Shown: positions 1-64,000 of the stretch, piece after piece
Numbering within the stretch: position 1 is the first letter of the stretch
Layout of the letters: each line of letters starts with the position of its first letter
IMG/VR virus record: IMGVR_UViG_3300047476_000597
Location: 1 to 64,000 of that record
DNA: 64,000 nucleotides
From: a virus
Direction: 5' to 3' (one strand)
The notes under the pieces: model-generated
The model's input: the letters and a program-made list of their open reading frames with translations, nothing else
Database searches by the model: none
Told to the model about the DNA's origin: nothing
Translations under genes and position numbers: made by a program

Positions 1-33
1 TGGGTTGTCCTTTTATATGCATTTTTATATTGT

Positions 34-754
34 TTACTCATCATCTTCTAACCAGCATATATCAGGAGTAGGATCTTCTTCGTCTTCTTCATCTTCGTAG
101 TCAATATCATCTATCGTTGGTATCCCGTTTATCTTTTCTCTGTACTCATTAACTGGTTTATACGTTTTCTGTACAATATCCCCTTCAGTATCAAGAGCTG
201 AGTCCATCCAGGGGCTTGGTGATGATACAGACCCTTCAAAATTGCACAGACGATTTATCTCTGCATCTGATACATAGGCAAAATAGCTAGATGCTATATT
301 AATAGTTTTGCCGCACCCACACTCATATAACATACAACATTCTTTTTACAAAACAAAACACTAATTTAGCTATCTTTTTTGTATACTACTATTGTACGTA
401 GATAGATGATGTGATTTATAGCTATTTGTCTTTTTCTTCTTGTAGAGTGACTATTAGTTTTTTGTAATCTTCTTCTGAGAATACCTCTCCGTGTCCTATC
501 TCTATACTCTCTTCTTCTGTATCTGTTTTTCTTATAAGAGCTATCTCTACACACAGATACCTATCAGGATTACTGTATGACTGAGCAGTTGTAGCATATC
601 CTATAGCCCCATCTGTTATACCAGCTACAGAGTTTGCTGCATCTATCATACTCTCTACCGTAGCCATAGTATCTTCTACAAACTCCTGCAGCTGGTTTTC
701 TGTGAGTTTTATACTATCTCTTCCGTATTCTTCTATTTGTTTTTTATAGTTCAT
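34..754 (-). other. Two hypothetical CDS (34..333 with acidic tail, 422..754)
   Basis: ORF track; same strand and tight spacing as neighbours. Confidence 0.6.
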
Positions 755-1157
755 TGTTTAACAATAGCTTTTTAGCTTGTTCTATTAATACTTTGTGCCT
801 TTCTGTAGGGTTTCCGTTTGTTTTTCGGGTATGACAAACATCACATACTATAGCAATATTCTCTTTTACATACCGGAACTCCGGGTAAGGACTCTTCTCT
901 ATTAGATGTTCGATGTAGTAGTTCTTTAGTTCACCATACAACCTCTTATCACACGACTGACATACATGTTCACGTTCATTCCATACCTCATTATAGAATA
1001 CCCAGTCCTTCTCATGCTGCTCACTCTGTTCCTGCAGCTGTTCGACAGTTTTCGGCTTCCTTTTGAGAGTGCTGTTTCTTTTCAGTGTGCTTGGTGACTT
1101 TTTGAGTACTGTTCTTCGTTTTAGCATATGTTGTGTGTTTACTGATATAATCTGCAT
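744..1157 (-). CDS. Small HNH-family nuclease
   Basis: CxxC..IEHLIEK..YPEFRY..ENIAIVCDVCH pattern. Confidence 0.7.
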   Translation of the reverse strand: MQIISVNTQHMLKRRTVLKKSPSTLKRNSTLKRKPKTVEQLQEQSEQHEKDWVFYNEVWNEREHVCQSCDKRLYGELKNYYIEHLIEKSPYPEFRYVKENIAIVCDVCHTRKTNGNPTERHKVLIEQAKKLLLNNEL

Positions 1158-1218
1158 ATCTCCCTGTCATACCTCTATATAACATCGTTGTTATCCACTG
1201 GTTCATATTGTCATTGTT

Positions 1219-1822
1219 TTATCCTTCAAAACGATCTCCTATTATTATTTTTGCTTGGTGGTATATCATATCTACTATTCTTTGTGCAAACGTGTTATGG
1301 TAACACCAGTGATGATTAAAATCATGAATCTCCATACAGCCATCCCACTTTACAAAACCGCTGAGTAGTTTAATATCTCTTTTATAAGATTCCTCAAAAG
1401 AATATGTAGTACCATTGTCTCCATCATACTCTATATCATATGGATCACCAGGAGCATCTTCCCTGTAGCTTACTATCTCTAGTCCTTGTATATTAACCCA
1501 AAAAGGACTATCTCCATCTTCTTCCCATAAAAACTTTAAGGCAAACTGCATTTCTCCATCATATACTATCTTCTCTTGTTTCATACTGTTGTTTTATTAT
1601 ACTCTCCACTAATAGTTTTATAGCTTGCCGGTCAATAACATTGAATGGTATCTGGTCCTGAGTAACATCTTTTATGTATCTCACAGGGTCTTCTACTATA
1701 CTCTGTATTACTCTAACAGAGTATACTTTAGCTGCTTCCATAGAGAGTAACTCCCACTCTTCTGCAGAGTTGGGAGTTCTTTCTATTACCAGCTGTTCTA
1801 CTGTTTCTTGTATTGTTTTCAT
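1219..1822 (-). other. Two hypothetical CDS (1219..1584, 1559..1822)
   Basis: ORF track, overlapping start/stop junctions. Confidence 0.65.
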
Positions 1823-2826
1823 TCTTGGTTTTCTTTTAGTAGTCCTATTACTCTAGCTTCAATGTCCTCTGCATACTCACTATTGTCCATCATAAACTGT
1901 CTTACAGCTGTGTTACCTTGTAACTTTACTCCTTCTGATATAGTGAACCATGCACCACCTTTCTCTATTAGCTTAAACTCTATAGCTGCATCTATTATCT
2001 CTTGTAACCTATCTATACCGGTTCCCCATTGTATATAGAACGTAGCCTTACCAAAAGGAGGTGAGCATTTATTCTTAGTAACAGTAGCAGTAGTTCTATT
2101 ACCCTCTTTATCTTTATCAACCTCTTTCTGCAGACTTATCTTAATGTCTGGATAAAACTCCCACGCCTTACCACCTGTTGGTTTATCTGAGGCACCGTAA
2201 CCACCTACATTAGTACGCATCTGTGCAATAGCTATTATGGTAGTATTGTGTGTTTTTAAGAGCCTTTTTATCTTACCCAGTGCTACACTACTAGTTCTAC
2301 CAAAAGGAGCTATTGTTGTGTGTCCTACTTCGTTCTCTACTATTATCTTAGGCTGTATAGCTGTATGAGAGTCTATTATAACCATAGCTAGTTTACCAGT
2401 GGGTATGAGCTCCATTAGCTGGTTATACATGTCCTCTGCACATCCTGGTTGGCCTATACGTAGTTTATTGACATTAACACCTAGTTTCTTAGCATATTTT
2501 ACATCTATAGCTGCTTCACCATCCATTAATAGAACCTCTCTATCTGGGTATTTTTTCTGGCAGTTAGCAATAGCATGAAGAGTCAACGTACTCTTACCTG
2601 ACGAGAATGGCCCTGTTAGTTCTATTAGCTTGCCTTCTACATATCCACCAGTACCAAGAGCCTGATCTAGCAGCAAAGAACCAGTAGATATTACATCATG
2701 TTGTTGCTTTTCATCAGCACCAGACATTATTACTCCAGTGCCGTATTTCTTTTCAAGAGAGTCTAGTACCTTTTGAAACGCATCCTTCTCTTCCTTCTCT
2801 TCTATATTTTTTGTCGTCTTTGCCAT
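1819..2826 (-). CDS. recA: RecA-family recombinase
   Basis: ISTGSLLLDQALGTGG, Walker A GPFSSGKST, DGEAAID, QPGCAE, PTGGKAWEFY, TKNKCSPPF. Confidence 0.93.
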   Translation of the reverse strand: MAKTTKNIEEKEEKDAFQKVLDSLEKKYGTGVIMSGADEKQQHDVISTGSLLLDQALGTGGYVEGKLIELTGPFSSGKSTLTLHAIANCQKKYPDREVLLMDGEAAIDVKYAKKLGVNVNKLRIGQPGCAEDMYNQLMELIPTGKLAMVIIDSHTAIQPKIIVENEVGHTTIAPFGRTSSVALGKIKRLLKTHNTTIIAIAQMRTNVGGYGASDKPTGGKAWEFYPDIKISLQKEVDKDKEGNRTTATVTKNKCSPPFGKATFYIQWGTGIDRLQEIIDAAIEFKLIEKGGAWFTISEGVKLQGNTAVRQFMMDNSEYAEDIEARVIGLLKENQE

Positions 2827-3529
2827 GGTTTATGTTTTTTTATTTTTTCTTTGTACAGATCTAGTAAGACGTAAGAACGTTCTTTTGCTTGGTTGTCTTT
2901 ATATCTAGCTACATCTTTGTTGTATATATAGTATACCTCTGTTATTTGAGTAGGAAGAAACCACGGTGGTTCATATTCTGGGTCTTTATCTAACATACCA
3001 TTATACTCTGCTAGAATCATACCAGTTACATATTGTTGTTCCATCTTGTTAGCTAACTCATTGATTCTCCAATCCCACTCTTTGTCGTATTTTATCTGCA
3101 TTTCTGCTTTGAACTCTTTTATCCATTTCTGTCTTACCTCTTGTATTTTTCTTTCTTCTTCTATTTTTTTCTCCTCACGTTTCTGTAGCTGTTTCTTTAT
3201 CCACTGTATCATAGTTCTCTATATCTCATTAAAAACTGGTGTATATCTATATCCCCATCTGGCCAGTGTTGTAAACCTAACATTGTCCACTCATTTATCT
3301 CACTCTCTATGAGTTTCTGTGCTTTGTCTGACCACAGATGAGTCCAGTGATCTTCTACTGCTCCATCATATTCTTCTATTGGTATTGTCATCCCTTCTTG
3401 CTCTCGTAATCTTTCACAATAGCTATCTACTATTTCAGCAGCTGCTTCACTAAACTCATAGTCATCTGCTATTGTTAGACTGAGTTCTTCTATCCATATA
3501 CCTTCTGGTACATTATTATTTTGTTCCAT
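2802..3529 (-). other. Two hypothetical CDS (2802..3212, 3209..3529)
   Basis: ORF track, translationally coupled. Confidence 0.65.
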
Positions 3530-4634
3530 ATTTTAGTTGTAGTTTTACAATACCGTGGTTCTTGTATGAATCTTCAGAGCTAGTCCACACTCCTGATTCT
3601 AGAGCCCAGTGCAATGACTGTATTATCTTAGTAACACCTGTATATTTTCTACCAGATACATGGAACCCTCTCCATGCTCTTTCTACATCATCTGTAGACA
3701 GTTTGAGTATAATAGGGTCATTGAATCCTGTAGTATCTATGAATACAAACATCATAGGCATTACTGTATAACCCTCTAGTTTGTGTTGTATCAACCACTC
3801 TTTTACACCGTAGTCATAGATAGCTGCTTGTATGTAGTACCCATACTTTAGATACGACCTACCAAGATCTTGCTCTTCATCAGTATCGTAGCTGGTTTTC
3901 CAATCTACCAGCTGCACTGTTTTTGTTTCATGTTCTACTATGAGTTTGTCTGGCATACACTTGTACTGCTTACCTAGTATTTTGAACCTAATAGGCAGCT
4001 CATGGAACACCTCTTTGTACTCGTCTGTCTTAGCATTAACATACTCAGAAGAGAATGGGTGTTCTTTGAGTTTGTTGACCTGTTTCTCGGCACGTTCTAT
4101 TTGGTTGGGTACTACTACTGTCTTACCTATAGTATCTATACATTCATCGTAATACATCTGGCCACCTTCTGTCTGAAACTTGTTCAGTATCCACTCTGGC
4201 TCTTTGTCTTTAAACGCTACTATTTGTCCTTTATAGTTGTACTGAGTACGCTGTAGTGCATCACTGAATATAGTAGCAAAAGAGTCTTGCTGTATCTTTT
4301 CACCATTGTCATTAGCTCGTAGCCCTTCTAGTGTTCTTTTGAATAGATTGTCACATAGGTCACCCATCTGTCCTGTAGGCTTAGGAGTAGATGCTATATG
4401 GAACTTACTATCGAACATACCTTCTTCACCGGCTAACAGACAGTGTATTAGACTACCCATTGTGAGTGTATCTGATTCTTTCTTGTTGATAGTTTCTCCG
4501 AGTACATATTCTTTGAAGAACCCGGCCCTATCATCGTTATACTTTTTGAGTACTGAGTAGGAGATGTCCTCCTTGATGCTTCTATATGTTTGCTCCGAGA
4601 TTCTGGTTTGATTAACCTTTTTTGTTAGTATCAT
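3516..4634 (-). CDS. PD-(D/E)XK exonuclease (RecE/DUF3799-like)
   Basis: ISYSVLK, GSLIHCLL, HELPI..KCMPDKL..VDWKT, YGYYIQAAIY. Confidence 0.85.
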   Translation of the reverse strand: MILTKKVNQTRISEQTYRSIKEDISYSVLKKYNDDRAGFFKEYVLGETINKKESDTLTMGSLIHCLLAGEEGMFDSKFHIASTPKPTGQMGDLCDNLFKRTLEGLRANDNGEKIQQDSFATIFSDALQRTQYNYKGQIVAFKDKEPEWILNKFQTEGGQMYYDECIDTIGKTVVVPNQIERAEKQVNKLKEHPFSSEYVNAKTDEYKEVFHELPIRFKILGKQYKCMPDKLIVEHETKTVQLVDWKTSYDTDEEQDLGRSYLKYGYYIQAAIYDYGVKEWLIQHKLEGYTVMPMMFVFIDTTGFNDPIILKLSTDDVERAWRGFHVSGRKYTGVTKIIQSLHWALESGVWTSSEDSYKNHGIVKLQLKYGTK

Positions 4635-5729
4635 AGTTTTATTGTTTTACCTAGTTCTGTTAATATACACATATGCTCTGTGTTTATTGTAAAAACACCT
4701 TTATTCAGTAGTGCTTTAGCTGTTGTTGTTCTGATGTATTTACTAGTACCCATAAAAACAAAATAATCACCATCACTGACATATCTCATCGGGTAATCTT
4801 TCATCATACTTAGTAGCTCTCTTTGTGTCTCACTTAGTTTTATTATCTTCATTGTTTAGCATATTTATTACATAGTTTACATCTTCATCCTGTCTAAGAT
4901 CTTCTAGTGCTTCTTGTATTTCTGTAGCTGTTATATCTCTATACCTCAACACTCTAGCTGTGGTTATTATACTATCTATTAGCCCTATAGTTATTCCTGT
5001 TTCTGATCTGCAATCAGTTGTTGTCATCAGTTTTCTTTTTTAATTTTTCTAGTAGCATTTTATTTATTTCCATTATCTGATCATAATCTTTTCTTACATA
5101 CCTTTCTCCTTGTTGAAAACCCATACTAAACACGCTTTCTACTATCATTTTTATCATTGGCTCGTCTGATCCATTACCATGATTATTAAACTCCCACGAC
5201 TCTTCATTGATTTTTTCTTTGAGTGGTATACAGTCTGAACCTTTCATTATATCAGCTCCTTTGTATTTATTATACCACTTTACTTTTTGTTTAATGTCAT
5301 GAGTTTTTTTGATGAGTTTTACTACATCATCTATTACTTTACTTACATCTTGCAGTTTGTATTTGTCTTTTTCTTTTATCTTCATACCGACAATATTTTT
5401 ATCTGTCCTTTTAACCCTGCTATTTCTTTTTGTAGTTCTTTTATTCTGTGCTCTAGTAACCCTCTTCCTCTGTTGCTCTCTTCGTATTTTTTTCTGCTTA
5501 TGTAGTGCTCTGTTATTTCTTGTTTCTTTTTACTTATACTCACCAGTGTTATTCTTACTGGTGGTTCATTCCTCATAGCCTCTAGCTCTTTTCTGAGTTC
5601 TTTATTGTCTAGTTCCTGTTGTAGCAGCTGTTGATTAGTTTTCTTCTTTTCTTCCCGGCAGTTATGCAGTAACACTTTCAGCTCACTATTATCTTCCGAT
5701 AACCTCTTTATCTGTTCATCTATTGTCAT
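4631..5729 (-). other. Four hypothetical CDS (4631..4852, 4830..5027, 5014..5385, 5382..5729)
   Basis: ORF track, overlapping junctions. Confidence 0.65.
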
Positions 5730-6010
5730 TGTTCTTCTTGTTTTTTATAAAAAGGACTACCTGGTTTACTACAGGACATCCTTCCTAGTTGCATCATTGT
5801 TATTTCTTTTGCTCCTAGCTCTACTGCTTTTTTTCTTTTAGATAGGCATATATCAAAATGCTCTAGATAGGTACCTTTATCTTGTATCCACTTTCTTTTT
5901 ATTCCTATCTTGTCTACCATCTCCAATAGCTCTTCTGTTGTGTCTGCTATCATATGACACATCTTCATTCTTCCAAAACCTGCTTTCATATTATCTACAT
6001 ATACAGCCAT
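5726..6010 (-). CDS. DUF4031-family protein
   Basis: MAVYVD..MCHMIADTTEEL..IGIKRKWIQ..HFDI..KRKKAVELGA. Confidence 0.8.
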   Translation of the reverse strand: MAVYVDNMKAGFGRMKMCHMIADTTEELLEMVDKIGIKRKWIQDKGTYLEHFDICLSKRKKAVELGAKEITMMQLGRMSCSKPGSPFYKKQEEQ

Positions 6011-6013
6011 ATA

Positions 6014-6515
6014 TCAACACCCATACTGTGGGCTATCAGTTTTTGCTTGTTCCGTATTGTCAGTTAATACTCTTACTCTATGAGCAGGTACCCAACCATC
6101 TCCTACTATGCCATAGTTTACTACTACAATAAAAGAACCAAAGACCTGCCTTTGTTCTATTGTATATTCTCTAGTAGCTAGTGACATTATTTCTTCTTTT
6201 TCATCTCCTTGCCAATCTACAACAGGTACCACTATTGTTTCAGGTAGCTGTCCATCTGATTTTACCAGGTATTCTAATAGATTCATACTACTGTTTTTTA
6301 TTGCTCAACCACTCTGCATGTTTTTCTAGTATCTCCATGTCATAATCAGCTACATCGTGTCTATTACATTGTGCTATTGACATATCTGCAGCTGTCCATA
6401 TTTCTAGCACACCAGGATGTTCTCCATACATTCTTAGGAAGGTAGCTGTACTATAGGCTAGTGCTTGTGTCCATCCTTTATCTATTGCTTGATCTATTTC
6501 TCTTTTCACACTCAT
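6014..6515 (-). other. Two hypothetical CDS (6014..6286, 6288..6515)
   Basis: ORF track. Confidence 0.65.
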
Positions 6516-6517
6516 TG

Positions 6518-6976
6518 TTATTTGTTGTATATTTCGTTAGCAAGATTCATTATATGGAGTGCATCAGCTATATTATCATCAGTACCACTGTAACCATACC
6601 TTTGTTGTGCAGCTGTCACCATAGCTTCTTTATTAGCATTACCTTTACCTGTAGCATATTTTTTTATCTCAGCTGCTGATAATGATGCATATCCTATATT
6701 GTTGTCTATGCAGAACGTTTCTATTACAGCTACTAGTTTAGCTGCATGTATGATAGAGTTCTTATGTTGACCAGCTACACGCTCATACACTATAATATCT
6801 ACATTCTCACTAGCAACAACCTCTTTTAGTTTGTTACGAAACCGGAGCAATTTCATCCCAGAATCTTCGTCCTTGCGTGTTTTCAGGTCCCATAGCCCAT
6901 ATATCTGGTTACTAATAGCCCAACCACAGTTACTAGCTTGGTCTATTCCCAGTATTACCTTTCTGTTTTCTATCAT
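6518..6976 (-). CDS. RuvC-like Holliday junction resolvase
   Basis: ILGIDQASNCGWA, IVYER, IKKYATGKGNANKEAM, DDNIADAL. Confidence 0.88.
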   Translation of the reverse strand: MIENRKVILGIDQASNCGWAISNQIYGLWDLKTRKDEDSGMKLLRFRNKLKEVVASENVDIIVYERVAGQHKNSIIHAAKLVAVIETFCIDNNIGYASLSAAEIKKYATGKGNANKEAMVTAAQQRYGYSGTDDNIADALHIMNLANEIYNK

Positions 6977-6986
6977 ACTATAATAT

Positions 6987-7637
6987 TTAATAACCGTCCT
7001 TTAAAAACTTTTTCTGTTTATTTATTGTTTGTTCTTTCTTTTTGTTCTTGCTTACTATATTACCTATAGTATTTTCATGAACCTGGTATATCTCCGCTAG
7101 TTCTGCTTGTGTTATACCACCTTTTTTAAGACTATCTATTATAGCTTTCTGCTGTTCTTCTGTTAGCTTATTGAGTGGTCTTACCAATGGTTTCAGCTGT
7201 TCTAGACAGTGTTTTTTGTATGCAAGATACTCCTCTTTGAACGTTTTATCAACACTTAGCAGGTCTTTTATTCTCTGAACAGTGTGTGTAACAGTACTAC
7301 CTTCTGTATATCCTAGAATAGGATATATATCCTCTCTTGTTATCTTCATTTGCGTTAGAAGATAAGCTATCATCTGTCTTACCTTGACTAGTTCTGGTTT
7401 TCTAGAGCTACTGGTTACTAGTTCTTTTGACAGCTGCATGTACTCGCATGTTATATCCAATAGATGTTTCTTAGCAGTAGGTCCATAGTTCTGTGTAGAC
7501 ATGCCGGTAGTTTCTATACAGAATAACCTGGCACCTGTGAGTCTTTTATACTCAGCCATGTACCCATCTCTCAGCTTCTTTTTCTGTTCTGGGTCTGTTA
7601 TTATATCGTACCGTTGTTCTGTTATATTAGAGACCAT
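6987..7637 (-). CDS. DNA-binding protein: DnaA C-terminal-like domain plus C-terminal HTH
   Basis: SSSRKPELVKVRQMIAYLL..STVTHTV resembles DnaA domain IV; ITQAELAEIYQVHENTIGNIV HTH. Confidence 0.65.
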   Translation of the reverse strand: MVSNITEQRYDIITDPEQKKKLRDGYMAEYKRLTGARLFCIETTGMSTQNYGPTAKKHLLDITCEYMQLSKELVTSSSRKPELVKVRQMIAYLLTQMKITREDIYPILGYTEGSTVTHTVQRIKDLLSVDKTFKEEYLAYKKHCLEQLKPLVRPLNKLTEEQQKAIIDSLKKGGITQAELAEIYQVHENTIGNIVSKNKKKEQTINKQKKFLKDGY

Positions 7638-8211
7638 AGTTCTTTTAGTTGTTTTTGTATTCTTTGTGTATTCTTTTCCACTATGTCTTTATCATTTTCA
7701 TCTTCTATGCTATCTACACAATCAGCTATATTGTCTATTGCTATATCTATATTATGGTGTACATCATCTAGTTTTTCTTTCAGTTCTTCTATTTCTTTGT
7801 ATAGCTCATAAAAATACTCATAATCTTTTACATAGTTTTCTAGTAGCTGTCTAAACCTGTCAGCTGGTCCTAGAGATAATATAAAAGAGTCACCGGCCAG
7901 TTTCCTATCTAGTTCTAAGAAAAACTGGTTTATCTCGTATCTCATGTCTGGTTGTTGTGTCATAGCTGTTCTGTTTTAATAGTTGCTATAAGATCCTCTA
8001 TGTCAACCTGCTTTACAGCTGGTTGTTTTTTTGGTAGTTGCCTTTTATACTCACTACATAGTGTTTTTATAATATCCAATATCTCTTCTACAGCTACATT
8101 GTTTTCTATACCTACGTATTCTTTTTGAAACATACTAACAGCATCAAAAAGAACCTCTGCTACCAGAGGTCTTTTCAATACGTTTAGTTTCTTTTTTATT
8201 GTGTTACTCAT
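7622..8211 (-). other. Two hypothetical CDS (7622..7963, 7960..8211)
   Basis: ORF track. Confidence 0.65.
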
Positions 8212-9095
8212 ATCATATACATTTCTGCTGCTTTTCTTTTTGGTTGTGTTTTCTCGTATTCTTCCTGTGCTTTTTTACACAGATAGTCTATAGTAGACTT
8301 TCCTTCTTTTATAGCTTGTTCTACACCATCGTCACCGTAATATCCCCATACTGACTCTATAACATCATCTTCACTGTCTATTACTCTCCATCCCCACACA
8401 TCACCTGTTAGATACTGGTCATATGTTTCGACCTCACCTTCTAGATAGTTGGTTGCTTGTTCTTTTGTCCAACCTTCTTTTTCCATTGTTTCTTTAGTCA
8501 TGTAGATATAACCTACCTGGCCGGAGTCCCAACTACAGCTGAAGGAACTAGTGAACATGGTTATTCCTGAATGGTCGTACAGATACAGTGGTAGAATAAT
8601 AGTACCTCTTTTTTCTATTCTATCATACAGCTCAGAATAAGAAAGATCATCATGCCTACAACCTTTGTCATACACTGTCTCTTCCATGAACCTAGCTACC
8701 AGATACAGAGAGTAGTCGTCTTCGTCAGCATAGTTTCTACCGTACTGATAGTTATCTATAAACTCATACAGCTCATCATATGGTATTGTTTCTATCTGTT
8801 TGTTTTTACTAGCTAGCCACTCATTTAGGTTACGTATTATTCCTTGTATATAGTTCTCTTCTTGTGCTGCTTCTCTTCCTATACCAGCTAGTTCGTATAG
8901 TAGGTCTATTGGCTCACTGTAGCTGTTACTAATAGGTTTACCTCTATTCATATCTCCTAGATTGTATCTACTACTCCAACAGCACATTACCCCTGCTGGA
9001 TCCCAATCAGTACGTGGATTCTGTGGGTCATTATCTGATACTATATCTATTCTGTATCCTCTATATTCTATTGATTCTTTTGTGTAGTTACTCAT
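8208..9095 (-). CDS. Conserved phage/ICE hypothetical protein
   Basis: LPLYLYDHSGITM..WDSGQVGYIY..EVETYDQYLTGDVWG motif set, recalled from mobile-element proteins; function unknown. Confidence 0.7.
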   Translation of the reverse strand: MSNYTKESIEYRGYRIDIVSDNDPQNPRTDWDPAGVMCCWSSRYNLGDMNRGKPISNSYSEPIDLLYELAGIGREAAQEENYIQGIIRNLNEWLASKNKQIETIPYDELYEFIDNYQYGRNYADEDDYSLYLVARFMEETVYDKGCRHDDLSYSELYDRIEKRGTIILPLYLYDHSGITMFTSSFSCSWDSGQVGYIYMTKETMEKEGWTKEQATNYLEGEVETYDQYLTGDVWGWRVIDSEDDVIESVWGYYGDDGVEQAIKEGKSTIDYLCKKAQEEYEKTQPKRKAAEMYMI

Positions 9096-9105
9096 TGCTT
9101 CTGTT

Positions 9106-9357
9106 TTAGTTTGTTGTTACTTCTTTTACTAATAAACCTACATCTCGTATGCTAAAAACAGCAAAAGATTCTATACCTATTATTGTCCATACTTTACCAT
9201 CTATCTCTACAGGCACATCTCTTGGAAAAACACTCCATACCGTATCTCTGTCTACAGCACCATCTTCATCTCCTATACCATTTTCTTTTAGATTAACAGT
9301 ATATACTCGTCCTATATTTTTTATTTCAAACTTGTCTCTGTGTATTATCTTTTGCAT
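9106..9357 (-). CDS. Small beta-barrel protein resembling EF-Tu domain II
   Basis: DKFEIKNIGRVYT..VEIDG..TIIGIESF..DVGLLVK vs EF-Tu DVFSISGRGTVVT..VEIVG..TCTGVEMF..NVGVLLR. Confidence 0.45.
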   Translation of the reverse strand: MQKIIHRDKFEIKNIGRVYTVNLKENGIGDEDGAVDRDTVWSVFPRDVPVEIDGKVWTIIGIESFAVFSIRDVGLLVKEVTTN

Positions 9358-9359
9358 TA

Positions 9360-9933
9360 CTATGGTTTTATCTTATTCATTTCTTCTAGTATCTCTGTTA
9401 GAATACGAGCACCAGCTACTCCTACATAGTGGTCAGCCATTCTACGTACTAACTGCTGTAGATTGTGTACAGCATCTGCGTATATTACAGGAGTTTTTAT
9501 CAGTTCCTGTAGTTTAGCTTCTGCTTTTTCTGCTTTCTTTATCCATTCTTGTTCTTCTTCTCTATCTCTTATTGCACTTAGTGAACTTCCCATATTGTTA
9601 TAGTTTTATATTTGATAACGACTTAACTAGTTTATTTATTTCTTTTCTTAGGTATTGTTCTATGGGCTCATAATGACCAGCTGTTATATCGTCTGTACAT
9701 ATTCCACTTTCATGTTGTATAGATGGGCCAGCCTCTATCCATTCTCTTTGATCATGTATACTAGTCCATATATATTCTCCTAAAAACATTACCACAGTGC
9801 GTTCTACGTTTGTCTGTATCTCTAGATATACCCATGGCTCCATTCCATATTTTTCACTATACAGCTGCTCTTGTAGCTGGTTATTAATATTTTCTACAGC
9901 TTGTATTAGTTCTATTGTTTCTTGTTTGTTCAT
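9360..9933 (-). other. Two hypothetical CDS (9360..9593, 9598..9933)
   Basis: ORF track. Confidence 0.65.
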
Positions 9934-9982
9934 TGGTTCTGTTTTATAACGGCAGTAACGTTATTGCTACTGCCGTTGGTTA

Positions 9983-12900
9983 TTATGCTGCTACAGGTTC
10001 TTCTTTTGGTTTCTGTAGACTCTGCTTGATCTGTTCTGATAATCTCTTCACTTCATCTTTCAGCTGTTGTAGCTCTTCTTCTCTTTCAAACGGTTTATGT
10101 TCCAATCTGTTGAGGTGACTAATCTCTAGCTCCAGTTTCTCTTGCTCTTTCTGATATGTGTTATACAACAGTCCCTCACATTTATCAATAGCTAATAACA
10201 GATTACGTGCAGCTAGTTTACTATTATCCATTAATACTGAACCATGATTATGATGGTATTTTATAGTACCTTCTGGATGTTGGGCATACACCTTATTATG
10301 ACTCAACATATTAGTACCCTGAGCAGCTGCATACCTATAGTCGTCTGTTATACTACTGCCAGCTTCTACTCTTTCTATCCATACATCAAAACCGTATATC
10401 TCACCTATCTTTTGTCTATATGTCCCTACAGCTGGTCGCCAGTTCCTGAATAGATCTATTAAGACCTCACCCTGTATTTGGCTAACATCTTTCAGTTCTA
10501 CATCTTCTTTTTCCTCGTCTTCTTCTACCTTAGCTACCTTCATCTTCAGACTACGTAACAGTTTTTTTTCTTGTTTTTCTATCTGTATACGTAGTTCGGC
10601 ACCATTTCTCTGATTGATAAGATCTACTGCATCATAGAGTAACAGTTTGTTTATTCTACCACCAGTCTCCGGATCTCTCTCTAGTACACTCTGGTACAGC
10701 TCAACATCTCTCGTCAGTTCTTTCACCAGCTGATCTACTACTACCTTACGGTCTGTTTTAGCTGCTAACATGTGTTTATTGTTGTGTTGCTCTTTGTAAT
10801 GAACGTTGCGAAGGTTCTCCAACAGTGCTACCTTCTTATCAGCCTTAGCTTTTTCCAATAGACTATTATCACCACTCAACACTGCTATATACTCTGCAAA
10901 ATTCATACCCGATGACTCATCTATACTACCCTCATCTATACTACGAGTCTGTAGCTCATTGTTCTTCATCTGTGATATGAATGTCTGCTTGTTCTTTAAC
11001 AGAGTAAACTTGTACGTATCTAGAGAACGTTCTACTGCATACACAAACACATACACCTTGTTATCTTGGGCCTGTTTAGCTAACCAGTTACCTGGTCTAA
11101 CACCTCTACCGTTCCTCTGTGTTAGCTGTGAGGGTTTCCATGGTATATCAAGATGATGCATAGCTACTACTCTTTGTTGAACATTGAGACCGGTACCTGC
11201 TTTATCTGTACTACCTAACAACACTCTAACCTCACCACTGTTAACTTTTTTGAATAGCTCATGTTTTTTCTTATCTGTCTGGTAGTCGTGTATGAACACT
11301 ATCTCTTCTCTTTTCAGCCCAAACTCATCTACGAGTTTATCACGCATAGTATCATACACATTAAACTTCTTAACAGTAACAATCTCTATGCTATTAAAAG
11401 ATTCAACCTCTACCTTATCACTATTAGGAGTACCAACATCACAGAATATTATCTGAGTACCTTTTTGAGCCATGAATCGGTAATAGAACTCGGCAACCTT
11501 AGTAGCACAAACATGTAGCTTACTATCAGGGTGATCATCGTATCTGAACTGGTCTATGAGTCGCATATCGGTACTCATCTTTTTAGCACAGTTGGTAGCT
11601 ATCAACATCTTAGCACTCATCTCTGATTCTGACAGTGGTTCTCTGAATATCCATTCTCCATCACCTGTTTCAGCAAACTTTATTAGCCTGTGTATGTAGT
11701 CTTGTTGTGCTGGAGTAGGAGTTAGTGGTACCAGCTGCTCTACCATCTCTGGTTCATCTATACCGGCCATCTTCTTGGTTTTGTAATCAGCTATCTCATT
11801 GTAGAACAGAGCTAGCTCTGGTACCTTGATAAAATGCCTGAACCTATCTTTTGGTATTATCTGATTAGTAACAGAAAACTCGTAATCAGTAGTCTTCTTA
11901 GCATATACAGCTGCCCATGAGTCAAAATTGGTTATATTCTGTCTAGCTAGTGCTCTTGGTCTCAGATACTTGAACAACAGATACATCTCTGTCAAACTGT
12001 TACTAATAGGAGTACCTGATAAGAATGTAGCTTGTATATCAGCATCTCTTAGTTTTTGCAATTCTCGAATTGCGAACAACATATTCAGAGCTTTCTGGCT
12101 ACCTTCTTGATTACCTAGACCAGCTACTCTGTCGTGCCTCGTGGAATATGTAAGATTTTTATATGCGTGCGCCTCATCAACTAACAAATGGTCTATACCC
12201 ATCTCACGGAATGTAATGTCTTCATCCTTCACCTTACCTATCTTGTCCATAGCTGTTTTCAGCTTAACCGCTAGAGTTTTCTTTCTGTTCTCTAGTCCTT
12301 TAGACATCTTCTTACTAATAGCAAAACCACTGTTTCTAGCTTGGTTAAGATCTTTCTCTAGATCCTCTAGTTCTTCTGACAGTACCTCTTTCTGTATCTC
12401 TAACGACTGCTGTATCTTACCAAACTGGTCATGGGATAATATAATGCAGTCCCAGTCGTTATTCTTGATCTCATGGAATAATCTCTTTCTATTACTCGGT
12501 TCAAAATCCTTCTCATCAGGTGCCAATATTCTAGCACTAGGGTATGCTGTTCTGTATGTACTAGCTACTTCTGCTACATTAGCTTTCAGACAGAGTATAG
12601 CTGGTTTGTTTCTGAGACCTAATCTCTTCATCTCATAGGATGCTATTATGGCTAGTAACGTCTTACCTAGGCCCACCTCATGGTCTATTATACCACCTTG
12701 ATTCTGTATTAGTCGCCATATTGCATTCTTCTGAGTAGCATATAGAGTGATAGGAGTTTTATCTTTACCCAGCTTACTAAGATCTAGGCCAGGGAATGTC
12801 TGATGACTGCCATCGAACTGACGTAACACAAAACAGTTATAGAGACTGTTGTATCTTTCTGCTATCCGGTTCTTGTTAGTATCATCCATATTCCACAACC

Positions 12901-13768
12901 ACTCTTGCCATTTTTTACGCATACTATCTATCTTATCAGCTGCCAGCTGTATAGCATCATTATCTTTTAGAGTACTATCACCACTAGTATACGTATAGAT
13001 AGGAGTAGTATTCTCCATAGCATGTTTCATGAGCTCATGGCCATAGGTAGTTGTCCTACCTAGAGAACGTACTACATACTCAGAATAAGATACAGCGTTA
13101 CCCCAGTGACCAAAACGGAAATCTATCTGATATTCATCTACTGATGGAAAATACTCTAATATAACATCACTAGCATTAAAAAACCACGCCATAAACGCTT
13201 TATAGTATTCCATTGGCACCCATCGCTCACCTAGTTGTATATCTAGTAGTTCAAAAGGTACTGGTTCTGGTTGGTTTTCACGAATAGCAGTTAGTGACCT
13301 AGCTACCTGTTTATCTTCTGGTCTCTCATTGTGTACACGTATAGCTGTCTGTAGTTTCTCATATACGTTACCTGATAACCAGGCATCAGCTGTTACCCAT
13401 TTATTAGTAGAGGGATCTACAAAAACAAGATCTCCCAGCTCCAGTATTACATCTTCTTCTTCCTTTCCTGTTATTTCTGCTATCTGTCCTATACTCACTC
13501 TACCTATCTTACCAAGAACATATACAAGAGCTTCACTACATACTGTTGTAGTGAAGACATCTTCTATGTGTTTAGTACTCTTATATATAACATCAGCTGG
13601 CTCATATTCTGAGTGTATACGTTTTTCTAATGAGCTACATATTAATAATCCATGAGCATCTTTGTTAATTAGATTCCGGTTCCTGCTCTTATTGAGCATA
13701 CCAAAAGAGTTAACAAAATACTCATAAGCCTCTCGTAGTTTTTGTCTTGCTATTTCTGTTTTTGTCAT
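9983..13768 (-). CDS. SNF2-like SF2 helicase, C-terminal part of a DarB-like methylase-helicase (likely start ATG 13768)
   Basis: HEVGLGKT, VDEAH, SGTPISNS, GTGLNVQ, QRNGRGVRPGN; LGERWVP and YLSG-like WLSGNV blocks typical of DarB-like proteins; ATG overlaps upstream TAA. Confidence 0.88.
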   Translation of the reverse strand: MTKTEIARQKLREAYEYFVNSFGMLNKSRNRNLINKDAHGLLICSSLEKRIHSEYEPADVIYKSTKHIEDVFTTTVCSEALVYVLGKIGRVSIGQIAEITGKEEEDVILELGDLVFVDPSTNKWVTADAWLSGNVYEKLQTAIRVHNERPEDKQVARSLTAIRENQPEPVPFELLDIQLGERWVPMEYYKAFMAWFFNASDVILEYFPSVDEYQIDFRFGHWGNAVSYSEYVVRSLGRTTTYGHELMKHAMENTTPIYTYTSGDSTLKDNDAIQLAADKIDSMRKKWQEWLWNMDDTNKNRIAERYNSLYNCFVLRQFDGSHQTFPGLDLSKLGKDKTPITLYATQKNAIWRLIQNQGGIIDHEVGLGKTLLAIIASYEMKRLGLRNKPAILCLKANVAEVASTYRTAYPSARILAPDEKDFEPSNRKRLFHEIKNNDWDCIILSHDQFGKIQQSLEIQKEVLSEELEDLEKDLNQARNSGFAISKKMSKGLENRKKTLAVKLKTAMDKIGKVKDEDITFREMGIDHLLVDEAHAYKNLTYSTRHDRVAGLGNQEGSQKALNMLFAIRELQKLRDADIQATFLSGTPISNSLTEMYLLFKYLRPRALARQNITNFDSWAAVYAKKTTDYEFSVTNQIIPKDRFRHFIKVPELALFYNEIADYKTKKMAGIDEPEMVEQLVPLTPTPAQQDYIHRLIKFAETGDGEWIFREPLSESEMSAKMLIATNCAKKMSTDMRLIDQFRYDDHPDSKLHVCATKVAEFYYRFMAQKGTQIIFCDVGTPNSDKVEVESFNSIEIVTVKKFNVYDTMRDKLVDEFGLKREEIVFIHDYQTDKKKHELFKKVNSGEVRVLLGSTDKAGTGLNVQQRVVAMHHLDIPWKPSQLTQRNGRGVRPGNWLAKQAQDNKVYVFVYAVERSLDTYKFTLLKNKQTFISQMKNNELQTRSIDEGSIDESSGMNFAEYIAVLSGDNSLLEKAKADKKVALLENLRNVHYKEQHNNKHMLAAKTDRKVVVDQLVKELTRDVELYQSVLERDPETGGRINKLLLYDAVDLINQRNGAELRIQIEKQEKKLLRSLKMKVAKVEEDEEKEDVELKDVSQIQGEVLIDLFRNWRPAVGTYRQKIGEIYGFDVWIERVEAGSSITDDYRYAAAQGTNMLSHNKVYAQHPEGTIKYHHNHGSVLMDNSKLAARNLLLAIDKCEGLLYNTYQKEQEKLELEISHLNRLEHKPFEREEELQQLKDEVKRLSEQIKQSLQKPKEEPVAA

Positions 13769-14562
13769 TATTTTGTTTTTATTGGTACGTATACTGTATC
13801 TACTCTTTGTTCCCACTGTTGTTGTATACCTCTTTCATATCCTCTTTGTTCTATGTTTTTTTCTCTAGCACCCCCCATTAACAAAAACAAGGACACAAAA
13901 AGAAGAGTAGGCATAGTACCTATTGAACTTAGTAACAGTGCATTTATTCTTTTTATATGTTCTCTTTTGGTGTCCCACAGTCTACCTAGTGAGATTAGGG
14001 TTATCATATTTCCTATTACACATAATAACCCCATTATTATCATTCTTACATCCATTACTTTGCTTTTTTAATCATTGTTATAGCAGTCATGCTTTTCATA
14101 TTGAGAGTAGAATGTTCGTCCTTTTCACATACAGCTAACCCACCTTCATAAGACTCGTGTACTACTATTTCATCTATTGTTCTTTTGTACTCACAGTTTT
14201 CATACACATACAGCTCATCTCCTACTGAGAATATCTCACCGTCTGATAGCCGTTGAACGCTTAGTATTTTATAGTCTTTATTCATTTTTTTGCTTTTAGT
14301 CTATTAGTCTCCAATAAGATGCACCATGTTCATCACACAGCTGTCTGATCTCTGTAAGAATGTTCTGTATTATTGTGCCTCTATCTGTATCGTGGTCTGG
14401 TTCACATATCCATATACTGTACAGGTCTTCCTCTTGTCTACTAGTATCTGTGTATGTATCTAGACCACGTACACTGTTTGTTAGTCTCCACAGTACATCT
14501 TTGTCTATGCTACTCTTTAGTACTGATACTATCTTTACTATATCTTCATCTATTTGTATCAT
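13768..14562 (-). other. Three small CDS between the helicase and methylase genes (13768..14055 with two TM segments, 14055..14285, 14296..14562)
   Basis: ORF track; hydrophobic segments in the first. Confidence 0.7.
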
Positions 14563-16565
14563 TGTTCTTCTTTTTGTAGTTCATAATAATAATCTCTAAT
14601 ATTTGCATATGCCTCTAGTATCCGCTGTTCTCTACCTTCTTTAATATCTGTTACTAGTTCTGCAACTGTCGGCTTACCTTGATCGTCTGTAGCTGTTATT
14701 ATATACAGCTGTGTCTTTTCTTCAAACAGGTTCTGTTGATTACCAGTTGTTACAGATATTATGGTACCTATCTTATACTCTAGAGCAGGATTATTACACA
14801 ACAGCTGCAGGGATTCTCCTGTCAGGGTACTGGTGGTATTTTCTGTTATAACACTTTGATTGTCAGCTGGTTGTAGGATTTCCTTGTCGCATTTATCTAC
14901 TATATTTGCGACAGTTAAACCAGCTTGACTGAATGTTACCTCGTCTTCTACCCATCTACTACTAGTTATTAGCTTTTCTGGTATTCCCACTAGCTGTTGC
15001 ATTTGTTCTAATAGAGTATCTTCTTTCTCATCTGTATAAACAGAACCTTCTACAGGCATTTTGTATGAATGACCAGTGTCTGACTTGTCAAAACCTGTTT
15101 CTTTTAGTTTCTCACTCCACGAATCTCCTTTTGGATAATAGCTAGGATCACTCATAACATTCTCATCGTAGCAGTTACTGCAAAACAACTCACTACCAAA
15201 CATTCCTACTCCACAGCTAATACATGTGCCTGTAATATCTTCAGATTTTTCAGTACTAACAGCTGTCTCTTCTATCTTAGGGATTGTAGCTACTATGATG
15301 TGGGCTTTTATCCAAGGGTCTACTATGTCTTCAGTTGTATCCCATGGAGCTGGTTCGTCTATTATATCACTCTCACCAGAGGTATCTAACCATTTCTTAC
15401 TCAGACCATAGCGTTGATTAAAATCCCTACGCAATATATCAGCAAACGGCTCCTTTATCTCATCTATAGGACCATCCCACCATGTTTCTACAGCTGGTTT
15501 ACCATATTGATTTTTGCCTGGTTTTACTGATGTAGCTACTGTTATATTCTTATCTGGGTTATCTGTCTTGTGTATGCTATTTATATAGCTATTTATTGCT
15601 ACTTTTATTCCTTGTATATCTTGTACACTACTCTCACACAACAGCTGCTCTTCTTCTGACATATCTGCCTCTGTCTTATCGAATCTTCTACGTACTACAA
15701 GAAAATGGCTAGGTGCCTCAGTATTAGCAGACTCTTTCATCAGATTATCCGGCATCACTGTAAGAGAGATAAAATCGCAGTTACTGAATAAATACTTTCT
15801 AGCTGTTCTATTAGTAGGAGTATCTAGAAATGCATTAGTTACCAGATATGCTAACAGACCACCATGGTTGAGTTTACTAATACCTTTGGCAAAAAAATAG
15901 TTATGTACCTTGCCTGTGAGATTCTTGTCTGCTATTGTTGGATCAAACACTGGGAATGAACCATATGGTGGATTAGTAGCTACAAGATCATACTGACCAT
16001 CTTCACTCTTATCAGATTCTTCAAAACCTTTATTGTGCACTGTATAACGACTCTTAGCTGGTAGTGTACTCATGACACATTCTAACACCTTGCTAGTCAG
16101 CATATCCTTCTCATACATAGTAACCTTCTGTAGATTCTCTATATTCTGAATAGCTGACAGAGCAAAAACACCACCACCAGCTGCAGGGTCGTATACTGTT
16201 TTTATATCAGCATATTCTTGTACTATCTCCATGAATGTATCAACCACTACAGCTGGTGTGTAATATGCATCTAGTACTGCTGCTTTTATTGATGCTACTA
16301 CTTCTTTGTACGCTTTTTCACTCAGTTTATCCTGTAACAGATCATGCAGCTGTTGTATTACTGGTCGTAGTTGTTTATCTCCTTCTGCTACTGTTATCCA
16401 CTCTTGATCGTTGTATGGATTGTACAACAGTGCTTTTACAAACCCCCAACCTTTAAAAGATAACATAGTTTCTACTTCCTCTTCAGAAAGAGTCAAACCT
16501 TCGTGCCATTTAAAAACTGCTCTTATTGCTTCTATATTATTTTGTAGTGCTTGTTTCTGATTCAT
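14559..16565 (-). CDS. Amino-DNA methyltransferase (N6A/N4C), N-terminal part of a DarB-like protein
   Basis: AYYTP, motif I YDPAAGGGVF, motif IV TNPPYG, HNYFFAKG..GGLLAY; acidic linker with CxxC..CxxC. Confidence 0.88.
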   Translation of the reverse strand: MNQKQALQNNIEAIRAVFKWHEGLTLSEEEVETMLSFKGWGFVKALLYNPYNDQEWITVAEGDKQLRPVIQQLHDLLQDKLSEKAYKEVVASIKAAVLDAYYTPAVVVDTFMEIVQEYADIKTVYDPAAGGGVFALSAIQNIENLQKVTMYEKDMLTSKVLECVMSTLPAKSRYTVHNKGFEESDKSEDGQYDLVATNPPYGSFPVFDPTIADKNLTGKVHNYFFAKGISKLNHGGLLAYLVTNAFLDTPTNRTARKYLFSNCDFISLTVMPDNLMKESANTEAPSHFLVVRRRFDKTEADMSEEEQLLCESSVQDIQGIKVAINSYINSIHKTDNPDKNITVATSVKPGKNQYGKPAVETWWDGPIDEIKEPFADILRRDFNQRYGLSKKWLDTSGESDIIDEPAPWDTTEDIVDPWIKAHIIVATIPKIEETAVSTEKSEDITGTCISCGVGMFGSELFCSNCYDENVMSDPSYYPKGDSWSEKLKETGFDKSDTGHSYKMPVEGSVYTDEKEDTLLEQMQQLVGIPEKLITSSRWVEDEVTFSQAGLTVANIVDKCDKEILQPADNQSVITENTTSTLTGESLQLLCNNPALEYKIGTIISVTTGNQQNLFEEKTQLYIITATDDQGKPTVAELVTDIKEGREQRILEAYANIRDYYYELQKEEQ

Positions 16566-17280
16566 TTTTTTTATTTTTACGTAGTTCTCTTCTTCTTTTA
16601 TTTTTACAATTTTTACAATAACTTTCCAATCCGTTTCTTTTTTTGTTTCTCTTATTTTCTAAAAAAGACTCTGGTAAAAGATATTCTTTACATATACTGC
16701 ATTTATATTTTCCATTGTTCTTTTCTTTTTTCTGTATTATTTTATTATAGATTACTTGATCTTCTTTTGTTAATATATTATGACATGCAAACTCACCATG
16801 ACATTTAGTAGCTAGTTCGTTATACCACATAGCTGCCTCTACTTCTGTGTTAAAATTTCTAGTATAACTTTTATGTTTACCTATACATTTCGTTATCCAT
16901 GTCCACTTTTTCTTTAGTAGTCGGTATTGTACCCCTGTATATTTAGAAGATGTAAGTATCCCCTTTCTTGTTTTTATTTTTAGTTTATTTCCAGCATTTT
17001 GTCTTACAGTAGCTTCTCTTAGATTTGATCTTTGATTATTTAAACCATTATGATCTATATGATCTATATGAATAAAAGAATCAGCAGGTTTCATAATTGC
17101 TCTATGCATTGATATTTTAGGTCCTCTTCCTTTTTCGAGTCTTCCCATTACATACAATGTATTACTATTAGCACATTTGCAAACATGCCAGTTTAATTTG
17201 TTTAACCAGTCATAGTCTTCATCTGATACTTGAGCATAAAGACCGTTTCCGTTTTTTCCATTTAATTTTATCAACTTCAT
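16537..17280 (-). CDS. Free-standing HNH homing endonuclease with AP2-like and Zn-finger domains
   Basis: AQVSDEDY, MHRAIM..IDHIDHNGLNNQRSNLR, SSKYTGV..FNTEVEAAMWYN, CSIC..YCKNC. Confidence 0.88.
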   Translation of the reverse strand: MKLIKLNGKNGNGLYAQVSDEDYDWLNKLNWHVCKCANSNTLYVMGRLEKGRGPKISMHRAIMKPADSFIHIDHIDHNGLNNQRSNLREATVRQNAGNKLKIKTRKGILTSSKYTGVQYRLLKKKWTWITKCIGKHKSYTRNFNTEVEAAMWYNELATKCHGEFACHNILTKEDQVIYNKIIQKKEKNNGKYKCSICKEYLLPESFLENKRNKKRNGLESYCKNCKNKRRRELRKNKKNESETSTTK

Positions 17281-17282
17281 AA

Positions 17283-17387
17283 AAATAGTTTTGCCGGTTT
17301 AGGTACAGCTATCTAGTCCATAGCAATACCCTTACCGGCAGTTTCTTTGTACCTAGGACTAGTAGGTATTTTATCCCTACAAAGGTA
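17283..17387 (-). promoter_or_regulatory. Promoter (-7 TACCTTTG) plus two-hairpin kissing-loop leader of the HNH gene
   Basis: -7 box 17380-17387; loop CUAGUCC is complementary to loop GGACUAG of the second hairpin closed by GCCGGU/ACCGGC. Confidence 0.65.
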
Positions 17388-17394
17388 CTATTCT

Positions 17395-17733
17395 TTATTT
17401 ATTTTTCAACATTTCCAATGACATTATTTTAGCTATTTTACCCCACATTCTGTAATTTCTGAATGTTGTTTTTATCCAGTACACACCATCTTCTTTCATC
17501 AGGTCTCTACTGTCCCATATCCAGTTATTTACATGGTCAAATAGCCATGGACTATCATCGAGATTCTCCCATTCCATTTCTATTATCTTTCTATCTGATC
17601 CCCCATACCCACTCTTTGCTACTAGTATTTGGCCTTTGTAGGTTACATTCTTTTTGGGTGCCAGATGTCCCCATGTATCTTGATATACTGCTTCCTGATA
17701 CTCTTTTATTGGTTCCAGATGATTTAGTCCCAT
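17395..17733 (-). CDS. Hypothetical protein (likely start ATG 17733)
   Basis: ORF track 17395..17754; internal ATG preferred. Confidence 0.65.
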   Translation of the reverse strand: MGLNHLEPIKEYQEAVYQDTWGHLAPKKNVTYKGQILVAKSGYGGSDRKIIEMEWENLDDSPWLFDHVNNWIWDSRDLMKEDGVYWIKTTFRNYRMWGKIAKIMSLEMLKNK

Positions 17734-17873
17734 ATCTTTATTGTTTTTATCCAACCTGTCCAGCCTAACAGATACTCAACTTGTTCTTCTTTTAGTACTA
17801 TTCCTTCATGCCACTGAAACACTGCTTCTAGTGCTTTGATGTTATCCTCTATTACCTGTTTCTGTGTTCTCAT
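17724..17873 (-). CDS. 49-aa mini-protein paralogous to the N-terminus of the DarB-like methylase (not in ORF track)
   Basis: Translated by hand: MRTQKQVIEDNIKALEAVFQWHEGIVLKEEQVEYLLGWTGWIKTIKIWD; 21 of 38 aligned residues identical to the 14559..16565 N-terminus. Confidence 0.75.
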   Translation of the reverse strand: MRTQKQVIEDNIKALEAVFQWHEGIVLKEEQVEYLLGWTGWIKTIKIWD

Positions 17874-18756
17874 ACTATTTCTGTTTTTAGTAACGTTATT
17901 CCGTTTTCGTATATATGAACACTATCTTCTATCCATGTTTCTGCTTCATCTGTTACATAGTGAACAGCTTCATTAACAGCGTTTTCACCTTTTGCACCAC
18001 CAGATACCCCATAGTCTAGTTCATCAGTATCTATTTCTACTGTTATTCTTACTGTTATATCTATCTCTCTAGTTGTCTTCATTAATCTTTTATTTTATAT
18101 TTACCAGGAAACTTACTATTTATCAGATACTGTAATTGACTAATAGAGAATACTTTATAGCCTAGCCAACCATTTTCTAGTATTTCTTGTAGTCGTTTAC
18201 AGTTTCCTTGTTCTAGCAGCTCATTTTTAATAACAGCTATATCGTCTAATGCAAGAATCTTCATTGCTGTTTCCTTACGTATTTGTTTCATCTTTGTATC
18301 GTTTTTTATTTAAACATTCTATAGCAGCTTTCTCAAACACAGTAAGGTTTATTGTTGGTGCTTGATATACCTCTTGTTGTTGAACAGTTAGTTCACTCAG
18401 ATCTACATCAGCTCCATTTCTTATTCGTGTGATTAGCTTTCTTTTTCTTTTGTTGTATTCTGGTATTGCTTGATCTATTGTCAACATTACACAGTTACCT
18501 AGTTTTTCGCATGTTTTTATATTAATACACTGGTTACAGCCACTCAATACTACCCACTGTTCTTGTTTACTCATTTCTTAAACTGTTCTTTGTGCTTTAT
18601 TATAGTGTCTATAACATCTTCTTCATACCATGCTGTACTATGAGCTATTGGTTGCCATTTTTTGAACCAACCTGATATACCAGCTGGTCTGTATACTGCC
18701 CAATATACTGTCTTGTCCTTTGACATTGCTTGTTTTCTTATTTTATATGTATACAT
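17870..18756 (-). other. Four small hypothetical CDS (17870..18082, 18082..18291, 18275..18574, 18571..18756)
   Basis: ORF track, coupled junctions. Confidence 0.65.
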
Positions 18757-18767
18757 GTTGTTTATTT

Positions 18768-19628
18768 TTAAAAGGGCAGATCATCAGGAACAGTAACATT
18801 ATCCCACGGCATGGATCCTCGTACCCATTCTCCTGTTATCTTATCTTTTTTACCACCTGGTAGATCTTCCCATTTTGTTCTAGTTTCTTGCCATATTCTA
18901 GCTCTTTTCCATTTTATCTTCTCATGGTAGCCGTTATCATTCTCTACTATTGTGTTTATCCACCGGAACATATTACCATGATTCCACATTCTGTTTTGGT
19001 ATGCAGCAGCTGCCATGTGTTCTACCTTAAGAATATGATGCCGGAATGGGTCTATATCTTTCTCATATTGTTGTGCTTGCTTGCCTACTAGTACTATTGG
19101 TAGACCAGAGAAGAATACATTAATAACTTCACTGAAGAAGAACGACATAAATTCTGCCCATATAGCTACATGACTACCTGGTGTATTCTCTACTACTGTG
19201 AGTGAGCTATTGAGTAACAGAACATGTTCTTCTGTTAGCAGGTAGCTGATGTCGTTCCTCTGTTCCATATCAGGATCAAAACCGTACTCCTCTGTCAAAG
19301 CCCCGTAAAACTGTTGGAGTGACGGTTGTGCTACATTAGTGTTTGAGCAGTCCAGTGGTATGCCGTTACTAACCTTTACAGCATTTTTACCTATCTGTTT
19401 TATGGTAGGATATGGATCCATGAGTAGTATAATAGCCTTTACCTTCTTACTGTCCACTAACTGAAAACTACGGAATAATAGAGCAGAATCTGGTATCACC
19501 GTTTTCTTATTAGCCACTTCTTGTTTTAAAAACGCCAGTATCTTATCGAACCTATCTGATGTAATGAACGGCTCCAGATAAACTAGCCAGCTGCCGAGTT
19601 GTTCTCTTAACCTATCTGTTACTATCAT
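18768..19628 (-). CDS. ung: Uracil-DNA glycosylase family 1-like, divergent motifs
   Basis: VKAIILLMDPYP, VLLLNSSLTV..PGSH..W, VGKQAQ, KVEHMAAAAY. Confidence 0.8.
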   Translation of the reverse strand: MIVTDRLREQLGSWLVYLEPFITSDRFDKILAFLKQEVANKKTVIPDSALLFRSFQLVDSKKVKAIILLMDPYPTIKQIGKNAVKVSNGIPLDCSNTNVAQPSLQQFYGALTEEYGFDPDMEQRNDISYLLTEEHVLLLNSSLTVVENTPGSHVAIWAEFMSFFFSEVINVFFSGLPIVLVGKQAQQYEKDIDPFRHHILKVEHMAAAAYQNRMWNHGNMFRWINTIVENDNGYHEKIKWKRARIWQETRTKWEDLPGGKKDKITGEWVRGSMPWDNVTVPDDLPF

Positions 19629-20163
19629 CTGTATAGTTTTTATAGTTCATTGATTCTTTGGCTACATTATCACCATTGTATTTACTGTCTGGTTTTTTAT
19701 CATAAGGTACAGCTACCTCGCCTCTTACTTCACTAAACTCTATCTGACCTATCTTCATACCGGCATACACTCTGGTTGGTTTTATTACTGTTATTTCTAG
19801 TGTCCAGCTGTTACCGCTGAACCCTACATCTCCATAACCAGCTGTCACATGTATTGATATACCCAACCTACCTATAGAAGATTTCCCATTAATACTAGGT
19901 CTGTATAGTCGACTATTAACACGTTCTACAGTAGAACCTAGATACAATATTCCTGGTATCAATACCATACCCTGCTCAGAAATAGTCATTGTAGCTGTCT
20001 CATTATGTTCTTTGGCATCTAATATTGATGACGTATATACTCGTATGGTATCACCAAGACACACATCGTAGCTGTTAGGATTAACATGCTCTGGTTTGAA
20101 TGGCTCTATTACTATATCACCTGTCTGTATTGCTTCTATTATTGCTGTATCTGATAGTATCAT
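19612..20163 (-). CDS. dcd: dCTP deaminase
   Basis: MILSD, VNPNSYDVCLG, GKSSIGRLG, TAGYGDVGFSG..TLEI, GMKIGQI, SKY. Confidence 0.9.
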   Translation of the reverse strand: MILSDTAIIEAIQTGDIVIEPFKPEHVNPNSYDVCLGDTIRVYTSSILDAKEHNETATMTISEQGMVLIPGILYLGSTVERVNSRLYRPSINGKSSIGRLGISIHVTAGYGDVGFSGNSWTLEITVIKPTRVYAGMKIGQIEFSEVRGEVAVPYDKKPDSKYNGDNVAKESMNYKNYTDDSNR

Positions 20164-20468
20164 TGTCCTGTGTTTTCTTCTGTTATTGTATATTGTTCAT
20201 ACTCATCTTTCCACTCTTGTTCTGTTATTAGGTACCCTTGTCTGTTTATGTATCTATATCCAGCTACTATACCATACCAACCATCATTATCATCTATTAT
20301 TGTCCATATTCTTTTTGGGGATGTAATAGCAGTATTTACTACATAAACAATGTCTGGTCCATAGGTATCAAAAAAACAGTTACCAAAAGATCCTTCTTCT
20401 GTATTTGGGTTATCTTCACATGTGTATTTCTCAAAAAACACATCGTCACTCTGTTTTTCTTGTGTCAT
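20160..20468 (-). CDS. Conserved hypothetical phage protein
   Basis: FDTYG..IWTIID..IVAGYRYINRQGYLITE motif. Confidence 0.7.
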   Translation of the reverse strand: MTQEKQSDDVFFEKYTCEDNPNTEEGSFGNCFFDTYGPDIVYVVNTAITSPKRIWTIIDDNDGWYGIVAGYRYINRQGYLITEQEWKDEYEQYTITEENTGQ

Positions 20469-21127
20469 AGTCCAAATGCTTTTATTGTGTACTCAAAAGG
20501 ATTACCTTCTATTGCTTTTATCTGTCGTAACATTTCTTTTGCTATTTCTTGTATTTCTAATTGTGCATGATTGTCAGCACGTAGGTTGTAAAAATGCATG
20601 AATGATCTCCAGTTAAAAGACACATCAGCTGTTATCTGGCTGTTGTATGTTTTAAAGAACCTAGCAGACTCTTTTGCTCTTTTTCTACCTAGTACTGGTG
20701 TTAGTTCTTCTAGACACTGATGATACAGCTGGTTGCCTTGTTCTGTGTATAGCTGTAGTGCGTGTTTCCATGTGTCAGCTCTTTCTTCATTTATATACAC
20801 ATCATCTGTTGGCACATCAAAATCATCTGGCAGATAGTACTTATCTTCTTTCAGCTCTTTATACCTAGCAGATTCTCCGTTAATAGGAACACCTATACGA
20901 TGTTTTAACATATGTATATGGGTTGCTATATCTGTAGTAACAAGAAAATGGATCATACTCTTTTCAAACGGAGTACCATGCCCACTATCTGCTAGGTCTT
21001 TCAGCAGTTTTGGTATTCTTGCTTCTTTATCTGGTGTTAGTTCTCTATTTGTTGATGTCCAAGCTGATAAAGAGTGCGTATTATCCCCACCGTAGTGGCC
21101 AATTAGTTCTACTGTATTACTATTCAT
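20465..21127 (-). CDS. thyX: FAD-dependent thymidylate synthase ThyX
   Basis: GHGTPFE, HMLKHR..NGESARY, AKESARF, NWRSFMHFYNLR..HAQLEI. Confidence 0.92.
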   Translation of the reverse strand: MNSNTVELIGHYGGDNTHSLSAWTSTNRELTPDKEARIPKLLKDLADSGHGTPFEKSMIHFLVTTDIATHIHMLKHRIGVPINGESARYKELKEDKYYLPDDFDVPTDDVYINEERADTWKHALQLYTEQGNQLYHQCLEELTPVLGRKRAKESARFFKTYNSQITADVSFNWRSFMHFYNLRADNHAQLEIQEIAKEMLRQIKAIEGNPFEYTIKAFGL

Positions 21128-21841
21128 GTGTTGTTAGTTTTTTATCTAGTTCTTCACATTCCTCTAGTAGCTTGTATACTGAGTGTTTTTCATGCTGTGG
21201 ATAATTTTTTAACATTGCTGATAACCACCAGTGCAGCTTACCTACCAGCTGTCTCATTTCAGGAGCTGCTGCACAGAGTTTAGCATTTTTCTCTGCTTGT
21301 TGTTCCCCTACATCAAAGGTATCTAATACATTAGTAGTACATAGGTTTTCGTCTTTTGGGTCTGTTGCACTTATTATCCAGTATTCTTTGCAGTATTTCT
21401 CAGCATACCATTTGTTATTCTGTTCCATGTTACAGCTTTTCTAGATGACTAATACTCACACATCCTGATATACCTTCTACATTACATACTGGATGTTGTA
21501 CTCCTACATACCATACAGCTGATGTTATGGTGGTGTCTGTTGGGCCATATCGTTCTCCTGTTGGTGTTATTACTGACCAGTATCTTACTGGTGTACCTGG
21601 TATTATTTCTTGTTCTTTCATGCTGTTATTAGTTTTCTAGCCATGTTTTTAGTTCTGGTATTGTTCTAGTTTCCAAGGCTTCCCACACAAGGTCGTATAT
21701 AGTTCCTTGGTAGTTTCCTTCATCTTCTTTGAGCATTGTTACTATTGCTTGTATTAGCTCTCCTTTTATAGTAGCTGACATCTCTTCTGATACTTTTTTG
21801 TGATACTCTTTATATGCAGATTGTTTACCTATATTCTTCAT
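21120..21841 (-). other. Three small hypothetical CDS (21120..21428 with NAKLCAAAPEM motif, 21430..21621, 21629..21841)
   Basis: ORF track. Confidence 0.65.
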
Positions 21842-21869
21842 ATATTATTTTTTTACTATGTTACTAGAT

Positions 21870-22200
21870 ATGGTGAGGTTTTCCTGACAAGACCTTTCCT
21901 TTTTTACTAGGAGTATCTTACACAGGACCTGAGAGGAGATTATATAGAGTATCCTCTCTGCATCAGTAGCTACCTCAGTCTAACAGTTCACCACGCTGTC
22001 TTTCCTGAATCTCGAGGGAATGTGGTATTAGCAGTTTCTTGTCAGCCCTGTTGTCACCTTCAGACAGAGCAGGTATTTATGCCACATTCATGCTTCTTCC
22101 TGTGTCCAAGCTGTTCCTTACGGGGACCACTGCAACTACACAGGCTTTCTGGTACTACTGTGTTTATTGATTTATCAGTTATACTCTGTTTCTGACTGTG
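21870..22200 (-). ncRNA. Candidate large structured non-coding RNA (or RNA-primed origin)
   Basis: ORF-free gap, GC-richer than flanks; nested complementary blocks 21964-21974/22151-22160, 22018-22025/22082-22089, 21884-21892/22037-22045. Confidence 0.5.
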
Positions 22201-22217
22201 GGGGACAATAACAGTAA

Positions 22218-22341
22218 TAAGAAAACCCCAACCAATGAAACCGTGGAAAGGTTTGGTCGGGGCATCTTATTTCCCTTACTTTTATTATTAGTTTATGATT
22301 GTCAGGACTACTTTCCACGGTTTCTTGACACAACAAAGATA
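22218..22341 (-). promoter_or_regulatory. Promoter (-7 TATCTTTG) plus kissing-loop leader ending in a terminator-like hairpin
   Basis: -7 box 22334-22341; 14-nt perfect complement 22311-22324/22237-22250, the latter in the loop of CCCCGACCAA/UUGGUUGGGG followed by UUUUCUU. Confidence 0.7.
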
Positions 22342-22395
22342 CTATTTTACTGTTGTTTCCTAATAGATATTTTCTATAGATTACCTGTAGCTGGT

Positions 22396-23127
22396 CTATA
22401 GATCAACCAGTTGTACTTTTTCTGTCTTCTTAGCTCTGTAGTTGTATATCTCTTGTATGAGTGCTAGATACTGTACTACATTAGCACATTTCACCAGCTT
22501 GCGTGATTGGTATGTCATCTTCTCATTAAAGAATATATCGAATATGAACGATGGATTTTTGATAGCCCTCATCATAGCATAACAGAAACTACGGTCTTTA
22601 TAGAACGGCACATACTGACTCATCTTTACTATCTTACTGGCTATATCTTCTGCTTCTAGGATATTATCAGCAACGAACTGACCTCTAGAGAACTTGTCCT
22701 GTTGTTCTTTTATATTACCACTACCAGTGAGTAGGAATAGATTGGTTGTGGTACCTAGTCCGTACTTCTCTTTGAACTGCTTATATACTACATATTCCCT
22801 ATTACCAGTTGCTATGTAGCTGGTTATATAGTCTTTGTGGTCCCACGGTCTGTTATGAGTATTCAGTGCTTGTACATCTTCGATTTTAGCTCCTTTTACT
22901 ACGTAGTAATATATAGGCTTACCCATCTTAGAAAGAGCTGTAAAACGATGCTGACCATCTATTATCTCCATTTTCTCATTAACCTGTATAGGAGACACAG
23001 CCATGTACTCAGACATTGTTTTTATCAACCTGTTTACATGCAGCTGGTCTACTACTCTATTGCCACCTATTATTGAGAACTTCTTATAGTCGGTTGTTTT
23101 CTCTATTGTCATTCCTGTTGTACTCAT
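22396..23127 (-). CDS. ParB/Srx-like N-terminal domain protein
   Basis: GNRVV..HVNRL..SPIQVN..IIDGQHRFTA. Confidence 0.8.
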   Translation of the reverse strand: MSTTGMTIEKTTDYKKFSIIGGNRVVDQLHVNRLIKTMSEYMAVSPIQVNEKMEIIDGQHRFTALSKMGKPIYYYVVKGAKIEDVQALNTHNRPWDHKDYITSYIATGNREYVVYKQFKEKYGLGTTTNLFLLTGSGNIKEQQDKFSRGQFVADNILEAEDIASKIVKMSQYVPFYKDRSFCYAMMRAIKNPSFIFDIFFNEKMTYQSRKLVKCANVVQYLALIQEIYNYRAKKTEKVQLVDL

Positions 23128-23141
23128 TGTTTAGTTTTTTA

Positions 23142-23699
23142 TTAGTTATCAAACCACATTACTACTCTTACATCTGCTGGTTCTCCCAGTGTTTTTAATA
23201 TTTCTATCTCATTAAAGAACCACTCACCTAAAAACTCCCTGATAGTAGTCTGTTTCCCTTTTCCTTCTTCTGCTATAGCTGCTCCATTAAAAACATTAGG
23301 GCTTTCCTCTTTTGTATACCTACGGTCTTCAAAAACACGATCATAGTCATACTCTATTAGTTCTTTTAGAGTCACATTGTTAAAAGAGTGATAGTTACCA
23401 TCATTGAATAGTTCTTGTTTTACTGATTCTTCATAGTCTCCCATACCAGAAAAGTAGCTGGTTACTTTATTTAGATACTCACTGTCTTCTGGTAGTCCCC
23501 TAGTTTCTCCTGTTATACACTCTATATGACTGTAGTTTCTTACATCAGCAAGAAAACCAAAAATGCCATACGACCTTATACTAAAAGGCTTCGATGTATT
23601 ATTCCATGTAGCTGTACCTGGATCGAATATTTCTTCTGTTACTCGTTCCCACCTATTGTTTATTTTTCTCTCTGCAAAAGCATGTATATCAGCTCCCAT
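23142..23699 (-). CDS. Conserved hypothetical phage protein (MGxDIH...VxWFDN family)
   Basis: MGADIH, RSYGIFGFLADVRN, RGLPED, YHS..TLKEL, VRVVMWFDN. Confidence 0.75.
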   Translation of the reverse strand: MGADIHAFAERKINNRWERVTEEIFDPGTATWNNTSKPFSIRSYGIFGFLADVRNYSHIECITGETRGLPEDSEYLNKVTSYFSGMGDYEESVKQELFNDGNYHSFNNVTLKELIEYDYDRVFEDRRYTKEESPNVFNGAAIAEEGKGKQTTIREFLGEWFFNEIEILKTLGEPADVRVVMWFDN

Positions 23700-23735
23700 T
23701 GTTTTAGTTTTTAGATTGTAGTTTGTCGAATGTTT

Positions 23736-24458
23736 TTATTTGTATCTCCATTTAAATCCTCCAGCAGTTTTATAGTTTTTTACTTTTTTACATACTTTTG
23801 CTATAGCATGTGCTGTTGTAGGTAAAAATAAACTAGCTTCTTTAGCACTTTTCCATTCTTTTATTATGTTTTCTTTTTCATCTAGTTGTAATACAGCTAT
23901 AGACCTATGATCCATCTTTTTTCTATTTTCAGGATTAGATAGATATTTTCTTTTAGCTTCTGACATTTTTCTACGTCTTTCTGGAGAAAAATAGTAACCT
24001 ATTTCTGCCTTAGTTTTTAGAGTTTTTTCTATTTCTTCTTTACTTCTTTTATATCCTTTTAGGCCTTTAGATATATTTTCTTTATGTTTTTCTGTTATTA
24101 TTTGTTTACTTCTAGCTGCTTTTATTTTATTTATAGATTCTGTTGCTTGTTTTATGATACCTCTTTCACCAGTAGGTGATATATTGTAACCGCAGCTTCT
24201 ATTATGTGCATTGTATATTTTAGCCCAATAGTGTTCTCTTTCTTTCAGTTTTTCTATTTCACATATTTCTATTCTTTCAAACTTAAAAGATTTTTCACCA
24301 TATTTATTCCAAGCTCCTTGAAGATGTTGATTTACGTGTCTATTACATTTTAACTTTTTTCTATGCCCATCAAACCATCTTCTAGTAAAACTATTAGCAT
24401 AGCCAATATATACCTTGCCATTTATTTTGTTTATAATACAATATATACCTGTTTCCAT
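23736..24458 (-). CDS. Free-standing GIY-YIG homing endonuclease with NUMOD-type DNA-binding repeats
   Basis: TGIYCIINKINGKVYIG, LQGAWNKYGE, GYNI, RRKMSEAK, KTAGGFKWRY. Confidence 0.9.
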   Translation of the reverse strand: METGIYCIINKINGKVYIGYANSFTRRWFDGHRKKLKCNRHVNQHLQGAWNKYGEKSFKFERIEICEIEKLKEREHYWAKIYNAHNRSCGYNISPTGERGIIKQATESINKIKAARSKQIITEKHKENISKGLKGYKRSKEEIEKTLKTKAEIGYYFSPERRRKMSEAKRKYLSNPENRKKMDHRSIAVLQLDEKENIIKEWKSAKEASLFLPTTAHAIAKVCKKVKNYKTAGGFKWRYK

Positions 24459-24460
24459 AA

Positions 24461-24556
24461 AATAAGAATCCTTTAAAGGTTCACAGCGGCAACTGATCCC
24501 CTTTAAAGGATTGATAATGTTTTTAATAGTTGTTGCCGCAACTTAATGCGAATATA
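24461..24556 (-). promoter_or_regulatory. Promoter (-7 variant TATATTCG) plus kissing-loop leader of the GIY-YIG gene
   Basis: GCGGCAAC in hairpin 1 is complementary to GUUGCCGC in the loop of a 13-bp stem (24467-24479/24500-24512). Confidence 0.65.
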
Positions 24557-24575
24557 CAACTACATTATAACATTT

Positions 24576-25724
24576 TTAGTTTTTACTCATTTTATTTTCT
24601 TTATCGAATCCTTTTAGTTTAGGTAACAGCTCAAAAATACCTGCTTCTACAGTATACTGAAGGTCTGCTTGCATATTCTGTGCTTCTTTAGTTACAGCTT
24701 GCATCATACCAAAACTACTTTCATCTGAATCTCTATAAAAATGCTTGAGAATAGCTTGTTTATGGTTATCTGTTATCTGCAGCTCTTTTCCTATTGTCTC
24801 TATTATACTAGTAGGATGATTTAGTTTATCCTGAGTATACTTAGCTAGTTTGCTTACAAGATTTCCTAGATATTCTTTACTAAGATACACTTTTACAGCA
24901 TCTTGAATTTGACTAAGAACAAGCTCATAGTTTTTCTGTCGTGTGTTTTCTGACCAGTCCACAAAACCTTCGTTTATCATTGCTCCTATATGCGTTTTTC
25001 TTATTCTAGCATCTTTGTCAATAGCTCCGTTGTTACATATTTTAATCATTGCTCTTCCGGCTATTTCAAAAGCCCCAAGACCTAGTTCTGAGTTAGATAC
25101 TATAAAACCAGAAACAATACCTTCATTTAGTTTTGCTTTTTTGTCAACCATATAGTTTTGTAACAACTCCTCTGCTTTATGATGTATCTCAGGAGCTATA
25201 ACATGCAGATACATTCTACTGTCTGTTATCTCTGCTTTTACTATCTCTACATTGATACCTGTTTTCTGTATTGCCTCTAGAGCTGCTATCAGTACATCGT
25301 AGTTGTCTAGAATGTTATACCGGTTACTCAACATAGCCCTACACATATTCTGTACTCCTTCTTCTCCGTAGTTGAATGTACGTAGCAGATACTTCGTCTT
25401 TTCTTTCTTACCTAACCAGCCATTGATATTCTCACCTAGCAGCTGTGGGAACTCTGTCTTGAGTTTCTGATAATATGCACGAGGAATACCTAGTTTTTCA
25501 CTGATCTGGTCATGTGCTACATCTGTTAGGCTGTAACCTGTTTCTTCTATAGAAGAGGCTCCTACGAGCAGCAATCCACTACCTGGGTCATAACGTACAT
25601 GTCCTGTTGGTACTACCCTATCTTCTTTTATCTTATTCTGGTATTCTAGTTTCTGTACTATAGAGCCTAGTGGACTCATCATACTCATTATACTCTCTAC
25701 CTCTTGATCTATTGTTGCTGTCAT
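24576..25724 (-). CDS. DUF932-like phage/plasmid protein
   Basis: AHDQISEKLGIP..Y, RAMLSNRYNILDN, SNSELGLG..ICNNG..RKTHIG. Confidence 0.7.
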   Translation of the reverse strand: MTATIDQEVESIMSMMSPLGSIVQKLEYQNKIKEDRVVPTGHVRYDPGSGLLLVGASSIEETGYSLTDVAHDQISEKLGIPRAYYQKLKTEFPQLLGENINGWLGKKEKTKYLLRTFNYGEEGVQNMCRAMLSNRYNILDNYDVLIAALEAIQKTGINVEIVKAEITDSRMYLHVIAPEIHHKAEELLQNYMVDKKAKLNEGIVSGFIVSNSELGLGAFEIAGRAMIKICNNGAIDKDARIRKTHIGAMINEGFVDWSENTRQKNYELVLSQIQDAVKVYLSKEYLGNLVSKLAKYTQDKLNHPTSIIETIGKELQITDNHKQAILKHFYRDSDESSFGMMQAVTKEAQNMQADLQYTVEAGIFELLPKLKGFDKENKMSKN

Positions 25725-25736
25725 TTTGCTTCTGTT

Positions 25737-26375
25737 TTAGCTGTGAAGAAAACCCCAGAACCCTTTTTTGGTTTCTAGTTCTTGTATTCTTTGTTCTAGT
25801 TTGGCTATTATCTGATCTTTTGTATAGTCTACTGTCTCACCTTGTAGCTCTTTTATTATGTTAGACAGTTTTTCTATCTCTGTTCTGTTATCATCTTCTA
25901 GAGTTTTTATTTGTTTTTTGTGGTTTTCTTCTTTGGTATTTAAGATGTCTTCATAGTCTTTTCTGATATGACTTATATCTTTACTGTGTTTAGTAACAAG
26001 ATCTTCTTTTTCTCTCAGCAGATTATCACTTTTCCGTATAGCTGTACCTAGTTCCTCTTGTACTGTTTCTTTAGCTCTTTCGTAGAGTTTTCTTTCTATT
26101 TCTTCTAGCTTTATGTACTCTTCTTTCTGTTCTATTATTCTGTGTTTTTCATTTACCACAGTTTCTAGAAGACGCACACCACTATAACTGCTACGACCTC
26201 TTTCTACTACATCATAACTACCATATTTCTCAGTAACAGTTATACTAACCTTAACCTGTCCTTGTTTATCTAGTAGCTGGTTGTTTTGTGTTGTCAGAGT
26301 AGTTATCTGATTACGTAGATTATCTAACTCATTTATACTAAGCTGCACTGTCCCCTCTGTTCTTACTGTACTCAT
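25737..26375 (-). CDS. Coiled-coil hypothetical protein
   Basis: ORF track; heptad-rich, ends KKGFWGFL. Confidence 0.7.
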   Translation of the reverse strand: MSTVRTEGTVQLSINELDNLRNQITTLTTQNNQLLDKQGQVKVSITVTEKYGSYDVVERGRSSYSGVRLLETVVNEKHRIIEQKEEYIKLEEIERKLYERAKETVQEELGTAIRKSDNLLREKEDLVTKHSKDISHIRKDYEDILNTKEENHKKQIKTLEDDNRTEIEKLSNIIKELQGETVDYTKDQIIAKLEQRIQELETKKGFWGFLHS

Positions 26376-26385
26376 TGTTTCTGTT

Positions 26386-28113
26386 TTATACTTTATGTTC
26401 TGATATATCCTCTATCTCTGCTTCCCATTTGTAACAATCTTCTTCTCTTGTATTGTCTTGTAACCAGCTAAACAAACCATCTTTATCAAGCCCACCCATC
26501 TGTATAGTACCAGATTCTTCAGCTGTTTTTAACAGTGCTTTGTATATACTCTTAGGCATTTTTATATCTCCATACCCTATTGTATATGTTACCTTAACCT
26601 GCAGGTCTTTTACTACTATTGTCTTTTTCTTTGCCATGTTGTTGTTTTTAAAACTCACTAATCACACATATCATTCCACTTTCGTCAGCACCTAGATGCT
26701 TCTGTGCCCACTGTATTGCTTCTTCTTTTGTTTTAAACGTTGCTAGATTAGTCCACTCACCGGATTCTATTCTGTTTACATGTGGTATATCTACTGCAAA
26801 AGAGTCTTCATTGTTATCATCGTAGTCGTACTCTGTACTGTTTGTTATCTCACTCATTGTTTTAGTTTTATTAGAGTACCATCATTCATTGCTTTTCTTA
26901 TCCAGCGCATATATGTTATAGCTTTATCTTCTGATAACAGGGTTGCATTACCTATATCTTCTACAGGTACTGGAAACTGGTATATGTCATATTCAGTATT
27001 CCATTCTTCTACTTCTTCTGAGCCTACAGATATTACTGGAACATCTCTTTCATTTGTCATTACATTGTAATAGAATATACCAGCTCTGTAGCTGTCGAAT
27101 ATTACTATGTTGTCTTTTACTAGTTCTTTTATTGTTGGTGCCATTGTCTTTATTTTATACTGTTTATATAACCTTGTATTGCTTTCTCGTATATCATAGA
27201 CTGTATTCTGTTCCAATCTGCTTCTATCTCTGAGTTTTCTATATTTCCCTTGTAGTCTTCTACTAACAGCTGATAAGCACTGTCTCCTTCTTCATATTCT
27301 CCTGTCACTAGTTTGTACAGATCTTGCTCATTTGCTATCCAGCTACATGAGTAATAGTCAGGATAGTACTGTTCCACGAATGACCACACATCTTGTTTAT
27401 GTTCTAACATTGGTAGCTGTTTATTGCATTTATAATATCTGCTAGACTGATAGTTTCTGTAAAGAACTCCTCTCCAGTGTGCTTACCTAGTCCGGTCCAG
27501 TTTACATGATTCTCTCCATAGAACCTTATAGTATGTCCTTCTACTGTTTGTTCTGGTATATGAGTAAGATGTTCATCATTTTCCTCTATTTCTACGAATG
27601 CCCAACCTTGTTTTGGTAGCTGTTCTGCAATATTCATTTCTTGCCATTCTTCATCTACACCAGTTAGATCAAGAAACTCCACTTTATGAGTAAGAATCTC
27701 TATGGACAACATATTAGAATACTCATCTTTTAATAGATTAGCTTTTCTATTCAGGTTTCTCCACACATGATGATGTTCGTTTGCTATATTATCTATAGTT
27801 ACTAGAGCACAATCTGACGAATCCCACTCACTATTTGTATGAGCCCGTACTAGTATATACTCTGTTGGTTTTTGTGATATTCTCATGAGTTTTTCTTTAT
27901 TAGTTCAACAACTTCTTCATCACTCATATTCCACTCATTTTCTGATAGATAGAAATAGACTAAACTATCTATATCTTCTGCTCTTTCATCTCCTTGTGCT
28001 AGACCTATTAGTATCTCATCTTCTAGGCCTTTTGTACTGACAAATACTCTAACATCATCTTGTATTTCTACCTGTTTATAAGGATACTTCTCTCCTTTAT
28101 ACGTTAGTTCCAT
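26386..28113 (-). other. Six hypothetical CDS (26386..26658, 26648..26857, 26854..27216, 27150..27410, 27404..27886, 27883..28113)
   Basis: ORF track; 27404..27886 (KPTEYIL..TNSEWD..GKHTGEEF) resembles a Bacteroidetes ICE hypothetical family from memory. Confidence 0.65.
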
Positions 28114-28981
28114 CTATCTCTTTTACTATTCGGTGAATAAAAATACCACTATCGGATAACCAACCAAATTCTGTTGTTATAGCTTCTTCTATGGTAGCTG
28201 GTGCTGGTTCTTCTATATCAGCATTATTAGCTGCACATATCTGCATTATCTCTTCAGCTACTACTATCTCTACTAAGAACTTCCTTGTTTTGTGCGCTTT
28301 TTCTACAATGCTTTTTATTGTTTTCATAGTTCTCTTTTTACGTCATCTACTCTTTGTTCTAGATTACATGCCACATCTCTATATCTTTCTGCATTATATT
28401 TACAGCTGTCAACAATAGAATGAGCCCACTCTTTTAATATATCGTGCTTACGATGCCATTTATTAATAGCATGTATTTCATCTGTTATTTGTTCTATTGT
28501 CTTCATAGATTATCTATTAGATTGAGTATTCTACGTTCTGTAGCATTATCTACTGCTTGGTCAGCACATTCACTGATTAGTTCATTGCTGAATGTTTTTA
28601 TTCTTTCTTGTATTAGGCTATATAGATCATAGCCTATATGATAGCTCTCTAGTATATCTAGTATCTCTTCTGTTAGCTGTTCTGCTGTTTTCATTAGAGT
28701 TTGTTTTTTACATCAAGAATAGACTGTCTGTTTAGTACTGGATGTACAGGATCTCCATCTTTGTCATCATACATTTCATCGTACCAGCTACCCATCTCGC
28801 ATTTTTCCATCTCACACTCAAAAGAACCAGCGCATTGATCTATTATACTGTGACTCCATTCTTCCAGCAGTTTTTCTATTTTACCCAGACCTTGTACACT
28901 GATACTTGTTTTTTCTACATTATCACATTCTTCGTAACCTATCTGGTTTATTTCTTCTACAATATCCATTATTGTTTTCAT
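28097..28981 (-). repeat. Tandem array of four small ORFs all starting MKT, three of them apparent paralogs
   Basis: MKTIEQITDEI..LKEWAHSIVDSC; MKTAEQLTEEI..FSNELISECA; MKTIMDIVEEI..LEEWSHSIIDQCA. Confidence 0.6.
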
Positions 28982-29208
28982 AGTTTGTTTTTTACATTGT
29001 TACTGAGATACACATATATATCTTCTATTTTCTCAAACACCTCTTCTTCTTTTCTTTCTTGCTGATAGTCAAAATAGTACTTTACATAGTAACCAGATGA
29101 CATAGTATTTGGTCTTGCTTCCCAGTTTTTTATTTGTGTTTGTATTACATGATTATTGCATAATATAAACACATTTTGGTTTACTGCATATTTTATTTCT
29201 ATTTTCAT
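28978..29208 (-). CDS. Small hypothetical protein, paralog of 39558..39782
   Basis: MKIEIKY..VFIL..N.V..Y..EEEVFEKIEDI vs MTIETKY..VWLI..KV..Y..ESQLFHTKEEL. Confidence 0.65.
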   Translation of the reverse strand: MKIEIKYAVNQNVFILCNNHVIQTQIKNWEARPNTMSSGYYVKYYFDYQQERKEEEVFEKIEDIYVYLSNNVKNKL

Positions 29209-30197
29209 ACTATTTGTTTTTGTTTAAACTGCTCTATTATTACTTCGCTACCATACTCAGCATATATATCGGCCCAGTCTTTTAAGAATCTTTCTTCCCA
29301 GAACCATCTAGGAACATTCACGTAATGCATCCACGGATATTTTTTTTGCATATCCAGACTAGCTTTGACTCCTGCTGGATCTGAATCAAAACTGATATAT
29401 ACTATCTTGTTTTTTAGTTTTTCTATAACATCTTCTGTATAAGAAGCAGCCGATTCATTTTGTAGAGATATAATACCCAGCTGTGGGAATATGTTTGAGA
29501 GTGTCATACGATCTTTTCTACTCTTACTGATTACTATTTTATCACACGTATCTATGACCTTTGTATTCTCTACTATCTTACCGATATTAGTTATCCATTT
29601 CCACTTTCCGTCTCTATGAGGATAGTATATCTTGAACCCATTAGGAAACCAGTATGCAAAACACAGCTCACCTTTATCTATTTTTTGTGGCCTACGATTA
29701 ATACACCAGCTCTTAACATTGTATATTCTCTCTCTGTGTAGTTGGTCTTTAGAGATTCCATACTGTGCCCAGTACTGTAGTGCAGCTGTATCCCAATCTT
29801 TACTATCAACCTGTATGAGCTTATATCTCTTTTCTTCTAGTACTGGTGCTACATACTGCTGCTTTATACTCTCATACCGGTTACTACCGTCTAGGAGGCC
29901 AAAATCCTGTGCTATTTTCTCTACAGCTGCTTCTGTACTGAGACTGTACAGCTGTCTGACAAACGCTATACAATCACCATGATATTCATCTTGTTCTGGA
30001 TCAAAATCTCTATGGTATATTCTATTATCTTTCTGATATATACCGAATGAAGGAGAACGTTGTTTGATGAATGGAGACTCTATCATTTCACCTAGAGAGA
30101 AACTACGAGGCATGTAGTATCGGTAGACATCATACTCAGATATTTTCTTGAACATATCTGGTATCTTAATCATGTCCTTCTTCTTGATTAGTATCAT
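29205..30197 (-). CDS. DNA primase (crAss-type, Toprim)
   Basis: ESPF..SPSF..DF..GDCIAFV, YWAQYGI, KIYYP, ISKSRKDRM, QNES, FDSDPAG, KDWAD. Confidence 0.85.
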   Translation of the reverse strand: MILIKKKDMIKIPDMFKKISEYDVYRYYMPRSFSLGEMIESPFIKQRSPSFGIYQKDNRIYHRDFDPEQDEYHGDCIAFVRQLYSLSTEAAVEKIAQDFGLLDGSNRYESIKQQYVAPVLEEKRYKLIQVDSKDWDTAALQYWAQYGISKDQLHRERIYNVKSWCINRRPQKIDKGELCFAYWFPNGFKIYYPHRDGKWKWITNIGKIVENTKVIDTCDKIVISKSRKDRMTLSNIFPQLGIISLQNESAASYTEDVIEKLKNKIVYISFDSDPAGVKASLDMQKKYPWMHYVNVPRWFWEERFLKDWADIYAEYGSEVIIEQFKQKQIV

Positions 30198-30200
30198 ATA

Positions 30201-30449
30201 CTACTCCTCTTTTTGGAACTGCTCTATAACCTTTTTGTATTTTTCTCTTATACTGAAAAAGATATTAGCGTAATAGGGTCTAACTTCTTTTTTCATTCCT
30301 GTATCTTTTTCTACTATTATATGATAGAGTTTTTCTGTACTCACTTCTTTTGTTTCATTCTCCCATGCCTCTTCTGCAAGAGCTGTTGCTAATCCTTCTA
30401 TGTCTACCTGACTGTATATTACATCTTCTTTCTCGGCCATTATCACCAT
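30201..30449 (-). CDS. Hypothetical protein
   Basis: ORF track. Confidence 0.65.
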   Translation of the reverse strand: MVIMAEKEDVIYSQVDIEGLATALAEEAWENETKEVSTEKLYHIIVEKDTGMKKEVRPYYANIFFSIREKYKKVIEQFQKEE

Positions 30450-30473
30450 TCTATTCTGTCTTTATATTATTAG

Positions 30474-30500
30474 AAAAGGGTACGGCATTACACCGTACCC
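30474..30500 (-). terminator. Intrinsic terminator
   Basis: GGGTACGG/CCGTACCC stem followed by TTTT on the minus strand. Confidence 0.7.
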
Positions 30501-30510
30501 CTCATTATTT

Positions 30511-31161
30511 CTACAGCTCCTGTGTCATTATCACATATTTCTCAATAAGAGCGTTATACTCTTTGTGGAACCCTAGCAACAGTTTTTTACTGTCATTGCT
30601 CAGATCCTGTGGAAACTCTGGTAGCTTAACAGCATCTAGTGTTTCTATGATGAGTATCTTTTCTTGCATTTGCTGCTTGAACTCACTGATACTCATGGCC
30701 TTTTTCTTACTAGCTGTAGTGGCTACATTAGGACCTCTCTTTCTTACTGTTGTACCAGCTGCTGGTGTTTCTGGTTTCTGTTCTACTGTTGATTCCATTA
30801 TTGGTTGTTTTGGTTGTTCTATTACTGTTTCTTTCTTTTCTTCTACTGTATCTTGCTTGAATGGAAGATCATCATCCTCATCTGTAACAACAGGTGCAGC
30901 CGATTGTTCATTCTCAGCTACTATGAACATAGCAGTGATCTCTTCTTTTAAGAACTCAGCCTCATCAGGAGTCAACCTATTGTCATCTACCTGAGAGTCT
31001 ATATACGACTCTATCTTTTTCTGTGAGTATTCCTCGTTCCACATCTCTACTACTCTACTAATCACTATAGGATTAATATCATCTGTATTCATTATTACTA
31101 GCCCATCTGTTGCATCTAATATGCAGTTATCAGTTTTTGCATTATATATCCACTTCTTCAT
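30511..31161 (-). CDS. Hypothetical protein with acidic DDDLPF-containing linker
   Basis: ORF track. Confidence 0.7.
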   Translation of the reverse strand: MKKWIYNAKTDNCILDATDGLVIMNTDDINPIVISRVVEMWNEEYSQKKIESYIDSQVDDNRLTPDEAEFLKEEITAMFIVAENEQSAAPVVTDEDDDLPFKQDTVEEKKETVIEQPKQPIMESTVEQKPETPAAGTTVRKRGPNVATTASKKKAMSISEFKQQMQEKILIIETLDAVKLPEFPQDLSNDSKKLLLGFHKEYNALIEKYVIMTQEL

Positions 31162-31186
31162 TGTTGTTATATTGTTTTAGTTACGA

Positions 31187-32164
31187 TTAATAGTCAAAAG
31201 ATACTGGTGCATTACTAGTTGTTGCAGCTGGTGTACTACTGCTCTCATGCCTAAGAGTCTCATTAGTAGTCTGTATAGGAGCAGCACTACCTGCTTCATT
31301 AGGGTTGTACACCTTTAATAGTCCTAGGTGATATATATGCTTAGTAGGATAAGCACCTTCTAGTTTCTCATTAATATACTTTTTAAGAGTAGGATTATTA
31401 TTCCAGCTATTAGAAGCCTCACACACTTTAATAACATCCAATGTTGGCAACCAGCGATTACCATCTTTTATTGTCATAGGGAATACTCCAAGAATATTCT
31501 GATAGTACTTCACATTGTTATCTTTATCAGTACCAGTAGTTACTGTAGCGTGGGCTATTACATTAGTAACATAATCACTACCAATAAGATGTTTTAGTTC
31601 TTCTCTAACAAACTTATCGATATTTTTAAACAACGCTTTCTTGTTTATGCGAATATCAGCACAAACACCGTCTTCATCTGGTTTAGACAAACCTACACGA
31701 CCCAGCCATTTACTAGTAAACTCATATAGTCTAGCCTCACCTTCTATAGCCTCTCTAATATCTCTTTCAGCTATTACATTATCTTCTTTATCAGTAAAAG
31801 CAGTAAAGAACAATGGAAACCCTTTTTCTGTTTTATAAGAGCTCATACCAGACTGATTAACATACTGTGTGTTACCTTTCTCGGATACACAAGGTTTATC
31901 TATCAACATAAACTCTTTCTTCATTGGTGGTAGCTCTTCATTTTTTGGTTGTAACCAAAACACCAGTTTTACGTAGTCTTCTTTTTTCTCTTTTGTGGTA
32001 CCTTCATATACCAGTTCCTTAGCATCTTCTTTTGGTGTATATCCCTGCAGTTCTGCTAGTTCTGTTAGTGTTGGGTTGATTGCTACTACTGTACCTTCAA
32101 AGAACCCGGTATAGACATCTCTACTACCATAATCTACTACCTGTTTTGCTTTTCCTAGTTTCAT
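31187..32164 (-). CDS. Putative single-stranded DNA-binding protein (crAss-like)
   Basis: YTG..VVAINPT..EL, KLVFWL, QYVNQ.G; position between primase and AAA ATPase. Confidence 0.6.
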   Translation of the reverse strand: MKLGKAKQVVDYGSRDVYTGFFEGTVVAINPTLTELAELQGYTPKEDAKELVYEGTTKEKKEDYVKLVFWLQPKNEELPPMKKEFMLIDKPCVSEKGNTQYVNQSGMSSYKTEKGFPLFFTAFTDKEDNVIAERDIREAIEGEARLYEFTSKWLGRVGLSKPDEDGVCADIRINKKALFKNIDKFVREELKHLIGSDYVTNVIAHATVTTGTDKDNNVKYYQNILGVFPMTIKDGNRWLPTLDVIKVCEASNSWNNNPTLKKYINEKLEGAYPTKHIYHLGLLKVYNPNEAGSAAPIQTTNETLRHESSSTPAATTSNAPVSFDY

Positions 32165-32197
32165 TTTTTGTTTGTTTTTAGTTGTTTGTTTAATTTA

Positions 32198-32923
32198 TTA
32201 TATTGTATAGTATTTCTCAATAGAGTTGAATATAAACATAGCATCGTTTGGTATTTCTAGAGGGGTTTCTCCATAACCATCTTTAGAGAACATACCTTCT
32301 GGTACTTTTGTAGAAGTATCTTCTTCAAACGTCCTAAGAAAATACTGAGGCTTATTGTCTTTTATTCTTGTATCTGTATACAGTATTACAGAGTAGTGTT
32401 GCTCTATCTTGCCTTCAAACTCCTTACCATGAGTAGACATTCTTCTTACCTTGTCTCCTTCGTTGAGTTTTATTAGTTCATCGTGAGATATTACTATGAT
32501 GTCTTTCTGTATATTTTTTATCAGTTCAAGATACTCATATACTTGTCTGTTGTAGTTTTTATATACATCAAAACCAGTAAAAGAGGTTCCCATTTCTCTT
32601 ATCAACACATTAAACGCCATAGTTTGACTATCTATGATAATAGTTTTTACAGCTGGATTGTTACCGTAATCTTCTAGATTCTTCTTAAACCCTATCCATG
32701 TTTTGGGCTGTCCTATGAATGTGAATGGAGTTTCTTGTCTGTATGGAAGGGGTTTTCTTTCCATATTGATGTAACCAGTAGTAAGATGGTCAGCTGTCTT
32801 AGATAGATAGCTCTTACCAGTACCAGATTGACCAACAATAGCTACTTTACAATAAAAGTTTCTTGTTGTCTCTTTTTGTTTTTCTTGTGGCAGTATTACA
32901 CTGTCTGTTTTTTGTTCTGACAT
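32198..32923 (-). CDS. AAA_24 / Sak4-like P-loop ATPase
   Basis: IVGQSGTGKS, ERKPLP, IIIDS, IVISH, KVPEGMF..EIPND. Confidence 0.82.
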   Translation of the reverse strand: MSEQKTDSVILPQEKQKETTRNFYCKVAIVGQSGTGKSYLSKTADHLTTGYINMERKPLPYRQETPFTFIGQPKTWIGFKKNLEDYGNNPAVKTIIIDSQTMAFNVLIREMGTSFTGFDVYKNYNRQVYEYLELIKNIQKDIIVISHDELIKLNEGDKVRRMSTHGKEFEGKIEQHYSVILYTDTRIKDNKPQYFLRTFEEDTSTKVPEGMFSKDGYGETPLEIPNDAMFIFNSIEKYYTI

Positions 32924-32948
32924 ATTGTTTATTTTTTGTTTTTAGTTT

Positions 32949-33230
32949 TTATACAAAACAAGCTAGATAAGAAGCATCTTCTATCATCCAGTTTAGTTTT
33001 CTTAGTTTTATTACATCTTCTTCTGTTATACCAGCTGCTATCAGATCGTCTATATCTGGGCCATATATTATATCATGACCAGCTGCTTGTAGTATCTCGT
33101 TTTCTGTAGGATCAATGTATTTAGCTATTATCTACATACCTTGAAAGGCGTTATCACCACTCCATTCTGCTTTATATAGCTCTTCATCATCGTGTAGTAT
33201 CTCTATTACTCTTTCTTCTGTTAGTTGCAT
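32949..33230 (-). pseudogene. 93-codon ORF interrupted by one in-frame TAG (33132-33134); not in ORF track
   Basis: MQLTEERVIEILHDDEELYKAEWSGDNAFQGM*IIAKYIDPTENEILQAAGHDIIYGPDIDDLIAAGITEEDVIKLRKLNWMIEDASYLACFV. Confidence 0.65.
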
Positions 33231-33240
33231 ATTGTTTGTT

Positions 33241-34027
33241 TTATTCGTTTTCTTTATTTTGTTTTAAACCCTCTTGTAGTTGTTTTATAAGAGTTTCAGT
33301 TTGTTCTGTTGTTAGAAACCAATCATGCCAATTATCTTCTCCAGTTCTTGCTAGAGACAACATAATATCCCTATTATGACGTACACAACCTTGTACTTTT
33401 TTGTTGTAAACTACTAGATGTTCAACAACATCGTCTACATGTTTTACTTGTCTTTCCATTGTTTGTATTTTATTGTTTTTATAGTATTCCTGCTATTTTT
33501 AGAGCCTTTTCAGCTACTAGCTCTACTTCCTCATCTCTCCATGTATCTTCTTCATTTTTATCTTTATTGAGGTTGTCCATTGTTTGATAGAGTTCCTGCC
33601 ACTTCATACCATCTTCTATTAGTTGTTTGTAGTGTTCTGTGCAATCTTTCCAACCATTGTTGTATCCATTGTAGTCGTTGTTTATAGCTCCATCTATACT
33701 TCCACACTCAGTTGCATATTGACTAGCTCTTACTCTTATCTGTTCATTTGTTAGTATCATAACCTACTGTTTTATCTTGAATATTACCTTCTCTCCACCT
33801 AGTATTATACGATCTACTACCCACTCAGTACTAGGTATTTTACTACCTACTGATATATACGGACCACCACTAGGATCTATAGCTGTAGGATTCTCTATGT
33901 GTCCATTGATTACTTCTCCTCCTGTTATTCCCATGTAGTGAAGAGTACCTGTCATCTCTACTGTGTCTGGTTCTATTTGTGTGAATAGGATAATATCACC
34001 GTCTCTATTTTTGTACTCTGTTTTCAT
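33241..34027 (-). other. Three hypothetical CDS (33241..33459, 33479..33760, 33764..34027 with IDPSGGPYISVG motif)
   Basis: ORF track. Confidence 0.65.
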
Positions 34028-35529
34028 TATTTTATTGAGTTTTTTATTCTGTTTCTTATTTCTTCTAGTGTTGTTTCTGTTATTACACCATCTTTTAGTA
34101 ATGTTTTTAGTTCACAGTTGTTGACTTCTTTCCATGATACCCGGTCTATTAACATAAAACCACCTATTGGATCTTTATAAACAGCTATCAGTCCTTTTGC
34201 TGATTTTTTAGAGCCACTATCTGTTATCGGGTCTTTGTATATTTCCCTTGGTTGACCAGCTACCTCGCAATATGTGGCTTTTATTGCGCAACCTTGACTA
34301 TCTCTAGTAGCATATCCTAGAGAGTATGAACCAACACCAAACACAACATTAGTAGATGCAAACCCTTTACTTTTGAGTCTTTTACATATTTCCTCTGCTC
34401 TGTCTAGTGTAATAGAATCCCCATATATACAGCCTATGTGAGAATCTAGTACTTTATACCCTTGTTCATTAACTGTACCACCAAAAACATCCCACAGTAG
34501 TTCTACAACACCTTTTTCTTTAGGTAACATTTGTACTTCATTCCAGTTATCTCCTTTATACTCTGAGTGATTAGATACTCTTAAACGTTCTCCGCATATA
34601 ATATCAACAGGATCACCGCTGTCAGGCCGTATTACTATTTTACCATTTCTATTCAGTATTTCATCTTTCAACTGGCAAAGATAGTCAGTACAAACTTTCC
34701 AAAGATCAAAACTATCACTAACAATAGATAGTATACCAGTAGGAAACTGTTTCATTAGTCTTCTGAAACCTTCTATTTCACTTTCTTTTCCATAAGCTGT
34801 CATTACTGCATGTTCACTAGCCGGTACACTAACACCAGCTGAGTATGGTTCATTGTAATAGTACCTAGCAGCTGCAAGAGTAGGTACGGTATCTGTACCA
34901 AAAGAAGAGGTTAAAAACCCAAGACCTGAACTAATAGCAGACTCTGGATGTTGCATACCCCTAAAAGAAAAATCGTGTAGTTGGTAATCTACAAACCACA
35001 TATTGTTACTATCCGTTTCTTTAGCTTCTTTTACTAGTAGTTTTTTGTAGGCATAAACTAAAGAGGCACTATGAAGAGGTTTCCATAATAGACTACTAAT
35101 CAGAGTTTCTAAAAAATTAGTCAACCAAAAAAACTCTGGTAGGGTATTGTGTACTGTTACTATTGGTATTTTTTCTTGCACTACACTACCTTCTGCTAAT
35201 GCCTTTATCTCTATAGGAAGATAGCCTAGGTCATGTAATGCTTCAAAATGACTAACATCATACTCAGAACCAAGATAAGCACTGAGATATTGTCTGGCTT
35301 CTTGACATACTAGATCCTTTGGTTTACTAAAAAACTCTTTGTTATACAAATCTACTATGTATTTTATAGTATACTGAACACCAAAAACCACAATAGCTTT
35401 AGCTTTTTCTGGCATAAAACCAGTGCTTCTAGGAGTAAAATTAGAAAACACTAGTTCTGTATTTTCTGGGTACATAAGATGATGAGATGTTTTATAACCA
35501 TCTGTCATCAATAATGGGTTGTTATTCAT
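34027..35529 (-). CDS. NAMPT-family phosphoribosyltransferase (likely Namat of NARP1)
   Basis: LMTDGYKTSH, FWLTNFLET, LHDFSFRG, VPASEHAVM, SIVSDSFD, VIRPDSGDP, IYGDSIT, KKSAKG. Confidence 0.9.
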   Translation of the reverse strand: MNNNPLLMTDGYKTSHHLMYPENTELVFSNFTPRSTGFMPEKAKAIVVFGVQYTIKYIVDLYNKEFFSKPKDLVCQEARQYLSAYLGSEYDVSHFEALHDLGYLPIEIKALAEGSVVQEKIPIVTVHNTLPEFFWLTNFLETLISSLLWKPLHSASLVYAYKKLLVKEAKETDSNNMWFVDYQLHDFSFRGMQHPESAISSGLGFLTSSFGTDTVPTLAAARYYYNEPYSAGVSVPASEHAVMTAYGKESEIEGFRRLMKQFPTGILSIVSDSFDLWKVCTDYLCQLKDEILNRNGKIVIRPDSGDPVDIICGERLRVSNHSEYKGDNWNEVQMLPKEKGVVELLWDVFGGTVNEQGYKVLDSHIGCIYGDSITLDRAEEICKRLKSKGFASTNVVFGVGSYSLGYATRDSQGCAIKATYCEVAGQPREIYKDPITDSGSKKSAKGLIAVYKDPIGGFMLIDRVSWKEVNNCELKTLLKDGVITETTLEEIRNRIKNSIK

Positions 35530-35539
35530 GTTTTTATAT

Positions 35540-35974
35540 TTAAAACTCTACAGTTTGTTCATTTATATTTTTTCTTTTGCTTCTTACTGAGTATGCAGCA
35601 AACTCCAGAATCTCAAGAGCCTCTTCTAGACCAGCTCTATCATCTACGAATATATTAGCGTATATTTTATTCTGATTACCATAAGGAAGATCTATAGGAT
35701 TATTATTGATAGTATCTATTAACAGGCCTTTTTCTTCACAAAACTGCATAATCTCAGGATGCCTTTCTTCTTTACAAGCAGTGAATACTACTATATAGGC
35801 ACCTACTTCCCTGGCTAGTTTTATTTTTTCTATAGTTTCATCACACTGTGCTTGTGTTTGTAATCTCCAAGAGCTTATAGTATCATCATAGTCCACAGCT
35901 ATAATAATCTTACCATGCATCATCCATTCATCTACTAGACGTAAAACGTATTTATTTTCTTTTAGGTTTCTCAT
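35540..35974 (-). CDS. Cap-less HAD-superfamily hydrolase
   Basis: IAVDYDDTI (motif I), VFTAC, KIYANIFVDDR. Confidence 0.78.
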   Translation of the reverse strand: MRNLKENKYVLRLVDEWMMHGKIIIAVDYDDTISSWRLQTQAQCDETIEKIKLAREVGAYIVVFTACKEERHPEIMQFCEEKGLLIDTINNNPIDLPYGNQNKIYANIFVDDRAGLEEALEILEFAAYSVRSKRKNINEQTVEF

Positions 35975-36795
35975 ATTACTTTATATTGTTTTACTATACT
36001 ATTATCAATGTCTGAGTAGCTGTTAGTGCAGTGTACAGTAGATATATACTCTTTTATAGTATTAAAACCACTGCTGAATATACCATGAGTAACGGCTAAC
36101 ACTATCTCTGGGCAATCTAGCTGTGATAGTTTTTTTGCTATTTCTATGAATGTTCTACCACCATCACATATATCATCTATAATAAGGGCTTTTTTGCCCT
36201 TCATAGACACTAGGTTGCCTACAGAGGTAGTTGTAATATTACCATGTACATCTCTTGTTTTAGAGCATACAATGGGTATTTTATCTATGTGCAGCTGTTT
36301 TAATAGTGAGTATATCTTTTTACTAGCCCCCTCATCTGGGCACACTATCTCATAGTCAGACAGCTGGTCTATTACATGGGCTATAAAAACAGCGTTAGAC
36401 TCTACTACAAGATTGTTTATACAAGCATCTGTAACAGCTTCATTATGAGGATCTAATACAGATACATAAGAGTAGTTCTGACTGTTTATAATAGGAGCTA
36501 TTATATCTTTTAGATAAGATGTTCCTCCCTTTTTAAACTGTCTATCACTCCTTCCACCTAGTAGATAAGGAATAAATACTCCTATATCTTTACACCCTAT
36601 TCTTTTTAGTGCAGCTGTAATACATAACAGTATCTCAATATCTTGAAAAGAATTTATTCTGTGTTGTATTTCTATTTTATCATCTTTTTCTATTTTAATA
36701 GGATCAACCCAAGCATCTTGTTGACTATCAGGAAACCATGTTATAAACACAGTGTCATTGTATATGTTAACACTCTTTCTTTGTTGCATTCTCAT
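35971..36795 (-). CDS. PRPP-synthetase-like protein (likely Adps of NARP1)
   Basis: WFPDSQ, IPYLLGGRSDR, VLDPH, VCPDEGA, IIDDICDGGRTF, VTHGIFS. Confidence 0.88.
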   Translation of the reverse strand: MRMQQRKSVNIYNDTVFITWFPDSQQDAWVDPIKIEKDDKIEIQHRINSFQDIEILLCITAALKRIGCKDIGVFIPYLLGGRSDRQFKKGGTSYLKDIIAPIINSQNYSYVSVLDPHNEAVTDACINNLVVESNAVFIAHVIDQLSDYEIVCPDEGASKKIYSLLKQLHIDKIPIVCSKTRDVHGNITTTSVGNLVSMKGKKALIIDDICDGGRTFIEIAKKLSQLDCPEIVLAVTHGIFSSGFNTIKEYISTVHCTNSYSDIDNSIVKQYKVI

Positions 36796-36997
36796 ATGTT
36801 TTTATTAGTTCCTCATATATACTCTTGTAATCACTATGCTGCCCTACATTCATATCAGGAAACATCTCTCGTTTCATATGGAGGGCATCAAAGATAATCT
36901 GTTTTACTTTTTCATCTTGCATTAATAACAGTTTTTCTTCTGCATCTGTCTTTTTTGGTGGTGGCCATACCATGTCATACATTGAGTCGTCTTTCAT
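36767..36997 (-). CDS. Hypothetical protein
   Basis: ORF track. Confidence 0.6.
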   Translation of the reverse strand: MKDDSMYDMVWPPPKKTDAEEKLLLMQDEKVKQIIFDALHMKREMFPDMNVGQHSDYKSIYEELIKTYENATKKEC

Positions 36998-38169
36998 TAC
37001 GTTGCTTTATTTAGTATTAACGATTTCTTTGGTGGTTCTATTGATGCCTGTGGTGTTTTGAACCACTCACCGGATGTTACCTCTTTGTACAGATACTCTG
37101 GTGGTGGATTATCTGGTGCTGTTCTTGGCAATATTTTCAATGTACCATATTGAGGATGTATACCTAGTGGGTACCCTATGTTAGCTGCACCAAAATTGTT
37201 CTTAATAATATGCATTGATCTAAAATACTCTAACCCTTCTTCATCTTTCATTTTATGAAGATCATAACCAAGATAGTGATGTCCTGACTCTTTAGTTATG
37301 TGTACGTTGGGATTCAATAGAGCTATTACTATATCTGCTGCTTTTTGTGTTTGTGATGTATCTGCAAAATCACTGAGTTTAGGTACCAGATCTCCTAATC
37401 TCTGTCTTTGTGTACTAGATATATCTCTATTTAGGTGTTGTACTATTACTGGTGACATACCATACACATCTCTTGCGTGTACCATAGTTCTATTGAATTT
37501 GTTTACTAATCCTCTTTCATCTAACCCTTGTTCCTGGTCTAGTACAGATGCATTATCGCCTATTACCAGCACTATGTGATTAGGATGATTAGGCTCGTAT
37601 GTATCTGCAGCCAGTATATTATCATAGCTTTTATCCTCTTTATTCTTTTTGTGTATTGTACCATGTCTTTTAGCAAATGCTTCTATGAACATACTGATAC
37701 CACTAGGATTCTTACTACCATTGATACATACTAGCAGATCATCTTTCTCCCAATCATCTAACAGTTTATACCAGCTGCTTACTAGTTCGTACTGACCTTT
37801 AGTTAGCTTAGTTGTATCTCTACCCAATATTCTTTTAGCTGTTATCTCTTCGCCTACACTCTCATATATCTTTCTTGAGACCCATCGAGCTGTGTATTCT
37901 ACCTGTTTTCTTTCCATCAGGAATGAGATTATAGATAGTCTCACACCTTTTGGTTGATTCTGTAGGTACCAGTCTATAGGGTCTGTTATAAACGTTGTCT
38001 GTACCATGGTTGATTTACCAGCTGTAGGTTCACCGCCTATTAGAATCAACCTATTCTTGGTTATCTCTACATGTTTATTGACTCTTTCTAGATTGACTGG
38101 TATACTGATAGTAACATCTGGATTCATTCCCAGTTTGACCGCTTCATCTAGATCTTTTGCTAAACTCAT
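36997..38169 (-). CDS. DnaB-like replicative helicase (crAss-type)
   Basis: LIGGEPTAGKST, FLMER, VIVQHLNR, PKLSDFADT..ADIVIAL, IIKNNFG. Confidence 0.8.
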   Translation of the reverse strand: MSLAKDLDEAVKLGMNPDVTISIPVNLERVNKHVEITKNRLILIGGEPTAGKSTMVQTTFITDPIDWYLQNQPKGVRLSIISFLMERKQVEYTARWVSRKIYESVGEEITAKRILGRDTTKLTKGQYELVSSWYKLLDDWEKDDLLVCINGSKNPSGISMFIEAFAKRHGTIHKKNKEDKSYDNILAADTYEPNHPNHIVLVIGDNASVLDQEQGLDERGLVNKFNRTMVHARDVYGMSPVIVQHLNRDISSTQRQRLGDLVPKLSDFADTSQTQKAADIVIALLNPNVHITKESGHHYLGYDLHKMKDEEGLEYFRSMHIIKNNFGAANIGYPLGIHPQYGTLKILPRTAPDNPPPEYLYKEVTSGEWFKTPQASIEPPKKSLILNKAT

Positions 38170-38180
38170 TCTATTATTTT

Positions 38181-38666
38181 TTATCCACAGTTAAACTCTT
38201 CAAACTCTTGTACTTCCGGCAAAGATACATTCAACCAGTTTCTCCATTGTTTTTGATTTAACCAGGGTTCCATACCAGAGACATACTCCATTTCATTCCT
38301 ACCTTTTCTATAGCTGTCTTCCATTGTATTAGTAAGAAACACCTTAGCTGCTTTTAGTAGCTGGTCTGCAGTTACTTCTCCACTGTCTATTATTCTGTTG
38401 TATTTTTCTCTTAACAGTTCCTCATTCTTTTTGAATGGTTTATTGCAAACAAAACGCTGTTCTTTATACTCAAAAGACCTCATTGATGGCCATTGATTCC
38501 AAAACGCATCCCATTCTTCAGCTAGATGACCGGCTGGTTTAGTTCTTTTTTTACTTTTCTTGTTAACACTCTTCCAGTGCTCATAGGTACACTCTGTTTG
38601 CATACCCAGCTGGAACTGTTTACCATAGAGTAGTATACTCTCAAACTCTTTCTCTGTAACAGCCAT
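38181..38666 (-). CDS. Putative replication accessory protein adjacent to the helicase
   Basis: FWNQWP..WLNQKQW pattern seen in initiator/loader C-terminal domains. Confidence 0.45.
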   Translation of the reverse strand: MAVTEKEFESILLYGKQFQLGMQTECTYEHWKSVNKKSKKRTKPAGHLAEEWDAFWNQWPSMRSFEYKEQRFVCNKPFKKNEELLREKYNRIIDSGEVTADQLLKAAKVFLTNTMEDSYRKGRNEMEYVSGMEPWLNQKQWRNWLNVSLPEVQEFEEFNCG

Positions 38667-38677
38667 AGTCGTGTGTT

Positions 38678-40087
38678 TTAATCTTCATACGCTTCTTTTG
38701 TTGCCTCATATTCAGCATCATCTTCATCTATCTCTATAGTACAACTGTTCATCCATAGTGATGCTAACCATGCTTCTATACTGTGATTGTATATCTTTGT
38801 TTTTCTAGAATCTACTACATCTTCTTTATACCAGACATTACTTATTATATTAGTTTTTTTGTCTATTATCATTTTTATATCATAGCTTTGGTTACTAGAA
38901 TATCTGCTGGTAGATTCTTGTTTCTCTCCTATATTAACCCAGGTATGCCCATAATCAGTTAGTTTTATCTGTAACACTAGCTCCGGGTTTTCATACAGCT
39001 GTCCTCTGTATTTGTTTACTATCTCAGACAGTTTCCAGTTCTGTTTTTCTGGTACAGCCAGTATACTACTGATAGTATCCTTCATCTTTTGTTTGTGTAC
39101 CTCTAGTATACCAACAGCTGACTCCTCTATGACACGTACCATCATTGTTGAGTATGATGACAGCTGAAGAGCATCTAGATTGATCTCTAATTTCTCTTTC
39201 ATTATTTTCTTAACAGAGTCTGCTATATCTTCATATGATGACAGTGCGTTTTCTATTACACCACTCATCATCTTTGTCAGCTGTGTTTCTACCATTTTCT
39301 CTATGGCACCAGACTGTATTTGTTCTTCTATTTTACTTTCGATTATACTCTGTATATCGAGTCCTGTTTTTGTTGTGTTCATTGTTTGTTTTTTATCTTG
39401 TTTAATTTCCGTATAACATTACTCTTTAACCGTATTTCTTCAGCAGCTGTATCAGCTATTGGTCCACTCCATGGATGTTTTACTACCATCTCCCAGTAAT
39501 CCAGTCCTACCTGATGGTGTTTTATTCTTTTATCTATCTCTCTAGTTCTACACCACATTACAGAGAGTTTAAGAGTTCTTCTTTTGTGTGAAACAGCTGC
39601 GATTCTGTATACTTTCCAACACCCATACTTTCCAGCTGGTACACTATTTCTAACAGCTGTTTGCTGTCTACTGGATGTAATTTTTCAGTAATAGTTAGTT
39701 CTCTTACTATAGCTGTCTTAACCTTATCTTGGCTTATTAGCCACACTAGATCTCCTGCTTGGTATTTTGTTTCTATTGTCATGTTTTTTGTTTTTACTTT
39801 TTGTAGAATATGTGATAGGATTCTTCCAGTTTTATAGTTACCGTACTTAAAAAGGCATACTGATCTTGGATAACATTTGGTATTCCTTGATTATCTTGTA
39901 GTACATAGAATCTTCTTGGTTCTAGTAGTTTTCTTTCAGTGTTATACTCATAAAACTGGTACTCTTTAGCCCATACTACTATATTACCCATCTCTGTACC
40001 GCAAGACAGTATTTCTGCATCTACTATCATTAGTACACTATTTTCACCTTTGTATGGTAGCTGGTACTTTGTTATTTGTGCTGACAT
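38678..40087 (-). other. Four hypothetical CDS (38678..39382, 39379..39558 [59 aa, not in track], 39558..39782, 39794..40087)
   Basis: ORF track plus manual translation MWCRTREIDKRIKHHQ.. Confidence 0.65.
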
Positions 40088-40100
40088 GCTTTTTGTATTA

Positions 40101-42311
40101 CTAATGATTCCAATATGTTGTTAATACTCCTTCTGCGTCCATCTTTACTTTACTACAGTACATCTGAGCTCCTACTTTCATTAGAGTTTCTATCAGCTGT
40201 CTGCCTTGTTCTCCGTACTCTTCTTTTACTTCTGCAAGACTCTCATCGTGTATTAGGTTAATGAGCCATATCTTATCACGTAGATTATTCTCTATTTGAT
40301 ATTTTCTGAACAGAACACCAAACGTCTTAGTTTGACTACCGGCCTGGCCCTGAATACGGTAATTTTGGGCGCACCTTTTGAGGGATCCTTCTATTATTGC
40401 ATACAGTTTTACTAGATTACTGAACCCTGGGTGTTTATTCTCAGCCTCTTCTTTAGCTGCTTGTTTATCATGGTATTTCATATTTTGGTAGTTACTAGGC
40501 AATATTTCCGCTATTTTATTTTTAGCTTCTAGCATACGTTCATAGTCCGGTTCCCAGTATCTTCTACCAGTTATTGAATCTATATCTATGTATCCATGCT
40601 CCAGTGCTTCTCTATGACTGTCATCAAAATACTGTTTGAGGCCAGGAAAGGCTTCTAGGTAGCTGTCTATAAACTTCTGAGCAGTATCTTTATCCACATT
40701 AAGATCATCTTTTAATGTGAATGCGCTTCCACCATATATAATCTTGAATGACAAACTCTTAGCATCATTACGTTCTTTTGGGTGTGTACTCTTACTAATG
40801 AGTAGATTAGGGTCACTACGCAGTACTCTGAATAGTTTAGTAGCTGTCATACTGTGATAGTCTTTACCATGAATAGGATCTCCTTCATTAAAAAACCGTA
40901 ACATAGTAGGGTCTCCAGATACATCAGCTACTATTCGAGCTTCTTGTGATGAATAGTCACAATTTACTATTTTACAACCAGCTGCAGCTGTAAAGGCTTT
41001 TCTGTAATCAGAATCTGAAGGTACGTTTTGAAGATTTGGCCCCCTAGAACTCATCCTTCCCGTATTAAGAATTTGCTTATATGATGTGTGTACACGGCCT
41101 GTTATAGGGTGTATATATTTCAACCAGTCTTTACCGAATGTAGTTACACACTGTTCTGATACCTTGAATAACAGATAGTTGAGTATTAGATCTTTCTCTT
41201 CTACGATGTCTGTCTCTTTATCATCATTGTATCGTTCTTTATACGGCCCATCTAGTAGCTTAGTAAGACTCTTAGCACCAGCTGTATACTCCATTTTGCC
41301 TGTCTGTTTACTCTTTTCCATAGGACAGAATCCTAGGTGCCGAAACAGCTCAATAACCTGCTTACTACTGGTCCATTGTATGCTACATGTATACTCAGCT
41401 CGGAACATATCAGGGGGTGCACAGAATGACCTATGATTAGCTACTACCCAGTCATCTAGTTTCTTCTTACGATGATTGTATATCAGTAGATTCTTCTCAT
41501 AGGTACGTAGCCATTGCTCTTTATCAAACTCCATACCCTTCAGTTCTATATCAGCCAGCACTAAACAGAACTCATTCTCTAGCTGGTGTACAACAACCGG
41601 ATTATACCCTCTAAAACCCTTCAGCTGTTTATCTCTGATATACAGAGGATAGATGATGTCATCAGCACCATATAGTATCTGAGATTCTGTGAATGGAGTA
41701 TCTCTGATTGTCAGGAACCCTTTACGTATTCTCTTATCTATATACAGCTGTTCAGTATCTTCTTCTCCTGTATCTTCTGTGAATAGGTCTCTCTCTTGTA
41801 CAGCTGCAACACCTAGGTATCTGTTAGCCATTGCTTCCAGAGAATAGCTGAATCCTTTCGGGTTGGTTTTACTCTTACCTAGGCCGTTTGTAAGATTTTG
41901 CTCTACTAACATGACGTCCCATATATACCAGAATAGAATACCGTAGTTGTGTAATAGATGTTTAGCCTCGAACCGAATATTAGCACCTACCCACAACCGG
42001 CTCTTATCAGAAAACAGAGGTTTCAATGGTTCTATATCAACAGTACGAGTGTCTATAACATAGACACGTTCTTTAGTGCCTATCTGGAGCATGACCACAG
42101 CTGACAGGTATGGGTCTAGTCCTGGCTGATACACATTTTCATTACGGTATGTATTCAGTCTATAACGTCTTGTAGTTTCAATATCAATCGCCAGTATACT
42201 ATGTTGAGAACAGTACTCATAACACTCATCTATTGTTGCATATACTATCTTCCTAGAGTACTGTTCATTCTTAGGACCAATGAACCTAATCTCTGCTTCT
42301 GGTATTTTCAT
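40101..42311 (-). CDS. polA: Family A DNA polymerase with 3'-5' exonuclease domain
   Basis: AIDIETT, YGADD, TGRMSS..PNLQNVP, motif A DYSSQEAR, motif B RNDAKSLSFKIIYG, NYRIQG, motif C IHDE. Confidence 0.95.
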   Translation of the reverse strand: MKIPEAEIRFIGPKNEQYSRKIVYATIDECYEYCSQHSILAIDIETTRRYRLNTYRNENVYQPGLDPYLSAVVMLQIGTKERVYVIDTRTVDIEPLKPLFSDKSRLWVGANIRFEAKHLLHNYGILFWYIWDVMLVEQNLTNGLGKSKTNPKGFSYSLEAMANRYLGVAAVQERDLFTEDTGEEDTEQLYIDKRIRKGFLTIRDTPFTESQILYGADDIIYPLYIRDKQLKGFRGYNPVVVHQLENEFCLVLADIELKGMEFDKEQWLRTYEKNLLIYNHRKKKLDDWVVANHRSFCAPPDMFRAEYTCSIQWTSSKQVIELFRHLGFCPMEKSKQTGKMEYTAGAKSLTKLLDGPYKERYNDDKETDIVEEKDLILNYLLFKVSEQCVTTFGKDWLKYIHPITGRVHTSYKQILNTGRMSSRGPNLQNVPSDSDYRKAFTAAAGCKIVNCDYSSQEARIVADVSGDPTMLRFFNEGDPIHGKDYHSMTATKLFRVLRSDPNLLISKSTHPKERNDAKSLSFKIIYGGSAFTLKDDLNVDKDTAQKFIDSYLEAFPGLKQYFDDSHREALEHGYIDIDSITGRRYWEPDYERMLEAKNKIAEILPSNYQNMKYHDKQAAKEEAENKHPGFSNLVKLYAIIEGSLKRCAQNYRIQGQAGSQTKTFGVLFRKYQIENNLRDKIWLINLIHDESLAEVKEEYGEQGRQLIETLMKVGAQMYCSKVKMDAEGVLTTYWNH

Positions 42312-42322
42312 GTTTTTGTTTA

Positions 42323-43669
42323 TTAGTCCATTATATAGTCAGCTGGTGTATTATCTACCTGTTCTGCTTGGTCTATTTTTTCTTGTACTATTTTGTTTAA
42401 AAGATCATAATACAGGTCTAACCATTTAACAGTCTCAGCTCTACATCTTTCTATTTCTTTTTCATAGTCTTTTATTATGTGATTATGTGCTATATTACAC
42501 ACTATTAAAACTACTATTGCTGTTATTGTTGCTGCAAACATTTCCATATTATTGTTCTTTTTTGTTGTATCTACTAGAAAGATATTCTCTCATGTACTTT
42601 TGTTGTTCTGGTGATAGATTAGACAGATCTATTATAGGCTCTAACATGTTCTTCAGCTGGTCTATTTGTTGCTCTAAAGTATCTATTAGCTTATCTGCAT
42701 TCTTTTCTAGATTCTTGTAGGACTGTATTTGTTCTTCGTAGTCAGTCACCATCTTATTATAGCTGATTATAAACATAGCTACAACCCAACCAAAACCTGT
42801 TACTAAAATTCCTAATATTATTGTCTCTACTGTATTCATGATTTTTCTTTTTTATTGATTACCTCTATTTCAGCAAAAAGAAAAGAGCCAGCTATTAGTG
42901 CGAACAAACATAAGAACCTTGGAAACTCTCCCCATGTCCTAGGATCAAAAGACCAAAACAAAAAAGATGCTGCTGGATATATAATAGCTGCTATTATTAC
43001 TAAGAGTACTATTATCCTTTTTATTGTTATTGATTGCATAGTTGTTCTTTTCTTTTGTTAAAAATTACTGTAGTATCTACTAGCTGTTTGTCTAACAGCT
43101 GTAGGGTTTTGTGTTGTACTATTGTTACCCCTTCAGGGTTAGAGAAAAGCTGATCTAGTTGTAGTTTTTCTATCTCATTCTCTGGAGTAAGAGCTATCTG
43201 GGTGATTCCATTACTTAATATATGTACTTTCATATTGTTTTCTTTTGTAGTTAAAAAAGAACACTAGGAGAGTAGTTATCTCTCAATAGTGTATTAGTTA
43301 TGCTTGTTCTGGTATTGTTACTATACGATAGTTGTCATCTGTTAGCAGCTTTTCAGTTTGTCTTATAGTCATAGCTGTTATGGTAGCTGTTGCCAATTTT
43401 TCACACATCATAGCTAGTTCATGTTGCTTACGTAGTTGTTCACGTAATTGACGGATCTCAGTCAGCAGCCTCTTACTTTCTTGCTGTGCAGCTGTTCTAA
43501 TAGCTTTTTTCCTCTTATCACTAGCATAGGGACTGGCTATACCATTACGAATATACGTAGATTCTATAAACTCTCTACTAGGAGCTGGTTTAGGAGTTGG
43601 TGTGTATGCCATATTACCTATTGCGAATATGGTACCTGAGAATACGAGTACTGCTTTTGTGTTTTTCAT
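42323..43669 (-). other. Five small CDS, several with N-terminal TM helices (42323..42547, 42549..42839, 42836..43039, 43027..43233, 43298..43669)
   Basis: ORF track; hydrophobic N-termini. Confidence 0.65.
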
Positions 43670-43775
43670 TTTGTTTCTGTTTTTAGTTTGTTAATCAATG
43701 AATACCCAAGATGGGACATCTAGCTCTATTGCTAGTACTGATATTACTTCTTGTATACTACTCATAGTTTTGTTT

Positions 43776-44525
43776 TTAGAGATTCTTTTTAATCTTTTCA
43801 ATGCAACCCATATATCCAGCGCAATCTACTAGACTGTCTACATGATTACCGTTATCTTTGTTAGCCCTACATATCTTTAACCATGCCATCATTAAACATA
43901 CCTGCTCTGGTGTGACAGCTGTATGTACTATTGTAGACCAACCAGTAGCTATATCTGCAAAATTCTCTGATGCACTACCATACTCTTTTTCCCGGTCTCC
44001 ATATATAAGACCTTTAGCTGTATCTAAAATAGTATGACCAGCTGCAGTACTGTTTATTGAGTCTGTTTTTGTTGTTTTTTGTCTATCAGCTGCTCTTTCT
44101 ATTACTTCTAGTATTTGTGGTCTGTACCAGTACCAGTCTGTTTTATCAGGCAACCACAGCTGAACATCTCCATGAGTACCTATTATTTTTACTTCTTGTG
44201 GCTGTCCCATGCATAGTTCCATTGCACCATTCCAACCATGAATACCATTATCCTTGCTTATTACTCTTACTATATCACCCGGTTGTAGCTGTAACCTATC
44301 TGGTGCTTCTTGGTTTGTTTCTTCTAGGAGTATACACTGTGGTTTGCTATGTTTAGGCCAGAAAGGAATAGCCTTTACTCCATTATCCATTTTTACTAAC
44401 CATACAGCTCCATCATCATCTAGTACTGTTCCTTCATTAATACCACCTCTTACGTATTTTGGATTATCATCTATATACTCATCTGTCAGTTTTACTTTTC
44501 TACCTATGTAGCTTGTTGTGCTCAT
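43776..44525 (-). CDS. SH3-like repeats fused to a C-terminal DUF6378-like domain
   Basis: ILDTAKGLIYGDREKEYG..ENF..IA..WS..VCLMMAWLKICR..DSLVDCAGY. Confidence 0.7.
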   Translation of the reverse strand: MSTTSYIGRKVKLTDEYIDDNPKYVRGGINEGTVLDDDGAVWLVKMDNGVKAIPFWPKHSKPQCILLEETNQEAPDRLQLQPGDIVRVISKDNGIHGWNGAMELCMGQPQEVKIIGTHGDVQLWLPDKTDWYWYRPQILEVIERAADRQKTTKTDSINSTAAGHTILDTAKGLIYGDREKEYGSASENFADIATGWSTIVHTAVTPEQVCLMMAWLKICRANKDNGNHVDSLVDCAGYMGCIEKIKKNL

Positions 44526-44537
44526 TGTTTTATGTTT

Positions 44538-44867
44538 TTAGTTGTTTACTTCATAGATTCCTAACCATATGTCTCCATTATCAGCTACATAGCTGCCTGC
44601 TATAGAGAACACCGGTTTTCTTGTTTGTTGTTTCAGCTGCACTAATCCCCAATCTACCAATAGCTGGTTGTTACATAGCCAGTTGTAGTACCATTCTTCA
44701 TGCTTGATTATATACCTGAATGTTTTCCCTGAGAACTTGCCATATGGTAGGACTGCATCTAGGTTATACTCATGTATCCTGTGGTCCATTGGAGTACCTT
44801 TCTTATACTGTACTGGTTGTGTACTCGTATTTGTATTGACAGCTGCTGGTTTTTTGGGTAGTTTCAT
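44538..44867 (-). CDS. DUF3820 / ExoX C-terminal-like small domain protein
   Basis: LPYGKFSGK..I..YYNWL motif. Confidence 0.55.
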   Translation of the reverse strand: MKLPKKPAAVNTNTSTQPVQYKKGTPMDHRIHEYNLDAVLPYGKFSGKTFRYIIKHEEWYYNWLCNNQLLVDWGLVQLKQQTRKPVFSIAGSYVADNGDIWLGIYEVNN

Positions 44868-45120
44868 AGTACTCTTTTATTTTGTAGTATGTACGCAATA
44901 TTTCTATTCTGTCATCTGTTACTGCTTTATGCATATGCTCTATTGAGTTATACTTTATCATTACAGCTGTGTATCGTTCTCTTATATCAGTTCTTGCTTT
45001 GTGTATTTCTTCTTGTATACCAGCTATCTGTCCTGTCTTATTAGCTACATACATTGCCATACAACCATTTAATATTGTTACAATTGCTGATATTATTAGC
45101 ACTGCTATTTCTATTGTCAT
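44803..45120 (-). CDS. Hypothetical membrane-anchored protein
   Basis: N-terminal TM segment. Confidence 0.6.
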   Translation of the reverse strand: MTIEIAVLIISAIVTILNGCMAMYVANKTGQIAGIQEEIHKARTDIRERYTAVMIKYNSIEHMHKAVTDDRIEILRTYYKIKEYYETTQKTSSCQYKYEYTTSTV

Positions 45121-45285
45121 TATGTTGTGTTTTTGTTGTTATTTTTTTCTTTATACCCTACACTTAAACATACAACGAGTAACAGGCTACCTGTTATCCA
45201 GTGATTATTCATATACAGAGCTGTTGAGCATATTATATCTACTACTACGATTGTTCATATTAGTATTTTCATTATATTGTGTTTT

Positions 45286-45323
45286 AAAAAAGACTCCTGC
45301 TACCATATAGATAACAGGAGTCT
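45286..45323 (-). terminator. Intrinsic terminator
   Basis: AGACTCCTG/CAGGAGTCT stem plus T-run on the minus strand. Confidence 0.7.
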
Positions 45324-45339
45324 ATTGCTGAATATACTA

Positions 45340-45711
45340 TTAGTCTTGTACCCTCATTGCTTTCCAGTTTGGAAACAGTTGGTTTCTATACTCTTTCAGA
45401 CGAGCCAGACCTTTTTCATAACCTTCTATTTCTTGGTCTTTTTTAGCCAGTTCTGACCAATCTACACTAGTAGTATCTAACATGGTCTCACGGAATCTAC
45501 GAGTTTTGTCCAGTTGTCTAGCAGTTTTTTCGATACTATCTGACAATGTACTCAGGTTGTCCACACAGGCATACTGCAGCTGTTGTTCTTCTCTCTCCTG
45601 GGCAGATTGTTTCAGGATCTGTTCGTAGGTTAACACTGGTGCCGTAGCTACTACTGTTTTCGATGTTGCTGATACAGCTGTCTTGTTGCGGTTGTTGTTT
45701 GTTGTTGCCAT
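45340..45711 (-). CDS. Coiled-coil hypothetical protein
   Basis: ORF track; 5' end overlaps the upstream ORF by 176 nt. Confidence 0.75.
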   Translation of the reverse strand: MATTNNNRNKTAVSATSKTVVATAPVLTYEQILKQSAQEREEQQLQYACVDNLSTLSDSIEKTARQLDKTRRFRETMLDTTSVDWSELAKKDQEIEGYEKGLARLKEYRNQLFPNWKAMRVQD

Positions 45712-47203
45712 TGTTTGTTGTTTGGTTTTTTGTTTTGTTATTAGTTGTATTATCGTCTTTTTCTTTACTGCTTTTTGGCCACGATCTGTGGTCTGGTACC
45801 CAGTGACCAGAGTTTATGTATTCATCTATTTCTTTTGCTGTGTAGTCCCAATCAGTGAGACCTTTTGCTGTTTCTACTTTGTATAGATTGTTTGAGTGTT
45901 CTCTTATATACCAACCACCAGAGTTATCCCCTGGTATACAGTACTTATCACTTACTTTCCATTTTCTATTAGCTGTCTCTTTCTGCTTACTAATATATTC
46001 TTCAGCAGCTTCAAAGGTACTGAACAGCAGTTTATTATGGTCTTTATGGTTCTCTTTATCTGTATGCAGTACTTTATTACCATTTTCATTACCATACCAG
46101 CTACCGTCTGGATTCAGCCACCATACTATATCCCCTTCATACACTCTAACACCATCAGTAGTAACAATAAACCATTTCTCTACAGCTGGTTCTTCTGTGT
46201 AGTGTACTATATCAACACCGGTACCATTTTCTCCACTAAACATAGCTGTTCTATCTCCACTATCAAGATTTACCCAGTAAAGAGAATCAGTAGTAAAAGC
46301 CATATTGTCTACAGTTCCTATACATCCTTCGTAAGCACCTCTTACAACCTTTACTCTATCACCTTCCTTGAACATCCTTTTTTTTACAGCTGCTTGCTCT
46401 GCTTGGTTGTCTGGTGCTGTGAGGATCTGTTTCCAGAGTTCGTAGGGTACTATTGGTAGTTCTGTATTAGCATTACTATAGTTATGAGAGTCTATACGTT
46501 TTGAGTTTTTTACATGGTACCATTTATGAGCACCAGATATACCATTACGCTTTCTCATACTATTAAAAAACTCAACAAACTCTGTATTATCTTCACCTGG
46601 CCACGGATTCTCTACATAATACTCATCTGGTAGTACATCACCATCCCATATGTATGATTCTGGTTTACCAAGAGCTACAGGCTTATCTTGTGTAACAGAT
46701 GCTATTTCTTCAGGAGTAGCTGGTCTTAGGTTTTTTGCTGTGTAGTTTATCCTATATTTATTAGGAGATATTGGGACTTCTGCTCCATTATTTAAAGCTG
46801 TTACTATACATCCTCCAGTTTCTTTATCTACTGGTATTTGTACTATATATCCTACAGCTTCTTGTTTACGACTCCAATCAGTAGTTAATATATGCTCTGT
46901 TACTACCACCCAATCACCTATTTCATACTCTATTGTTCCTTGATACTGTTGTAAGAACTGAGCAGCTGTTAGTGTATCAGATTGGTACTTACTACCTCTC
47001 AACAGTGTTTTATTGTTTTCTGTAATCACTACAGGTAGAATATCCTCCTCTGCATACTCTTTTACAGTTTCAGTAGGAGTACTGCCACTACCCCACATCC
47101 ATCCAGCATCTTCAAACACCTGCATTACATCTTTCCATTCTTGTTCCCCATTGAGGGTTATCCTTAATCCTTCAGGAATAGGAGGAGCGTTTGTTCTTTT
47201 CAT
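45536..47203 (-). CDS. Mosaic multi-domain hypothetical protein (SH3/KOW-like modules)
   Basis: YEIGDWVVV..LRPATPEEI, FKEGDRVKVV, TTDGVRVYEGD modules. Confidence 0.75.
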   Translation of the reverse strand: MKRTNAPPIPEGLRITLNGEQEWKDVMQVFEDAGWMWGSGSTPTETVKEYAEEDILPVVITENNKTLLRGSKYQSDTLTAAQFLQQYQGTIEYEIGDWVVVTEHILTTDWSRKQEAVGYIVQIPVDKETGGCIVTALNNGAEVPISPNKYRINYTAKNLRPATPEEIASVTQDKPVALGKPESYIWDGDVLPDEYYVENPWPGEDNTEFVEFFNSMRKRNGISGAHKWYHVKNSKRIDSHNYSNANTELPIVPYELWKQILTAPDNQAEQAAVKKRMFKEGDRVKVVRGAYEGCIGTVDNMAFTTDSLYWVNLDSGDRTAMFSGENGTGVDIVHYTEEPAVEKWFIVTTDGVRVYEGDIVWWLNPDGSWYGNENGNKVLHTDKENHKDHNKLLFSTFEAAEEYISKQKETANRKWKVSDKYCIPGDNSGGWYIREHSNNLYKVETAKGLTDWDYTAKEIDEYINSGHWVPDHRSWPKSSKEKDDNTTNNKTKNQTTNNGNNKQQPQQDSCISNIENSSSYGTSVNLRTDPETICPGERRTTAAVCLCGQPEYIVR

Positions 47204-47420
47204 ATTGGTTGTTTTTATTCGTTAACAATAGTATTACTATCTTGTTCTGTGTCTAGCACATACCCTCAGCGCATATAACTATCAGCAGCAGTTGCAGGAT
47301 GTATTTGCTCATTTTCTCTACTGTATTTTTTACCTATTGACCAACCAGAACCATAACCGTCGTCATAACCAGCTCTATAGGCTTCTCTTATTAGATTGTA
47401 CACATCTTTGCTTACAGCTG

Positions 47421-49002
47421 TCATATCGTTTGGTTTTGTTTTTTCTGTTCAATATACGTAATAACATCTTCTATATCCTCATCAGAGAGATACGTAATAT
47501 TCTCTAGTATAACATGGATACTGTTGATGTAGTCTTCAGCCAGATCTTTTGCTATAGTGTTCCAGGTGCCGGGTTCAATAACCTTCATCATCTTAGGTAT
47601 CATACTGTCCAGCTGTCTCATAGTGTCTGCAGCTACTACAGTGAGATCTACGAATCCTGTAGCTTTGTTCTTTTTAGCCTGTTCTCTGTAGAATAACAAG
47701 GTCTCACTAGTGCGTATGTCATCCAGAGTCTTTCTGAACAGCTGTCTTTCTATGAACAGTCTCTTATAAGAGTCAGCTAGTATCTTTCGTCTGGTCTCAG
47801 TAATCTGTGAGTAGTCCGTTATCTTCATTGTCTGTTTTCTTTGTGTATTTTAATAAGAGCCCATAATAGTACAGCTAACAGTAAAAAAGCAGCTGCACCC
47901 ACTGTCTGTATTATTGTGTTTTTATCTACGTATTGTATTGTGATATATAGTGTCATGTTATTTGTTTTTAACCAGTTTCCATATACAATACAGCTGGTGT
48001 GTTGTTAATTCTGTATATGTTCCTTGTCTACCAAGATAATCATCTGATGCTTCTCCATTAACCCACATAGGGGGACTACTAGACCATCCATTTTCACATA
48101 GCCAATCAGCAAACTCAATAGCATTATTAGCTTCTTTTTGTTCTTGCCACTTTACTCCTTTGTGGAAAGATTCTGATGCAACTATTTGATTATCTGGAAA
48201 AGCATAATATTTTTTCCATTTATCTGCAGCTGCTTCTATTGTCTCTTTATTCATATCCTAGATCTTTTAGTGCTTGTTTGTAACCTTCTTCATAACCACA
48301 ACAATAATCTTGCTTGGCCCATTCTTCTTTTTGCTCATCATGTAGCTCTGTATTAAAACTACCAGCTAACCATTCTGTAGCCGATTCTTCTGCTTTCTTT
48401 TCTATCTCTTCATCAGTAGGAATAGATGGTTTGTCAATACTCTTGTGTATCAGTTTACTATTTCGAGGTTTGATTGGTTCAAAATCAACACCATCATATG
48501 CAGATATAGGAAACTCTAATAGTAGATTACCTTGACGATCAACATCAGGTTCTGTATTATCGCTACAATTACAATGTGTTTGTTTTTCGCACCCTGATAA
48601 AGAGTCGCCATTCTTACACCAATAAAGCATATCAACACTACCTTCTCCAGGTGTACCAGCATCTATCCAAGCTTGTATTGTTTCTTTAGAGATTGGTAGA
48701 GTACCTTCTATCTGTGGATAACTAGCTATTATTTTCTTTACCCAACATCTAGGTATACAGCCACCAGACCTACTGATTATAGCTTTATCAAAGCCTTCAG
48801 TAATATCTTTCTCTAAAAAAGAATCTCCTGATTGTATCTCATCATCACTAAGAACTAGCAGCTGTTGTGCTTGCCAATCTACATCTATGCAGCTTTTTAT
48901 TGCTATAGAATACTCTTTGTTTGTATTATCAAACAATAGATCACCCTCACTCCAACGTTTCTTATTCAGTGGAATAGTTACTATCTGTACTGTCTTTTTC
49001 AT
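47421..49002 (-). other. Three hypothetical CDS (47421..47828, 47958..48254, 48247..49002)
   Basis: ORF track. Confidence 0.65.
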
Positions 49003-49038
49003 GTTTATTGTTTTTTAGTGTAAAGATATAATAAGAAT

Positions 49039-49075
49039 AAAAAAGAGAGTAGTGATCGAACAACACTGCTCTCTT
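49039..49075 (-). terminator. Terminator downstream of the tmRNA
   Basis: AAGAGAG.AGTG/CACT.CTCTCTT stem plus T-run. Confidence 0.65.
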
Positions 49076-49142
49076 AGTTTGTCGGCATACGTTTGTCAGG
49101 AGACAACACTCATGTATACCTGTATAGCCATGGCAGCTATTG

Positions 49143-49519
49143 TGGAACCGACGGGAGTCGAACCCGTGTCCAAACGATTTTCCTCTCAAAAAAGTTACGA
49201 CTATGACTTGTTTTTACTCTGCTGTCTTCAGAGATGCTTGTGTAGCTGTTATGTTATTCGGACAACTGCTACTGTACTTTTCCTTCCCTGTGAGTTATAC
49301 ACTCAGGTATGTGTTTTGAATTAGGCTGCTACTGCAAACTCACCATACATTACTGGAGCATTTGCAAAAGCAAGATTAATTAGTCTTGCACCTTCTTCTT
49401 GACGAGCAACTTTTTTGTTGTTTGCATCTATTGTTTGAATCTATTTATTTAAAGGACTACATCCTTGTCCTTAGTCGCCTTTTCTACTATACTAGTCGCT
49501 GTCAAAACCAAACGGCCCC
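49143..49519 (-). ncRNA. ssrA: tmRNA
   Basis: 5' GGGGCCG..TTTGACAG, 3' T-arm GGGTTCGACTCCC and CGGTTCCA; G3.U70 alanine identity; tag ORF 49321..49425 after ATAGAT ending FAVAA-stop. Confidence 0.93.
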
Positions 49520-49545
49520 ATATTGTTTTACTAGTTTAATGAAAA

Positions 49546-49553
49546 CAAAGATA
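49546..49553 (-). promoter_or_regulatory. Bacteroidetes-type -7 promoter box for the tmRNA
   Basis: TATCTTTG about 27 nt upstream of the mature 5' end. Confidence 0.65.
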
Positions 49554-49690
49554 CGCTAATTCCTGTAGCTGTCACAATATATACCATTTCATACAGCTGA
49601 TCATCTTCTGAGAATGGTATCAGGTAGCTGTCTATGTTGTATATGCACCAGATATTAAGGTATCTTTGTTTAGTTGTCATATTGTTTATA

Positions 49691-52600
49691 TTAATCTACA
49701 TTAAAAGAAATTACAGTTGTCCCTGTTAGTGGTGTGAAACAATCTTTTGCCCAGGCATTAATATACTCTCCTATTTGTGGATCACCAGACATAGTATCTA
49801 CTAATAATGTTCCACTAAACTCTTCTTTACTATGTTTTCCATTTGTCAGTACTATTTTTTCTCCATTTGTAGTTTTGAATCTTACTAACATAACTTTATC
49901 CCAATTTATGTTCTCTTTCTTGTTTGTTATTAGTTCTGTTGTCATTTTGTTGTTTTTATTATTGATTGTTGTTATACATATGCACTATAGCGAAAGATTC
50001 ACGCTTTTTACCTATATAGAGGGTCACTGTGAGATGGTAGAAACACTGTTGCTTCGGTGGTTATACCATTGCTGCTGAACGTATCTATCAGTATTGTTTG
50101 ACCTTCCTCTTCTACATAAGATAGTAGCTCTATTAGAGTACTTTTCTTACAGCTGCCTGCTATTTTGATGATTGCTTTTCTCCTGCCTAGATATACTACA
50201 TCTATTAGAGTAATGTATTTACTCAGTGTGTTGAGTGTTGATGTTTGTTTCATATACTACTGTATTTTTATAATGTTACGATACTCTGTTATAAAACTCT
50301 TTCCCCAACCACATACAGTTAGTGTGTATGTTTTACCGGTATCCAGTGACATGAACAGCTCACTGTTGTTATAGGCACCGTTGATGAGACTGTTCTCTAT
50401 TACGAATAGCTCTTTATCTGTTTTTACTAGATACCGGTATTCAGTTGTTATATCTCCACCGGCACCAGACATTCTTGTTTGTACCTGTTTACTCCTGATA
50501 GTACAGCTGATGGTTTCTCTTTTTGTGTCACCTATTACTGTTCTTATAGAATATACTAGGATTATTAGAACTATTATACCAGCTACTATGTATGTTCTGT
50601 TACGCATTGTTTTGTATTTTTTGTGTATGCTCATTGTTATCATAGTTTACTCTGGATTATTTACTGTTTCGACTACATTGTACTCTTTTTCTGTAAGAGC
50701 TACCCACTGATTACTATTCCTATCTGTAGGGATATGTCTCAGATTGAGTATATACACTATCTTACTATCATCGTCTGGTTCTCTGAGCTGTATACGAGTC
50801 TCATATTCTTCAGTAGCTACTAGGCCGTAACATTTTAGTCTACCTATTGCTTTTTCTTTTATTGTTATTACTGATGGTTGTTCCATTGTTATTGTTGTTT
50901 TTTGTTTGTTTTTAGAAAAGAGATAGGATTTATAGGTATACGTATGAATATTATTAGTCTATTATTTCTGGTATTACATAGATAGAAGATACTATATAGT
51001 TTTTAAAATACTCTGGATTAGTTGATTTGTGATTGACAAAATACACAAAGTTGTGTAGTATTACCTGAGATTGTATTATTGTATCCTCTTCTGTTGTTAT
51101 AGTATATACCTTAGCATGTTTTATATCCTCAGACATATCACACATTGTACTACAGTGATAACCAATAAACTCTCCATCTTTACTGGTGTATTTGAATACT
51201 TTTTTCATGTTTGTTGTTTTTATTGATTAATAATACTAATGAGCATAGTCGTATCTAGACAGAGGATTAGTATCTCTCCAAGCTACAGGATGTAATATCA
51301 TGTTTTTATGCTGCGCTTTTTTAACAGCATTAGGTTGAGTGAGTCCTGGTCTATTGTGGTCTTCTGCTAGTGCTAATCTACTACTATTGAATGCGATGAG
51401 CTCATTAAACTTGACAGCTGGTATGTATGGTACTATTACTACAGCTTCTTGGTTTCCTAATCTCTGTAGCTGTTGACTATTAGCATACCGGATAGCTAGT
51501 TGCAGACCTAGTTTTGTTGTAGCTGGTCGTATCTTAGTTTTCTTATTAATAGCCTTATTGACAGCTTTACTCACACTCTCAGGACACATGTCTTCACCTA
51601 GTAGGTATTTTACTAATGCTGATCGTTCTTTGAATATAGCTATACACTCTGGTACAGCTGTATTGTATATAGCTATTGGTGCCATGTTAGATAATGCTTC
51701 TTGGATACTGTGTGTTGTGTTTTTCATACGTTGTTTGTTTTATTTTTTGTAACGCTTTAGTGTATAGTTGTCTTTTACCCACTGCATAAACTCTTTCCAG
51801 CAATTCTCTGATATGTAATTAGCTATTTTATTGTGGTGCTCATATCTATTAAGGACTTCTTCACCATAACGTAATACTAATCTATCATAACATGTTATAC
51901 CACAATAGTTTTTACCTAGATTACACAGCCACTGATTTTTCAACCAGCTGTAAACACCTATATAACCCTTATCTTTTTGGTATCCTTTCTCTCCACCCCA
52001 CTTTTTCTCTTTTTTAGGCTCAGATACTATTATATCATCTAGCTCATCTTCTATAGCCCAGTCTGCATATTCTCCCATGATTAGTTATTTATTGGATTAG
52101 AAATAGATTGGTCATTAGCTTCTAGTCCCCATTTTGATACTATAACAATACCACCATTGTTTAAAACAGCATATACTATAGGATCTTTGTTTATTGGGTT
52201 TTCTTGGAACATATCTTGTGGTGCTAATATAAACAAACAGCTAGAAGCAGGAGTACCGTCTTCATAAAATGCTTTACATACAGCATTTTTGATATTGTCT
52301 TTCAGTACCTGTTCTGTTTTTACTTTTTCTAGGAATCCTTTTATCTCTCTTAGATTTTTCATAGGTACATCTCCTATATACCTATCTATTGTTCCTTCTA
52401 TTAGGTTGTATTTTCTCGCTACCCTGTTTAAAGAAACACGTTCTACTACATTGTAACCTAAAGATCTTATATTGTTTACAAGATTATTCTTTTCTGTTAT
52501 TTTGGTATTACGTACATATTTTTTTACATCTGGATGACCATAAAAACCCGTTTGTAACATTAGTTGAGCTTTTTCTTCTGTTATAAACAGTGGTTCAGTA

Positions 52601-55600
52601 ATACCCAACGTAAAAGATTCTGACAGAGCTGTATGTATTTCTTGTATTTCTGTTCTAGTGAGTACCATGTTTTTGTTTGTTTTTGATTATTAAACGAATA
52701 TACTAAAAACCTGCTGCAATCATGTCAGTAAGAAGATGCATAACCCTGTCTTTTGGTGTTTCTTCTGTGTAGATAGCTATATCCTTAGCATCATTTACTG
52801 ATGCTAATAGATCAAAAGATTCTTTTATATTATGTTGTTTTTCAAAAAACATCTTTATTGCTGCTGATAAACTACTATTGTAACCCCATCCTCTAATACT
52901 TATATCTATAGGATAATCATTAGGATTAAGAGCATTTAGTCTATTAAGATGGCCTATTGCACAATAAGAGTTTTTTCCATTACTATACATATTAGTACAC
53001 CACTGTTCAGCTGGTATAGGATATAATAACCTGTATGCTTTTTGTGCTATTGTTTCATTCTCTGGTATTTGTGTTTCTGTGTTCATGTTGTTTGTTTTTT
53101 ATGATTGTTGTTTACTATACTCTTTACATGTAGTAGTGTTGTAGTACATTGTACGCTCATATTTTAGCTAGATTACAACAACTACTACAGCAAAGAGCAA
53201 TGTTATTCATTCTTAGGCCATACATTCTTTTCATACCAGCTGCAGAATGCTACTGGATCTTTCATCATATCAGCTAGTGTTTGATCTTTAGCTGGGGATA
53301 CCCTATACACCATTGGTTTTTGTGGGAACTTTATATACGTACCCTGAGTAACATCTGTATATGTCATTGTGAGACCTAACAATGTACCAACCTCTAAACA
53401 TACTAGACAGCCATTGTCCTCACTGACTACTGGTACATACCTGTCTGCTGGTTGATACTTAGATCTGAATAGACCTATTGTTCTTGATTGTGCTTCTTCT
53501 AGCACTTCTTGTAATGATTTGCTTTCTGTTGTCATTGTTGTGTTTTTGATTGTTAACTACTGAATGATACTAGATACCCTTGTCTTTGATAGTTTGCTAC
53601 TATACTAGCTATAGAATCTGATGAACAGCTGCCACCTGCTACATAATGTCCTTGATTGTGTATACTGAATATGTTATCATCTTGTATGTAGTTTATGTGG
53701 GTGAACTTTTGATTGTTGGTTGCCTTCAGCTGTTATAGGAGTGGTAGGTATTTCTACCCATGTTTCAGATATTTCCATTTTGACCAGCTGAATACCTCTA
53801 CGTTCTAGTATACCAGCTATCAGATCATCTTGTTCTTGTTCTGTGAGTGTGATAGCACTAGTAGTATTGAACAGATCATCAGATATAATCATCATTATTT
53901 TGTTATTGTCTTCTACTGCTAATAGGTCTATTATACTACCTTTTTCTTGCAGCTGTTGTGAATAATAATGATTAGTCATTGTTTTCGTTTTTGAATGTTT
54001 TTAGAATATTTACTCTAGTTTGTAAAGCTGTTATGATGTCTGGAATAGTTTCACACATTGCAGGAACATTTGTAATATAATCAGAGTTTATTATTACAAA
54101 CTTTGACTTCTCAAGAAGCCATTGACAACCATATACTGCTTCATCAAAAACAATATTAGCACAATAACATACCCCACGTTCTACAGAGTATTCTTTACAT
54201 ATTGCTTTTGCACCTTCAAGAGTATAAAAGAGTTGAACATCTTTTATGCATTTCTCATAGTGTTTTATCAGCTGTTTAGCCAGCTGTTCTGTCATTAGTA
54301 TTGCCATGATTGTTGTTTTTATGTTGTTAATAATTAGATATATCTCCAGTGAGTTGGTGTATAATACACATACATACTACCGTCAGCTAACCACCATAGG
54401 TTGCCTTTACGTTTTAGGTATTGTACATTTCTTTCGCCAGATGCATCGACTATTCTTGTTTCTACTATTAGATTATCTGGTGGCAACATGTTATTTACTG
54501 ATGTCCAGTTCATTGTGCTGTGTTTTATATTGTGATTAATAGCATTGTTGATAAAACTCTACGACAGCTGCAATAGGATGTATAACAGCTTCATCTATAT
54601 TATGTGGTTTTGTCACAGTTTTGTGTACAGCTGCTATAAAAACAGTTCCTACAAATGCAGCTGTTATATATTCTTCTACAGTTTCTACTTCATTATCAGG
54701 ATCAATGTCTTTAGTACCTTTGATAATAGCATACAAAAAATATTCTTTTGTTGTGTAATAACGATTGTTTATTGTTTTTATGACTAGCATTGTGTTTGTG
54801 TTTTTTATGATTAATATTATTACACCAGCTACATAGTAATAATGATATAGTTGTATCTATCATTATTACCAACTAGCTGTGTTAGTTGCCGATGTCACTC
54901 ATAAACTGAGTATCTATATCTTGGTTATCTGAACTATGCATTGCTTTTAGTTTTAACAATGCAGCATCTGCTATTAATGCTATTCTATGTTCTGTAGATA
55001 GATACTTACAGGTATCTATGTATTGTTCTACGAACTCAATATCTCTGTCTAGGTTTTGCATATCTGTGTATGCTGTACCTCTTGCTTTATATTCTGTCAT
55101 TTTATTTTGTTTTAGTTTGTTATAAAAATACCTATAGATGAGTATGGGGTATGGTCCATTGGGCTTCGACTCTCGTATGAGTCCCTGCTGAACGTATCCA
55201 ACATAGGGCTTAGGCCGTAACGGCACCTGTGACCATCTCATACCCACCTACAGGCATTGATTGTTATTCAACTGGTTCAACCAACCTAATGTTCAATGGA
55301 TTACAGTATATTATCTGACCATCATCACATATAACTGCTATAGGCATAGTTATCTCAACATTACTCCATATTCTTCTTATACCAGTAGTCTGCATACTAT
55401 CTGTCTTTACTATACGGCCTTGTCTATGAGTATAATCATTAAGAGATGTACCAGCTGGATACATAGCAGTCCATTCATCATCTCTGAGTCCTATAGTATT
55501 AATATGACAATCACGTAGACCACTGTTATCTACGAATACCACTCTACCACCTATAGATGCTTCTATAGTATGACATTCTCTAGAGGTTTCTTTGTTGTTA

Positions 55601-56068
55601 TCATTGTATCTTATCCAATATCCTGTTATTGTGTTCATGTTTGTGTGTTTTAAATTGTTAGTATTGTTACTGATTAGACAGCTATCTGATATTAGACTCA
55701 GGATAATAACCATAAGATAGACCACCTGTATCAGCTGGTAATATATCTACAGGTAGTTTATCCAGATCGTAATAGTATACGGTATCTGTTTTACCATCTA
55801 ACCAATCTTGTAACAGCTGCTGCCCTATCTTCAGTCTTTCTATAGTATCCTTCACATTAGCCTTGAACCTGTCATCATTTACGAATGTATCTGACCACAC
55901 TTTATTCCTTCTAGGCTGGTACTGATCCGCTTGTACTGATTCATTTGTTACTGAGCCCCTTATCTGTAACATAAAATTCATTGACCCAAAAACAGTTAGG
56001 TTGTCTTTATTGATGTCTGATTGCTTTATTGATTGCATAATACGATAGCCACTATAGTAGGCACACAC
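49691..56068 (-). other. Cluster of about 16 small hypothetical early genes (49691..49945, 50008..50253, 50257..50643 membrane protein, 50647..50886, 50954..51208, 51236..51727, 51740..52078, 52081..52668, 52703..53086, 53203..53535, 53677..53979, 53972..54307, 54536..54790, 54882..55100, 55264..55638, 55682..56068)
   Basis: ORF track; A-rich upstream regions before the ATGs; some starts trimmed to internal ATGs. Confidence 0.65.
55142..55243 (-). ncRNA. Candidate ~100-nt four-way-junction structured RNA
   Basis: Closing stem GUAUG..AUGGUC/GACCAU..CAUAC enclosing three hairpins, one with a UACG loop; G-U pairs form only on the minus strand. Confidence 0.55.
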
Positions 56069-56396
56069 TGTTATGAATGATTGTTGTTGTCGTTATTGTT
56101 TGTATTAGAGAATGTTGTATGTGCGTATATATAGCAGAAAAGAAAAAGAATGAAAGAAAGGACAAAAGGAATAGTCACCCTCCCTCACTCTCACCAACTC
56201 ACAATATTTTTTCCACCAACACATATTAAAAGCGCTATTAATACGTTACAGCTGTAACAATCTACTAGCTGTCGTTAGTATTCTAGCTGGTATCTGATGT
56301 TATGCTCCGTTAGTTATTGTACTCATATCTACTAGGTAATAAGAATAAGGGAATCGGCTACAATCGTTACTGGTGGCTGCTTTCAATATTGGAAAC

Positions 56397-56487
56397 TATC
56401 CCAAAAAGGATACTTTTTCCGGGAATACTATCCTTTTTTGGATACTTTTCCTTTAATATTGTTGACATTAGTATCCTTTTTTGGATA
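56397..56487. repeat. Three copies of the palindromic operator/iteron TATCC-N6-GGATA
   Basis: Copies start at 56397, 56429 and 56472 (32 and 43 bp apart), just upstream of the -7 box TATCTTTG (56496-56503). Confidence 0.85.
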
Positions 56488-56518
56488 GAATAAACTATCT
56501 TTGTACAAAAGAAACAAT

Positions 56519-57028
56519 ATGCAAAAGACAGTATTCCACAGCACAAACAACAGTATAAGAGGTGACGAGTATGAAAACCCTTTAACAGGAGCTACACTGC
56601 ATGATGATGTTGAAGGTGATAGAGTATATCATAAGAAGCAGACTGGAACATTTCATATTGATAGTAATAACTACGTAATATTTGATGATGCTGCAGCAGC
56701 TTATCTATGTAGAGAGTTATCTGATCCAGACTATGCTCGTGTTGTTAAGATAGGTAGTATGCTATACTCAGATTGTTCTGTGGTGTATAACAGAGAGAAA
56801 AGAACAGCACACTCATCTGAAACACTGAGTACAGCTCTTAACATGGATCTTAATAAGTTCTATGTTATGGTACGTAAGCTGGTTAAGAAGAACATACTGT
56901 CGTATTGTGTATGTGCTCCATCAGGCTATGTGCAGAAGATATACATGCTTAATCCGTACATTATACGTAAGACTAAGAACCTAAACTGCGAACTACACTC
57001 ATTCTTCAGAGACGTAACACAAGAATAA
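56519..57028 (+). CDS. RepL-like winged-helix protein (likely start ATG 56519)
   Basis: HTH region ..LSTALNM..FYVMVRKLVKKNIL.. and IYMLNPYIIRK wing; only plus-strand gene in the minus block. Confidence 0.65.
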   Translation: MQKTVFHSTNNSIRGDEYENPLTGATLHDDVEGDRVYHKKQTGTFHIDSNNYVIFDDAAAAYLCRELSDPDYARVVKIGSMLYSDCSVVYNREKRTAHSSETLSTALNMDLNKFYVMVRKLVKKNILSYCVCAPSGYVQKIYMLNPYIIRKTKNLNCELHSFFRDVTQE

Positions 57029-57217
57029 CTATGAGCAACTACTATCTAGTATGGGACGGAAAAGAACCTGACAGTCAGCTAATGATTGCGTATGATTACC
57101 AAAGAGCAATAAAATATGCTAGAGAACACAGCAGCTATGTCAAGGACTACAACGGGAATATGTTATGTGATTACAGGCATTGATAACCCGAAATCGAGTA
57201 TACAGATTACAGACTAA

Positions 57218-57262
57218 TAAAGAACAGCCTACTACCAGTTACGGTAATAGGCTGCTTTGTTT
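57218..57262. terminator. Bidirectional terminator between convergent genes
   Basis: CAGCCTA.TACC/GGTA.TAGGCTG stem with T-rich tails on both strands. Confidence 0.65.
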
Positions 57263-57265
57263 GTA

Positions 57266-57868
57266 CTATTTGGTTGTACCAGCTAACATGTTAGCAGCTG
57301 CATTCTGTATAGCACCAGTGTTTGCTTTACCAGATTGTGCAGTGAATGCCTCTAGTTCTTGCTGATTAGTATGCTCTATACGTACATCATGAGCTGTACC
57401 AGTTGGTTCCCAATAACGGATGTTATAGATAGGTTGGTCATTCACCTTCATAGGTATACCAGCTGTACGTAATGCCTCACTACCAAACTTCAGGTCTTGT
57501 AGAGGATTAGCTGGATTAGGCGGTGTTAATGTATCTTCCGATACTATCTTACCACCGATGTTCATTCCAGCCTTGTATTGAGCTTGTAATGAGGTCACAC
57601 GCCCTCTTTGGAGACATGCACGTACTACATCATACTGCACACCCTTCTGAAACTCTGTAGTTGCACTATACAGCTGTATGTAACCAAAGCCCTTATCACC
57701 ACGAGCTGTTACAAAATCTCCTGGTAGCTGGTGTACACTACCGTCTTCATCTTCCATGAATTCAGGCATTACTATTACTGCACCTGGTTTTCCTTGTTTT
57801 GCATACTCCAGACTCATTTTCTCTGCGTATGTTCTTTTTGCGTCTCTTACTTTCTGCGAATTTGCCAT
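57266..57868 (-). CDS. Hypothetical protein
   Basis: ORF track, 200 aa, good start context. Confidence 0.75.
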   Translation of the reverse strand: MANSQKVRDAKRTYAEKMSLEYAKQGKPGAVIVMPEFMEDEDGSVHQLPGDFVTARGDKGFGYIQLYSATTEFQKGVQYDVVRACLQRGRVTSLQAQYKAGMNIGGKIVSEDTLTPPNPANPLQDLKFGSEALRTAGIPMKVNDQPIYNIRYWEPTGTAHDVRIEHTNQQELEAFTAQSGKANTGAIQNAAANMLAGTTK

Positions 57869-58078
57869 AATACTTCTGTTTTTGTATTGGATTGTTATAA
57901 AAATGGTTAAGACACATTAGTGTTTCGGCTATTAAAGCCATAGTATTACTACTATCTGGATAATACCAGTCATCAGTTAACCTTTATTGAAAGACCCATT
58001 ATTAACTATTAGTTAGTAGAGGTGTGGTTCTCATAGGAGACAAAACCTGTTTAACTTTCAGTTAATAATGGGTAGATA

Positions 58079-58835
58079 TTATGTAGTAACAGGTGTTAGC
58101 TCTTCTATTGTAGGGAGTTGTCCTTCTTCTAGTACTACTTGTTCGCCTATAGTACAGTATATGTTTTCAAATACACCAGCACGTACCTCTAAGATGTAAT
58201 TAGCTGCTTCAACAGCTGCCTCTCTATTAGAGTATACAAACTCTCTTGTAGTATACGTCTTATTGTGGTGTACGTGAACAGTAACCAGATATACTTTATT
58301 CATTGTTATAGATTGAGAGATTAATAAAAACCAGCTGACTGCATTACACAACCAGCTGGATAAACACAACACATAATCACACTATCGGAACTTGTTCTCA
58401 ATAAGAGCACAACAAGCTGCAAGACACAAGAAAACACCAGCATACAGGAACGTAATCCCATTACCAGTATACATACTACTCATCATTGCAGCAGCAGCTG
58501 TAACAGTGAGTAATACAACAAATAACATAATCACTATAGAACGTATAGTCATAACACAATAGATTAAGAGAGTGAGAGAATGAGAATATATAACAATAAC
58601 CAAACACTAGGGATTAACCTAGTGCTTGGAGTTTAGCAATGAGAACAGGTAATTCAGCCTCGTATTGGGCTGATATACCAGCATTACGTACACGTTGTGC
58701 AAGATATTGCTCACGTAACTCAATAGAGTCCATGAGATATTCTTTACGACATATGTTCGTAAAATGAGTAAGAGTCTGCTCATCAACATGAGGAGCTAGA
58801 AGATGCAGGATACGTGACACTGTATTACTGTCCAT
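58079..58835 (-). other. Three small CDS at the start of the minus-strand block (58079..58303, 58382..58552 membrane, 58614..58835)
   Basis: ORF track, starts trimmed to ATG. Confidence 0.6.
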
Positions 58836-59116
58836 GAGTTGTGCGATTTTAGAGTGGATAAAACATTTCGATACGGGGTACCGAGGCTAATGGATTGAAG
58901 GGGAGTCGGATTTGGCATAGTCCTACCCACAGACATTTCCATTAGGTTTTTATAAAAAATTTTCTACTACTCCCAGTCACAGCTATCTTTATGTTTTTAT
59001 TTTTAAAAAAAATTTCAAAATATCCGATAGTTGTAGTACCCTTGTTTTATCCTATACTATTCCTACCTTTGTTATTCACTAGCATCTACCGGTGTAAAGA
59101 CGAACCGGATTATACA

Positions 59117-59815
59117 ATGACTAATACACAGAGTTTTGCTGCAAGAGAGTTAGACATACTCTCTAAGACATGGGATAAGAATAACCCAGATGAGGAACCA
59201 GTTATCCTAGAGTTTACTCCTGAGATACTAGCACTATGTGAGAGGTTTGGTAATAGTGGACAGAGTGGAGGATCTGCACCTTATGTAGCTGGTGCTATAT
59301 GTAATGCACTGAAGAAGCTGCTGTTACAAGAACCTATTGCACCTATAACAGGAGTAGAGGATGAGTGGTTCAGTGTCTATGGTATGAACCCTAAAAAACC
59401 AGAAGGTTATCAAAACAGTCGCTGTAGTTCATTGTTCAAGGATGCTAATATACAAGACGGTAATCCTTATTATCTAGATGCTATAGTGTGGAAAGGCGAT
59501 ACAGAAGGAGAGTCTGGTACTGATTGGGAAACATTCTCCGGTACTGTAGCTGGTATAACTAGTAGGCAGTTCATTAAAGGGTTTCCATTCATTCCTAAAA
59601 CATTCTACATAGATGTTACTAGAGAATATCTACCAGCTGACCATACAGAGGAACCATTCTATGAGTTTGATTACTATGATCAAAAGATATACGAGGCAAC
59701 TGGTGTTAGAGAGTGGGTAAAAGAAAAATACCGATATAAGATAAAGGACCCTAAGCAGCTAGAAAAGGTTTGGAAATACTATAAACAACCAAAACAGCAA
59801 CATGACAACATCTGA
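59117..59815 (+). CDS. Conserved hypothetical phage protein (start ATG 59117; promoter TACCTTTG at 59064-59071)
   Basis: ELDIL..FGNSGQSGGSAPY..LLLQEPIAPITG.EDEW..QNSRCS. Confidence 0.75.
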   Translation: MTNTQSFAARELDILSKTWDKNNPDEEPVILEFTPEILALCERFGNSGQSGGSAPYVAGAICNALKKLLLQEPIAPITGVEDEWFSVYGMNPKKPEGYQNSRCSSLFKDANIQDGNPYYLDAIVWKGDTEGESGTDWETFSGTVAGITSRQFIKGFPFIPKTFYIDVTREYLPADHTEEPFYEFDYYDQKIYEATGVREWVKEKYRYKIKDPKQLEKVWKYYKQPKQQHDNI

Positions 59816-60179
59816 GATACGCATACCACTCCCACTAACAGACCTATCTGATAGAAGAGTACTATCAGTAAAAGAGTGTAGTATGGTATTATACCCACAA
59901 CACATAGAGTATAAGGTCATTACTAAATACGAGCAGATGGACAAGTCTACCGGTATATGGGAAGAGGTTTCTGCTAACTACCGGTGGACTAGAAAAAGAT
60001 CTAGTATGGCTGAGGTTAATATGCTGTATTGTAATAAAGAAAAGATGTATGTTGTAGGTATTGATGTGTTAGGAGCTGATAGTAACTGCTGGCACTGGGC
60101 TGATCCAAAAGCTGCACTAACTATATACAACCAGCTGCGAGATTATATGTTAGGTAAAACCTTGTTTGTTTCAGAATAA
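59802..60179 (+). CDS. Hypothetical protein
   Basis: ORF track, overlaps the upstream stop. Confidence 0.7.
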   Translation: MTTSEIRIPLPLTDLSDRRVLSVKECSMVLYPQHIEYKVITKYEQMDKSTGIWEEVSANYRWTRKRSSMAEVNMLYCNKEKMYVVGIDVLGADSNCWHWADPKAALTIYNQLRDYMLGKTLFVSE

Positions 60180-60183
60180 TTAC

Positions 60184-60245
60184 TACCTTTGTTATGTATT
60201 CATAGAATTGATTTTCCCTGGCTTGGTCTCAAGCTGGGGTTTTCT
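60184..60245 (+). ncRNA. Candidate ~50-nt sRNA (promoter immediately followed by terminator)
   Basis: TACCTTTG 60184-60191, then hairpin CCCTGGCTTG/CAAGCTGGGG plus TTTT; the next gene has its own TACATTTG box at 60295-60302. Confidence 0.4.
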
Positions 60246-60344
60246 TGTTAATTTCTTAATATACTATTACCAACCTTTTTATTATTATTCTCTGTACATT
60301 TGCAACATCACATCTTTATTATAGTTTCATACTAAACACATAAC

Positions 60345-61580
60345 ATGTCTAAGACATTGTACGCAAAGTATTTAACAGACACAGTTTTACCGAATGTAAA
60401 ACTAGCATACGAGACACAAGCACCTGGTACTCGTGTAATAGCAAAGAATAACGAGATCAGTGAGACTACTGTACTAAAATGGGCAAAAGAGTTTGGGTGG
60501 AAAAGATACCAGGCACCTGTCATAATAAAAGAACCACCAGTAGTAAAAAAGAAAGAAGAGCCGGCCCCATTCATCCCGAAAGAGGCTATTAAGAATAAAA
60601 ATACAGAAGAAGCTCTCAACAGACACAGAAAAGAAAAAGAAGAAGTACTCAAAGAACTAGAAGAGCTGTACATGGCACATGATATAGCTCTAGGTCTAAC
60701 TAAACCAATCAACTATACTATACCAGAAATACTATTTAACGAACATGAAAAAAGTCAGGGTATAGGTATTATACAATACTCTGACTGGCACGTAGAAGAA
60801 AGAGTAGAAAAAAAGACTACACACGGCCTCAATGAATATAACCCAGATATAGCTAGACGAAGAGTAGACAAGCTGACCGAGAATACAATCAAACTAATAA
60901 GAAAAGAACGTCAGGATATTAACCTAGACAAGCTGCTAATAGTACTAGGTGGTGACATGATTAACAGTTTCCTACACGATCATGATGTGCAACAAAACTA
61001 CATGGCACCAATAGAAGCCTGTGAGTTTGCTAAAGAACTAATATGTCGGTCTCTAGCCACTATAGCTGAATATGCAAATGTCCAGAGTATAGACGTTATG
61101 TGTATCAGAGGCAATCACCCACGCTTAACAAAAAAGATGTCCAGCAGCACAGATTATAAAATGAACCTAGAGGCTCTTATATATAACTCTGTAAAACAGG
61201 ATGAGAAGATGAAGAGTGACCTATTCAAATGGCATATTCCTGAGTCACAGTTTGGTTATATAAAGATAGGTAACAAGACTGTAAGAGCTATGCATGGTCA
61301 CGAGATTAACTACAAAGGTGGTATAGGTGGTATCACAATCCCTCTAGTAAAAGCTGTTATGCGATTGAATGATACAATAAAAGCAGACTACACATGTATG
61401 CACCACTACCATACACTGGATATGATAGGAGCTTGTAACACATCTATCAACGGTAGCCTAGTAGGGTATAACAGTTATGCAATGGCTATACAAGCAAAAT
61501 ATGATGCACCCAAACAAGCATTCCAGCTGTTAGATATGGAAAGGGGTTTTACTACCCGGATACCAATATTCTGTGAGTAG
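60345..61580 (+). CDS. Calcineurin-like metallophosphoesterase with N-terminal HTH
   Basis: YSDWH, LGGDMI, RGNHPR, MHGHE, MHHYH, INGSLVG. Confidence 0.85.
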   Translation: MSKTLYAKYLTDTVLPNVKLAYETQAPGTRVIAKNNEISETTVLKWAKEFGWKRYQAPVIIKEPPVVKKKEEPAPFIPKEAIKNKNTEEALNRHRKEKEEVLKELEELYMAHDIALGLTKPINYTIPEILFNEHEKSQGIGIIQYSDWHVEERVEKKTTHGLNEYNPDIARRRVDKLTENTIKLIRKERQDINLDKLLIVLGGDMINSFLHDHDVQQNYMAPIEACEFAKELICRSLATIAEYANVQSIDVMCIRGNHPRLTKKMSSSTDYKMNLEALIYNSVKQDEKMKSDLFKWHIPESQFGYIKIGNKTVRAMHGHEINYKGGIGGITIPLVKAVMRLNDTIKADYTCMHHYHTLDMIGACNTSINGSLVGYNSYAMAIQAKYDAPKQAFQLLDMERGFTTRIPIFCE

Positions 61581-61585
61581 TACAG

Positions 61586-62212
61586 CTACAGACGTTCTAT
61601 CTTATACTCTAGCATCAGTTTCTCTATTACAGCTGGCATTCTATAGAAATGAGTACGGTCATATCGTATCATACGTAAACCAGCTGTACTACAGAATCTA
61701 TTCTTAGCTGCATCAGCTTTTTTTCTCTTCTCAGTAGCGTGAGAACTAACACCATCATATTCTATAACCAGGCCCAGAGTAGGTAGATAAAAATCGTACC
61801 GGTAATAACCATAGTCACTACTCTTATTATCCGCAAACTCTACCTCTCGGTACCACTCCACATTATACAACGACAGCTGGTTAATAATCTGCCATTCTGC
61901 AGCTGATGGTTGTGGTAGGTCTTTTCTAGGACATTGCCTATACGCTAGTTTCTTCTTCTCTTTCACTGCTACTGGTTTGCGTACAGCTGCCTGCCTCACA
62001 GGAGTAGCTACTACAGCTGGTGCAACAATCTTCTCTTCCTTCCTACCATATTCCGCACATACTAGTTTCCAAAAAAGATCATCTCTCCTCTTAAACTCTT
62101 CTTGTGTAATACCTTGCTCATACAGATAATACTCATGTGATCTCTTATTGTGTTGTAAGCTGTATAAAAACAGGTCTACTCTTCTCCATAGTTTTTCTAT
62201 AATATTCTTCAT
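61586..62212 (-). CDS. DUF559/Vsr-like endonuclease domain protein
   Basis: SAAEWQI..YRYDFYLP..VIEYDGVSSH..DAAKNRFC..MIRY; divergent promoter TACCTTTG at 62219-62226. Confidence 0.75.
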   Translation of the reverse strand: MKNIIEKLWRRVDLFLYSLQHNKRSHEYYLYEQGITQEEFKRRDDLFWKLVCAEYGRKEEKIVAPAVVATPVRQAAVRKPVAVKEKKKLAYRQCPRKDLPQPSAAEWQIINQLSLYNVEWYREVEFADNKSSDYGYYRYDFYLPTLGLVIEYDGVSSHATEKRKKADAAKNRFCSTAGLRMIRYDRTHFYRMPAVIEKLMLEYKIERL

Positions 62213-62289
62213 GTACAACAAAGGTAGAAAAATATTTTTGGTTTATAACAAACAACATTATACATTTGCTTTATTATAAAACTAAAACA

Positions 62290-62899
62290 ATGGCAACAAT
62301 AGATTTTAAAAAAACATTTGCTGAAAAAGCAGCTAGTGGAGAGGAGTTAACACCTGAAGAACTAGCGGAATTAAGAAAACGTCTAGATGAAGAAACTAGT
62401 CGTATGAGAGAAAAACTAGATGAGCTTACTGTACGTAAACAATATTTTGAAATAGCTGCTCTTATGGGTATTATTAAGGTAGAAGAGGTGCCAGGGTTAT
62501 TAGGACTAGAGATGCAAAAAAGAAAGATAGAAGCTATATGGGTACTCACACAGTTTGAACAAGGACAAGCTGCTGCTAGAAAAGAACTAGAAGAGCAGCA
62601 GAGCAGAAAAGAATCTCCTATAATCACAGACGGACAAACAAAATAGTATGGCACAGCTAACCAAAAAGATTCAAGAGATACAAAAAGATGAAGTGTTTAC
62701 AATACCAGAACAAGAAGGAGAGTATTGTAGAAAAGGTATGGTATATAGTAAAACCTATAGCTACTATGTAGCAGCTGACATAGCAGCACTAGTACTACCT
62801 AAGTTCTTGAACGAAGATACTATTGTAATACCAACAGGGCAGTACTTTAATACAGATCCCTCTTTTCCTGAAACAAAAGAAACTGAATACAAACAATAA
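62290..62899 (+). other. Two hypothetical CDS (62290..62646, 62648..62899); promoter TACATTTG at 62261-62268
   Basis: ORF track, start trimmed to ATG. Confidence 0.65.
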
Positions 62900-63261
62900 T
62901 GGCACAGGTCAATGTATGGAACCAAATAGTGAGGATGGAACTGGATGAGATAATCCGGTTCCAACTCTCTATGCACTGTACATTCAATAGTGTACACATA
63001 ACAGAAGGGGAGCTAGACGTATTGCTAGACATAACAAAAGCCGGTGATAGAGAGCTCAACATACTGTGCAAAGAGATGATAAAAACAGGTAGGTTTGCAT
63101 CACAGCAGTCTATCAGGAATACCATAGACTCTCTAGTAGCTAAGAAGCTGATAGTAAAAGCTAGGAATAACGGCAGTAGAAAAAGGGTATCACTAGCTAA
63201 GAACGTTGTTATTAATACTCAGGCACCTATACTAGTAGATATTAAGGTACTATGCAACTAA
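62899..63261 (+). CDS. Putative winged-helix DNA-binding protein
   Basis: ITEGELDVL..FASQQSIRNTIDSLVAKKLIVK. Confidence 0.55.
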   Translation: MAQVNVWNQIVRMELDEIIRFQLSMHCTFNSVHITEGELDVLLDITKAGDRELNILCKEMIKTGRFASQQSIRNTIDSLVAKKLIVKARNNGSRKRVSLAKNVVINTQAPILVDIKVLCN

Positions 63262-63650
63262 AAGAGCTTGTTAAACAATATGCTGCAGATAACAACATAC
63301 CAGAAGAAGATGCTCTGAGTATTGTGATAGGGATGTACAACAGTATCAAGATCTCTATGAACCGGTTAGAACACATCAGAATCAAGGTGCCAGGATTAGG
63401 AGTATTCTCTATGAAACACTGGAAGGCGCAGAAGGAGCTAGAGTCACTGATAAAAAGACGCAATAAGGTAGGGCCGGAACACAAACACTGGTACAATAAA
63501 GGGATAGAACTCATGAAACGTGCATCTGTTCTATCTACTAAAGAGGCTGAAAAAAAACAAGCATTCAAACTAAAGAAAAAACAATACAAAGATGAGCAAC
63601 TGGATACAGAAGCTGCAAACGGCCTGGAGATTGAGAAAAGAAATAGCTGA
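63252..63650 (+). CDS. HU/IHF-like DNA-binding protein
   Basis: LKELVKQYA..IPEEDA..IV..IKVPGLGVFSMK. Confidence 0.6.
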   Translation: MQLKELVKQYAADNNIPEEDALSIVIGMYNSIKISMNRLEHIRIKVPGLGVFSMKHWKAQKELESLIKRRNKVGPEHKHWYNKGIELMKRASVLSTKEAEKKQAFKLKKKQYKDEQLDTEAANGLEIEKRNS

Positions 63651-63951
63651 GGGCTTTCTTAATGTATACACATCGCATAGTGAAGATATACAAAAGACTA
63701 TAGACGAGAGGGTAGCTATATGTGAGAGTAATCAATGTGGTTATTACGATGCAGCTGGTACTGGAGATAACGTATTCCTAAAAGGACAGCCGGCATGTGG
63801 GTTATGTGGCTGTAATGTACCAGCTAAACCATCGTGCTTGTCCTGCACATGCACACTCAGAGACATAGGTAAGCTGCCTCTGTGGGAAGCAGTACTAACA
63901 CCAGAACAAGAAAAAGAACTAGATAACGCACAAAAAAATACTAATGGTTAG
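63592..63951 (+). CDS. Cys-rich (putative Zn-binding) protein
   Basis: RVAICESNQC..CGLCGC..K..CLSCTC..W. Confidence 0.7.
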   Translation: MSNWIQKLQTAWRLRKEIAEGFLNVYTSHSEDIQKTIDERVAICESNQCGYYDAAGTGDNVFLKGQPACGLCGCNVPAKPSCLSCTCTLRDIGKLPLWEAVLTPEQEKELDNAQKNTNG

Positions 63952-64000
63952 GTTCATAGAAGAAGGTCATAGCTATCTAGACAAAGACAACAACAAACTC
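63944..64000 (+). CDS. Partial CDS running off the window (MVRFIEEGHSYLD..), possibly a PD-(D/E)XK nuclease
   Basis: ATG overlapping the previous stop; F.EE.H.Y start pattern. Confidence 0.4.
   Translation, partial: MVRFIEEGHSYLDKDNNKL

Follow-up and report, generated by a model that had tools for sequence, protein, structure and literature searches.

Phages delete short palindromes to escape restriction. In E. coli, very-short-patch repair by Dcm/Vsr could enrich a methylated palindrome at the expense of its T-variant, but the CCWGG excess under that system is far smaller than the CAGCTG excess reported here. The closest described systems include HIP1 (GCGATCGC) and alternate highly iterated palindromes in cyanobacteria (Elhai 2015, PMC4390886; Xu, Lawrence and Durand 2018, PMC5861425), restriction-site avoidance in phages (Rusinov et al. 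2018, PMC6286503), and the loss of AGCT from clade-A pandoraviruses, in contrast to a clade that has retained the word and whose DNA is cut by PvuII and AluI (bioRxiv 10.1101/712018). We found no published report of a hyper-abundant, selected palindrome in phages in the literature searched.

The excess of CAGCTG described below comes from a freshwater crAss-like phage with a genome of 133,627 bp. The window, i.e., the whole stretch first analysed, comprises 64,000 nt of this genome. An earlier note had described CAGCTG as a HIP1-like feature on the basis of hand counts in two dense stretches and of sites at 56249, 58332 and 58353, and all of these were correct. The features are as follows.

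1..64000, no strand: CAGCTG set, 147 copies, evenly spread, part of the genome's 324
14338..16352, no strand: dense stretch with 10 CAGCTG, inside the methylase gene
53230..54290, no strand: dense stretch with 7 CAGCTG (site count)

Genome-wide, the density is 2.42 per kb, or about one copy per 400 bases, and every 4-kb bin holds 3 to 17 copies. The 147 copies in the window compare with 13.59 ± 3.81 in 100 dinucleotide shuffles (largest, 22; none of the 100 reached 147), and CAGCTG ranks first among the 4096 hexamers under the order-1 model. Since the Markov expectations for the window climb order by order (6.3 at order 0, then 13.6, 33.5, 79.2, and 125.9 at order 4), the excess builds over all sub-words. 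For the whole genome, 324 copies stand against 30.5 expected at order 1, and the observed/expected ratios (O/E) are 10.6 at order 1 and 4.6 at order 2. With an excess of at least about 10-fold over composition throughout the genome, CAGCTG falls among the highly iterated palindromes.

Like HIP1 as described in the reports cited, CAGCTG is a short palindrome found in great excess across the whole genome, in any reading frame and in genes and spacers alike. Related genomes share its sites more often than they share control words, as Xu et al. report for HIP1 (2018, PMC5861425). One-base variants at the outer positions, raised for HIP1, may be so for CAGCTG as well, although G409 and G412, two unrelated phages discussed below, show a different pattern. 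The two cases also differ. HIP1 belongs to cells and CAGCTG to a phage, in which it is a mixed-composition 6-mer at 2.4 per kb; the CAGCTG excess is about 10-fold over dinucleotides, compared with 15- to 300-fold for HIP1; and HIP1 shows a periodicity of 10–90 kb, whereas CAGCTG is Poisson-distributed in a 134-kb genome that is too small to show such periods. A methyltransferase specific for the word would be expected of a HIP1-type palindrome (Elhai 2015, PMC4390886); the phage has one N6-adenine methylase, and no methylase cognate to CAGCTG was identified. The restriction-site avoidance reported by Rusinov et al. affects words of this kind, 6-bp Type II palindromes, and the phage purges 10 of the 44 that are testable, but for CAGCTG the sign is reversed, the word being enriched and conserved instead. 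The pandoravirus case, as reported, resembles ours in being lineage-specific and genome-wide and in involving an AGCT-containing word and scattered point changes; it differs in being a loss rather than a gain, and in a giant eukaryotic virus.

We used a codon-aware control, consisting of 300 synonymous shuffles of 157 crude genes that make up 92% of the genome, and observed 301 CAGCTG in coding sequence versus 95.1 ± 8.6 expected (largest shuffle, 126). This is 3.2-fold (3.19-fold) above what the proteins and codon usage demand, and by synonymous-shuffle z-score CAGCTG is the top hexamer (z = 23). All three frames contribute (92/183/26 observed versus 17.8/74.7/2.7 expected), and the density is 2.12 per kb in non-coding and 2.45 per kb in coding DNA. 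These results bear out the earlier statement that the word is no codon-pair effect. Among the sites the note had called intergenic, 56249 is so, but 58332 and 58353 lie inside a 97-aa ORF of the crude gene set. The word is accommodated by context-dependent codon choice, as indicated by three codon counts: Gln-Leu pairs are written CAG-CTG in 92 of 215 instances versus 15 expected; Ser before Cys or Trp is AGC in 26 of 38 instances after a codon ending in C and in 16 of 52 otherwise; and Ala in the context CA_G is GCT in 183 of 227 instances, compared with about half elsewhere. The hexamer is the unit; we rejected a longer motif, as the flanks hold no more than 0.2 bit. The base following the word is less often A than background (12% versus 32%), which indicates that TCAGCTGA is not the phage's form of the word. 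GCTGGT/ACCAGC was considered as a Chi-like sequence and rejected, given its overlap with CAGCTG and with Ala-Gly codon pairs.

These data leave next to no room for the idea that the excess simply follows from base composition, from the usage of codons or amino acids, or from lower-order words. An order-4 Markov model does expect 262.7 of the 324 copies in the genome, and 2 other contigs (G411 and G413) are wholly accounted for by codon and amino-acid usage. High-order models, however, soak up the word's own signal, and the synonymous shuffles and z-score ranking reject an artefact of composition or codons; all frames and non-coding DNA are affected, and the sites are conserved above controls, as described below.

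Other words in this genome behave differently. By synonymous shuffle, none of the 10 purged palindromes exceeds one third of its expected count, compared with 3.19-fold for CAGCTG. Of 4 further words that had been thought frequent, AGCT (561 versus 323 at order 1 and 494 at order 2) and ACCGGT (27 versus 14.3 by synonymous shuffle) are raised, but CTAG and GTAC are close to Markov expectation. The inner one-base variants of CAGCTG range from 0.49 to 1.41 by synonymous shuffle.

CAGCTG is equally dense in a close relative of the phage, which is represented by two fragments with about 81% nucleotide identity (45 copies in 18,712 bp of G003 and 101 in 35,669 bp of G418). In an alignment of this one genome pair (33,273 columns, 80.9% identity), CAGCTG was kept at 56 of 79 aligned sites, versus 33.7 expected when matched for codon phase. 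In-phase flanking hexamers were kept in 328 of 742 cases (44%; Fisher p = 8e-6) and same-composition hexamers in 34% of 483 windows, and CAGCTG ranks as the most conserved among 108 frequent hexamers. A smaller alignment of 7,853 columns had given no extra conservation (7 sites shared, 10 and 11 unshared; baseline, 35%) and is superseded by the 33-kb alignment. There was no local compensation for lost sites (4 versus 2.8 within 60 bp, p = 0.30). Because 56 of 79 sites are kept compared with 44% of in-phase flanking hexamers, the aligned sequences indicate that CAGCTG sites are under selection, as for cyanobacterial HIP1. The note's general ideas, of a HIP1-like feature at the DNA level and of a sequence-specific system that selects the sites, stand. 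Part of the conservation could reflect continual restoration by biased repair.

The spacing of CAGCTG is plain Poisson (CV 1.00; KS p = 0.52), and thus gives no sign that a site needs a neighbouring site. No spacing rule or helical phasing was found in the genome, and the periodicity that had been suggested as a check did not appear at short range beyond the 3-base coding period. The largest site-free gaps coincide with 2 homing endonuclease genes.

23047..25439, no strand: longest stretch of the genome without a site, 2399 bp, covering the GIY-YIG homing endonuclease gene (GC 28%)
16353..18680, no strand: second largest site-free gap, 2334 bp, covering the HNH homing endonuclease gene (GC 28%)

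CAGCTG is absent from both the HNH (16537-17280) and the GIY-YIG (23736-24458) genes, which are compositional outliers and, as had been surmised, recent arrivals.

The note had named several phage proteins as candidate causes, foremost a methylase and its helicase neighbour.

14559..16565, minus strand: methylase with NPPY motif, gamma-class N6_Mtase/Eco57I-like, DarB-like; the only DNA methylase found in the genome
9983..13816, minus strand: SNF2-family helicase with SNF2/Helicase_C domains, adjoining the methylase
17751..17867, minus strand: vestige of the N-terminus of a second methylase, sharing 54% identity with residues 2-40 and lying upstream of the HNH gene

The NPPY of the methylase is visible in an alignment to M.BseCI. 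The pair (9983-16565) is a split form of fused Bacteroidota methylase-helicase proteins, and fits the DarB-like class, in which an N6-adenine methylase with NPPY lies beside a superfamily-2 helicase. DarB of phage P1 is packaged in the virion and protects DNA in cis. Close homologues of the methylase (P0002-P0006) sit on contigs of up to 134 kb, and IMG/VR scans with the SNF2 protein and with the methylase gave no close relative.

That the methylase and its SNF2 partner recognise CAGCTG, with sites selected for methylation or loading, seems very unlikely to us. The word does hold a methylatable adenine, the enzyme is the genome's sole methylase, and in 2 complete distant relatives, G420 and G001, both the excess and the methylase are missing. 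However, the syntenic relative L035 encodes both proteins (46% identity for the methylase; 53% over 1254 aa for SNF2), with 0 CAGCTG in 18,995 bp versus 1.8 expected; no Pfam methylase accompanies the excess in G409, which is 97% complete; and 80 Bacteroidota loci around homologues under-represent the word (median O/E, 0.29). Further, the family is conserved only to about residue 390, the remainder being low-complexity and variable, and phage records annotate its members as DarB-like antirestriction proteins. These comparisons speak against the NPPY methylase as reader of CAGCTG.

The remaining candidates fared no better. Searches of the genome gave no match for Vsr (PF03852; the positive control gave matches in 4 of 14 genomes), so a Vsr-like nuclease found no backing as the cause, nor for C5 methylases (PF00145; positive control, 10 of 14 genomes) or N4/N6-beta methylases (PF01555). 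The PvuII-endonuclease family gave no match in a search run without a positive control, and no CAGCTG-specific enzyme family was seen among the screened ORFs of the window or the ORFs of unrelated CAGCTG-rich phages. The proposed altered UDG, ParB-like (GmrSD_N) and HU-like proteins are weak matches that nothing links to CAGCTG. For lineage-specific ORFs, PHROGs scans and ESM Atlas look-ups (a 555-aa and a 200-aa protein) were uninformative.

The excess is missing in the more distant relatives of the phage (G420, G001 and L035) and is present in at least 2 unrelated phages, G409 (66 versus 22.2) and G412 (88 versus 19.9). The unrelated CAGCTG-rich phages also purge other palindromes, and no Pfam methylase was found in them. 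A BLASTP comparison (1e-4) of our phage with G409, G410, G411, G412 and G413 showed no gene in common. As CAGCTG-rich contigs, G411 and G413 were rejected upon failing the codon control, and L145/G414 was rejected as a local cluster only.

Could the phage simply resemble a host that is itself CAGCTG-rich, through a self-mark or iterated palindrome to which the phage has adapted or ameliorated? The density of the word varies 250-fold (0.004 to 1.03 per kb) among 401 sampled Bacteroidota genomes, a small part of the phylum, and G409 is temperate, with an integrase. Yet none of the 401 reaches the phage's 2.42 per kb; the note had regarded the same enrichment in the host, with no link to any phage gene, as evidence against its proposal. 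In 13 regions from the densest of these genomes, O/E was 1 to 6 (order 1) and about 1 to 1.8 (order 2), compared with 10.6 and 4.6 in the phage, and the phage's aversion to A after the word, so that TCAGCTGA is not its form, also counts against such mimicry. We consider it quite unlikely.

Mismatch correction with a bias, whether by very-short-patch repair or by the methyl-directed route that Elhai proposed for HIP1, would convert near-cognates to CAGCTG and leave functionless sites, the driver being a host cytosine methylase and nuclease pair. Several observations are in keeping with this: the product of inner-C deamination, CAGTTG/CAACTG, is the most depleted transition neighbour (47 versus 96.0 by synonymous shuffle, z = -5.6); TAGCTG/CAGCTA reaches 1.47-fold its expected count (259 versus 176.5); spacing is Poisson, coding and non-coding densities are equal, and recent genes lack the word; and HIP1 shows the same outer-position bias as reported by Elhai (PMC4390886). 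However, the phage has neither Vsr nor a cytosine methylase family, unlike E. coli with its Dcm/Vsr system, and the T-variant signal is not robust, the CAGTTG depletion being lost under the order-4 Markov model (O/E 1.02) and absent in G409 and G412. Among 28 single-base differences at CAGCTG between the phage and its relative, 11 were inner and 12 outer, and conservation covers the whole hexamer rather than one position. No CAGCTG-rich host was seen among the 401 Bacteroidota, and conservation of this kind reflects selection rather than repair according to Xu et al. (PMC5861425). On balance, functionless sites made by repair are an unlikely account.

Our preferred, though still tentative, reading is that in this phage lineage CAGCTG is a highly iterated palindrome under selection, read by a restriction-modification-type protein and of additive benefit. 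The data show that the excess exists, that it does not depend on coding, that its sites are conserved and that it is confined to one lineage; the reading protein and the additivity are what we infer. Sites would arise by point substitution, both where synonymous codons are chosen to suit their context and where an amino acid changes, and purifying selection would keep existing ones; apart from recently acquired genes, the whole genome stays near 2.4 per kb. The most likely reader would be a sequence-specific protein that binds or methylates double-stranded DNA; a restriction-modification type is suggested because CAGCTG belongs to the 6-bp palindromes of restriction type, others of which the phage purges. 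An RNA-level reader is also possible, since the palindrome occurs in transcripts of either strand. The benefit would add up with the number of sites, and CAGCTG would in effect label the phage's DNA as its own by sequence.

As a more speculative and rather doubtful extension, some phages may mark their own genomes by sequence instead of base modification, each lineage placing a private restriction-type palindrome every few hundred bases for a dedicated dsDNA reader, with CAGCTG adopted independently by the unrelated G409 and G412. If so, the reader would serve protection, loading or packaging by distinguishing the phage's DNA from that of a host or competitor. That a phage purges some ten palindromes yet builds and conserves 324 copies of another points to a selective force undescribed in the literature searched, and the phenomenon recurs in unrelated phages. 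The excess could reveal a new self-marking or anti-defence mechanism, and this phage, with 134 kb and about 170 genes, offers a much smaller system for the open HIP1 question.

The earlier note had proposed, from the sequence alone, an excess of CAGCTG resembling that of HIP1, the iterated palindrome of cyanobacteria, and all of its counts of this word proved correct on recount. The window contains 147 CAGCTG, against 13.59 ± 3.81 in 100 dinucleotide shuffles (maximum 22). The complete IMG/VR phage record from which it comes (G000; 133,627 bp, GC 36.6%, CheckV completeness 100%, with the window as its first 64 kb) contains 324, and each 4-kb bin holds 3–17. Markov expectations for the record were 15.0, 30.5, 70.6, 157.0 and 262.7 at orders 0–4, respectively; the excess is absorbed stepwise with Markov order because a favoured hexamer raises its own sub-words, and CAGC and GCTG were near expectation once CAGCTG itself was set aside. 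Flanking bases carried at most 0.2 bit, so the unit is the hexamer. Spacing of the sites was that of a Poisson process (CV 1.00; KS p = 0.52; variance-to-mean ratio 1.02 in 1-kb bins), densities were the same in non-coding and coding DNA (2.12 and 2.45 per kb), and a per-gene Poisson test showed no single gene to be significantly short of the word.

The key control permuted synonymous codons while leaving the encoded proteins and the codon usage of every gene unchanged (300 shuffles). We observed 301 coding CAGCTG by comparison with 95.1 ± 8.6 in the shuffles (maximum of the 300, 126), and the excess was present in all three reading frames. Shuffling of codon order gave an expectation of only 51.5, which indicates that the proteins too have moved towards CAGCTG. 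Codon choice in this phage depends on neighbouring codons. Gln-Leu pairs were encoded as CAG-CTG in 92 of 215 cases (15 expected); Ser before Cys or Trp used AGC, which makes up 10% of all Ser codons of the genome, in 26/38 cases when the previous codon ended in C and in 16/52 when it did not; and Ala in the CA_G context used GCT in 183/227 cases, as opposed to about half elsewhere.

Under the same codon control, CAGCTG was raised 3.19-fold (z = 26), the runner-up being GGTACC at 2.0-fold, and 10 of the 44 testable 6-bp palindromes were cut to one third of expectation or less, among them the following.

Avoided palindromes in the complete phage record (observed; expected)
CAATTG: 0; 33
GAATTC: 1; 32
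GATATC: 1; 29
AAGCTT: 4; 42
TTCGAA: 0; 14

The phage displays classical restriction avoidance, with the reverse for one word, CAGCTG. Shorter words were also depleted relative to the synonymous shuffle: AATT (131 vs 652), AAAT/ATTT (656 vs 1154; 274 vs 604) and AAGT/ACTT (258 vs 610; 90 vs 406). Both strands show this shortage, an avoidance of AANT-type words for which there is no evident enzyme. Separately, and unlike the palindrome, TGTTA(C) has an excess restricted to the coding strand (TGTTA, 337 vs 146; complement TAACA, 382 vs 331).

Terminase, portal and capsid genes of the phage matched PHROGs head families, and the best matches of its family-A polymerase in phage collections included crAss-like phages, which are distant (<32% identity). 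The minus strand of the window carries replication and nucleotide-metabolism genes.

Genes of the window, minus strand
RecA, PD-(D/E)XK nuclease, RuvC
SNF2 helicase, N6-adenine methylase
HNH and GIY-YIG homing endonucleases
dCTP deaminase, ThyX
DnaG-type primase, DnaB-like helicase
NAMPT, PolA

The NAMPT gene lies with a PRPP-synthetase-like gene at 34027–36795, and a Tad3-family (Thoeris inhibitor) ORF occurs among the small ORFs of the window, a combination suggesting that the phage counters NAD-depleting defence systems. The close relative G003 lacks the NAMPT module.

The 2 homing-endonuclease genes, HNH (16537–17280) and GIY-YIG (23736–24458), deviate in composition more than any other genes of the phage, with 28% GC and no CAGCTG; the 2 largest CAGCTG-free gaps of the record span them (2399 bp over GIY-YIG and 2334 bp over HNH), and words otherwise avoided in this phage reach their highest density there. 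These genes are recent arrivals that bear neither signature. Upstream of the HNH gene and the intact methylase gene, at 17751–17867 on the minus strand, lies a stretch of about 43 codons, followed by a stop, that is similar to the N-terminal part of methylase alleles on related contigs; it appears to be what was left when homing replaced or duplicated the methylase 5' end. In the close relative, at L001 2289–3107, a 272-aa ORF follows the polymerase ORF and is itself followed downstream by a short stretch with remaining similarity to the terminal part of the G000 polymerase; this ORF is possibly a further mobile insertion.

We scored 34 polymerase-derived loci from IMG/VR and JGI metagenomes for CAGCTG. 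The sole enriched locus was L001 (71% polymerase identity), with 29 sites where 2.4 were expected; the remaining loci (22–62% identity) had 0–7, near expectation, and 2 short contigs at 60–62% had 0 and 1. G003, the full record of L001, has 45 CAGCTG in 18.7 kb, and G418, whose portal is 79% identical to that of G000, has 101 in 35.7 kb; these 2 fragments of a close relative jointly span 19.3–76.3 kb of G000. More distant relatives were as follows.

Distant relatives
G420: complete, with terminal repeats, 125 kb; portal 47% identical; 25 CAGCTG, no excess
G419: 95 kb; 27 CAGCTG, no excess
G001: complete, 103 kb; polymerase 38% identical; 1 CAGCTG, no excess

The excess is limited to a young sub-lineage. 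G420 (the record of locus L280) shows an arm-specific purge of the word: its segment 31,000–104,000 contains no CAGCTG in 73 kb, where 10.9 are expected, and all 25 lie in the other 52 kb.

At least 119 loci in IMG/VR carry three CAGCTG at short distances from one another. In 21 of those listed, the sites numbered 10 or more and the excess was 5-fold or greater; of the 21, only L145, whose excess is local, was similar to G000 by tblastx. Five whole records were put through the codon control.

Unrelated phage records (length; completeness; CAGCTG observed vs expected; z)
G409: 36.6 kb; 97%; 66 vs 22.2; 11.8
G412: 31 kb; 65%; 88 vs 19.9; 17.2
G410: 13.9 kb; 97%; 25 vs 9.8; 5.3
G411: 18.5 kb; 33%; 26 vs 30.8; -1.1
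G413: 24.9 kb; 55%; 29 vs 22.2; 1.8

G409, G412 and, more weakly, G410 passed; G411 and G413 failed. BLASTP at 1e-4 detected no protein common to G000 and any of the five. G409, a temperate podovirus, has relatives among the HTVC010P-type pelagiphages (58% identity at the portal), of which the cultured members differ from it (HTVC010P, 0 CAGCTG vs 6 expected; HTVC035P, 9 vs 6). Many palindromes are purged in both G409 and G412, including CTGCAG (0 vs 17 and 0 vs 10.5, respectively). In G409 (loci L248 and L249), CTGCAG, ACTAGT, CATATG, TCTAGA and GTTAAC are wholly removed, and a second palindrome, AGATCT, is raised (50 vs 15.8). G412 (L250 and L251, 31 kb) has no CACCTG/CAGGTG, though their one-base neighbour CAGCTG is hyper-abundant.

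The earlier note had named several genes as candidates behind the excess. Its Vsr-like nuclease had no counterpart in our searches, in which no Vsr, C5 or N4/N6-beta methylase family matched the G000 genome and the positive controls did. Another candidate was the pair of NPPY methylase and SNF2 helicase. The methylase, an NPPY enzyme of the gamma class, has M.BseCI as its nearest solved relative, a weak match (E = 0.001); its family is conserved to about residue 390, the rest being variable and of low complexity. Homologues occur on many 114–138 kb contigs, are annotated in phage records as DarB-like antirestriction proteins, and in Bacteroidota (mostly Chitinophagaceae) are fused methylase-helicase proteins. 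Possibly this enzyme recognises CAGCTG, and the 2 complete relatives that lack the excess (G420 and G001) also lack the methylase gene. Yet the syntenic locus L035 of a more distant relative, with a methylase 46% identical and an SNF2 helicase 53% identical over 1254 residues, has no CAGCTG in 19 kb; 80 Bacteroidota loci around methylase homologues are CAGCTG-poor (median O/E 0.29); and the other CAGCTG-rich phages are without a Pfam methylase, no methylase family having been found among the scanned ORFs of G409, G410 and G412. These observations argue against the methylase as reader of the word, and we give recognition by the phage's own methylase lower odds.

The host of the phage probably belongs to the Bacteroidota, and its CAGCTG excess could in principle mimic that of the host. 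Among 401 Bacteroidota genomes drawn evenly across the phylum, CAGCTG density was 0.004–1.03 per kb; none was near the 2.42 per kb of the phage, and no CAGCTG-rich host was found among them. In 13 regions of the densest genomes the O/E was 1–6 at order 1 and about 1–1.8 at order 2, and clusters of three CAGCTG were rare (at most 12 per genome). Host mimicry is a possible source to which we assign lower odds. In about 20 of the 401 genomes, CAGCTG occurs fewer than 50 times in 2–3 Mb (e.g. 10, 13, 15 and 16 copies), from which CAGCTG-specific restriction seems to be common in the phylum.

In an initial alignment of 7.9 kb, CAGCTG was conserved no better than the baseline. The larger comparison covered one genome pair, G000 and its close relative, over 33,273 aligned columns at 80.9% identity. 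Here 56 of 79 G000 sites (71%) were also CAGCTG in the relative, as compared with 33.7 expected from codon-phase-matched windows (p = 5e-7), 34% conservation of same-composition hexamers (483 windows), 36% of all hexamers with four G/C, and 328/742 for in-phase hexamers 6–18 bases on each side of the sites (Fisher p = 8e-6). CAGCTG ranked first in conservation among 108 hexamers with at least 30 windows. Sites also turned over (23 in G000 only, 37 in the relative only), and lost sites had no nearby replacement in this pair.

Biased repair, a very-short-patch type of drive on the inner C, might generate CAGCTG without selection, and relative to the synonymous control CAGTTG/CAACTG were depleted (47 vs 96) and TAGCTG/CAGCTA raised (259 vs 176.5), consistent with such a drive. 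However, the depletion disappeared at order 4, where it tracks a general shortage of AACT-type words, and it was not present in G409 or G412. Moreover, differences within the close pair struck inner positions as often as outer ones: of 28 one-base differences at sites, 12 were outer, 5 at the second or fifth position and 11 at the two central positions. Repair bias is possible at lower odds, and these points, together with the conservation of whole sites, favour selection; Xu et al. (PMC5861425) likewise argue for selection in the case of HIP1.

The reading best supported by our observations is that an array of the restriction-type word CAGCTG has been selected and is read by a putative factor. 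Such a factor would recognise CAGCTG on double-stranded DNA, and the benefit to the phage would rise with the number of copies. Roles such as priming or strand discrimination, which would require another site close by, are disfavoured by the uniform Poisson spacing. The literature of the one library searched yielded no description of a phage, crAss-like or other, with a hyper-abundant palindrome, and the work on iterated palindromes retrieved together with phage was cyanobacterial by title. Within the HIP kind, the CAGCTG case stands apart in that the carrier is a phage, the word is a different one, and it recurs in unrelated phages.

Follow-up and report, generated by a model that had tools for sequence, protein, structure and literature searches.

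The HNH homing-endonuclease gene of an uncultured, Bacteroidota-type phage is preceded by a structured leader RNA, termed leader A, which folds into two hairpins with complementary apical loops. Both the fold and the loop-loop helix are conserved by compensatory change, and the leader is flanked by a Bacteroidota-type promoter box upstream and the start codon downstream. On balance, leader A appears to be one of a small family of cis-acting 5' leader RNAs, as yet uncatalogued, in which kissing 7-nt loops help to keep nuclease translation low.

To our knowledge, T-even phages are the only known source of structured leaders restraining homing-endonuclease genes, and there the leaders act by Shine-Dalgarno masking. 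The leader A family would place such restraint in a phage without Shine-Dalgarno sites, exert it through a covarying loop-loop contact, and pass among nuclease genes whose folds differ. It would offer a compact model of how tertiary RNA contacts control translation in Bacteroidota, together with naturally orthogonal "codes" of 7 nt and a way to recognise mobile nuclease cassettes among phage genomes from metagenomes.

The DNA analysed (the window) is a 64,000-nt stretch, positions 1 to 64,000, of IMGVR_UViG_3300047476_000597, a genome of 133.6 kb. An earlier note had described three minus-strand sites, here leader A, element B, and leader C, each with a TAnnTT(T/C)G box followed by hairpins 1 and 2, and every motif it described is in place (Table 1). 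The apical sequences are complementary over 7 nt in leader A, 14 nt in element B, and 6-8 nt in leader C.

Table 1. Positions of the leaders, element B, and associated genes in the window.
Feature	Positions	Strand	Description
Leader A -7 promoter box	17380..17387	-	TACCTTTG, Bacteroidota-type; predicted start site near 17375
Leader A hairpin 1	17350..17368	-	6-bp stem TACCTA/TAGGTA, 7-nt loop CUAGUCC at 17356-17362; fold and stem covariation
Leader A hairpin 2	17292..17340	-	7-nt loop GGACUAG at 17313-17319; fold and covariation in three copies
HNH homing-endonuclease gene behind leader A	16537..17280	-	PHROG 99, Pfam HNH_3; GC 0.28 vs genome 0.366
Element B -7 box	22334..22341	-	TATCTTTG; predicted start site near 22329
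Element B hairpin 1	22300..22330	-	Weak; apical region holds 14-nt GAAACCGUGGAAAG (22311-22324); fold
Element B terminator-like hairpin	22210..22263	-	11-bp GC-rich stem (22253-22263 with 22225-22235); stem, U-rich tail
Non-coding stretch past element B	21842..22209	-	GC ~0.44; stops in all six frames
Leader C -7 box variant	24549..24556	-	TATATTCG; predicted start site near 24544
Leader C hairpin 1	24528..24543	-	5-bp stem, 6-nt loop CGGCAA at 24533-24538; extreme 5' end of predicted transcript
Leader C hairpin 2	24467..24512	-	13-bp stem, two copies of palindrome CCUUUAAAGG; minimum-energy fold
GIY-YIG homing-endonuclease gene behind leader C	23736..24458	-	PHROG 314/7168, Pfam GIY-YIG; GC 0.28

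Structure and Conservation of Leader A

Hairpin 2 of leader A is built from a 7-bp GC-rich basal stem, a 2x2 purine internal loop, and an upper stem of 11-12 bp, ~19 bp in length with small internal loops, and a 9-nt linker joins it to hairpin 1. Its 3' end is at -12, with 11 nt between the stem and the ATG (AUG at 17280). The corresponding distance in leader C is 8 nt, in agreement with the earlier description of hairpin 2 as ending about 10 nt ahead of the AUG at these two sites and as terminator-like in element B.

A distant relative of the phage, G001 (53 of 173 genes in common, median 38% amino acid identity), holds two homologues of leader A, one upstream of an HNH gene and the other upstream of a T5orf172/MUG113 nuclease gene. 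With one copy in this phage and two in G001, the module is followed twice by an HNH_3 gene and once by a MUG113/T5orf172 gene, and the neighbouring genes differ. The third copy was found at E = 7e-6 with a covariance model of the nested stems alone, and its loops pair perfectly although the model contained nothing on the loop-loop helix. No copy was found in 353 further loci (2.98 Mb in total). Nucleotide identity between the two genomes is 82/104 (79%) for the leader, 303/476 (64%) for the HNH reading frame, and 108/187 (58%) for the flanking baseline; the leader is more conserved than its HNH gene.

Folded independently, each of the three copies gives the two hairpins and their 7-nt loops, and the minimum-energy structure is also the centroid (z = -3.65, -3.30, and -3.99 vs. 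shuffles, the first for leader A folded from its predicted start site). In the three-row alignment, 92.7% of cells pair, against 26-40% in slid controls. Changes on both sides are seen in 17/32 pairs across the copies, including 3/6 pairs of hairpin 1 and 11/19 of hairpin 2, and 0/500 shuffles score as high. Coming from only three rows of two phages, this last figure is not a probability; in addition, the model had fitted the alignment to the nested stems. The loop-loop helix is formed by 7/7 pairs in 3/3 copies with three double changes, from CUAGUCC/GGACUAG to CUGAUAC/GUAUCAG, which bears out the loop-loop pairing envisaged for this site.

The loop words are the same in the two HNH-linked copies and different in the T5orf172-linked copy. 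This distribution would also suit a reading, very improbable overall, in which the 7-nt words are DNA operator half-sites for a dimeric protein, for example in nuclease autorepression like that of I-TevI, and the matched word changes reflect altered protein specificity instead of RNA pairing. Autorepression of I-TevI at operators overlapping its promoter is documented in the sections of PMC2988022 used here. The words of leader A, however, sit exactly in the loops of covarying stems, which a duplex-DNA operator does not need, and lie 18-68 nt downstream of the box with no overlap. The two words of G001 do not cross-pair, which fits the orthogonality proposed in the earlier note.

Pairing between molecules, either in a head-to-tail leader dimer or with an opposite-strand antisense RNA locking one loop in the manner of Inc RNA on the IncI-alpha rep leader, is improbable. 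Its appeal is that a 9-nt linker is estimated to strain coaxial docking within one molecule, and that the single opposite-strand box, TAGTTTTG, is found in leader A and G001 copy 1. That box is degenerate in the third copy, i.e., it is present in 2/3 copies, and has a G at -10, a base virtually absent from Flavobacterium johnsoniae promoters in the data taken from PMC6847099. It also overlaps the A-rich start region, and this overlap alone explains its conservation.

Element B and Leader C

For each minimum-energy fold, complementarity was scored as the longest complement joining one hairpin's apical region to another's, against 1000 dinucleotide shuffles. The 7 nt of leader A are equalled by 1/1000 shuffles, the 14 nt of element B are reached by 0/1000 (maximum 7), and the 6 nt of leader C are reached by 6/1000 (p ~0.006, uncorrected). 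A first, looser descriptor was dropped because 14-27% of shuffles met it. Among 94 gap-strands, which are both strands of the 47 intergenic gaps of at least 60 nt in the 133.6-kb genome, five have an apical complement of at least 6 nt. Leader A, element B, and leader C are three of these, and inspection of the other two showed no promoter-plus-two-hairpin layout. With a stricter hairpin-loop measure, 0/300 coding windows reach 6. Across 3 Mb of phage contigs, 7-nt loops give 24 reverse-complement pairs vs. 14 and 16 in two internal controls, and 6-nt loops show no excess (44 vs. 44 and 42); the kissing-hairpin design is not generally enriched.

The three sites share the -7 box type, seen 15 times in intergenic DNA vs. 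6.6 expected, and hairpin 1 begins 4-11 nt past the box in leaders A and C, element B, and both G001 copies. Predicted start sites are placed 5 nt past the box G, the offset being that given in the part of PMC6847099 consulted. In nascent-RNA folds that end just past the second segment, the long-range pairing is adopted in all three. The sites are not detectably homologous to one another, and strict covariation across them is therefore ruled out; judged from their sequences, their likeness is one of convergence or analogy. The "natural covariation" of the earlier note thus cannot be claimed across the three sites. The link to nucleases in that note stands for leader A, leader C, and both G001 copies; element B controls no nuclease. 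The gene directly downstream is HNH in leader A and G001 copy 1, GIY-YIG in leader C, and MUG113/T5orf172 in G001 copy 2.

Element B consists of a predicted promoter, ~120 nt, and a terminator-like hairpin, with no gene directly downstream. Its hairpin 1 is weak, with 5 bp around a 21-nt apical region; the 14-nt segment, as DNA GAAACCGTGGAAAG at 22324-22311, has its exact complement at 22250-22237, within the 17-nt loop of hairpin 2 (loop segment 22237-22250). A U-rich tail follows at 22210-22224. Folded with flanks, the element has z = -2.9. The 14-nt segment has no further match of at least 9 nt in the genome, and no homologue of the element was found in any collection searched. The non-coding stretch beyond has no Rfam match above noise and fold z-scores of -0.22 and -0.86.

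Hairpin 2 of leader C has a 20-nt apical region with UUGCCG at 24487-24492, ends at -9, and is followed by a U-rich run. Segments GCGGCAAC and GTTGCCGC complement each other over 8 nt, and the minimum-energy fold gives actual loops of 6 nt (CGGCAA and TTGCCG), each under a closing G-C pair. The fold from the predicted start site has z = -4.08 vs. shuffles. No homologue of leader C was found in any collection searched, and the covariance model of the leader A family (R2) does not find it at E<=10. The G001 homologue of the GIY-YIG gene is without the leader and has a 3-nt gap to the upstream gene. Leader C is, by analogy, a non-homologous version of the leader A design, in a single case.

There is a modest chance that only leader A is dedicated, and that B and C are ordinary hairpins or terminators, C ending the transcript of the upstream gene and B that of the ParB-like operon, with complementarity that is incidental or has another use, for instance as an inverted DNA repeat to which a protein binds. 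Both have a stem, a large loop, and a U-rich tail directly behind the stem. Their lack of detectable homologues, the failure of R2 to find C, the shuffles that match C, and the missing excess of 6-nt designs also fit this explanation. A terminator scan lists neither stem because it allows loops of 3-8 nt only, and their 17- and 20-nt loops are unusual in a plain terminator. The exact 14-nt complement of B, the concentration of all three sites among the five gap-strands, and their common start shortly past a promoter box also speak against it. Relatives of the ParB-like protein exist at 68-93% identity.

Element B is most likely an attenuator or a short RNA heading the thyX/dcd gene block. It may put the design idea of the leaders to another purpose, with hairpin 2 as a terminator-like stem. 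The 14-nt loop partner (-21.9 kcal/mol) would form first in transcription, and by a steric estimate from A-form helix dimensions, full 14-bp pairing and the closed terminator-like stem probably cannot coexist. If it works as proposed, element B is a terminator governed by loop occupation, not by stem competition.

Proposed Function of the Leaders

The genes of the phage lack Shine-Dalgarno motifs: these stand upstream of 10/173 genes vs. 8.6% of random 18-mers, no more than in random sequence. The start regions are A-rich, A making up 73% of bases at both -12 and -11 and 67% at -3. In F. johnsoniae, A at -3, -6, -12, and -13 together with low structure from -20 to +20 favour initiation, as reported in the portion of PMC6847099 consulted. 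The GC-rich base of hairpin 2 spans about -12 to -18 in the leader A family and -9 to -21 in leader C, in a start region without a Shine-Dalgarno site.

The design is kept in a related phage through matching mutations, so the leader probably holds enzyme production in check. In the proposed unit, the promoter box is followed by hairpin 1 near the 5' end and by a long, composite hairpin 2 whose 7-nt apical loop kisses that of hairpin 1. The unit would travel inside a mobile cassette together with free-standing nuclease genes, which belong to two folds. On the mRNA, the base of hairpin 2 would occupy a start region that requires single-stranded, A-rich sequence, loop docking would set the firmness of the basal stem, and nuclease translation would thereby stay low whatever the genomic surroundings. 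As only 9 nt join hairpin 1 to a hairpin 2 of ~20 layers, docking and the basal stem may even be mutually exclusive, and the element would then be a two-state switch.

The AUG and positions -1 to -11 in leader A, or -1 to -8 in leader C, are unpaired in every fold, and the leader could therefore equally stabilise or insulate the mRNA as repress it. It is unlikely, though worth weighing, that fold and docking are real and serve RNA processing or stability instead of translation control. For processing, the two hairpins and the kissing helix would stack as a near-continuous duplex cut by RNase III, for which the RNase III cleavage of T7 intergenic sites is a comparison. For stability, the 5' end would be capped against decay and the nuclease message detached from the host operon. 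In A, B, and C the predicted start site is only 0-8 nt away from hairpin 1, and the length of hairpin 2 in leader A and the never-paired start codon agree with such roles; control of T4 homing endonucleases includes RNase E processing and terminators, according to the material used from PMC2988022. Neither version explains the position of the hairpin 2 end, which in every case falls right at the A-rich -12 region.

A more elaborate form of translational control is speculative and rather doubtful: the leaders may act as two-state switches that can be programmed and that serve ribosomes indifferent to Shine-Dalgarno sites. Given the 9-nt linker, and by an estimate from A-form helix dimensions, docking and closure of the basal stem would exclude each other on steric grounds. 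Docking would then expose the landing zone at -12 to -20 and switch on the nuclease gene, and as each copy has its own 7-nt code, copies could work in one cell without cross-talk. With a terminator as hairpin 2, the same design would give an antiterminator-like element B.

The earlier note also had the switch license expression from the element's own promoter only. The box lies upstream of both hairpins in all five elements, and with starts 5 nt past the box G, read-through and own-promoter transcripts share the fold, which leaves this idea unsupported.

Comparison with Known Systems

RNA structures accompany the T-even homing-endonuclease genes I-TevI, I-TevII, I-TevIII, and segB, as well as mobE of phage Aeh1 and seg43(25) of Aeromonas phage 25, among the cases covered in the parts of PMC2988022 consulted. 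As in these T-even cases, the homing-endonuclease gene is immediately preceded by a stable RNA structure with a phage promoter adjoining, presumably limiting a risky enzyme. In seg43(25), as in the leaders here, a very stable hairpin precedes the ribosome site closely and leaves it unmasked (PMC2988022, in part). Whereas the T-even hairpins described there sequester the Shine-Dalgarno site, this phage is without Shine-Dalgarno usage, and whereas the T4/T-even late promoter lies inside the inhibitory hairpin so that late transcripts escape, the box here is upstream of both hairpins. The defining covarying loop-loop helix has no counterpart in the T-even descriptions drawn on. A T-even type hairpin that sequesters the ribosome-binding site and embeds a late promoter was rejected for leaders A and C, with the start region unpaired and the box outside the hairpins.

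A second comparison is the rep leader pseudoknot of IncI-alpha, IncB, and IncL-M plasmids with its antisense Inc RNA, as in ColIb-P9 repZ (PMC4705826, in part). There too, the loop of an upstream stem-loop pairs long-range within the leader of a dosage-sensitive gene, through a kissing step. The repZ loop, in the excerpt used, pairs with 4 nt beside the Shine-Dalgarno site, whereas the partner here is the apical loop of hairpin 2, at least 27 nt from the AUG. Leader-peptide translation triggers repZ and antisense RNA counters it (PMC4705826, in part); here the one candidate antisense promoter, the TAGTTTTG box, has the disfavoured G at -10, and no conserved leader peptide was seen in these leaders. 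Pairing beside the start region of the IncI-alpha/IncB type was rejected, as the partners at 17313-17319 (AUG 17280) and 24487-24492 (AUG 24458) are in apical loops.

PeSLs are composite promoter/terminator cassettes of T4-like phages (PMC4122927, in part). Like them, the leaders are short conserved promoter and stem-loop cassettes before unrelated, variable genes, and a possible recombination point. PeSLs, in the portion consulted, occur in many copies, each with its terminator stem-loop ahead of an early promoter, whereas here the promoter comes first and two hairpins follow. A genome has just 1-2 copies, and covariation keeps their loops complementary. Identity with a PeSL cassette was rejected, the order of elements being reversed and the copies being limited to 1 + 2, with none in the 353 further loci.

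A literature search found no published description of these kissing-hairpin leaders. The earlier note could assign them to no named RNA family, and Rfam release 15 gives 0 matches at E<=1 in positions 16500-25000, and matches at the leaders and the non-coding stretch are noise, far below gathering scores. In the whole window, tmRNA is the sole Rfam family that passes gathering.

Folds of the Three Sites and Their Chance Level

Leader A, element B and leader C are minus-strand sites of the phage genome, each with a TAnnTT(T/C)G box, a Bacteroidota-type −7 promoter motif. The motif positions described in the earlier note are all confirmed on the sequence. Folded from its predicted start site, leader A gives a 6-bp hairpin (loop CUAGUCC) and then a 49-nt compound hairpin (loop GGACUAG). 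Leader C, likewise folded from its predicted start site, forms a 5-bp hairpin with the loop CGGCAA and a 13-bp hairpin carrying UUGCCG in a 20-nt apical region. Element B holds a 14-nt word in a weak hairpin and the exact complement in the 17-nt loop of an 11-bp GC-rich stem, followed by a U-rich tail.

A first, loose hairpin descriptor was dropped as too permissive, its terms being met by 14-27% of shuffles. The measure that replaced it is the longest complement between the apical regions of two minimum-energy hairpins. Leader A scores 7 nt, a length found in 1 of 1000 shuffles, element B 14 nt (0/1000), and leader C 6 nt (6/1000). A complement of at least 6 nt is present in 5 of 94 intergenic gap-strands, three of which are leader A, element B, and leader C, and on inspection the promoter-plus-two-hairpin layout is absent from the other two. 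With a stricter hairpin-loop measure, at least 6 nt is reached in none of 300 coding windows.

Positions of the features discussed (G000, the full phage record, of which the window is the first part; G001, the record of a distant relative; L349 and L089, loci from other contigs)
Feature	Record	Position	Strand	Remark
HNH endonuclease gene	window	16537-17280	−	
TAGTTTTG	window	17279-17286	+	opposite strand of CAAAACUA
Leader A	window	17283-17387	−	before HNH gene
554-nt gap	window	21842-22395	−	between ThyX and ParB-like genes
Non-coding stretch	window	21842-22209	−	about 350-370 nt between element B and next ORF
Word with core CAGTAGTACCAGAA	window	22147-22163	−	from non-coding stretch
Element B	window	22218-22341	−	
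GIY-YIG endonuclease gene	window	23736-24458	−	
Leader C	window	24461-24556	−	before GIY-YIG gene
Hairpin 2 of leader C	window	24467-24512	−	
tmRNA gene	window	49140-49519	−	full length
Word with core CAGTAGTACCAGAA	G000	92607-92623	−	exact recurrence
Word with core CAGTAGTACCAGAA	G000	115058-115072	+	exact recurrence
GIY-YIG gene	G001	3698-4366	+	without hairpin leader
TAGTTTTG	G001	45273	+	
GIY-YIG gene	G001	134342	+	without hairpin leader
Twin hairpins	L349	4452-4540	+	
Twin hairpins	L089	7031-7190	+	also L241, L245

Conservation and Mobility of Leader A

Homologues of leader A come from a search with the ParB-like protein of the window, which returned 28 loci, one of them (L082, belonging to the 134,570-bp record G001) with a 106-nt match to the leader. 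This copy lies directly upstream of an HNH gene 43% identical to that of the window; both loops are identical to those of leader A, and four stem pairs have changes on both sides. A third copy, also in G001 and 2.9 kb from the first, was found at E = 7e-6 with a covariance model that encoded the nested stems only and no loop-loop helix. The gene immediately after it encodes 175 aa with a MUG113/T5orf172 domain, and the loops of this copy, CUGAUAC and GUAUCAG, are perfect complements.

In the three-row alignment of these copies, 92.7% of cells pair, compared with 26-40% in slid controls, and 17 of 32 pairs carry double-sided changes, as high a count being seen in 0 of 500 shuffles. All seven pairs of the loop-loop helix are kept in each of the three copies, three of them through double changes. 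Since the model was blind to that helix, its covariation is not a fitting artefact. Each copy folded alone gives the same shape. Docking of the two loops, the earlier note's kissing-loop reading, is supported for leader A by this covariation. The covarying stems also count against a rival explanation, that the leader is a DNA operator. For strand assignment, the alignment has four G-U and two A-C cells, and these counts are not decisive.

Leader A is a conserved, mobile module. The two phages have 53 of 173 genes in common, at a median amino acid identity of 38%, and leader A is 79% identical between them (82/104 nt) against 64% for the HNH reading frame and a flank baseline of 58%. The neighbours of the HNH gene differ between the two genomes, and both nuclease genes of the window have a GC content of 0.28 versus 0.366 genome-wide.

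The family is narrow. The refined covariance model R2 finds only the three known copies in G000-G003, four genomes of similar size, all else being weak (E 1.4 and 3.2), and in 353 further loci totalling 2,983,868 bases (a set without L261-L293, L413, and L414) it finds nothing. An exact-pattern scan of IMG/VR returns G001 alone. A search for HNH relatives gave 17 loci, the best non-self relative being 46% identical; among the eight whose match begins at residue 1 (complete N-terminus), the folded upstream region contains the leader at the G001 locus only. Rfam, which the earlier note proposed to scan, holds no family resembling leader A, element B, or leader C.

Promoter and Start-Site Context

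The phage genome, an IMG/VR virus record, is 133,627 bp long, and its first 64 kb make up the window; between 14 and 28 kb its reading direction is the minus strand. By position, the genes there encode a DNA methylase, the HNH endonuclease, small ORFs, dCTP deaminase, and ThyX, followed by the 554-nt gap, the ParB-like protein, a 185-aa ORF, the GIY-YIG endonuclease, and a 382-aa ORF. Neither megablast of 16500-25000 nor blastn of the non-coding gap gave a match in a set of 50,697 phage records. The 382-aa neighbour matches 244 cultured-phage records by tblastn, all below 60% identity. There is no close cultured phage.

From its sequence, the phage looks Bacteroidota-associated. Intergenic TAnnTTTG boxes number 15 against 6.6 expected in this genome and 27 against 10.9 in G001. 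The nearest cellular relatives of the ParB-like protein are in Sphingobacteriales, Chitinophagaceae, and Flavobacteriaceae assemblies. A Shine-Dalgarno motif stands before 10 of 173 genes, the level of random sequence, and the start regions of the 173 ORFs have 58-73% A over −14 to −9, with 73% at −12/−11 and 67% at −3; this composition without a Shine-Dalgarno motif is the Bacteroidota pattern. According to PMC6847099, the promoter box of Flavobacterium johnsoniae has a G at −5, and initiation is favoured by A at −3, −6, −12, and −13 and by low structure from −20 to +20. The boxes and start regions of the phage match these promoter and start-site rules. A scan for sigma-70 promoters gave 31 sites (shuffle mean 39) and was not informative. 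The phage also carries a tmRNA gene (Rfam 88.7 bits), with a predicted tag of 28 residues (ARAGORN) that ends in AVAA.

Proposed Action of Leader A

The predicted start site and the first base of hairpin 1 are 0-8 nt apart, and hairpin 2 ends at −12 in the A family and at −9 in leader C, so that its base sits in the −12 to −20 zone. Unpaired, A-rich RNA is preferred there in these organisms, and the base of hairpin 2 would occupy the zone. From this placement we infer that a translational throttle is favoured, one that would move with its nuclease gene and free its output from the influence of the insertion site. Since hairpin 2 has about 20 layers and the linker spans 9 nt, the loops could seemingly dock coaxially only with the basal stem opened or the helix sharply bent; docking would then be an activator, by analogy with the repZ pseudoknot (PMC4705826). 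A role of the leader in processing or stability is a rival to the translational throttle.

Leader A belongs to a known kind, the structured leaders of homing-endonuclease genes. In T-even phages, the hairpins of such genes cover the Shine-Dalgarno site and have a late promoter inside them (PMC2988022), whereas neither feature is present in the leaders here. The earlier proposal that the leaders license expression only from their own promoter is not supported. PeSL cassettes (PMC4122927) have the reverse element order and many copies, unlike these leaders. Full-text literature outside subscription journals yielded no account of leaders with kissing loops before phage nuclease genes.

Immediately ahead of the start codon is a conserved CAAAACUA, whose opposite strand gives TAGTTTTG. 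This promoter-box look-alike, degenerate in the third copy, would drive antisense RNA through the leader. A further rival to docking within one leader is pairing in trans between molecules, against which the opposite-strand box carries a G at −10, disfavoured according to PMC6847099.

Leader C

Leader C shares its layout with leader A. After the box come a 5'-terminal hairpin whose loop has 6 nt, a linker rich in A, and a long hairpin that contains internal mismatches rich in purines, carries at its apex a word complementary to the entire first loop, and stops 8 nt short of the AUG. As a kissing-loop leader it is plausible, as a single case. Its hairpin 2 is composed of the 10-nt palindrome CCTTTAAAGG in duplicate, which would also allow either arm to self-fold or the two arms to pair.

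The leader is absent before all 80 GIY-YIG relatives and before the G001 homologue of the window gene. G001 has GIY-YIG genes that lack a hairpin leader, one separated from the ORF upstream by 3 nt and another immediately after a TATCTTTG box, so genes of this kind do not require the leader. No significant homologue of element B, leader C, or the non-coding stretch was found in 80 ThyX loci, 28 ParB loci, the HNH and GIY-YIG loci, a metagenome set, a second ParB set, or anywhere in G001 (best E 0.12). In the protein collection, relatives of the ParB-like protein exist at 93, 85, 70, 68, and 66% identity. The contigs of these relatives were not among the scan results, where the best identity was 51% in metagenomes and 43% in genome_contigs, and a profile scan of viral contigs gave no relative in the 66-93% range.

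Element B and the Non-Coding Stretch

Element B is of related design and has a job other than that of leader A. No ORF follows it, and hairpin 2 has the appearance of a terminator. As long as the 3' arm of that terminator has yet to be transcribed, the predicted minimum-energy state of the nascent RNA is the 14-nt duplex, at −21.9 kcal/mol. Only 1-2 nt flank the 14-nt word on either side within the loop, and by an estimate from A-form dimensions the full duplex and the closed stem would be mutually exclusive. The minus strand has no other promoter box between element B and leader A, so the thyX/dcd block must be reached through the hairpin of element B. An attenuator is plausible from this one sequence. 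An exact-pattern scan of viral contigs for element B gave no match. A trans-acting RNA was rejected, as the 14-mer has no other genomic match of at least 9 nt, about six chance 9-mer matches being expected.

The non-coding stretch has a GC content of about 0.44, compared with 0.366 genome-wide. Readings of it as a decayed gene or a known RNA were rejected: stops occur in all six frames, no Rfam family matches, and its fold (z = −0.22 and −0.86) is no more stable than shuffles. A 15-17-nt word from this stretch recurs exactly inside two distant genes.

Twin Hairpins in Other Contigs

Across 3 Mb, 7-nt reverse-complement loop pairs number 24 versus 14 and 16 in internal controls, a modest excess, and 6-nt pairs show no excess. 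Loop pairs lie outside long open frames in 16 of 28 cases, against 4/19 and 6/17 in controls. The excess and this location are suggestive only of the twin-hairpin design as a general class.

Two sets of unrelated contigs, L349 and L089 with L241 and L245, carry twin hairpins with perfect 7-nt loop complements; no diverged homologues of either were found. In L349 a ParB-like gene is closely followed by a 232-aa ORF, and the twin hairpins stand in front of this ORF, behind a TATTTTTG box. The second hairpin of L089 is a terminator and lies upstream of a gene for a ParB-like protein.

Follow-up and report, generated by a model that had tools for sequence, protein, structure and literature searches.

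Terminator/antiterminator control in leader RNAs is represented classically by the trp, pyr and bgl/sac leaders and by riboswitch expression platforms. Phages P4 and P1/P7 have RNA-based immunity, and the incompatibility regions of ColE1-type plasmids combine a variable 5′ part with a fixed promoter and a fixed downstream part. To our knowledge, regulation in Bacteroidota-type phages is almost unmapped. For pT181-type plasmids, antisense-RNA transcription attenuators have been described (PMC3753616, PMC4878617). In Bacteroidota, TAnnTTTG is the −7 consensus of promoters read by the primary sigma factor (PMC7366714).

The window analysed here is a stretch of 64,000 nucleotides, positions 1–64,000 of a virus record that has 133,627 bp and a completeness rating of 100%. 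Between 1 and ~56 kb, its likely genes (long ORFs) lie nearly all on the minus strand. The original prediction had pointed to an ORF-free gap of about 550 nt in this block, and the gap is real: it spans 21842–22395 (554 nt) between two minus-strand genes. One border is the stop of a ParB-like gene (22396) and the other is the start of a 70-aa ORF (21841).

22396–23127, minus strand: ParB-like/DUF262-like protein, 243 aa (PHROG 12305, E 5.7e-27; Pfam GmrSD_N, E 4.7e-5, below cut-off)
21629–21841, minus strand: ORF70, function unassigned, first gene downstream of the gap (ORF and nucleotide comparison to the related phage G002)

The gap is best read as a transcription-control region within the minus-strand gene block and not as one large folded RNA. 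Specifically, we put at about 50% the probability that it is a promoter-proximal, default-readthrough attenuator followed by the long conserved leader of an ORF70-ThyX-Dcd operon. This reading builds on sequence parts, their conservation, compensatory changes and an energy balance.

After ORF70, the gene order is ORF63, ORF102, ThyX, another ORF102, dCTP deaminase (Dcd) and a UDG-like gene. The phage PolA shares 28–32% identity with the polymerases of one cyanophage and of crAss-like phages that infect Bacteroides. In the gaps that we inspected, the sequence ahead of the gene starts is A-rich and lacks Shine-Dalgarno motifs. We infer a Bacteroidota-type host for this phage. A search of the whole window with Rfam 15 at the gathering threshold gave a tmRNA at 49140–49519 as its sole match; the gap itself contains no tRNA or tmRNA.

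Homologues were sought by DNA patterns in IMG/VR, metagenome and GTDB contigs, by blastn among GenBank phages, and at loci anchored on ParB or PolA. One homologue of the gap DNA was found, an 18.7-kb fragment of a related phage (G002). This contig was the sole match of the IMG/VR pattern searches; purine/pyrimidine-tolerant patterns gave 0 matches in metagenome contigs, DNA patterns gave 0 in GTDB genome contigs, and blastn with 21600–22600 found no match in the GenBank phage collection. Similar DNA occurred at none of the 28 loci with ParB relatives, and at the closest two (L002 and L029) the gene is not followed by a gap. A 134-kb relative whose ParB is 51% identical (G001) likewise has no gap behind that gene and no similar DNA (best E over the whole record, 0.12). 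Five loci with PolA relatives were compared, and G002 was the only close one.

In G002, ThyX and Dcd again lie downstream of the gap and the operon content is the same. The ParB-like gene is absent from G002, and the whole gap is retained; therefore, the element is not tied to that gene. The position directly downstream of the ParB-like gene, which the original prediction had noted, is thus correct as adjacency and carries no functional tie.

The two phages are syntenic yet mosaic, with many indels, a median identity of 80% over 100-nt windows and polymerase genes that are only ~84% identical. Against this background the gap falls into three parts. At 22324–22395, all 72 aligned bases are identical. 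The adjoining segment 22235–22323 is 67% identical and differs in length by 10 nt. In 21842–22234, identity returns to 98.7%, with 5 transitions in 393 nt. The coding neighbours are 74–91% identical. The longest exact run between the window and G002 (22025–22203, 179 nt) lies inside the third part, and when the exact runs of the shared 18.7 kb are ranked by length, four of the top six fall in the gap. High identity extends into ORF70 as far as codon 33, with a sharp drop at codon 33/34. We also considered the variable segment as an invertible cassette and rejected this, because homology holds in the forward orientation only (forward alignment score 20.5 against −2.5 ± 4.7 for shuffles; reverse −14).

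The first of the three parts is the 5′ end of the gap in the sense of the genes.

22324–22395, minus strand: fully conserved 5′ block, read as promoter region (72/72 identical to G002; TAnnTTTG match)

It contains CAGCTACAGG at 22393–22384, the palindrome TCTATAGA at 22380–22373 and a putative −7 box, TATCTTTG, at 22341–22334. The box matches TAnnTTTG (PMC7366714), a consensus of Bacteroidota, which is the host type predicted here. Ten identical bases, TATCTTTGTT, are found upstream of the phage tmRNA gene at 49553, and TACCTTTG stands ahead of a free-standing HNH gene. On the minus strand of 1–57 kb there are 16 TAnnTTTG matches, and the gap, tmRNA and HNH sites are the three intergenic ones. 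This is a weak enrichment, 3 of 16 matches in gaps that make up ~7% of 1–57 kb, and at −33 the match is poor (TTAG where TTTG is expected). Because of these two points we can only infer a Bacteroidota sigma-ABfr-like promoter in the 5′ block. The transcript is predicted to start near 22329–22326, and identity to G002 collapses 2–5 nt past that position. No sigma-70-like site was listed inside the gap; one was listed downstream of it, at 21629–21602.

The collapse of identity coincides with the first arm of a long inverted repeat.

22311–22324, minus strand: arm A of the antiterminator helix, GAAACCGUGGAAAG; 14-bp perfect inverted repeat, predicted transcript 5′ end
22299–22305, minus strand: CUGACAA box just 3′ of arm A, retained within an otherwise scrambled segment
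22253–22262, minus strand: 5′ arm of hairpin T, CCCCGACCAA; a G-U pair in the window is A-U in G002
22237–22250, minus strand: arm A′, CUUUCCACGGUUUC; perfect complement of arm A, 14 of the 17 loop bases of hairpin T
22216–22235, minus strand: 3′ arm of hairpin T, UUGGUUGGGG (22235–22226), and U-tract UUUUCUUAUU (22225–22216); identical in G002

Hairpin T has a GC-rich 10-bp stem (22262–22253/22235–22226), a 17-nt loop and a U-tract directly after the stem. It is the hairpin at 22226–22262 that the original prediction had named; its tail is UUUUCUUAUU. A stricter terminator scan of the gap (loop 3–8) listed none. The other terminators of this phage also consist of a hairpin and a T-tract.

Folding statistics single out this end of the gap. 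Perfect helices of at least 8 bp number 8 in the whole gap, against 2.1 ± 1.5 in shuffles (0 of 60 reach 8). The longest helix has 14 bp (shuffle maximum 11 bp, 60 shuffles); it joins 22324–22311 to 22250–22237, that is, arm A to arm A′, and was absent from the helices listed originally. The leader 22329–22215 folds with a z-score of −2.66, and none of 200 shuffles was as good. For the whole gap the z-score is −2.04 (3 of 100 shuffles as good). In sliding 120-nt windows of the minus strand (60 shuffles each), z-scores of −2 or lower appeared in 4 of 16, with a minimum of −5.02, all within 22360–22151. By these scores, the fold signal of the whole gap is therefore due to that one end only.

The comparison with G002 gave compensatory changes. 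In G002, A/A′ is a 15-bp helix at the same place with different arm sequences. With GAAAG/CUUUC as the anchor of the arms, the comparison shows 7 unchanged pairs, 6 double changes, 1 single change and no broken pair; these counts come from a per-sequence script and not from a joint alignment fold. In hairpin T, 10 of 10 pairs are kept, 3 of them with one-sided changes. RNAalifold on the MAFFT alignment recovered hairpin T and not A/A′, because that alignment shifts the A arms by one column. Each helix has a G-U wobble in one of the phages, T in the window and A/A′ in G002; both wobbles are pairs on the minus strand only, which points to an RNA transcribed in the sense of the genes. The covariation of A/A′ comes from one comparison of two sequences, and two inverted DNA sites that bind a protein would be expected to co-vary in the same way.

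The extended A/A′ helix also captures the first 3–4 bases of the hairpin T 3′ arm, which makes the two structures mutually exclusive. If the RNA is taken only as far as the hairpin's 3′ arm, as when the polymerase stands on the U-tract, the energies are −27.4 (A/A′) against −21.6 kcal/mol (T) in the window and −29.2 against −24.0 kcal/mol in G002. A/A′ is thus ahead by 5–6 kcal/mol at the termination decision point in both phages, with pair probabilities of 0.99 for A/A′ and 0.00 for T. Once the U-tract is included, the two folds come within 0.7 kcal/mol of each other, again in both phages. The attenuator that had been suggested for this place is therefore borne out, as the best-supported element of the original prediction, in the form of a conserved terminator-like hairpin with a competing upstream helix, whose pairing is kept through 6 double changes in one relative.

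In the mechanism that we propose, a host-type promoter in the conserved 72 nt would give an RNA from about 22329–22326. Its first ~105 nt would be a two-state switch, in which the 5′-terminal arm A finds its partner A′ in the terminator loop, and the following ~375 nt would form a sequence-conserved 5′ leader. With A/A′ formed, there would be no terminator and polymerase would continue into ORF70, ORF63, ORF102, ThyX and dCTP deaminase. With arm A occupied otherwise, hairpin T would form and transcription would stop at ~22222, leaving a ~105-nt RNA. The default would be readthrough, because A/A′ is made first and is the more stable at the decision point; with the terminator masked by default, termination would therefore require that arm A be kept busy, and a trigger would be needed. 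We found no candidate occupier of arm A among third copies of the arms (no further copy of A or A′ of at least 12 nt in the genome) or behind a plus-strand TAnnTTTG box (none in 21700–22500, a scan for promoters of this type).

As a control, we surveyed hairpins with a loop of at least 10 nt and a T-tract, of which this genome has 12 and G001 has 11. An upstream complement of the loop was present in two of those surveyed, with 14 nt in hairpin T and 8 nt in a hairpin at 24510. We rejected the idea that terminators of this phage group generally carry a loop complement: the second case, before a GIY-YIG gene, is the only other one and is weaker, its alternative fold being 14 kcal/mol worse.

Compared with the classical attenuators, the locus shares the GC-rich hairpin with a U-tract, the exclusive upstream helix, the place before a metabolic operon and two folds that are close in energy. 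It differs in that the 3′ arm of the antiterminator is mainly the terminator loop (14 of 17 bases) plus only 3–4 bases of the terminator 3′ arm, and not the terminator 5′ arm. The gap also has no conserved leader peptide, since the 28-codon ORF MPRPNL... at 22265–22179 lacks its ATG in G002. Ahead of the switch there is no conserved domain of an aptamer-like kind; conservation is concentrated downstream of the terminator instead.

Our locus resembles the pT181-type and P4, P1/P7 systems in that RNA pairing would decide whether a leader terminator forms, and in that the arms diverge by matched changes with the structure and the flanks kept. It differs in having the partner in cis, on the same RNA, with no counter-transcript promoter found, and in that the genes downstream serve nucleotide metabolism, not replication or an antirepressor. 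Rfam gave no match to c4 RNA or RNAI in the gap.

The same parts could also belong to a stand-alone small RNA gene of ~105–118 nt. Its arm A′, exposed in a 17–20-nt loop, would act in trans, for example on arm A of a nascent leader, and promote termination. The fast-changing A/A′ would then be a specificity determinant against cross-regulation by co-infecting related phages. A promoter-like box followed by an intrinsic terminator is the canonical layout of Bacteroides intergenic sRNAs (PMC7366714), and the likeness, in sequence only, extends to the distance of ~105–118 nt between a TAnnTTTG-type −7 box and the terminator. The two phages have 99–100% identical flanks and differ at half of the helix positions, A′ is the sole complement of A in the genome, and the released RNA slightly favours the T state, in which A′ is exposed. 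However, the lead of A/A′ at the decision point means that, unless some other factor acts, little terminated RNA is to be expected. With 67% identity the segment counts within the least conserved coding range (74–75%), and drift with compensation may suffice. Unlike in the Bacteroides sRNAs, the body here is poorly conserved except for CUGACAA, and the predicted default state hides the terminator. We therefore regard a separate small RNA gene as rather unlikely.

Under the attenuator reading, what follows hairpin T is the leader.

21842–22215, minus strand: conserved non-coding core, read as long 5′ leader; near-identical to G002, holds the multi-branch stems of the original prediction

The original prediction had seen here a large, densely base-paired non-coding RNA. 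The complementary segments on which it built are all present on the minus strand, where they had been placed.

22160–22151/21974–21964, minus strand: pair CAGUAGUACC/GGUAGCUACUG, present in sequence
22144–22138/22105–22099, minus strand: pair CCUGUGU/ACACAGG, present in sequence
22089–22082/22025–22018, minus strand: pair GAAUGUGG/CCACAUUC, present in sequence
21958–21952/21937–21931, minus strand: pair GAGAGGA/UCCUCUC, present in sequence
Further pairs, minus strand: CUGACAAGA/UCUUGUCAG, UCCUGACAA/UUGUCAGGA and UCCUGUGU/ACACAGGA, present in sequence

Their presence does not make a stable fold. The multi-branch domain 21960–22165 (206 nt) has a z-score of −0.03 on the minus strand, where 95 of 200 shuffles fold equally well, and the plus strand folds better (−1.89). 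The eight sliding windows over this domain (22240–22121 to 22030–21911) range from −1.27 to +1.59; the lowest value belongs to 22240–22121, and the other seven lie between −0.35 and +1.59. The core thus folds no better than dinucleotide shuffles, an outcome that the original prediction had itself named as refuting it, and the large folded RNA is not sustained.

With only five substitutions in 393 nt, the comparison with G002 lends the core no covariation support. C22024 to U turns a G-C into a G-U pair in the GAAUGUGG/CCACAUUC stem. C22204 to U, upstream of the listed stems, changes a predicted C-G pair to U-G, and G22011 to A concerns a position that is unpaired in the fold of the window. A predicted pair is lost with U22008 to C, and G21921 to A leaves the proposed competing UCCUGUGU helix weaker. 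Despite there being only five changes, the minimum-energy fold of the G002 core loses the outer stem.

A new large structured RNA of ~200–390 nt is in our view improbable. Some observations do suit it: the core is the highest-identity stretch of the shared 18.7 kb, one of the substitutions keeps its stem by way of a G-U pair, and perfect helices of at least 8 bp are in mild excess in the core (3 against 0.9 ± 0.9 in shuffles, a count reached by 4 of 60). The core is also non-coding in all six frames, with no Pfam or PHROG match. These points stand against a fold at shuffle level on the gene strand, its loss in G002 and two unfavourable substitutions. Rfam at E up to 10 yielded no match in either phage (best 18 bits for the gap and 20 bits for its G002 copy, against a cut-off of 47), and G002 was the only homologue found for a covariation analysis.

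Several other explanations of the core were tried and rejected. Stops occur in all six frames and are of mixed kinds (TAA, TAG and TGA), which argues against stop-codon reassignment. Read-through translations (six frames, X at stops) matched nothing in Pfam or PHROG better than E 0.08, and a decayed protein gene was dismissed on this ground. A 53-codon TTG ORF is not retained in G002, a plus-strand 57-aa ORF loses its GTG there and has no homologue, and a plus-strand 43-aa ORF matches only 3 long repetitive proteins. A template of a diversity-generating retroelement was rejected as well, there being no near-identical second copy: no match of the gap DNA longer than 17 nt was found elsewhere in the 133.6-kb genome.

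Changed sites are fewer in the core (5 of 393) than among synonymous sites of ORF70 codons 2–33 (3 of ~19; Fisher p 0.004, with small numbers). A nucleotide-level function of the core is still likely, because it is the most conserved stretch common to both phages. Selection and recombination are both possible causes of this conservation. If it was recombination, hairpin T could be a terminator only, at an ordinary operon boundary, and the core a recent recombination or gene-conversion patch of mosaic phages. The pair is indeed mosaic, with many indels, and exact runs without synonymous changes (90–99 nt, among them runs of 92–99 nt) also occur in the coding sequence at 27404–27886. Moreover, the high-identity block enters ORF70 and ends at codon 33/34 as if at a breakpoint, and the core folds at shuffle level. 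Against this, one patch cannot enclose an 89-nt segment of 67% identity, so that two events or additional selection are needed. The difference in changed sites from ORF70 also speaks against a patch, as does the share of the longest exact runs of 18.7 kb that the gap holds. On balance, we consider this explanation unlikely, although quite conceivable.

The core together with ORF70 codons 1–33 might be a new nucleotide-level functional element of this phage lineage, access to which would be gated by the diversifying, self-complementary A/A′ lock. We put this forward as a doubtful reading. Should it be true, the core could be a DNA site that acts in cis or an RNA without a stable fold, for instance one that offers a platform for binding or is processed into a regulatory RNA, and the A/A′ lock would diverge in the manner of antisense incompatibility determinants, each phage regulating its own copy only. 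The role of a leader, which the attenuator reading assigns to the core, leaves the 98.7% identity of ~390 nt without detectable structure unaccounted for.

Conservation at the nucleotide level without RNA structure would also suit a replication origin, at which the leader transcript primes the phage PolA in the manner of ColE1 RNA II and the variable 5′ part is the target of copy control. From the predicted start to ORF70 there are ~490 nt, which agrees with a non-coding transcript of several hundred nucleotides, the phage encodes PolA, and the 5′ ~100 nt vary with the promoter and the downstream part fixed, as in ColE1-type regions. However, no defining part of ColE1 RNA II or RNA I was found here. 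Rfam gave no match to RNAI or an RNAII-like RNA, no host-type promoter for a counter-transcript was seen on the plus strand, and no replication initiator gene was recognised beside the gap. The gap has no iterons or tandem repeats (direct repeats do not exceed 17 nt and come in two copies). GC skew has the same sign across 1–56 kb and turns near 56–58 kb, not at 22 kb, although it follows gene direction and is weak evidence. The primer proposed in the original prediction is thus very improbable.

The attenuator reading places the locus in a known kind of regulatory device, of which the near-invariant core is the one unexplained feature. If the attenuator works as we read it, it would be a compact, protein-independent switch in the operon leader of a Bacteroidota-type phage, with an unusual layout in which the antiterminator arm lies within the terminator loop. 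Its two natural alleles would make a ready orthogonal pair for testing RNA specificity. The main puzzle is the ~390 near-invariant non-coding bases, the best-conserved DNA that the two phages share, with no known match and no fold. Since the lineage is known from two records, the wider importance is limited for now. A search of the literature on crAss-like phages by title and abstract, too narrow to show absence in print, returned no such element.

Two further observations concern contacts across the leader. The terminator region is 82% complementary over 17 nt to 21883–21899; by our reading of the alignment, a long-range pairing between them is weakened by the changes in G002. The CUGACAA box recurs at 22045–22039, and the complementary UUGUCAG lies at 21890–21884, 45 nt before the ORF70 start. 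The copies hint that the RNA may make contacts over a long distance or that a binding site is repeated; 3 of the 22 copies in the genome (both strands) lie in the gap.

A strong excess of the word CAGCTACAG is seen across the whole genome, on both strands, within genes and between them. We counted 23 copies against 0.55 expected, 7 against 0.62 in the 134-kb relative G001, and 2 against 0.07 in G002, an 18.7-kb fragment of a related phage. Additionally, CAGCTAC occurs 115 times (9.6 expected), and CAGCTACAGG, with at most one mismatch, gives 26 matches in the window vs 3.4 ± 2.0 in shuffles. Example sites in the window are:

22384-22393, minus strand
49562-49571, minus strand
4921-4930, minus strand
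14686-14695, minus strand

Both Bacteroidota-type -7 boxes (TATCTTTG), one in the conserved 5′ block of the ORF-free gap and the other preceding a tmRNA gene, each have one of the window's two exact 10-mers upstream. The over-represented word looks like a lineage-specific DNA signal.

The tmRNA gene itself was recognized by Rfam and ARAGORN, the latter giving ARQEEGARLINLAFANAPVMYGEFAVAA as the tag peptide. Its upstream -7 box begins at 49553, and a hairpin followed by a T-tract lies downstream (49075-49043).

49140-49519, minus strand: phage-borne tmRNA gene (Rfam, 88.7 bits)

In G002, the gene upstream of the gap weakly matches Nmad5 (nucleotide modification associated domain 5; E 6e-5, below the cut-off).

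L041 4052-4597, minus strand: this gene in G002
23142-23699, minus strand: the interval paired with it in the window

Taken with ThyX, Dcd, a UDG-like gene and DarB-like methylase/helicase genes nearby, the match suggests that this neighbourhood forms a DNA or nucleotide modification cluster.

Comparison with G002 also revealed a clean absence of the ParB-like gene (window 22399-23034 vs L036 1933-1951). The fragment retains the gene's first ~20–30 codons, which run on in the same frame into the conserved 5′ block and so give a 56-codon ORF (L036 1858-2028). Moreover, the PolA match spans ~3.1 kb in G002 (L044 55-3175) vs 2.2 kb in the window (40101-42311), which suggests that the G002 polymerase gene carries an insertion (an intein, intron or endonuclease gene). 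The CDS at 27404-27886 (minus strand) has patchy identity to G002: unchanged stretches of 90–99 nt lie on either side of 14 changed codons clustered within codons 72-88, 13 of them non-synonymous. This pattern points either to small-scale mosaic exchange or to uneven constraint.

The 5′ arm region of the outer stem, part of the fold originally predicted for the gap core, recurs as an identical 17-mer (ACACAGTAGTACCAGAA) and 15-mer within two coding regions, one being a 4565-codon ORF (109828-123522).

92607-92623, minus strand: recurrence beyond the window
115058-115072, plus strand: recurrence beyond the window

Since the sequences flanking both repeats do not match, they are probably due to chance.

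A second long-stemmed, large-loop hairpin adjoins the start codon of a GIY-YIG homing-endonuclease gene (23736-24458).

24468-24511, minus strand: hairpin with T-tract, 12-bp stem, 20-nt loop

An 8-nt complement to the loop lies 29 nt upstream. As the hairpin state is favoured over the alternative by 14 kcal/mol, this element probably functions as a plain terminator or insulator.
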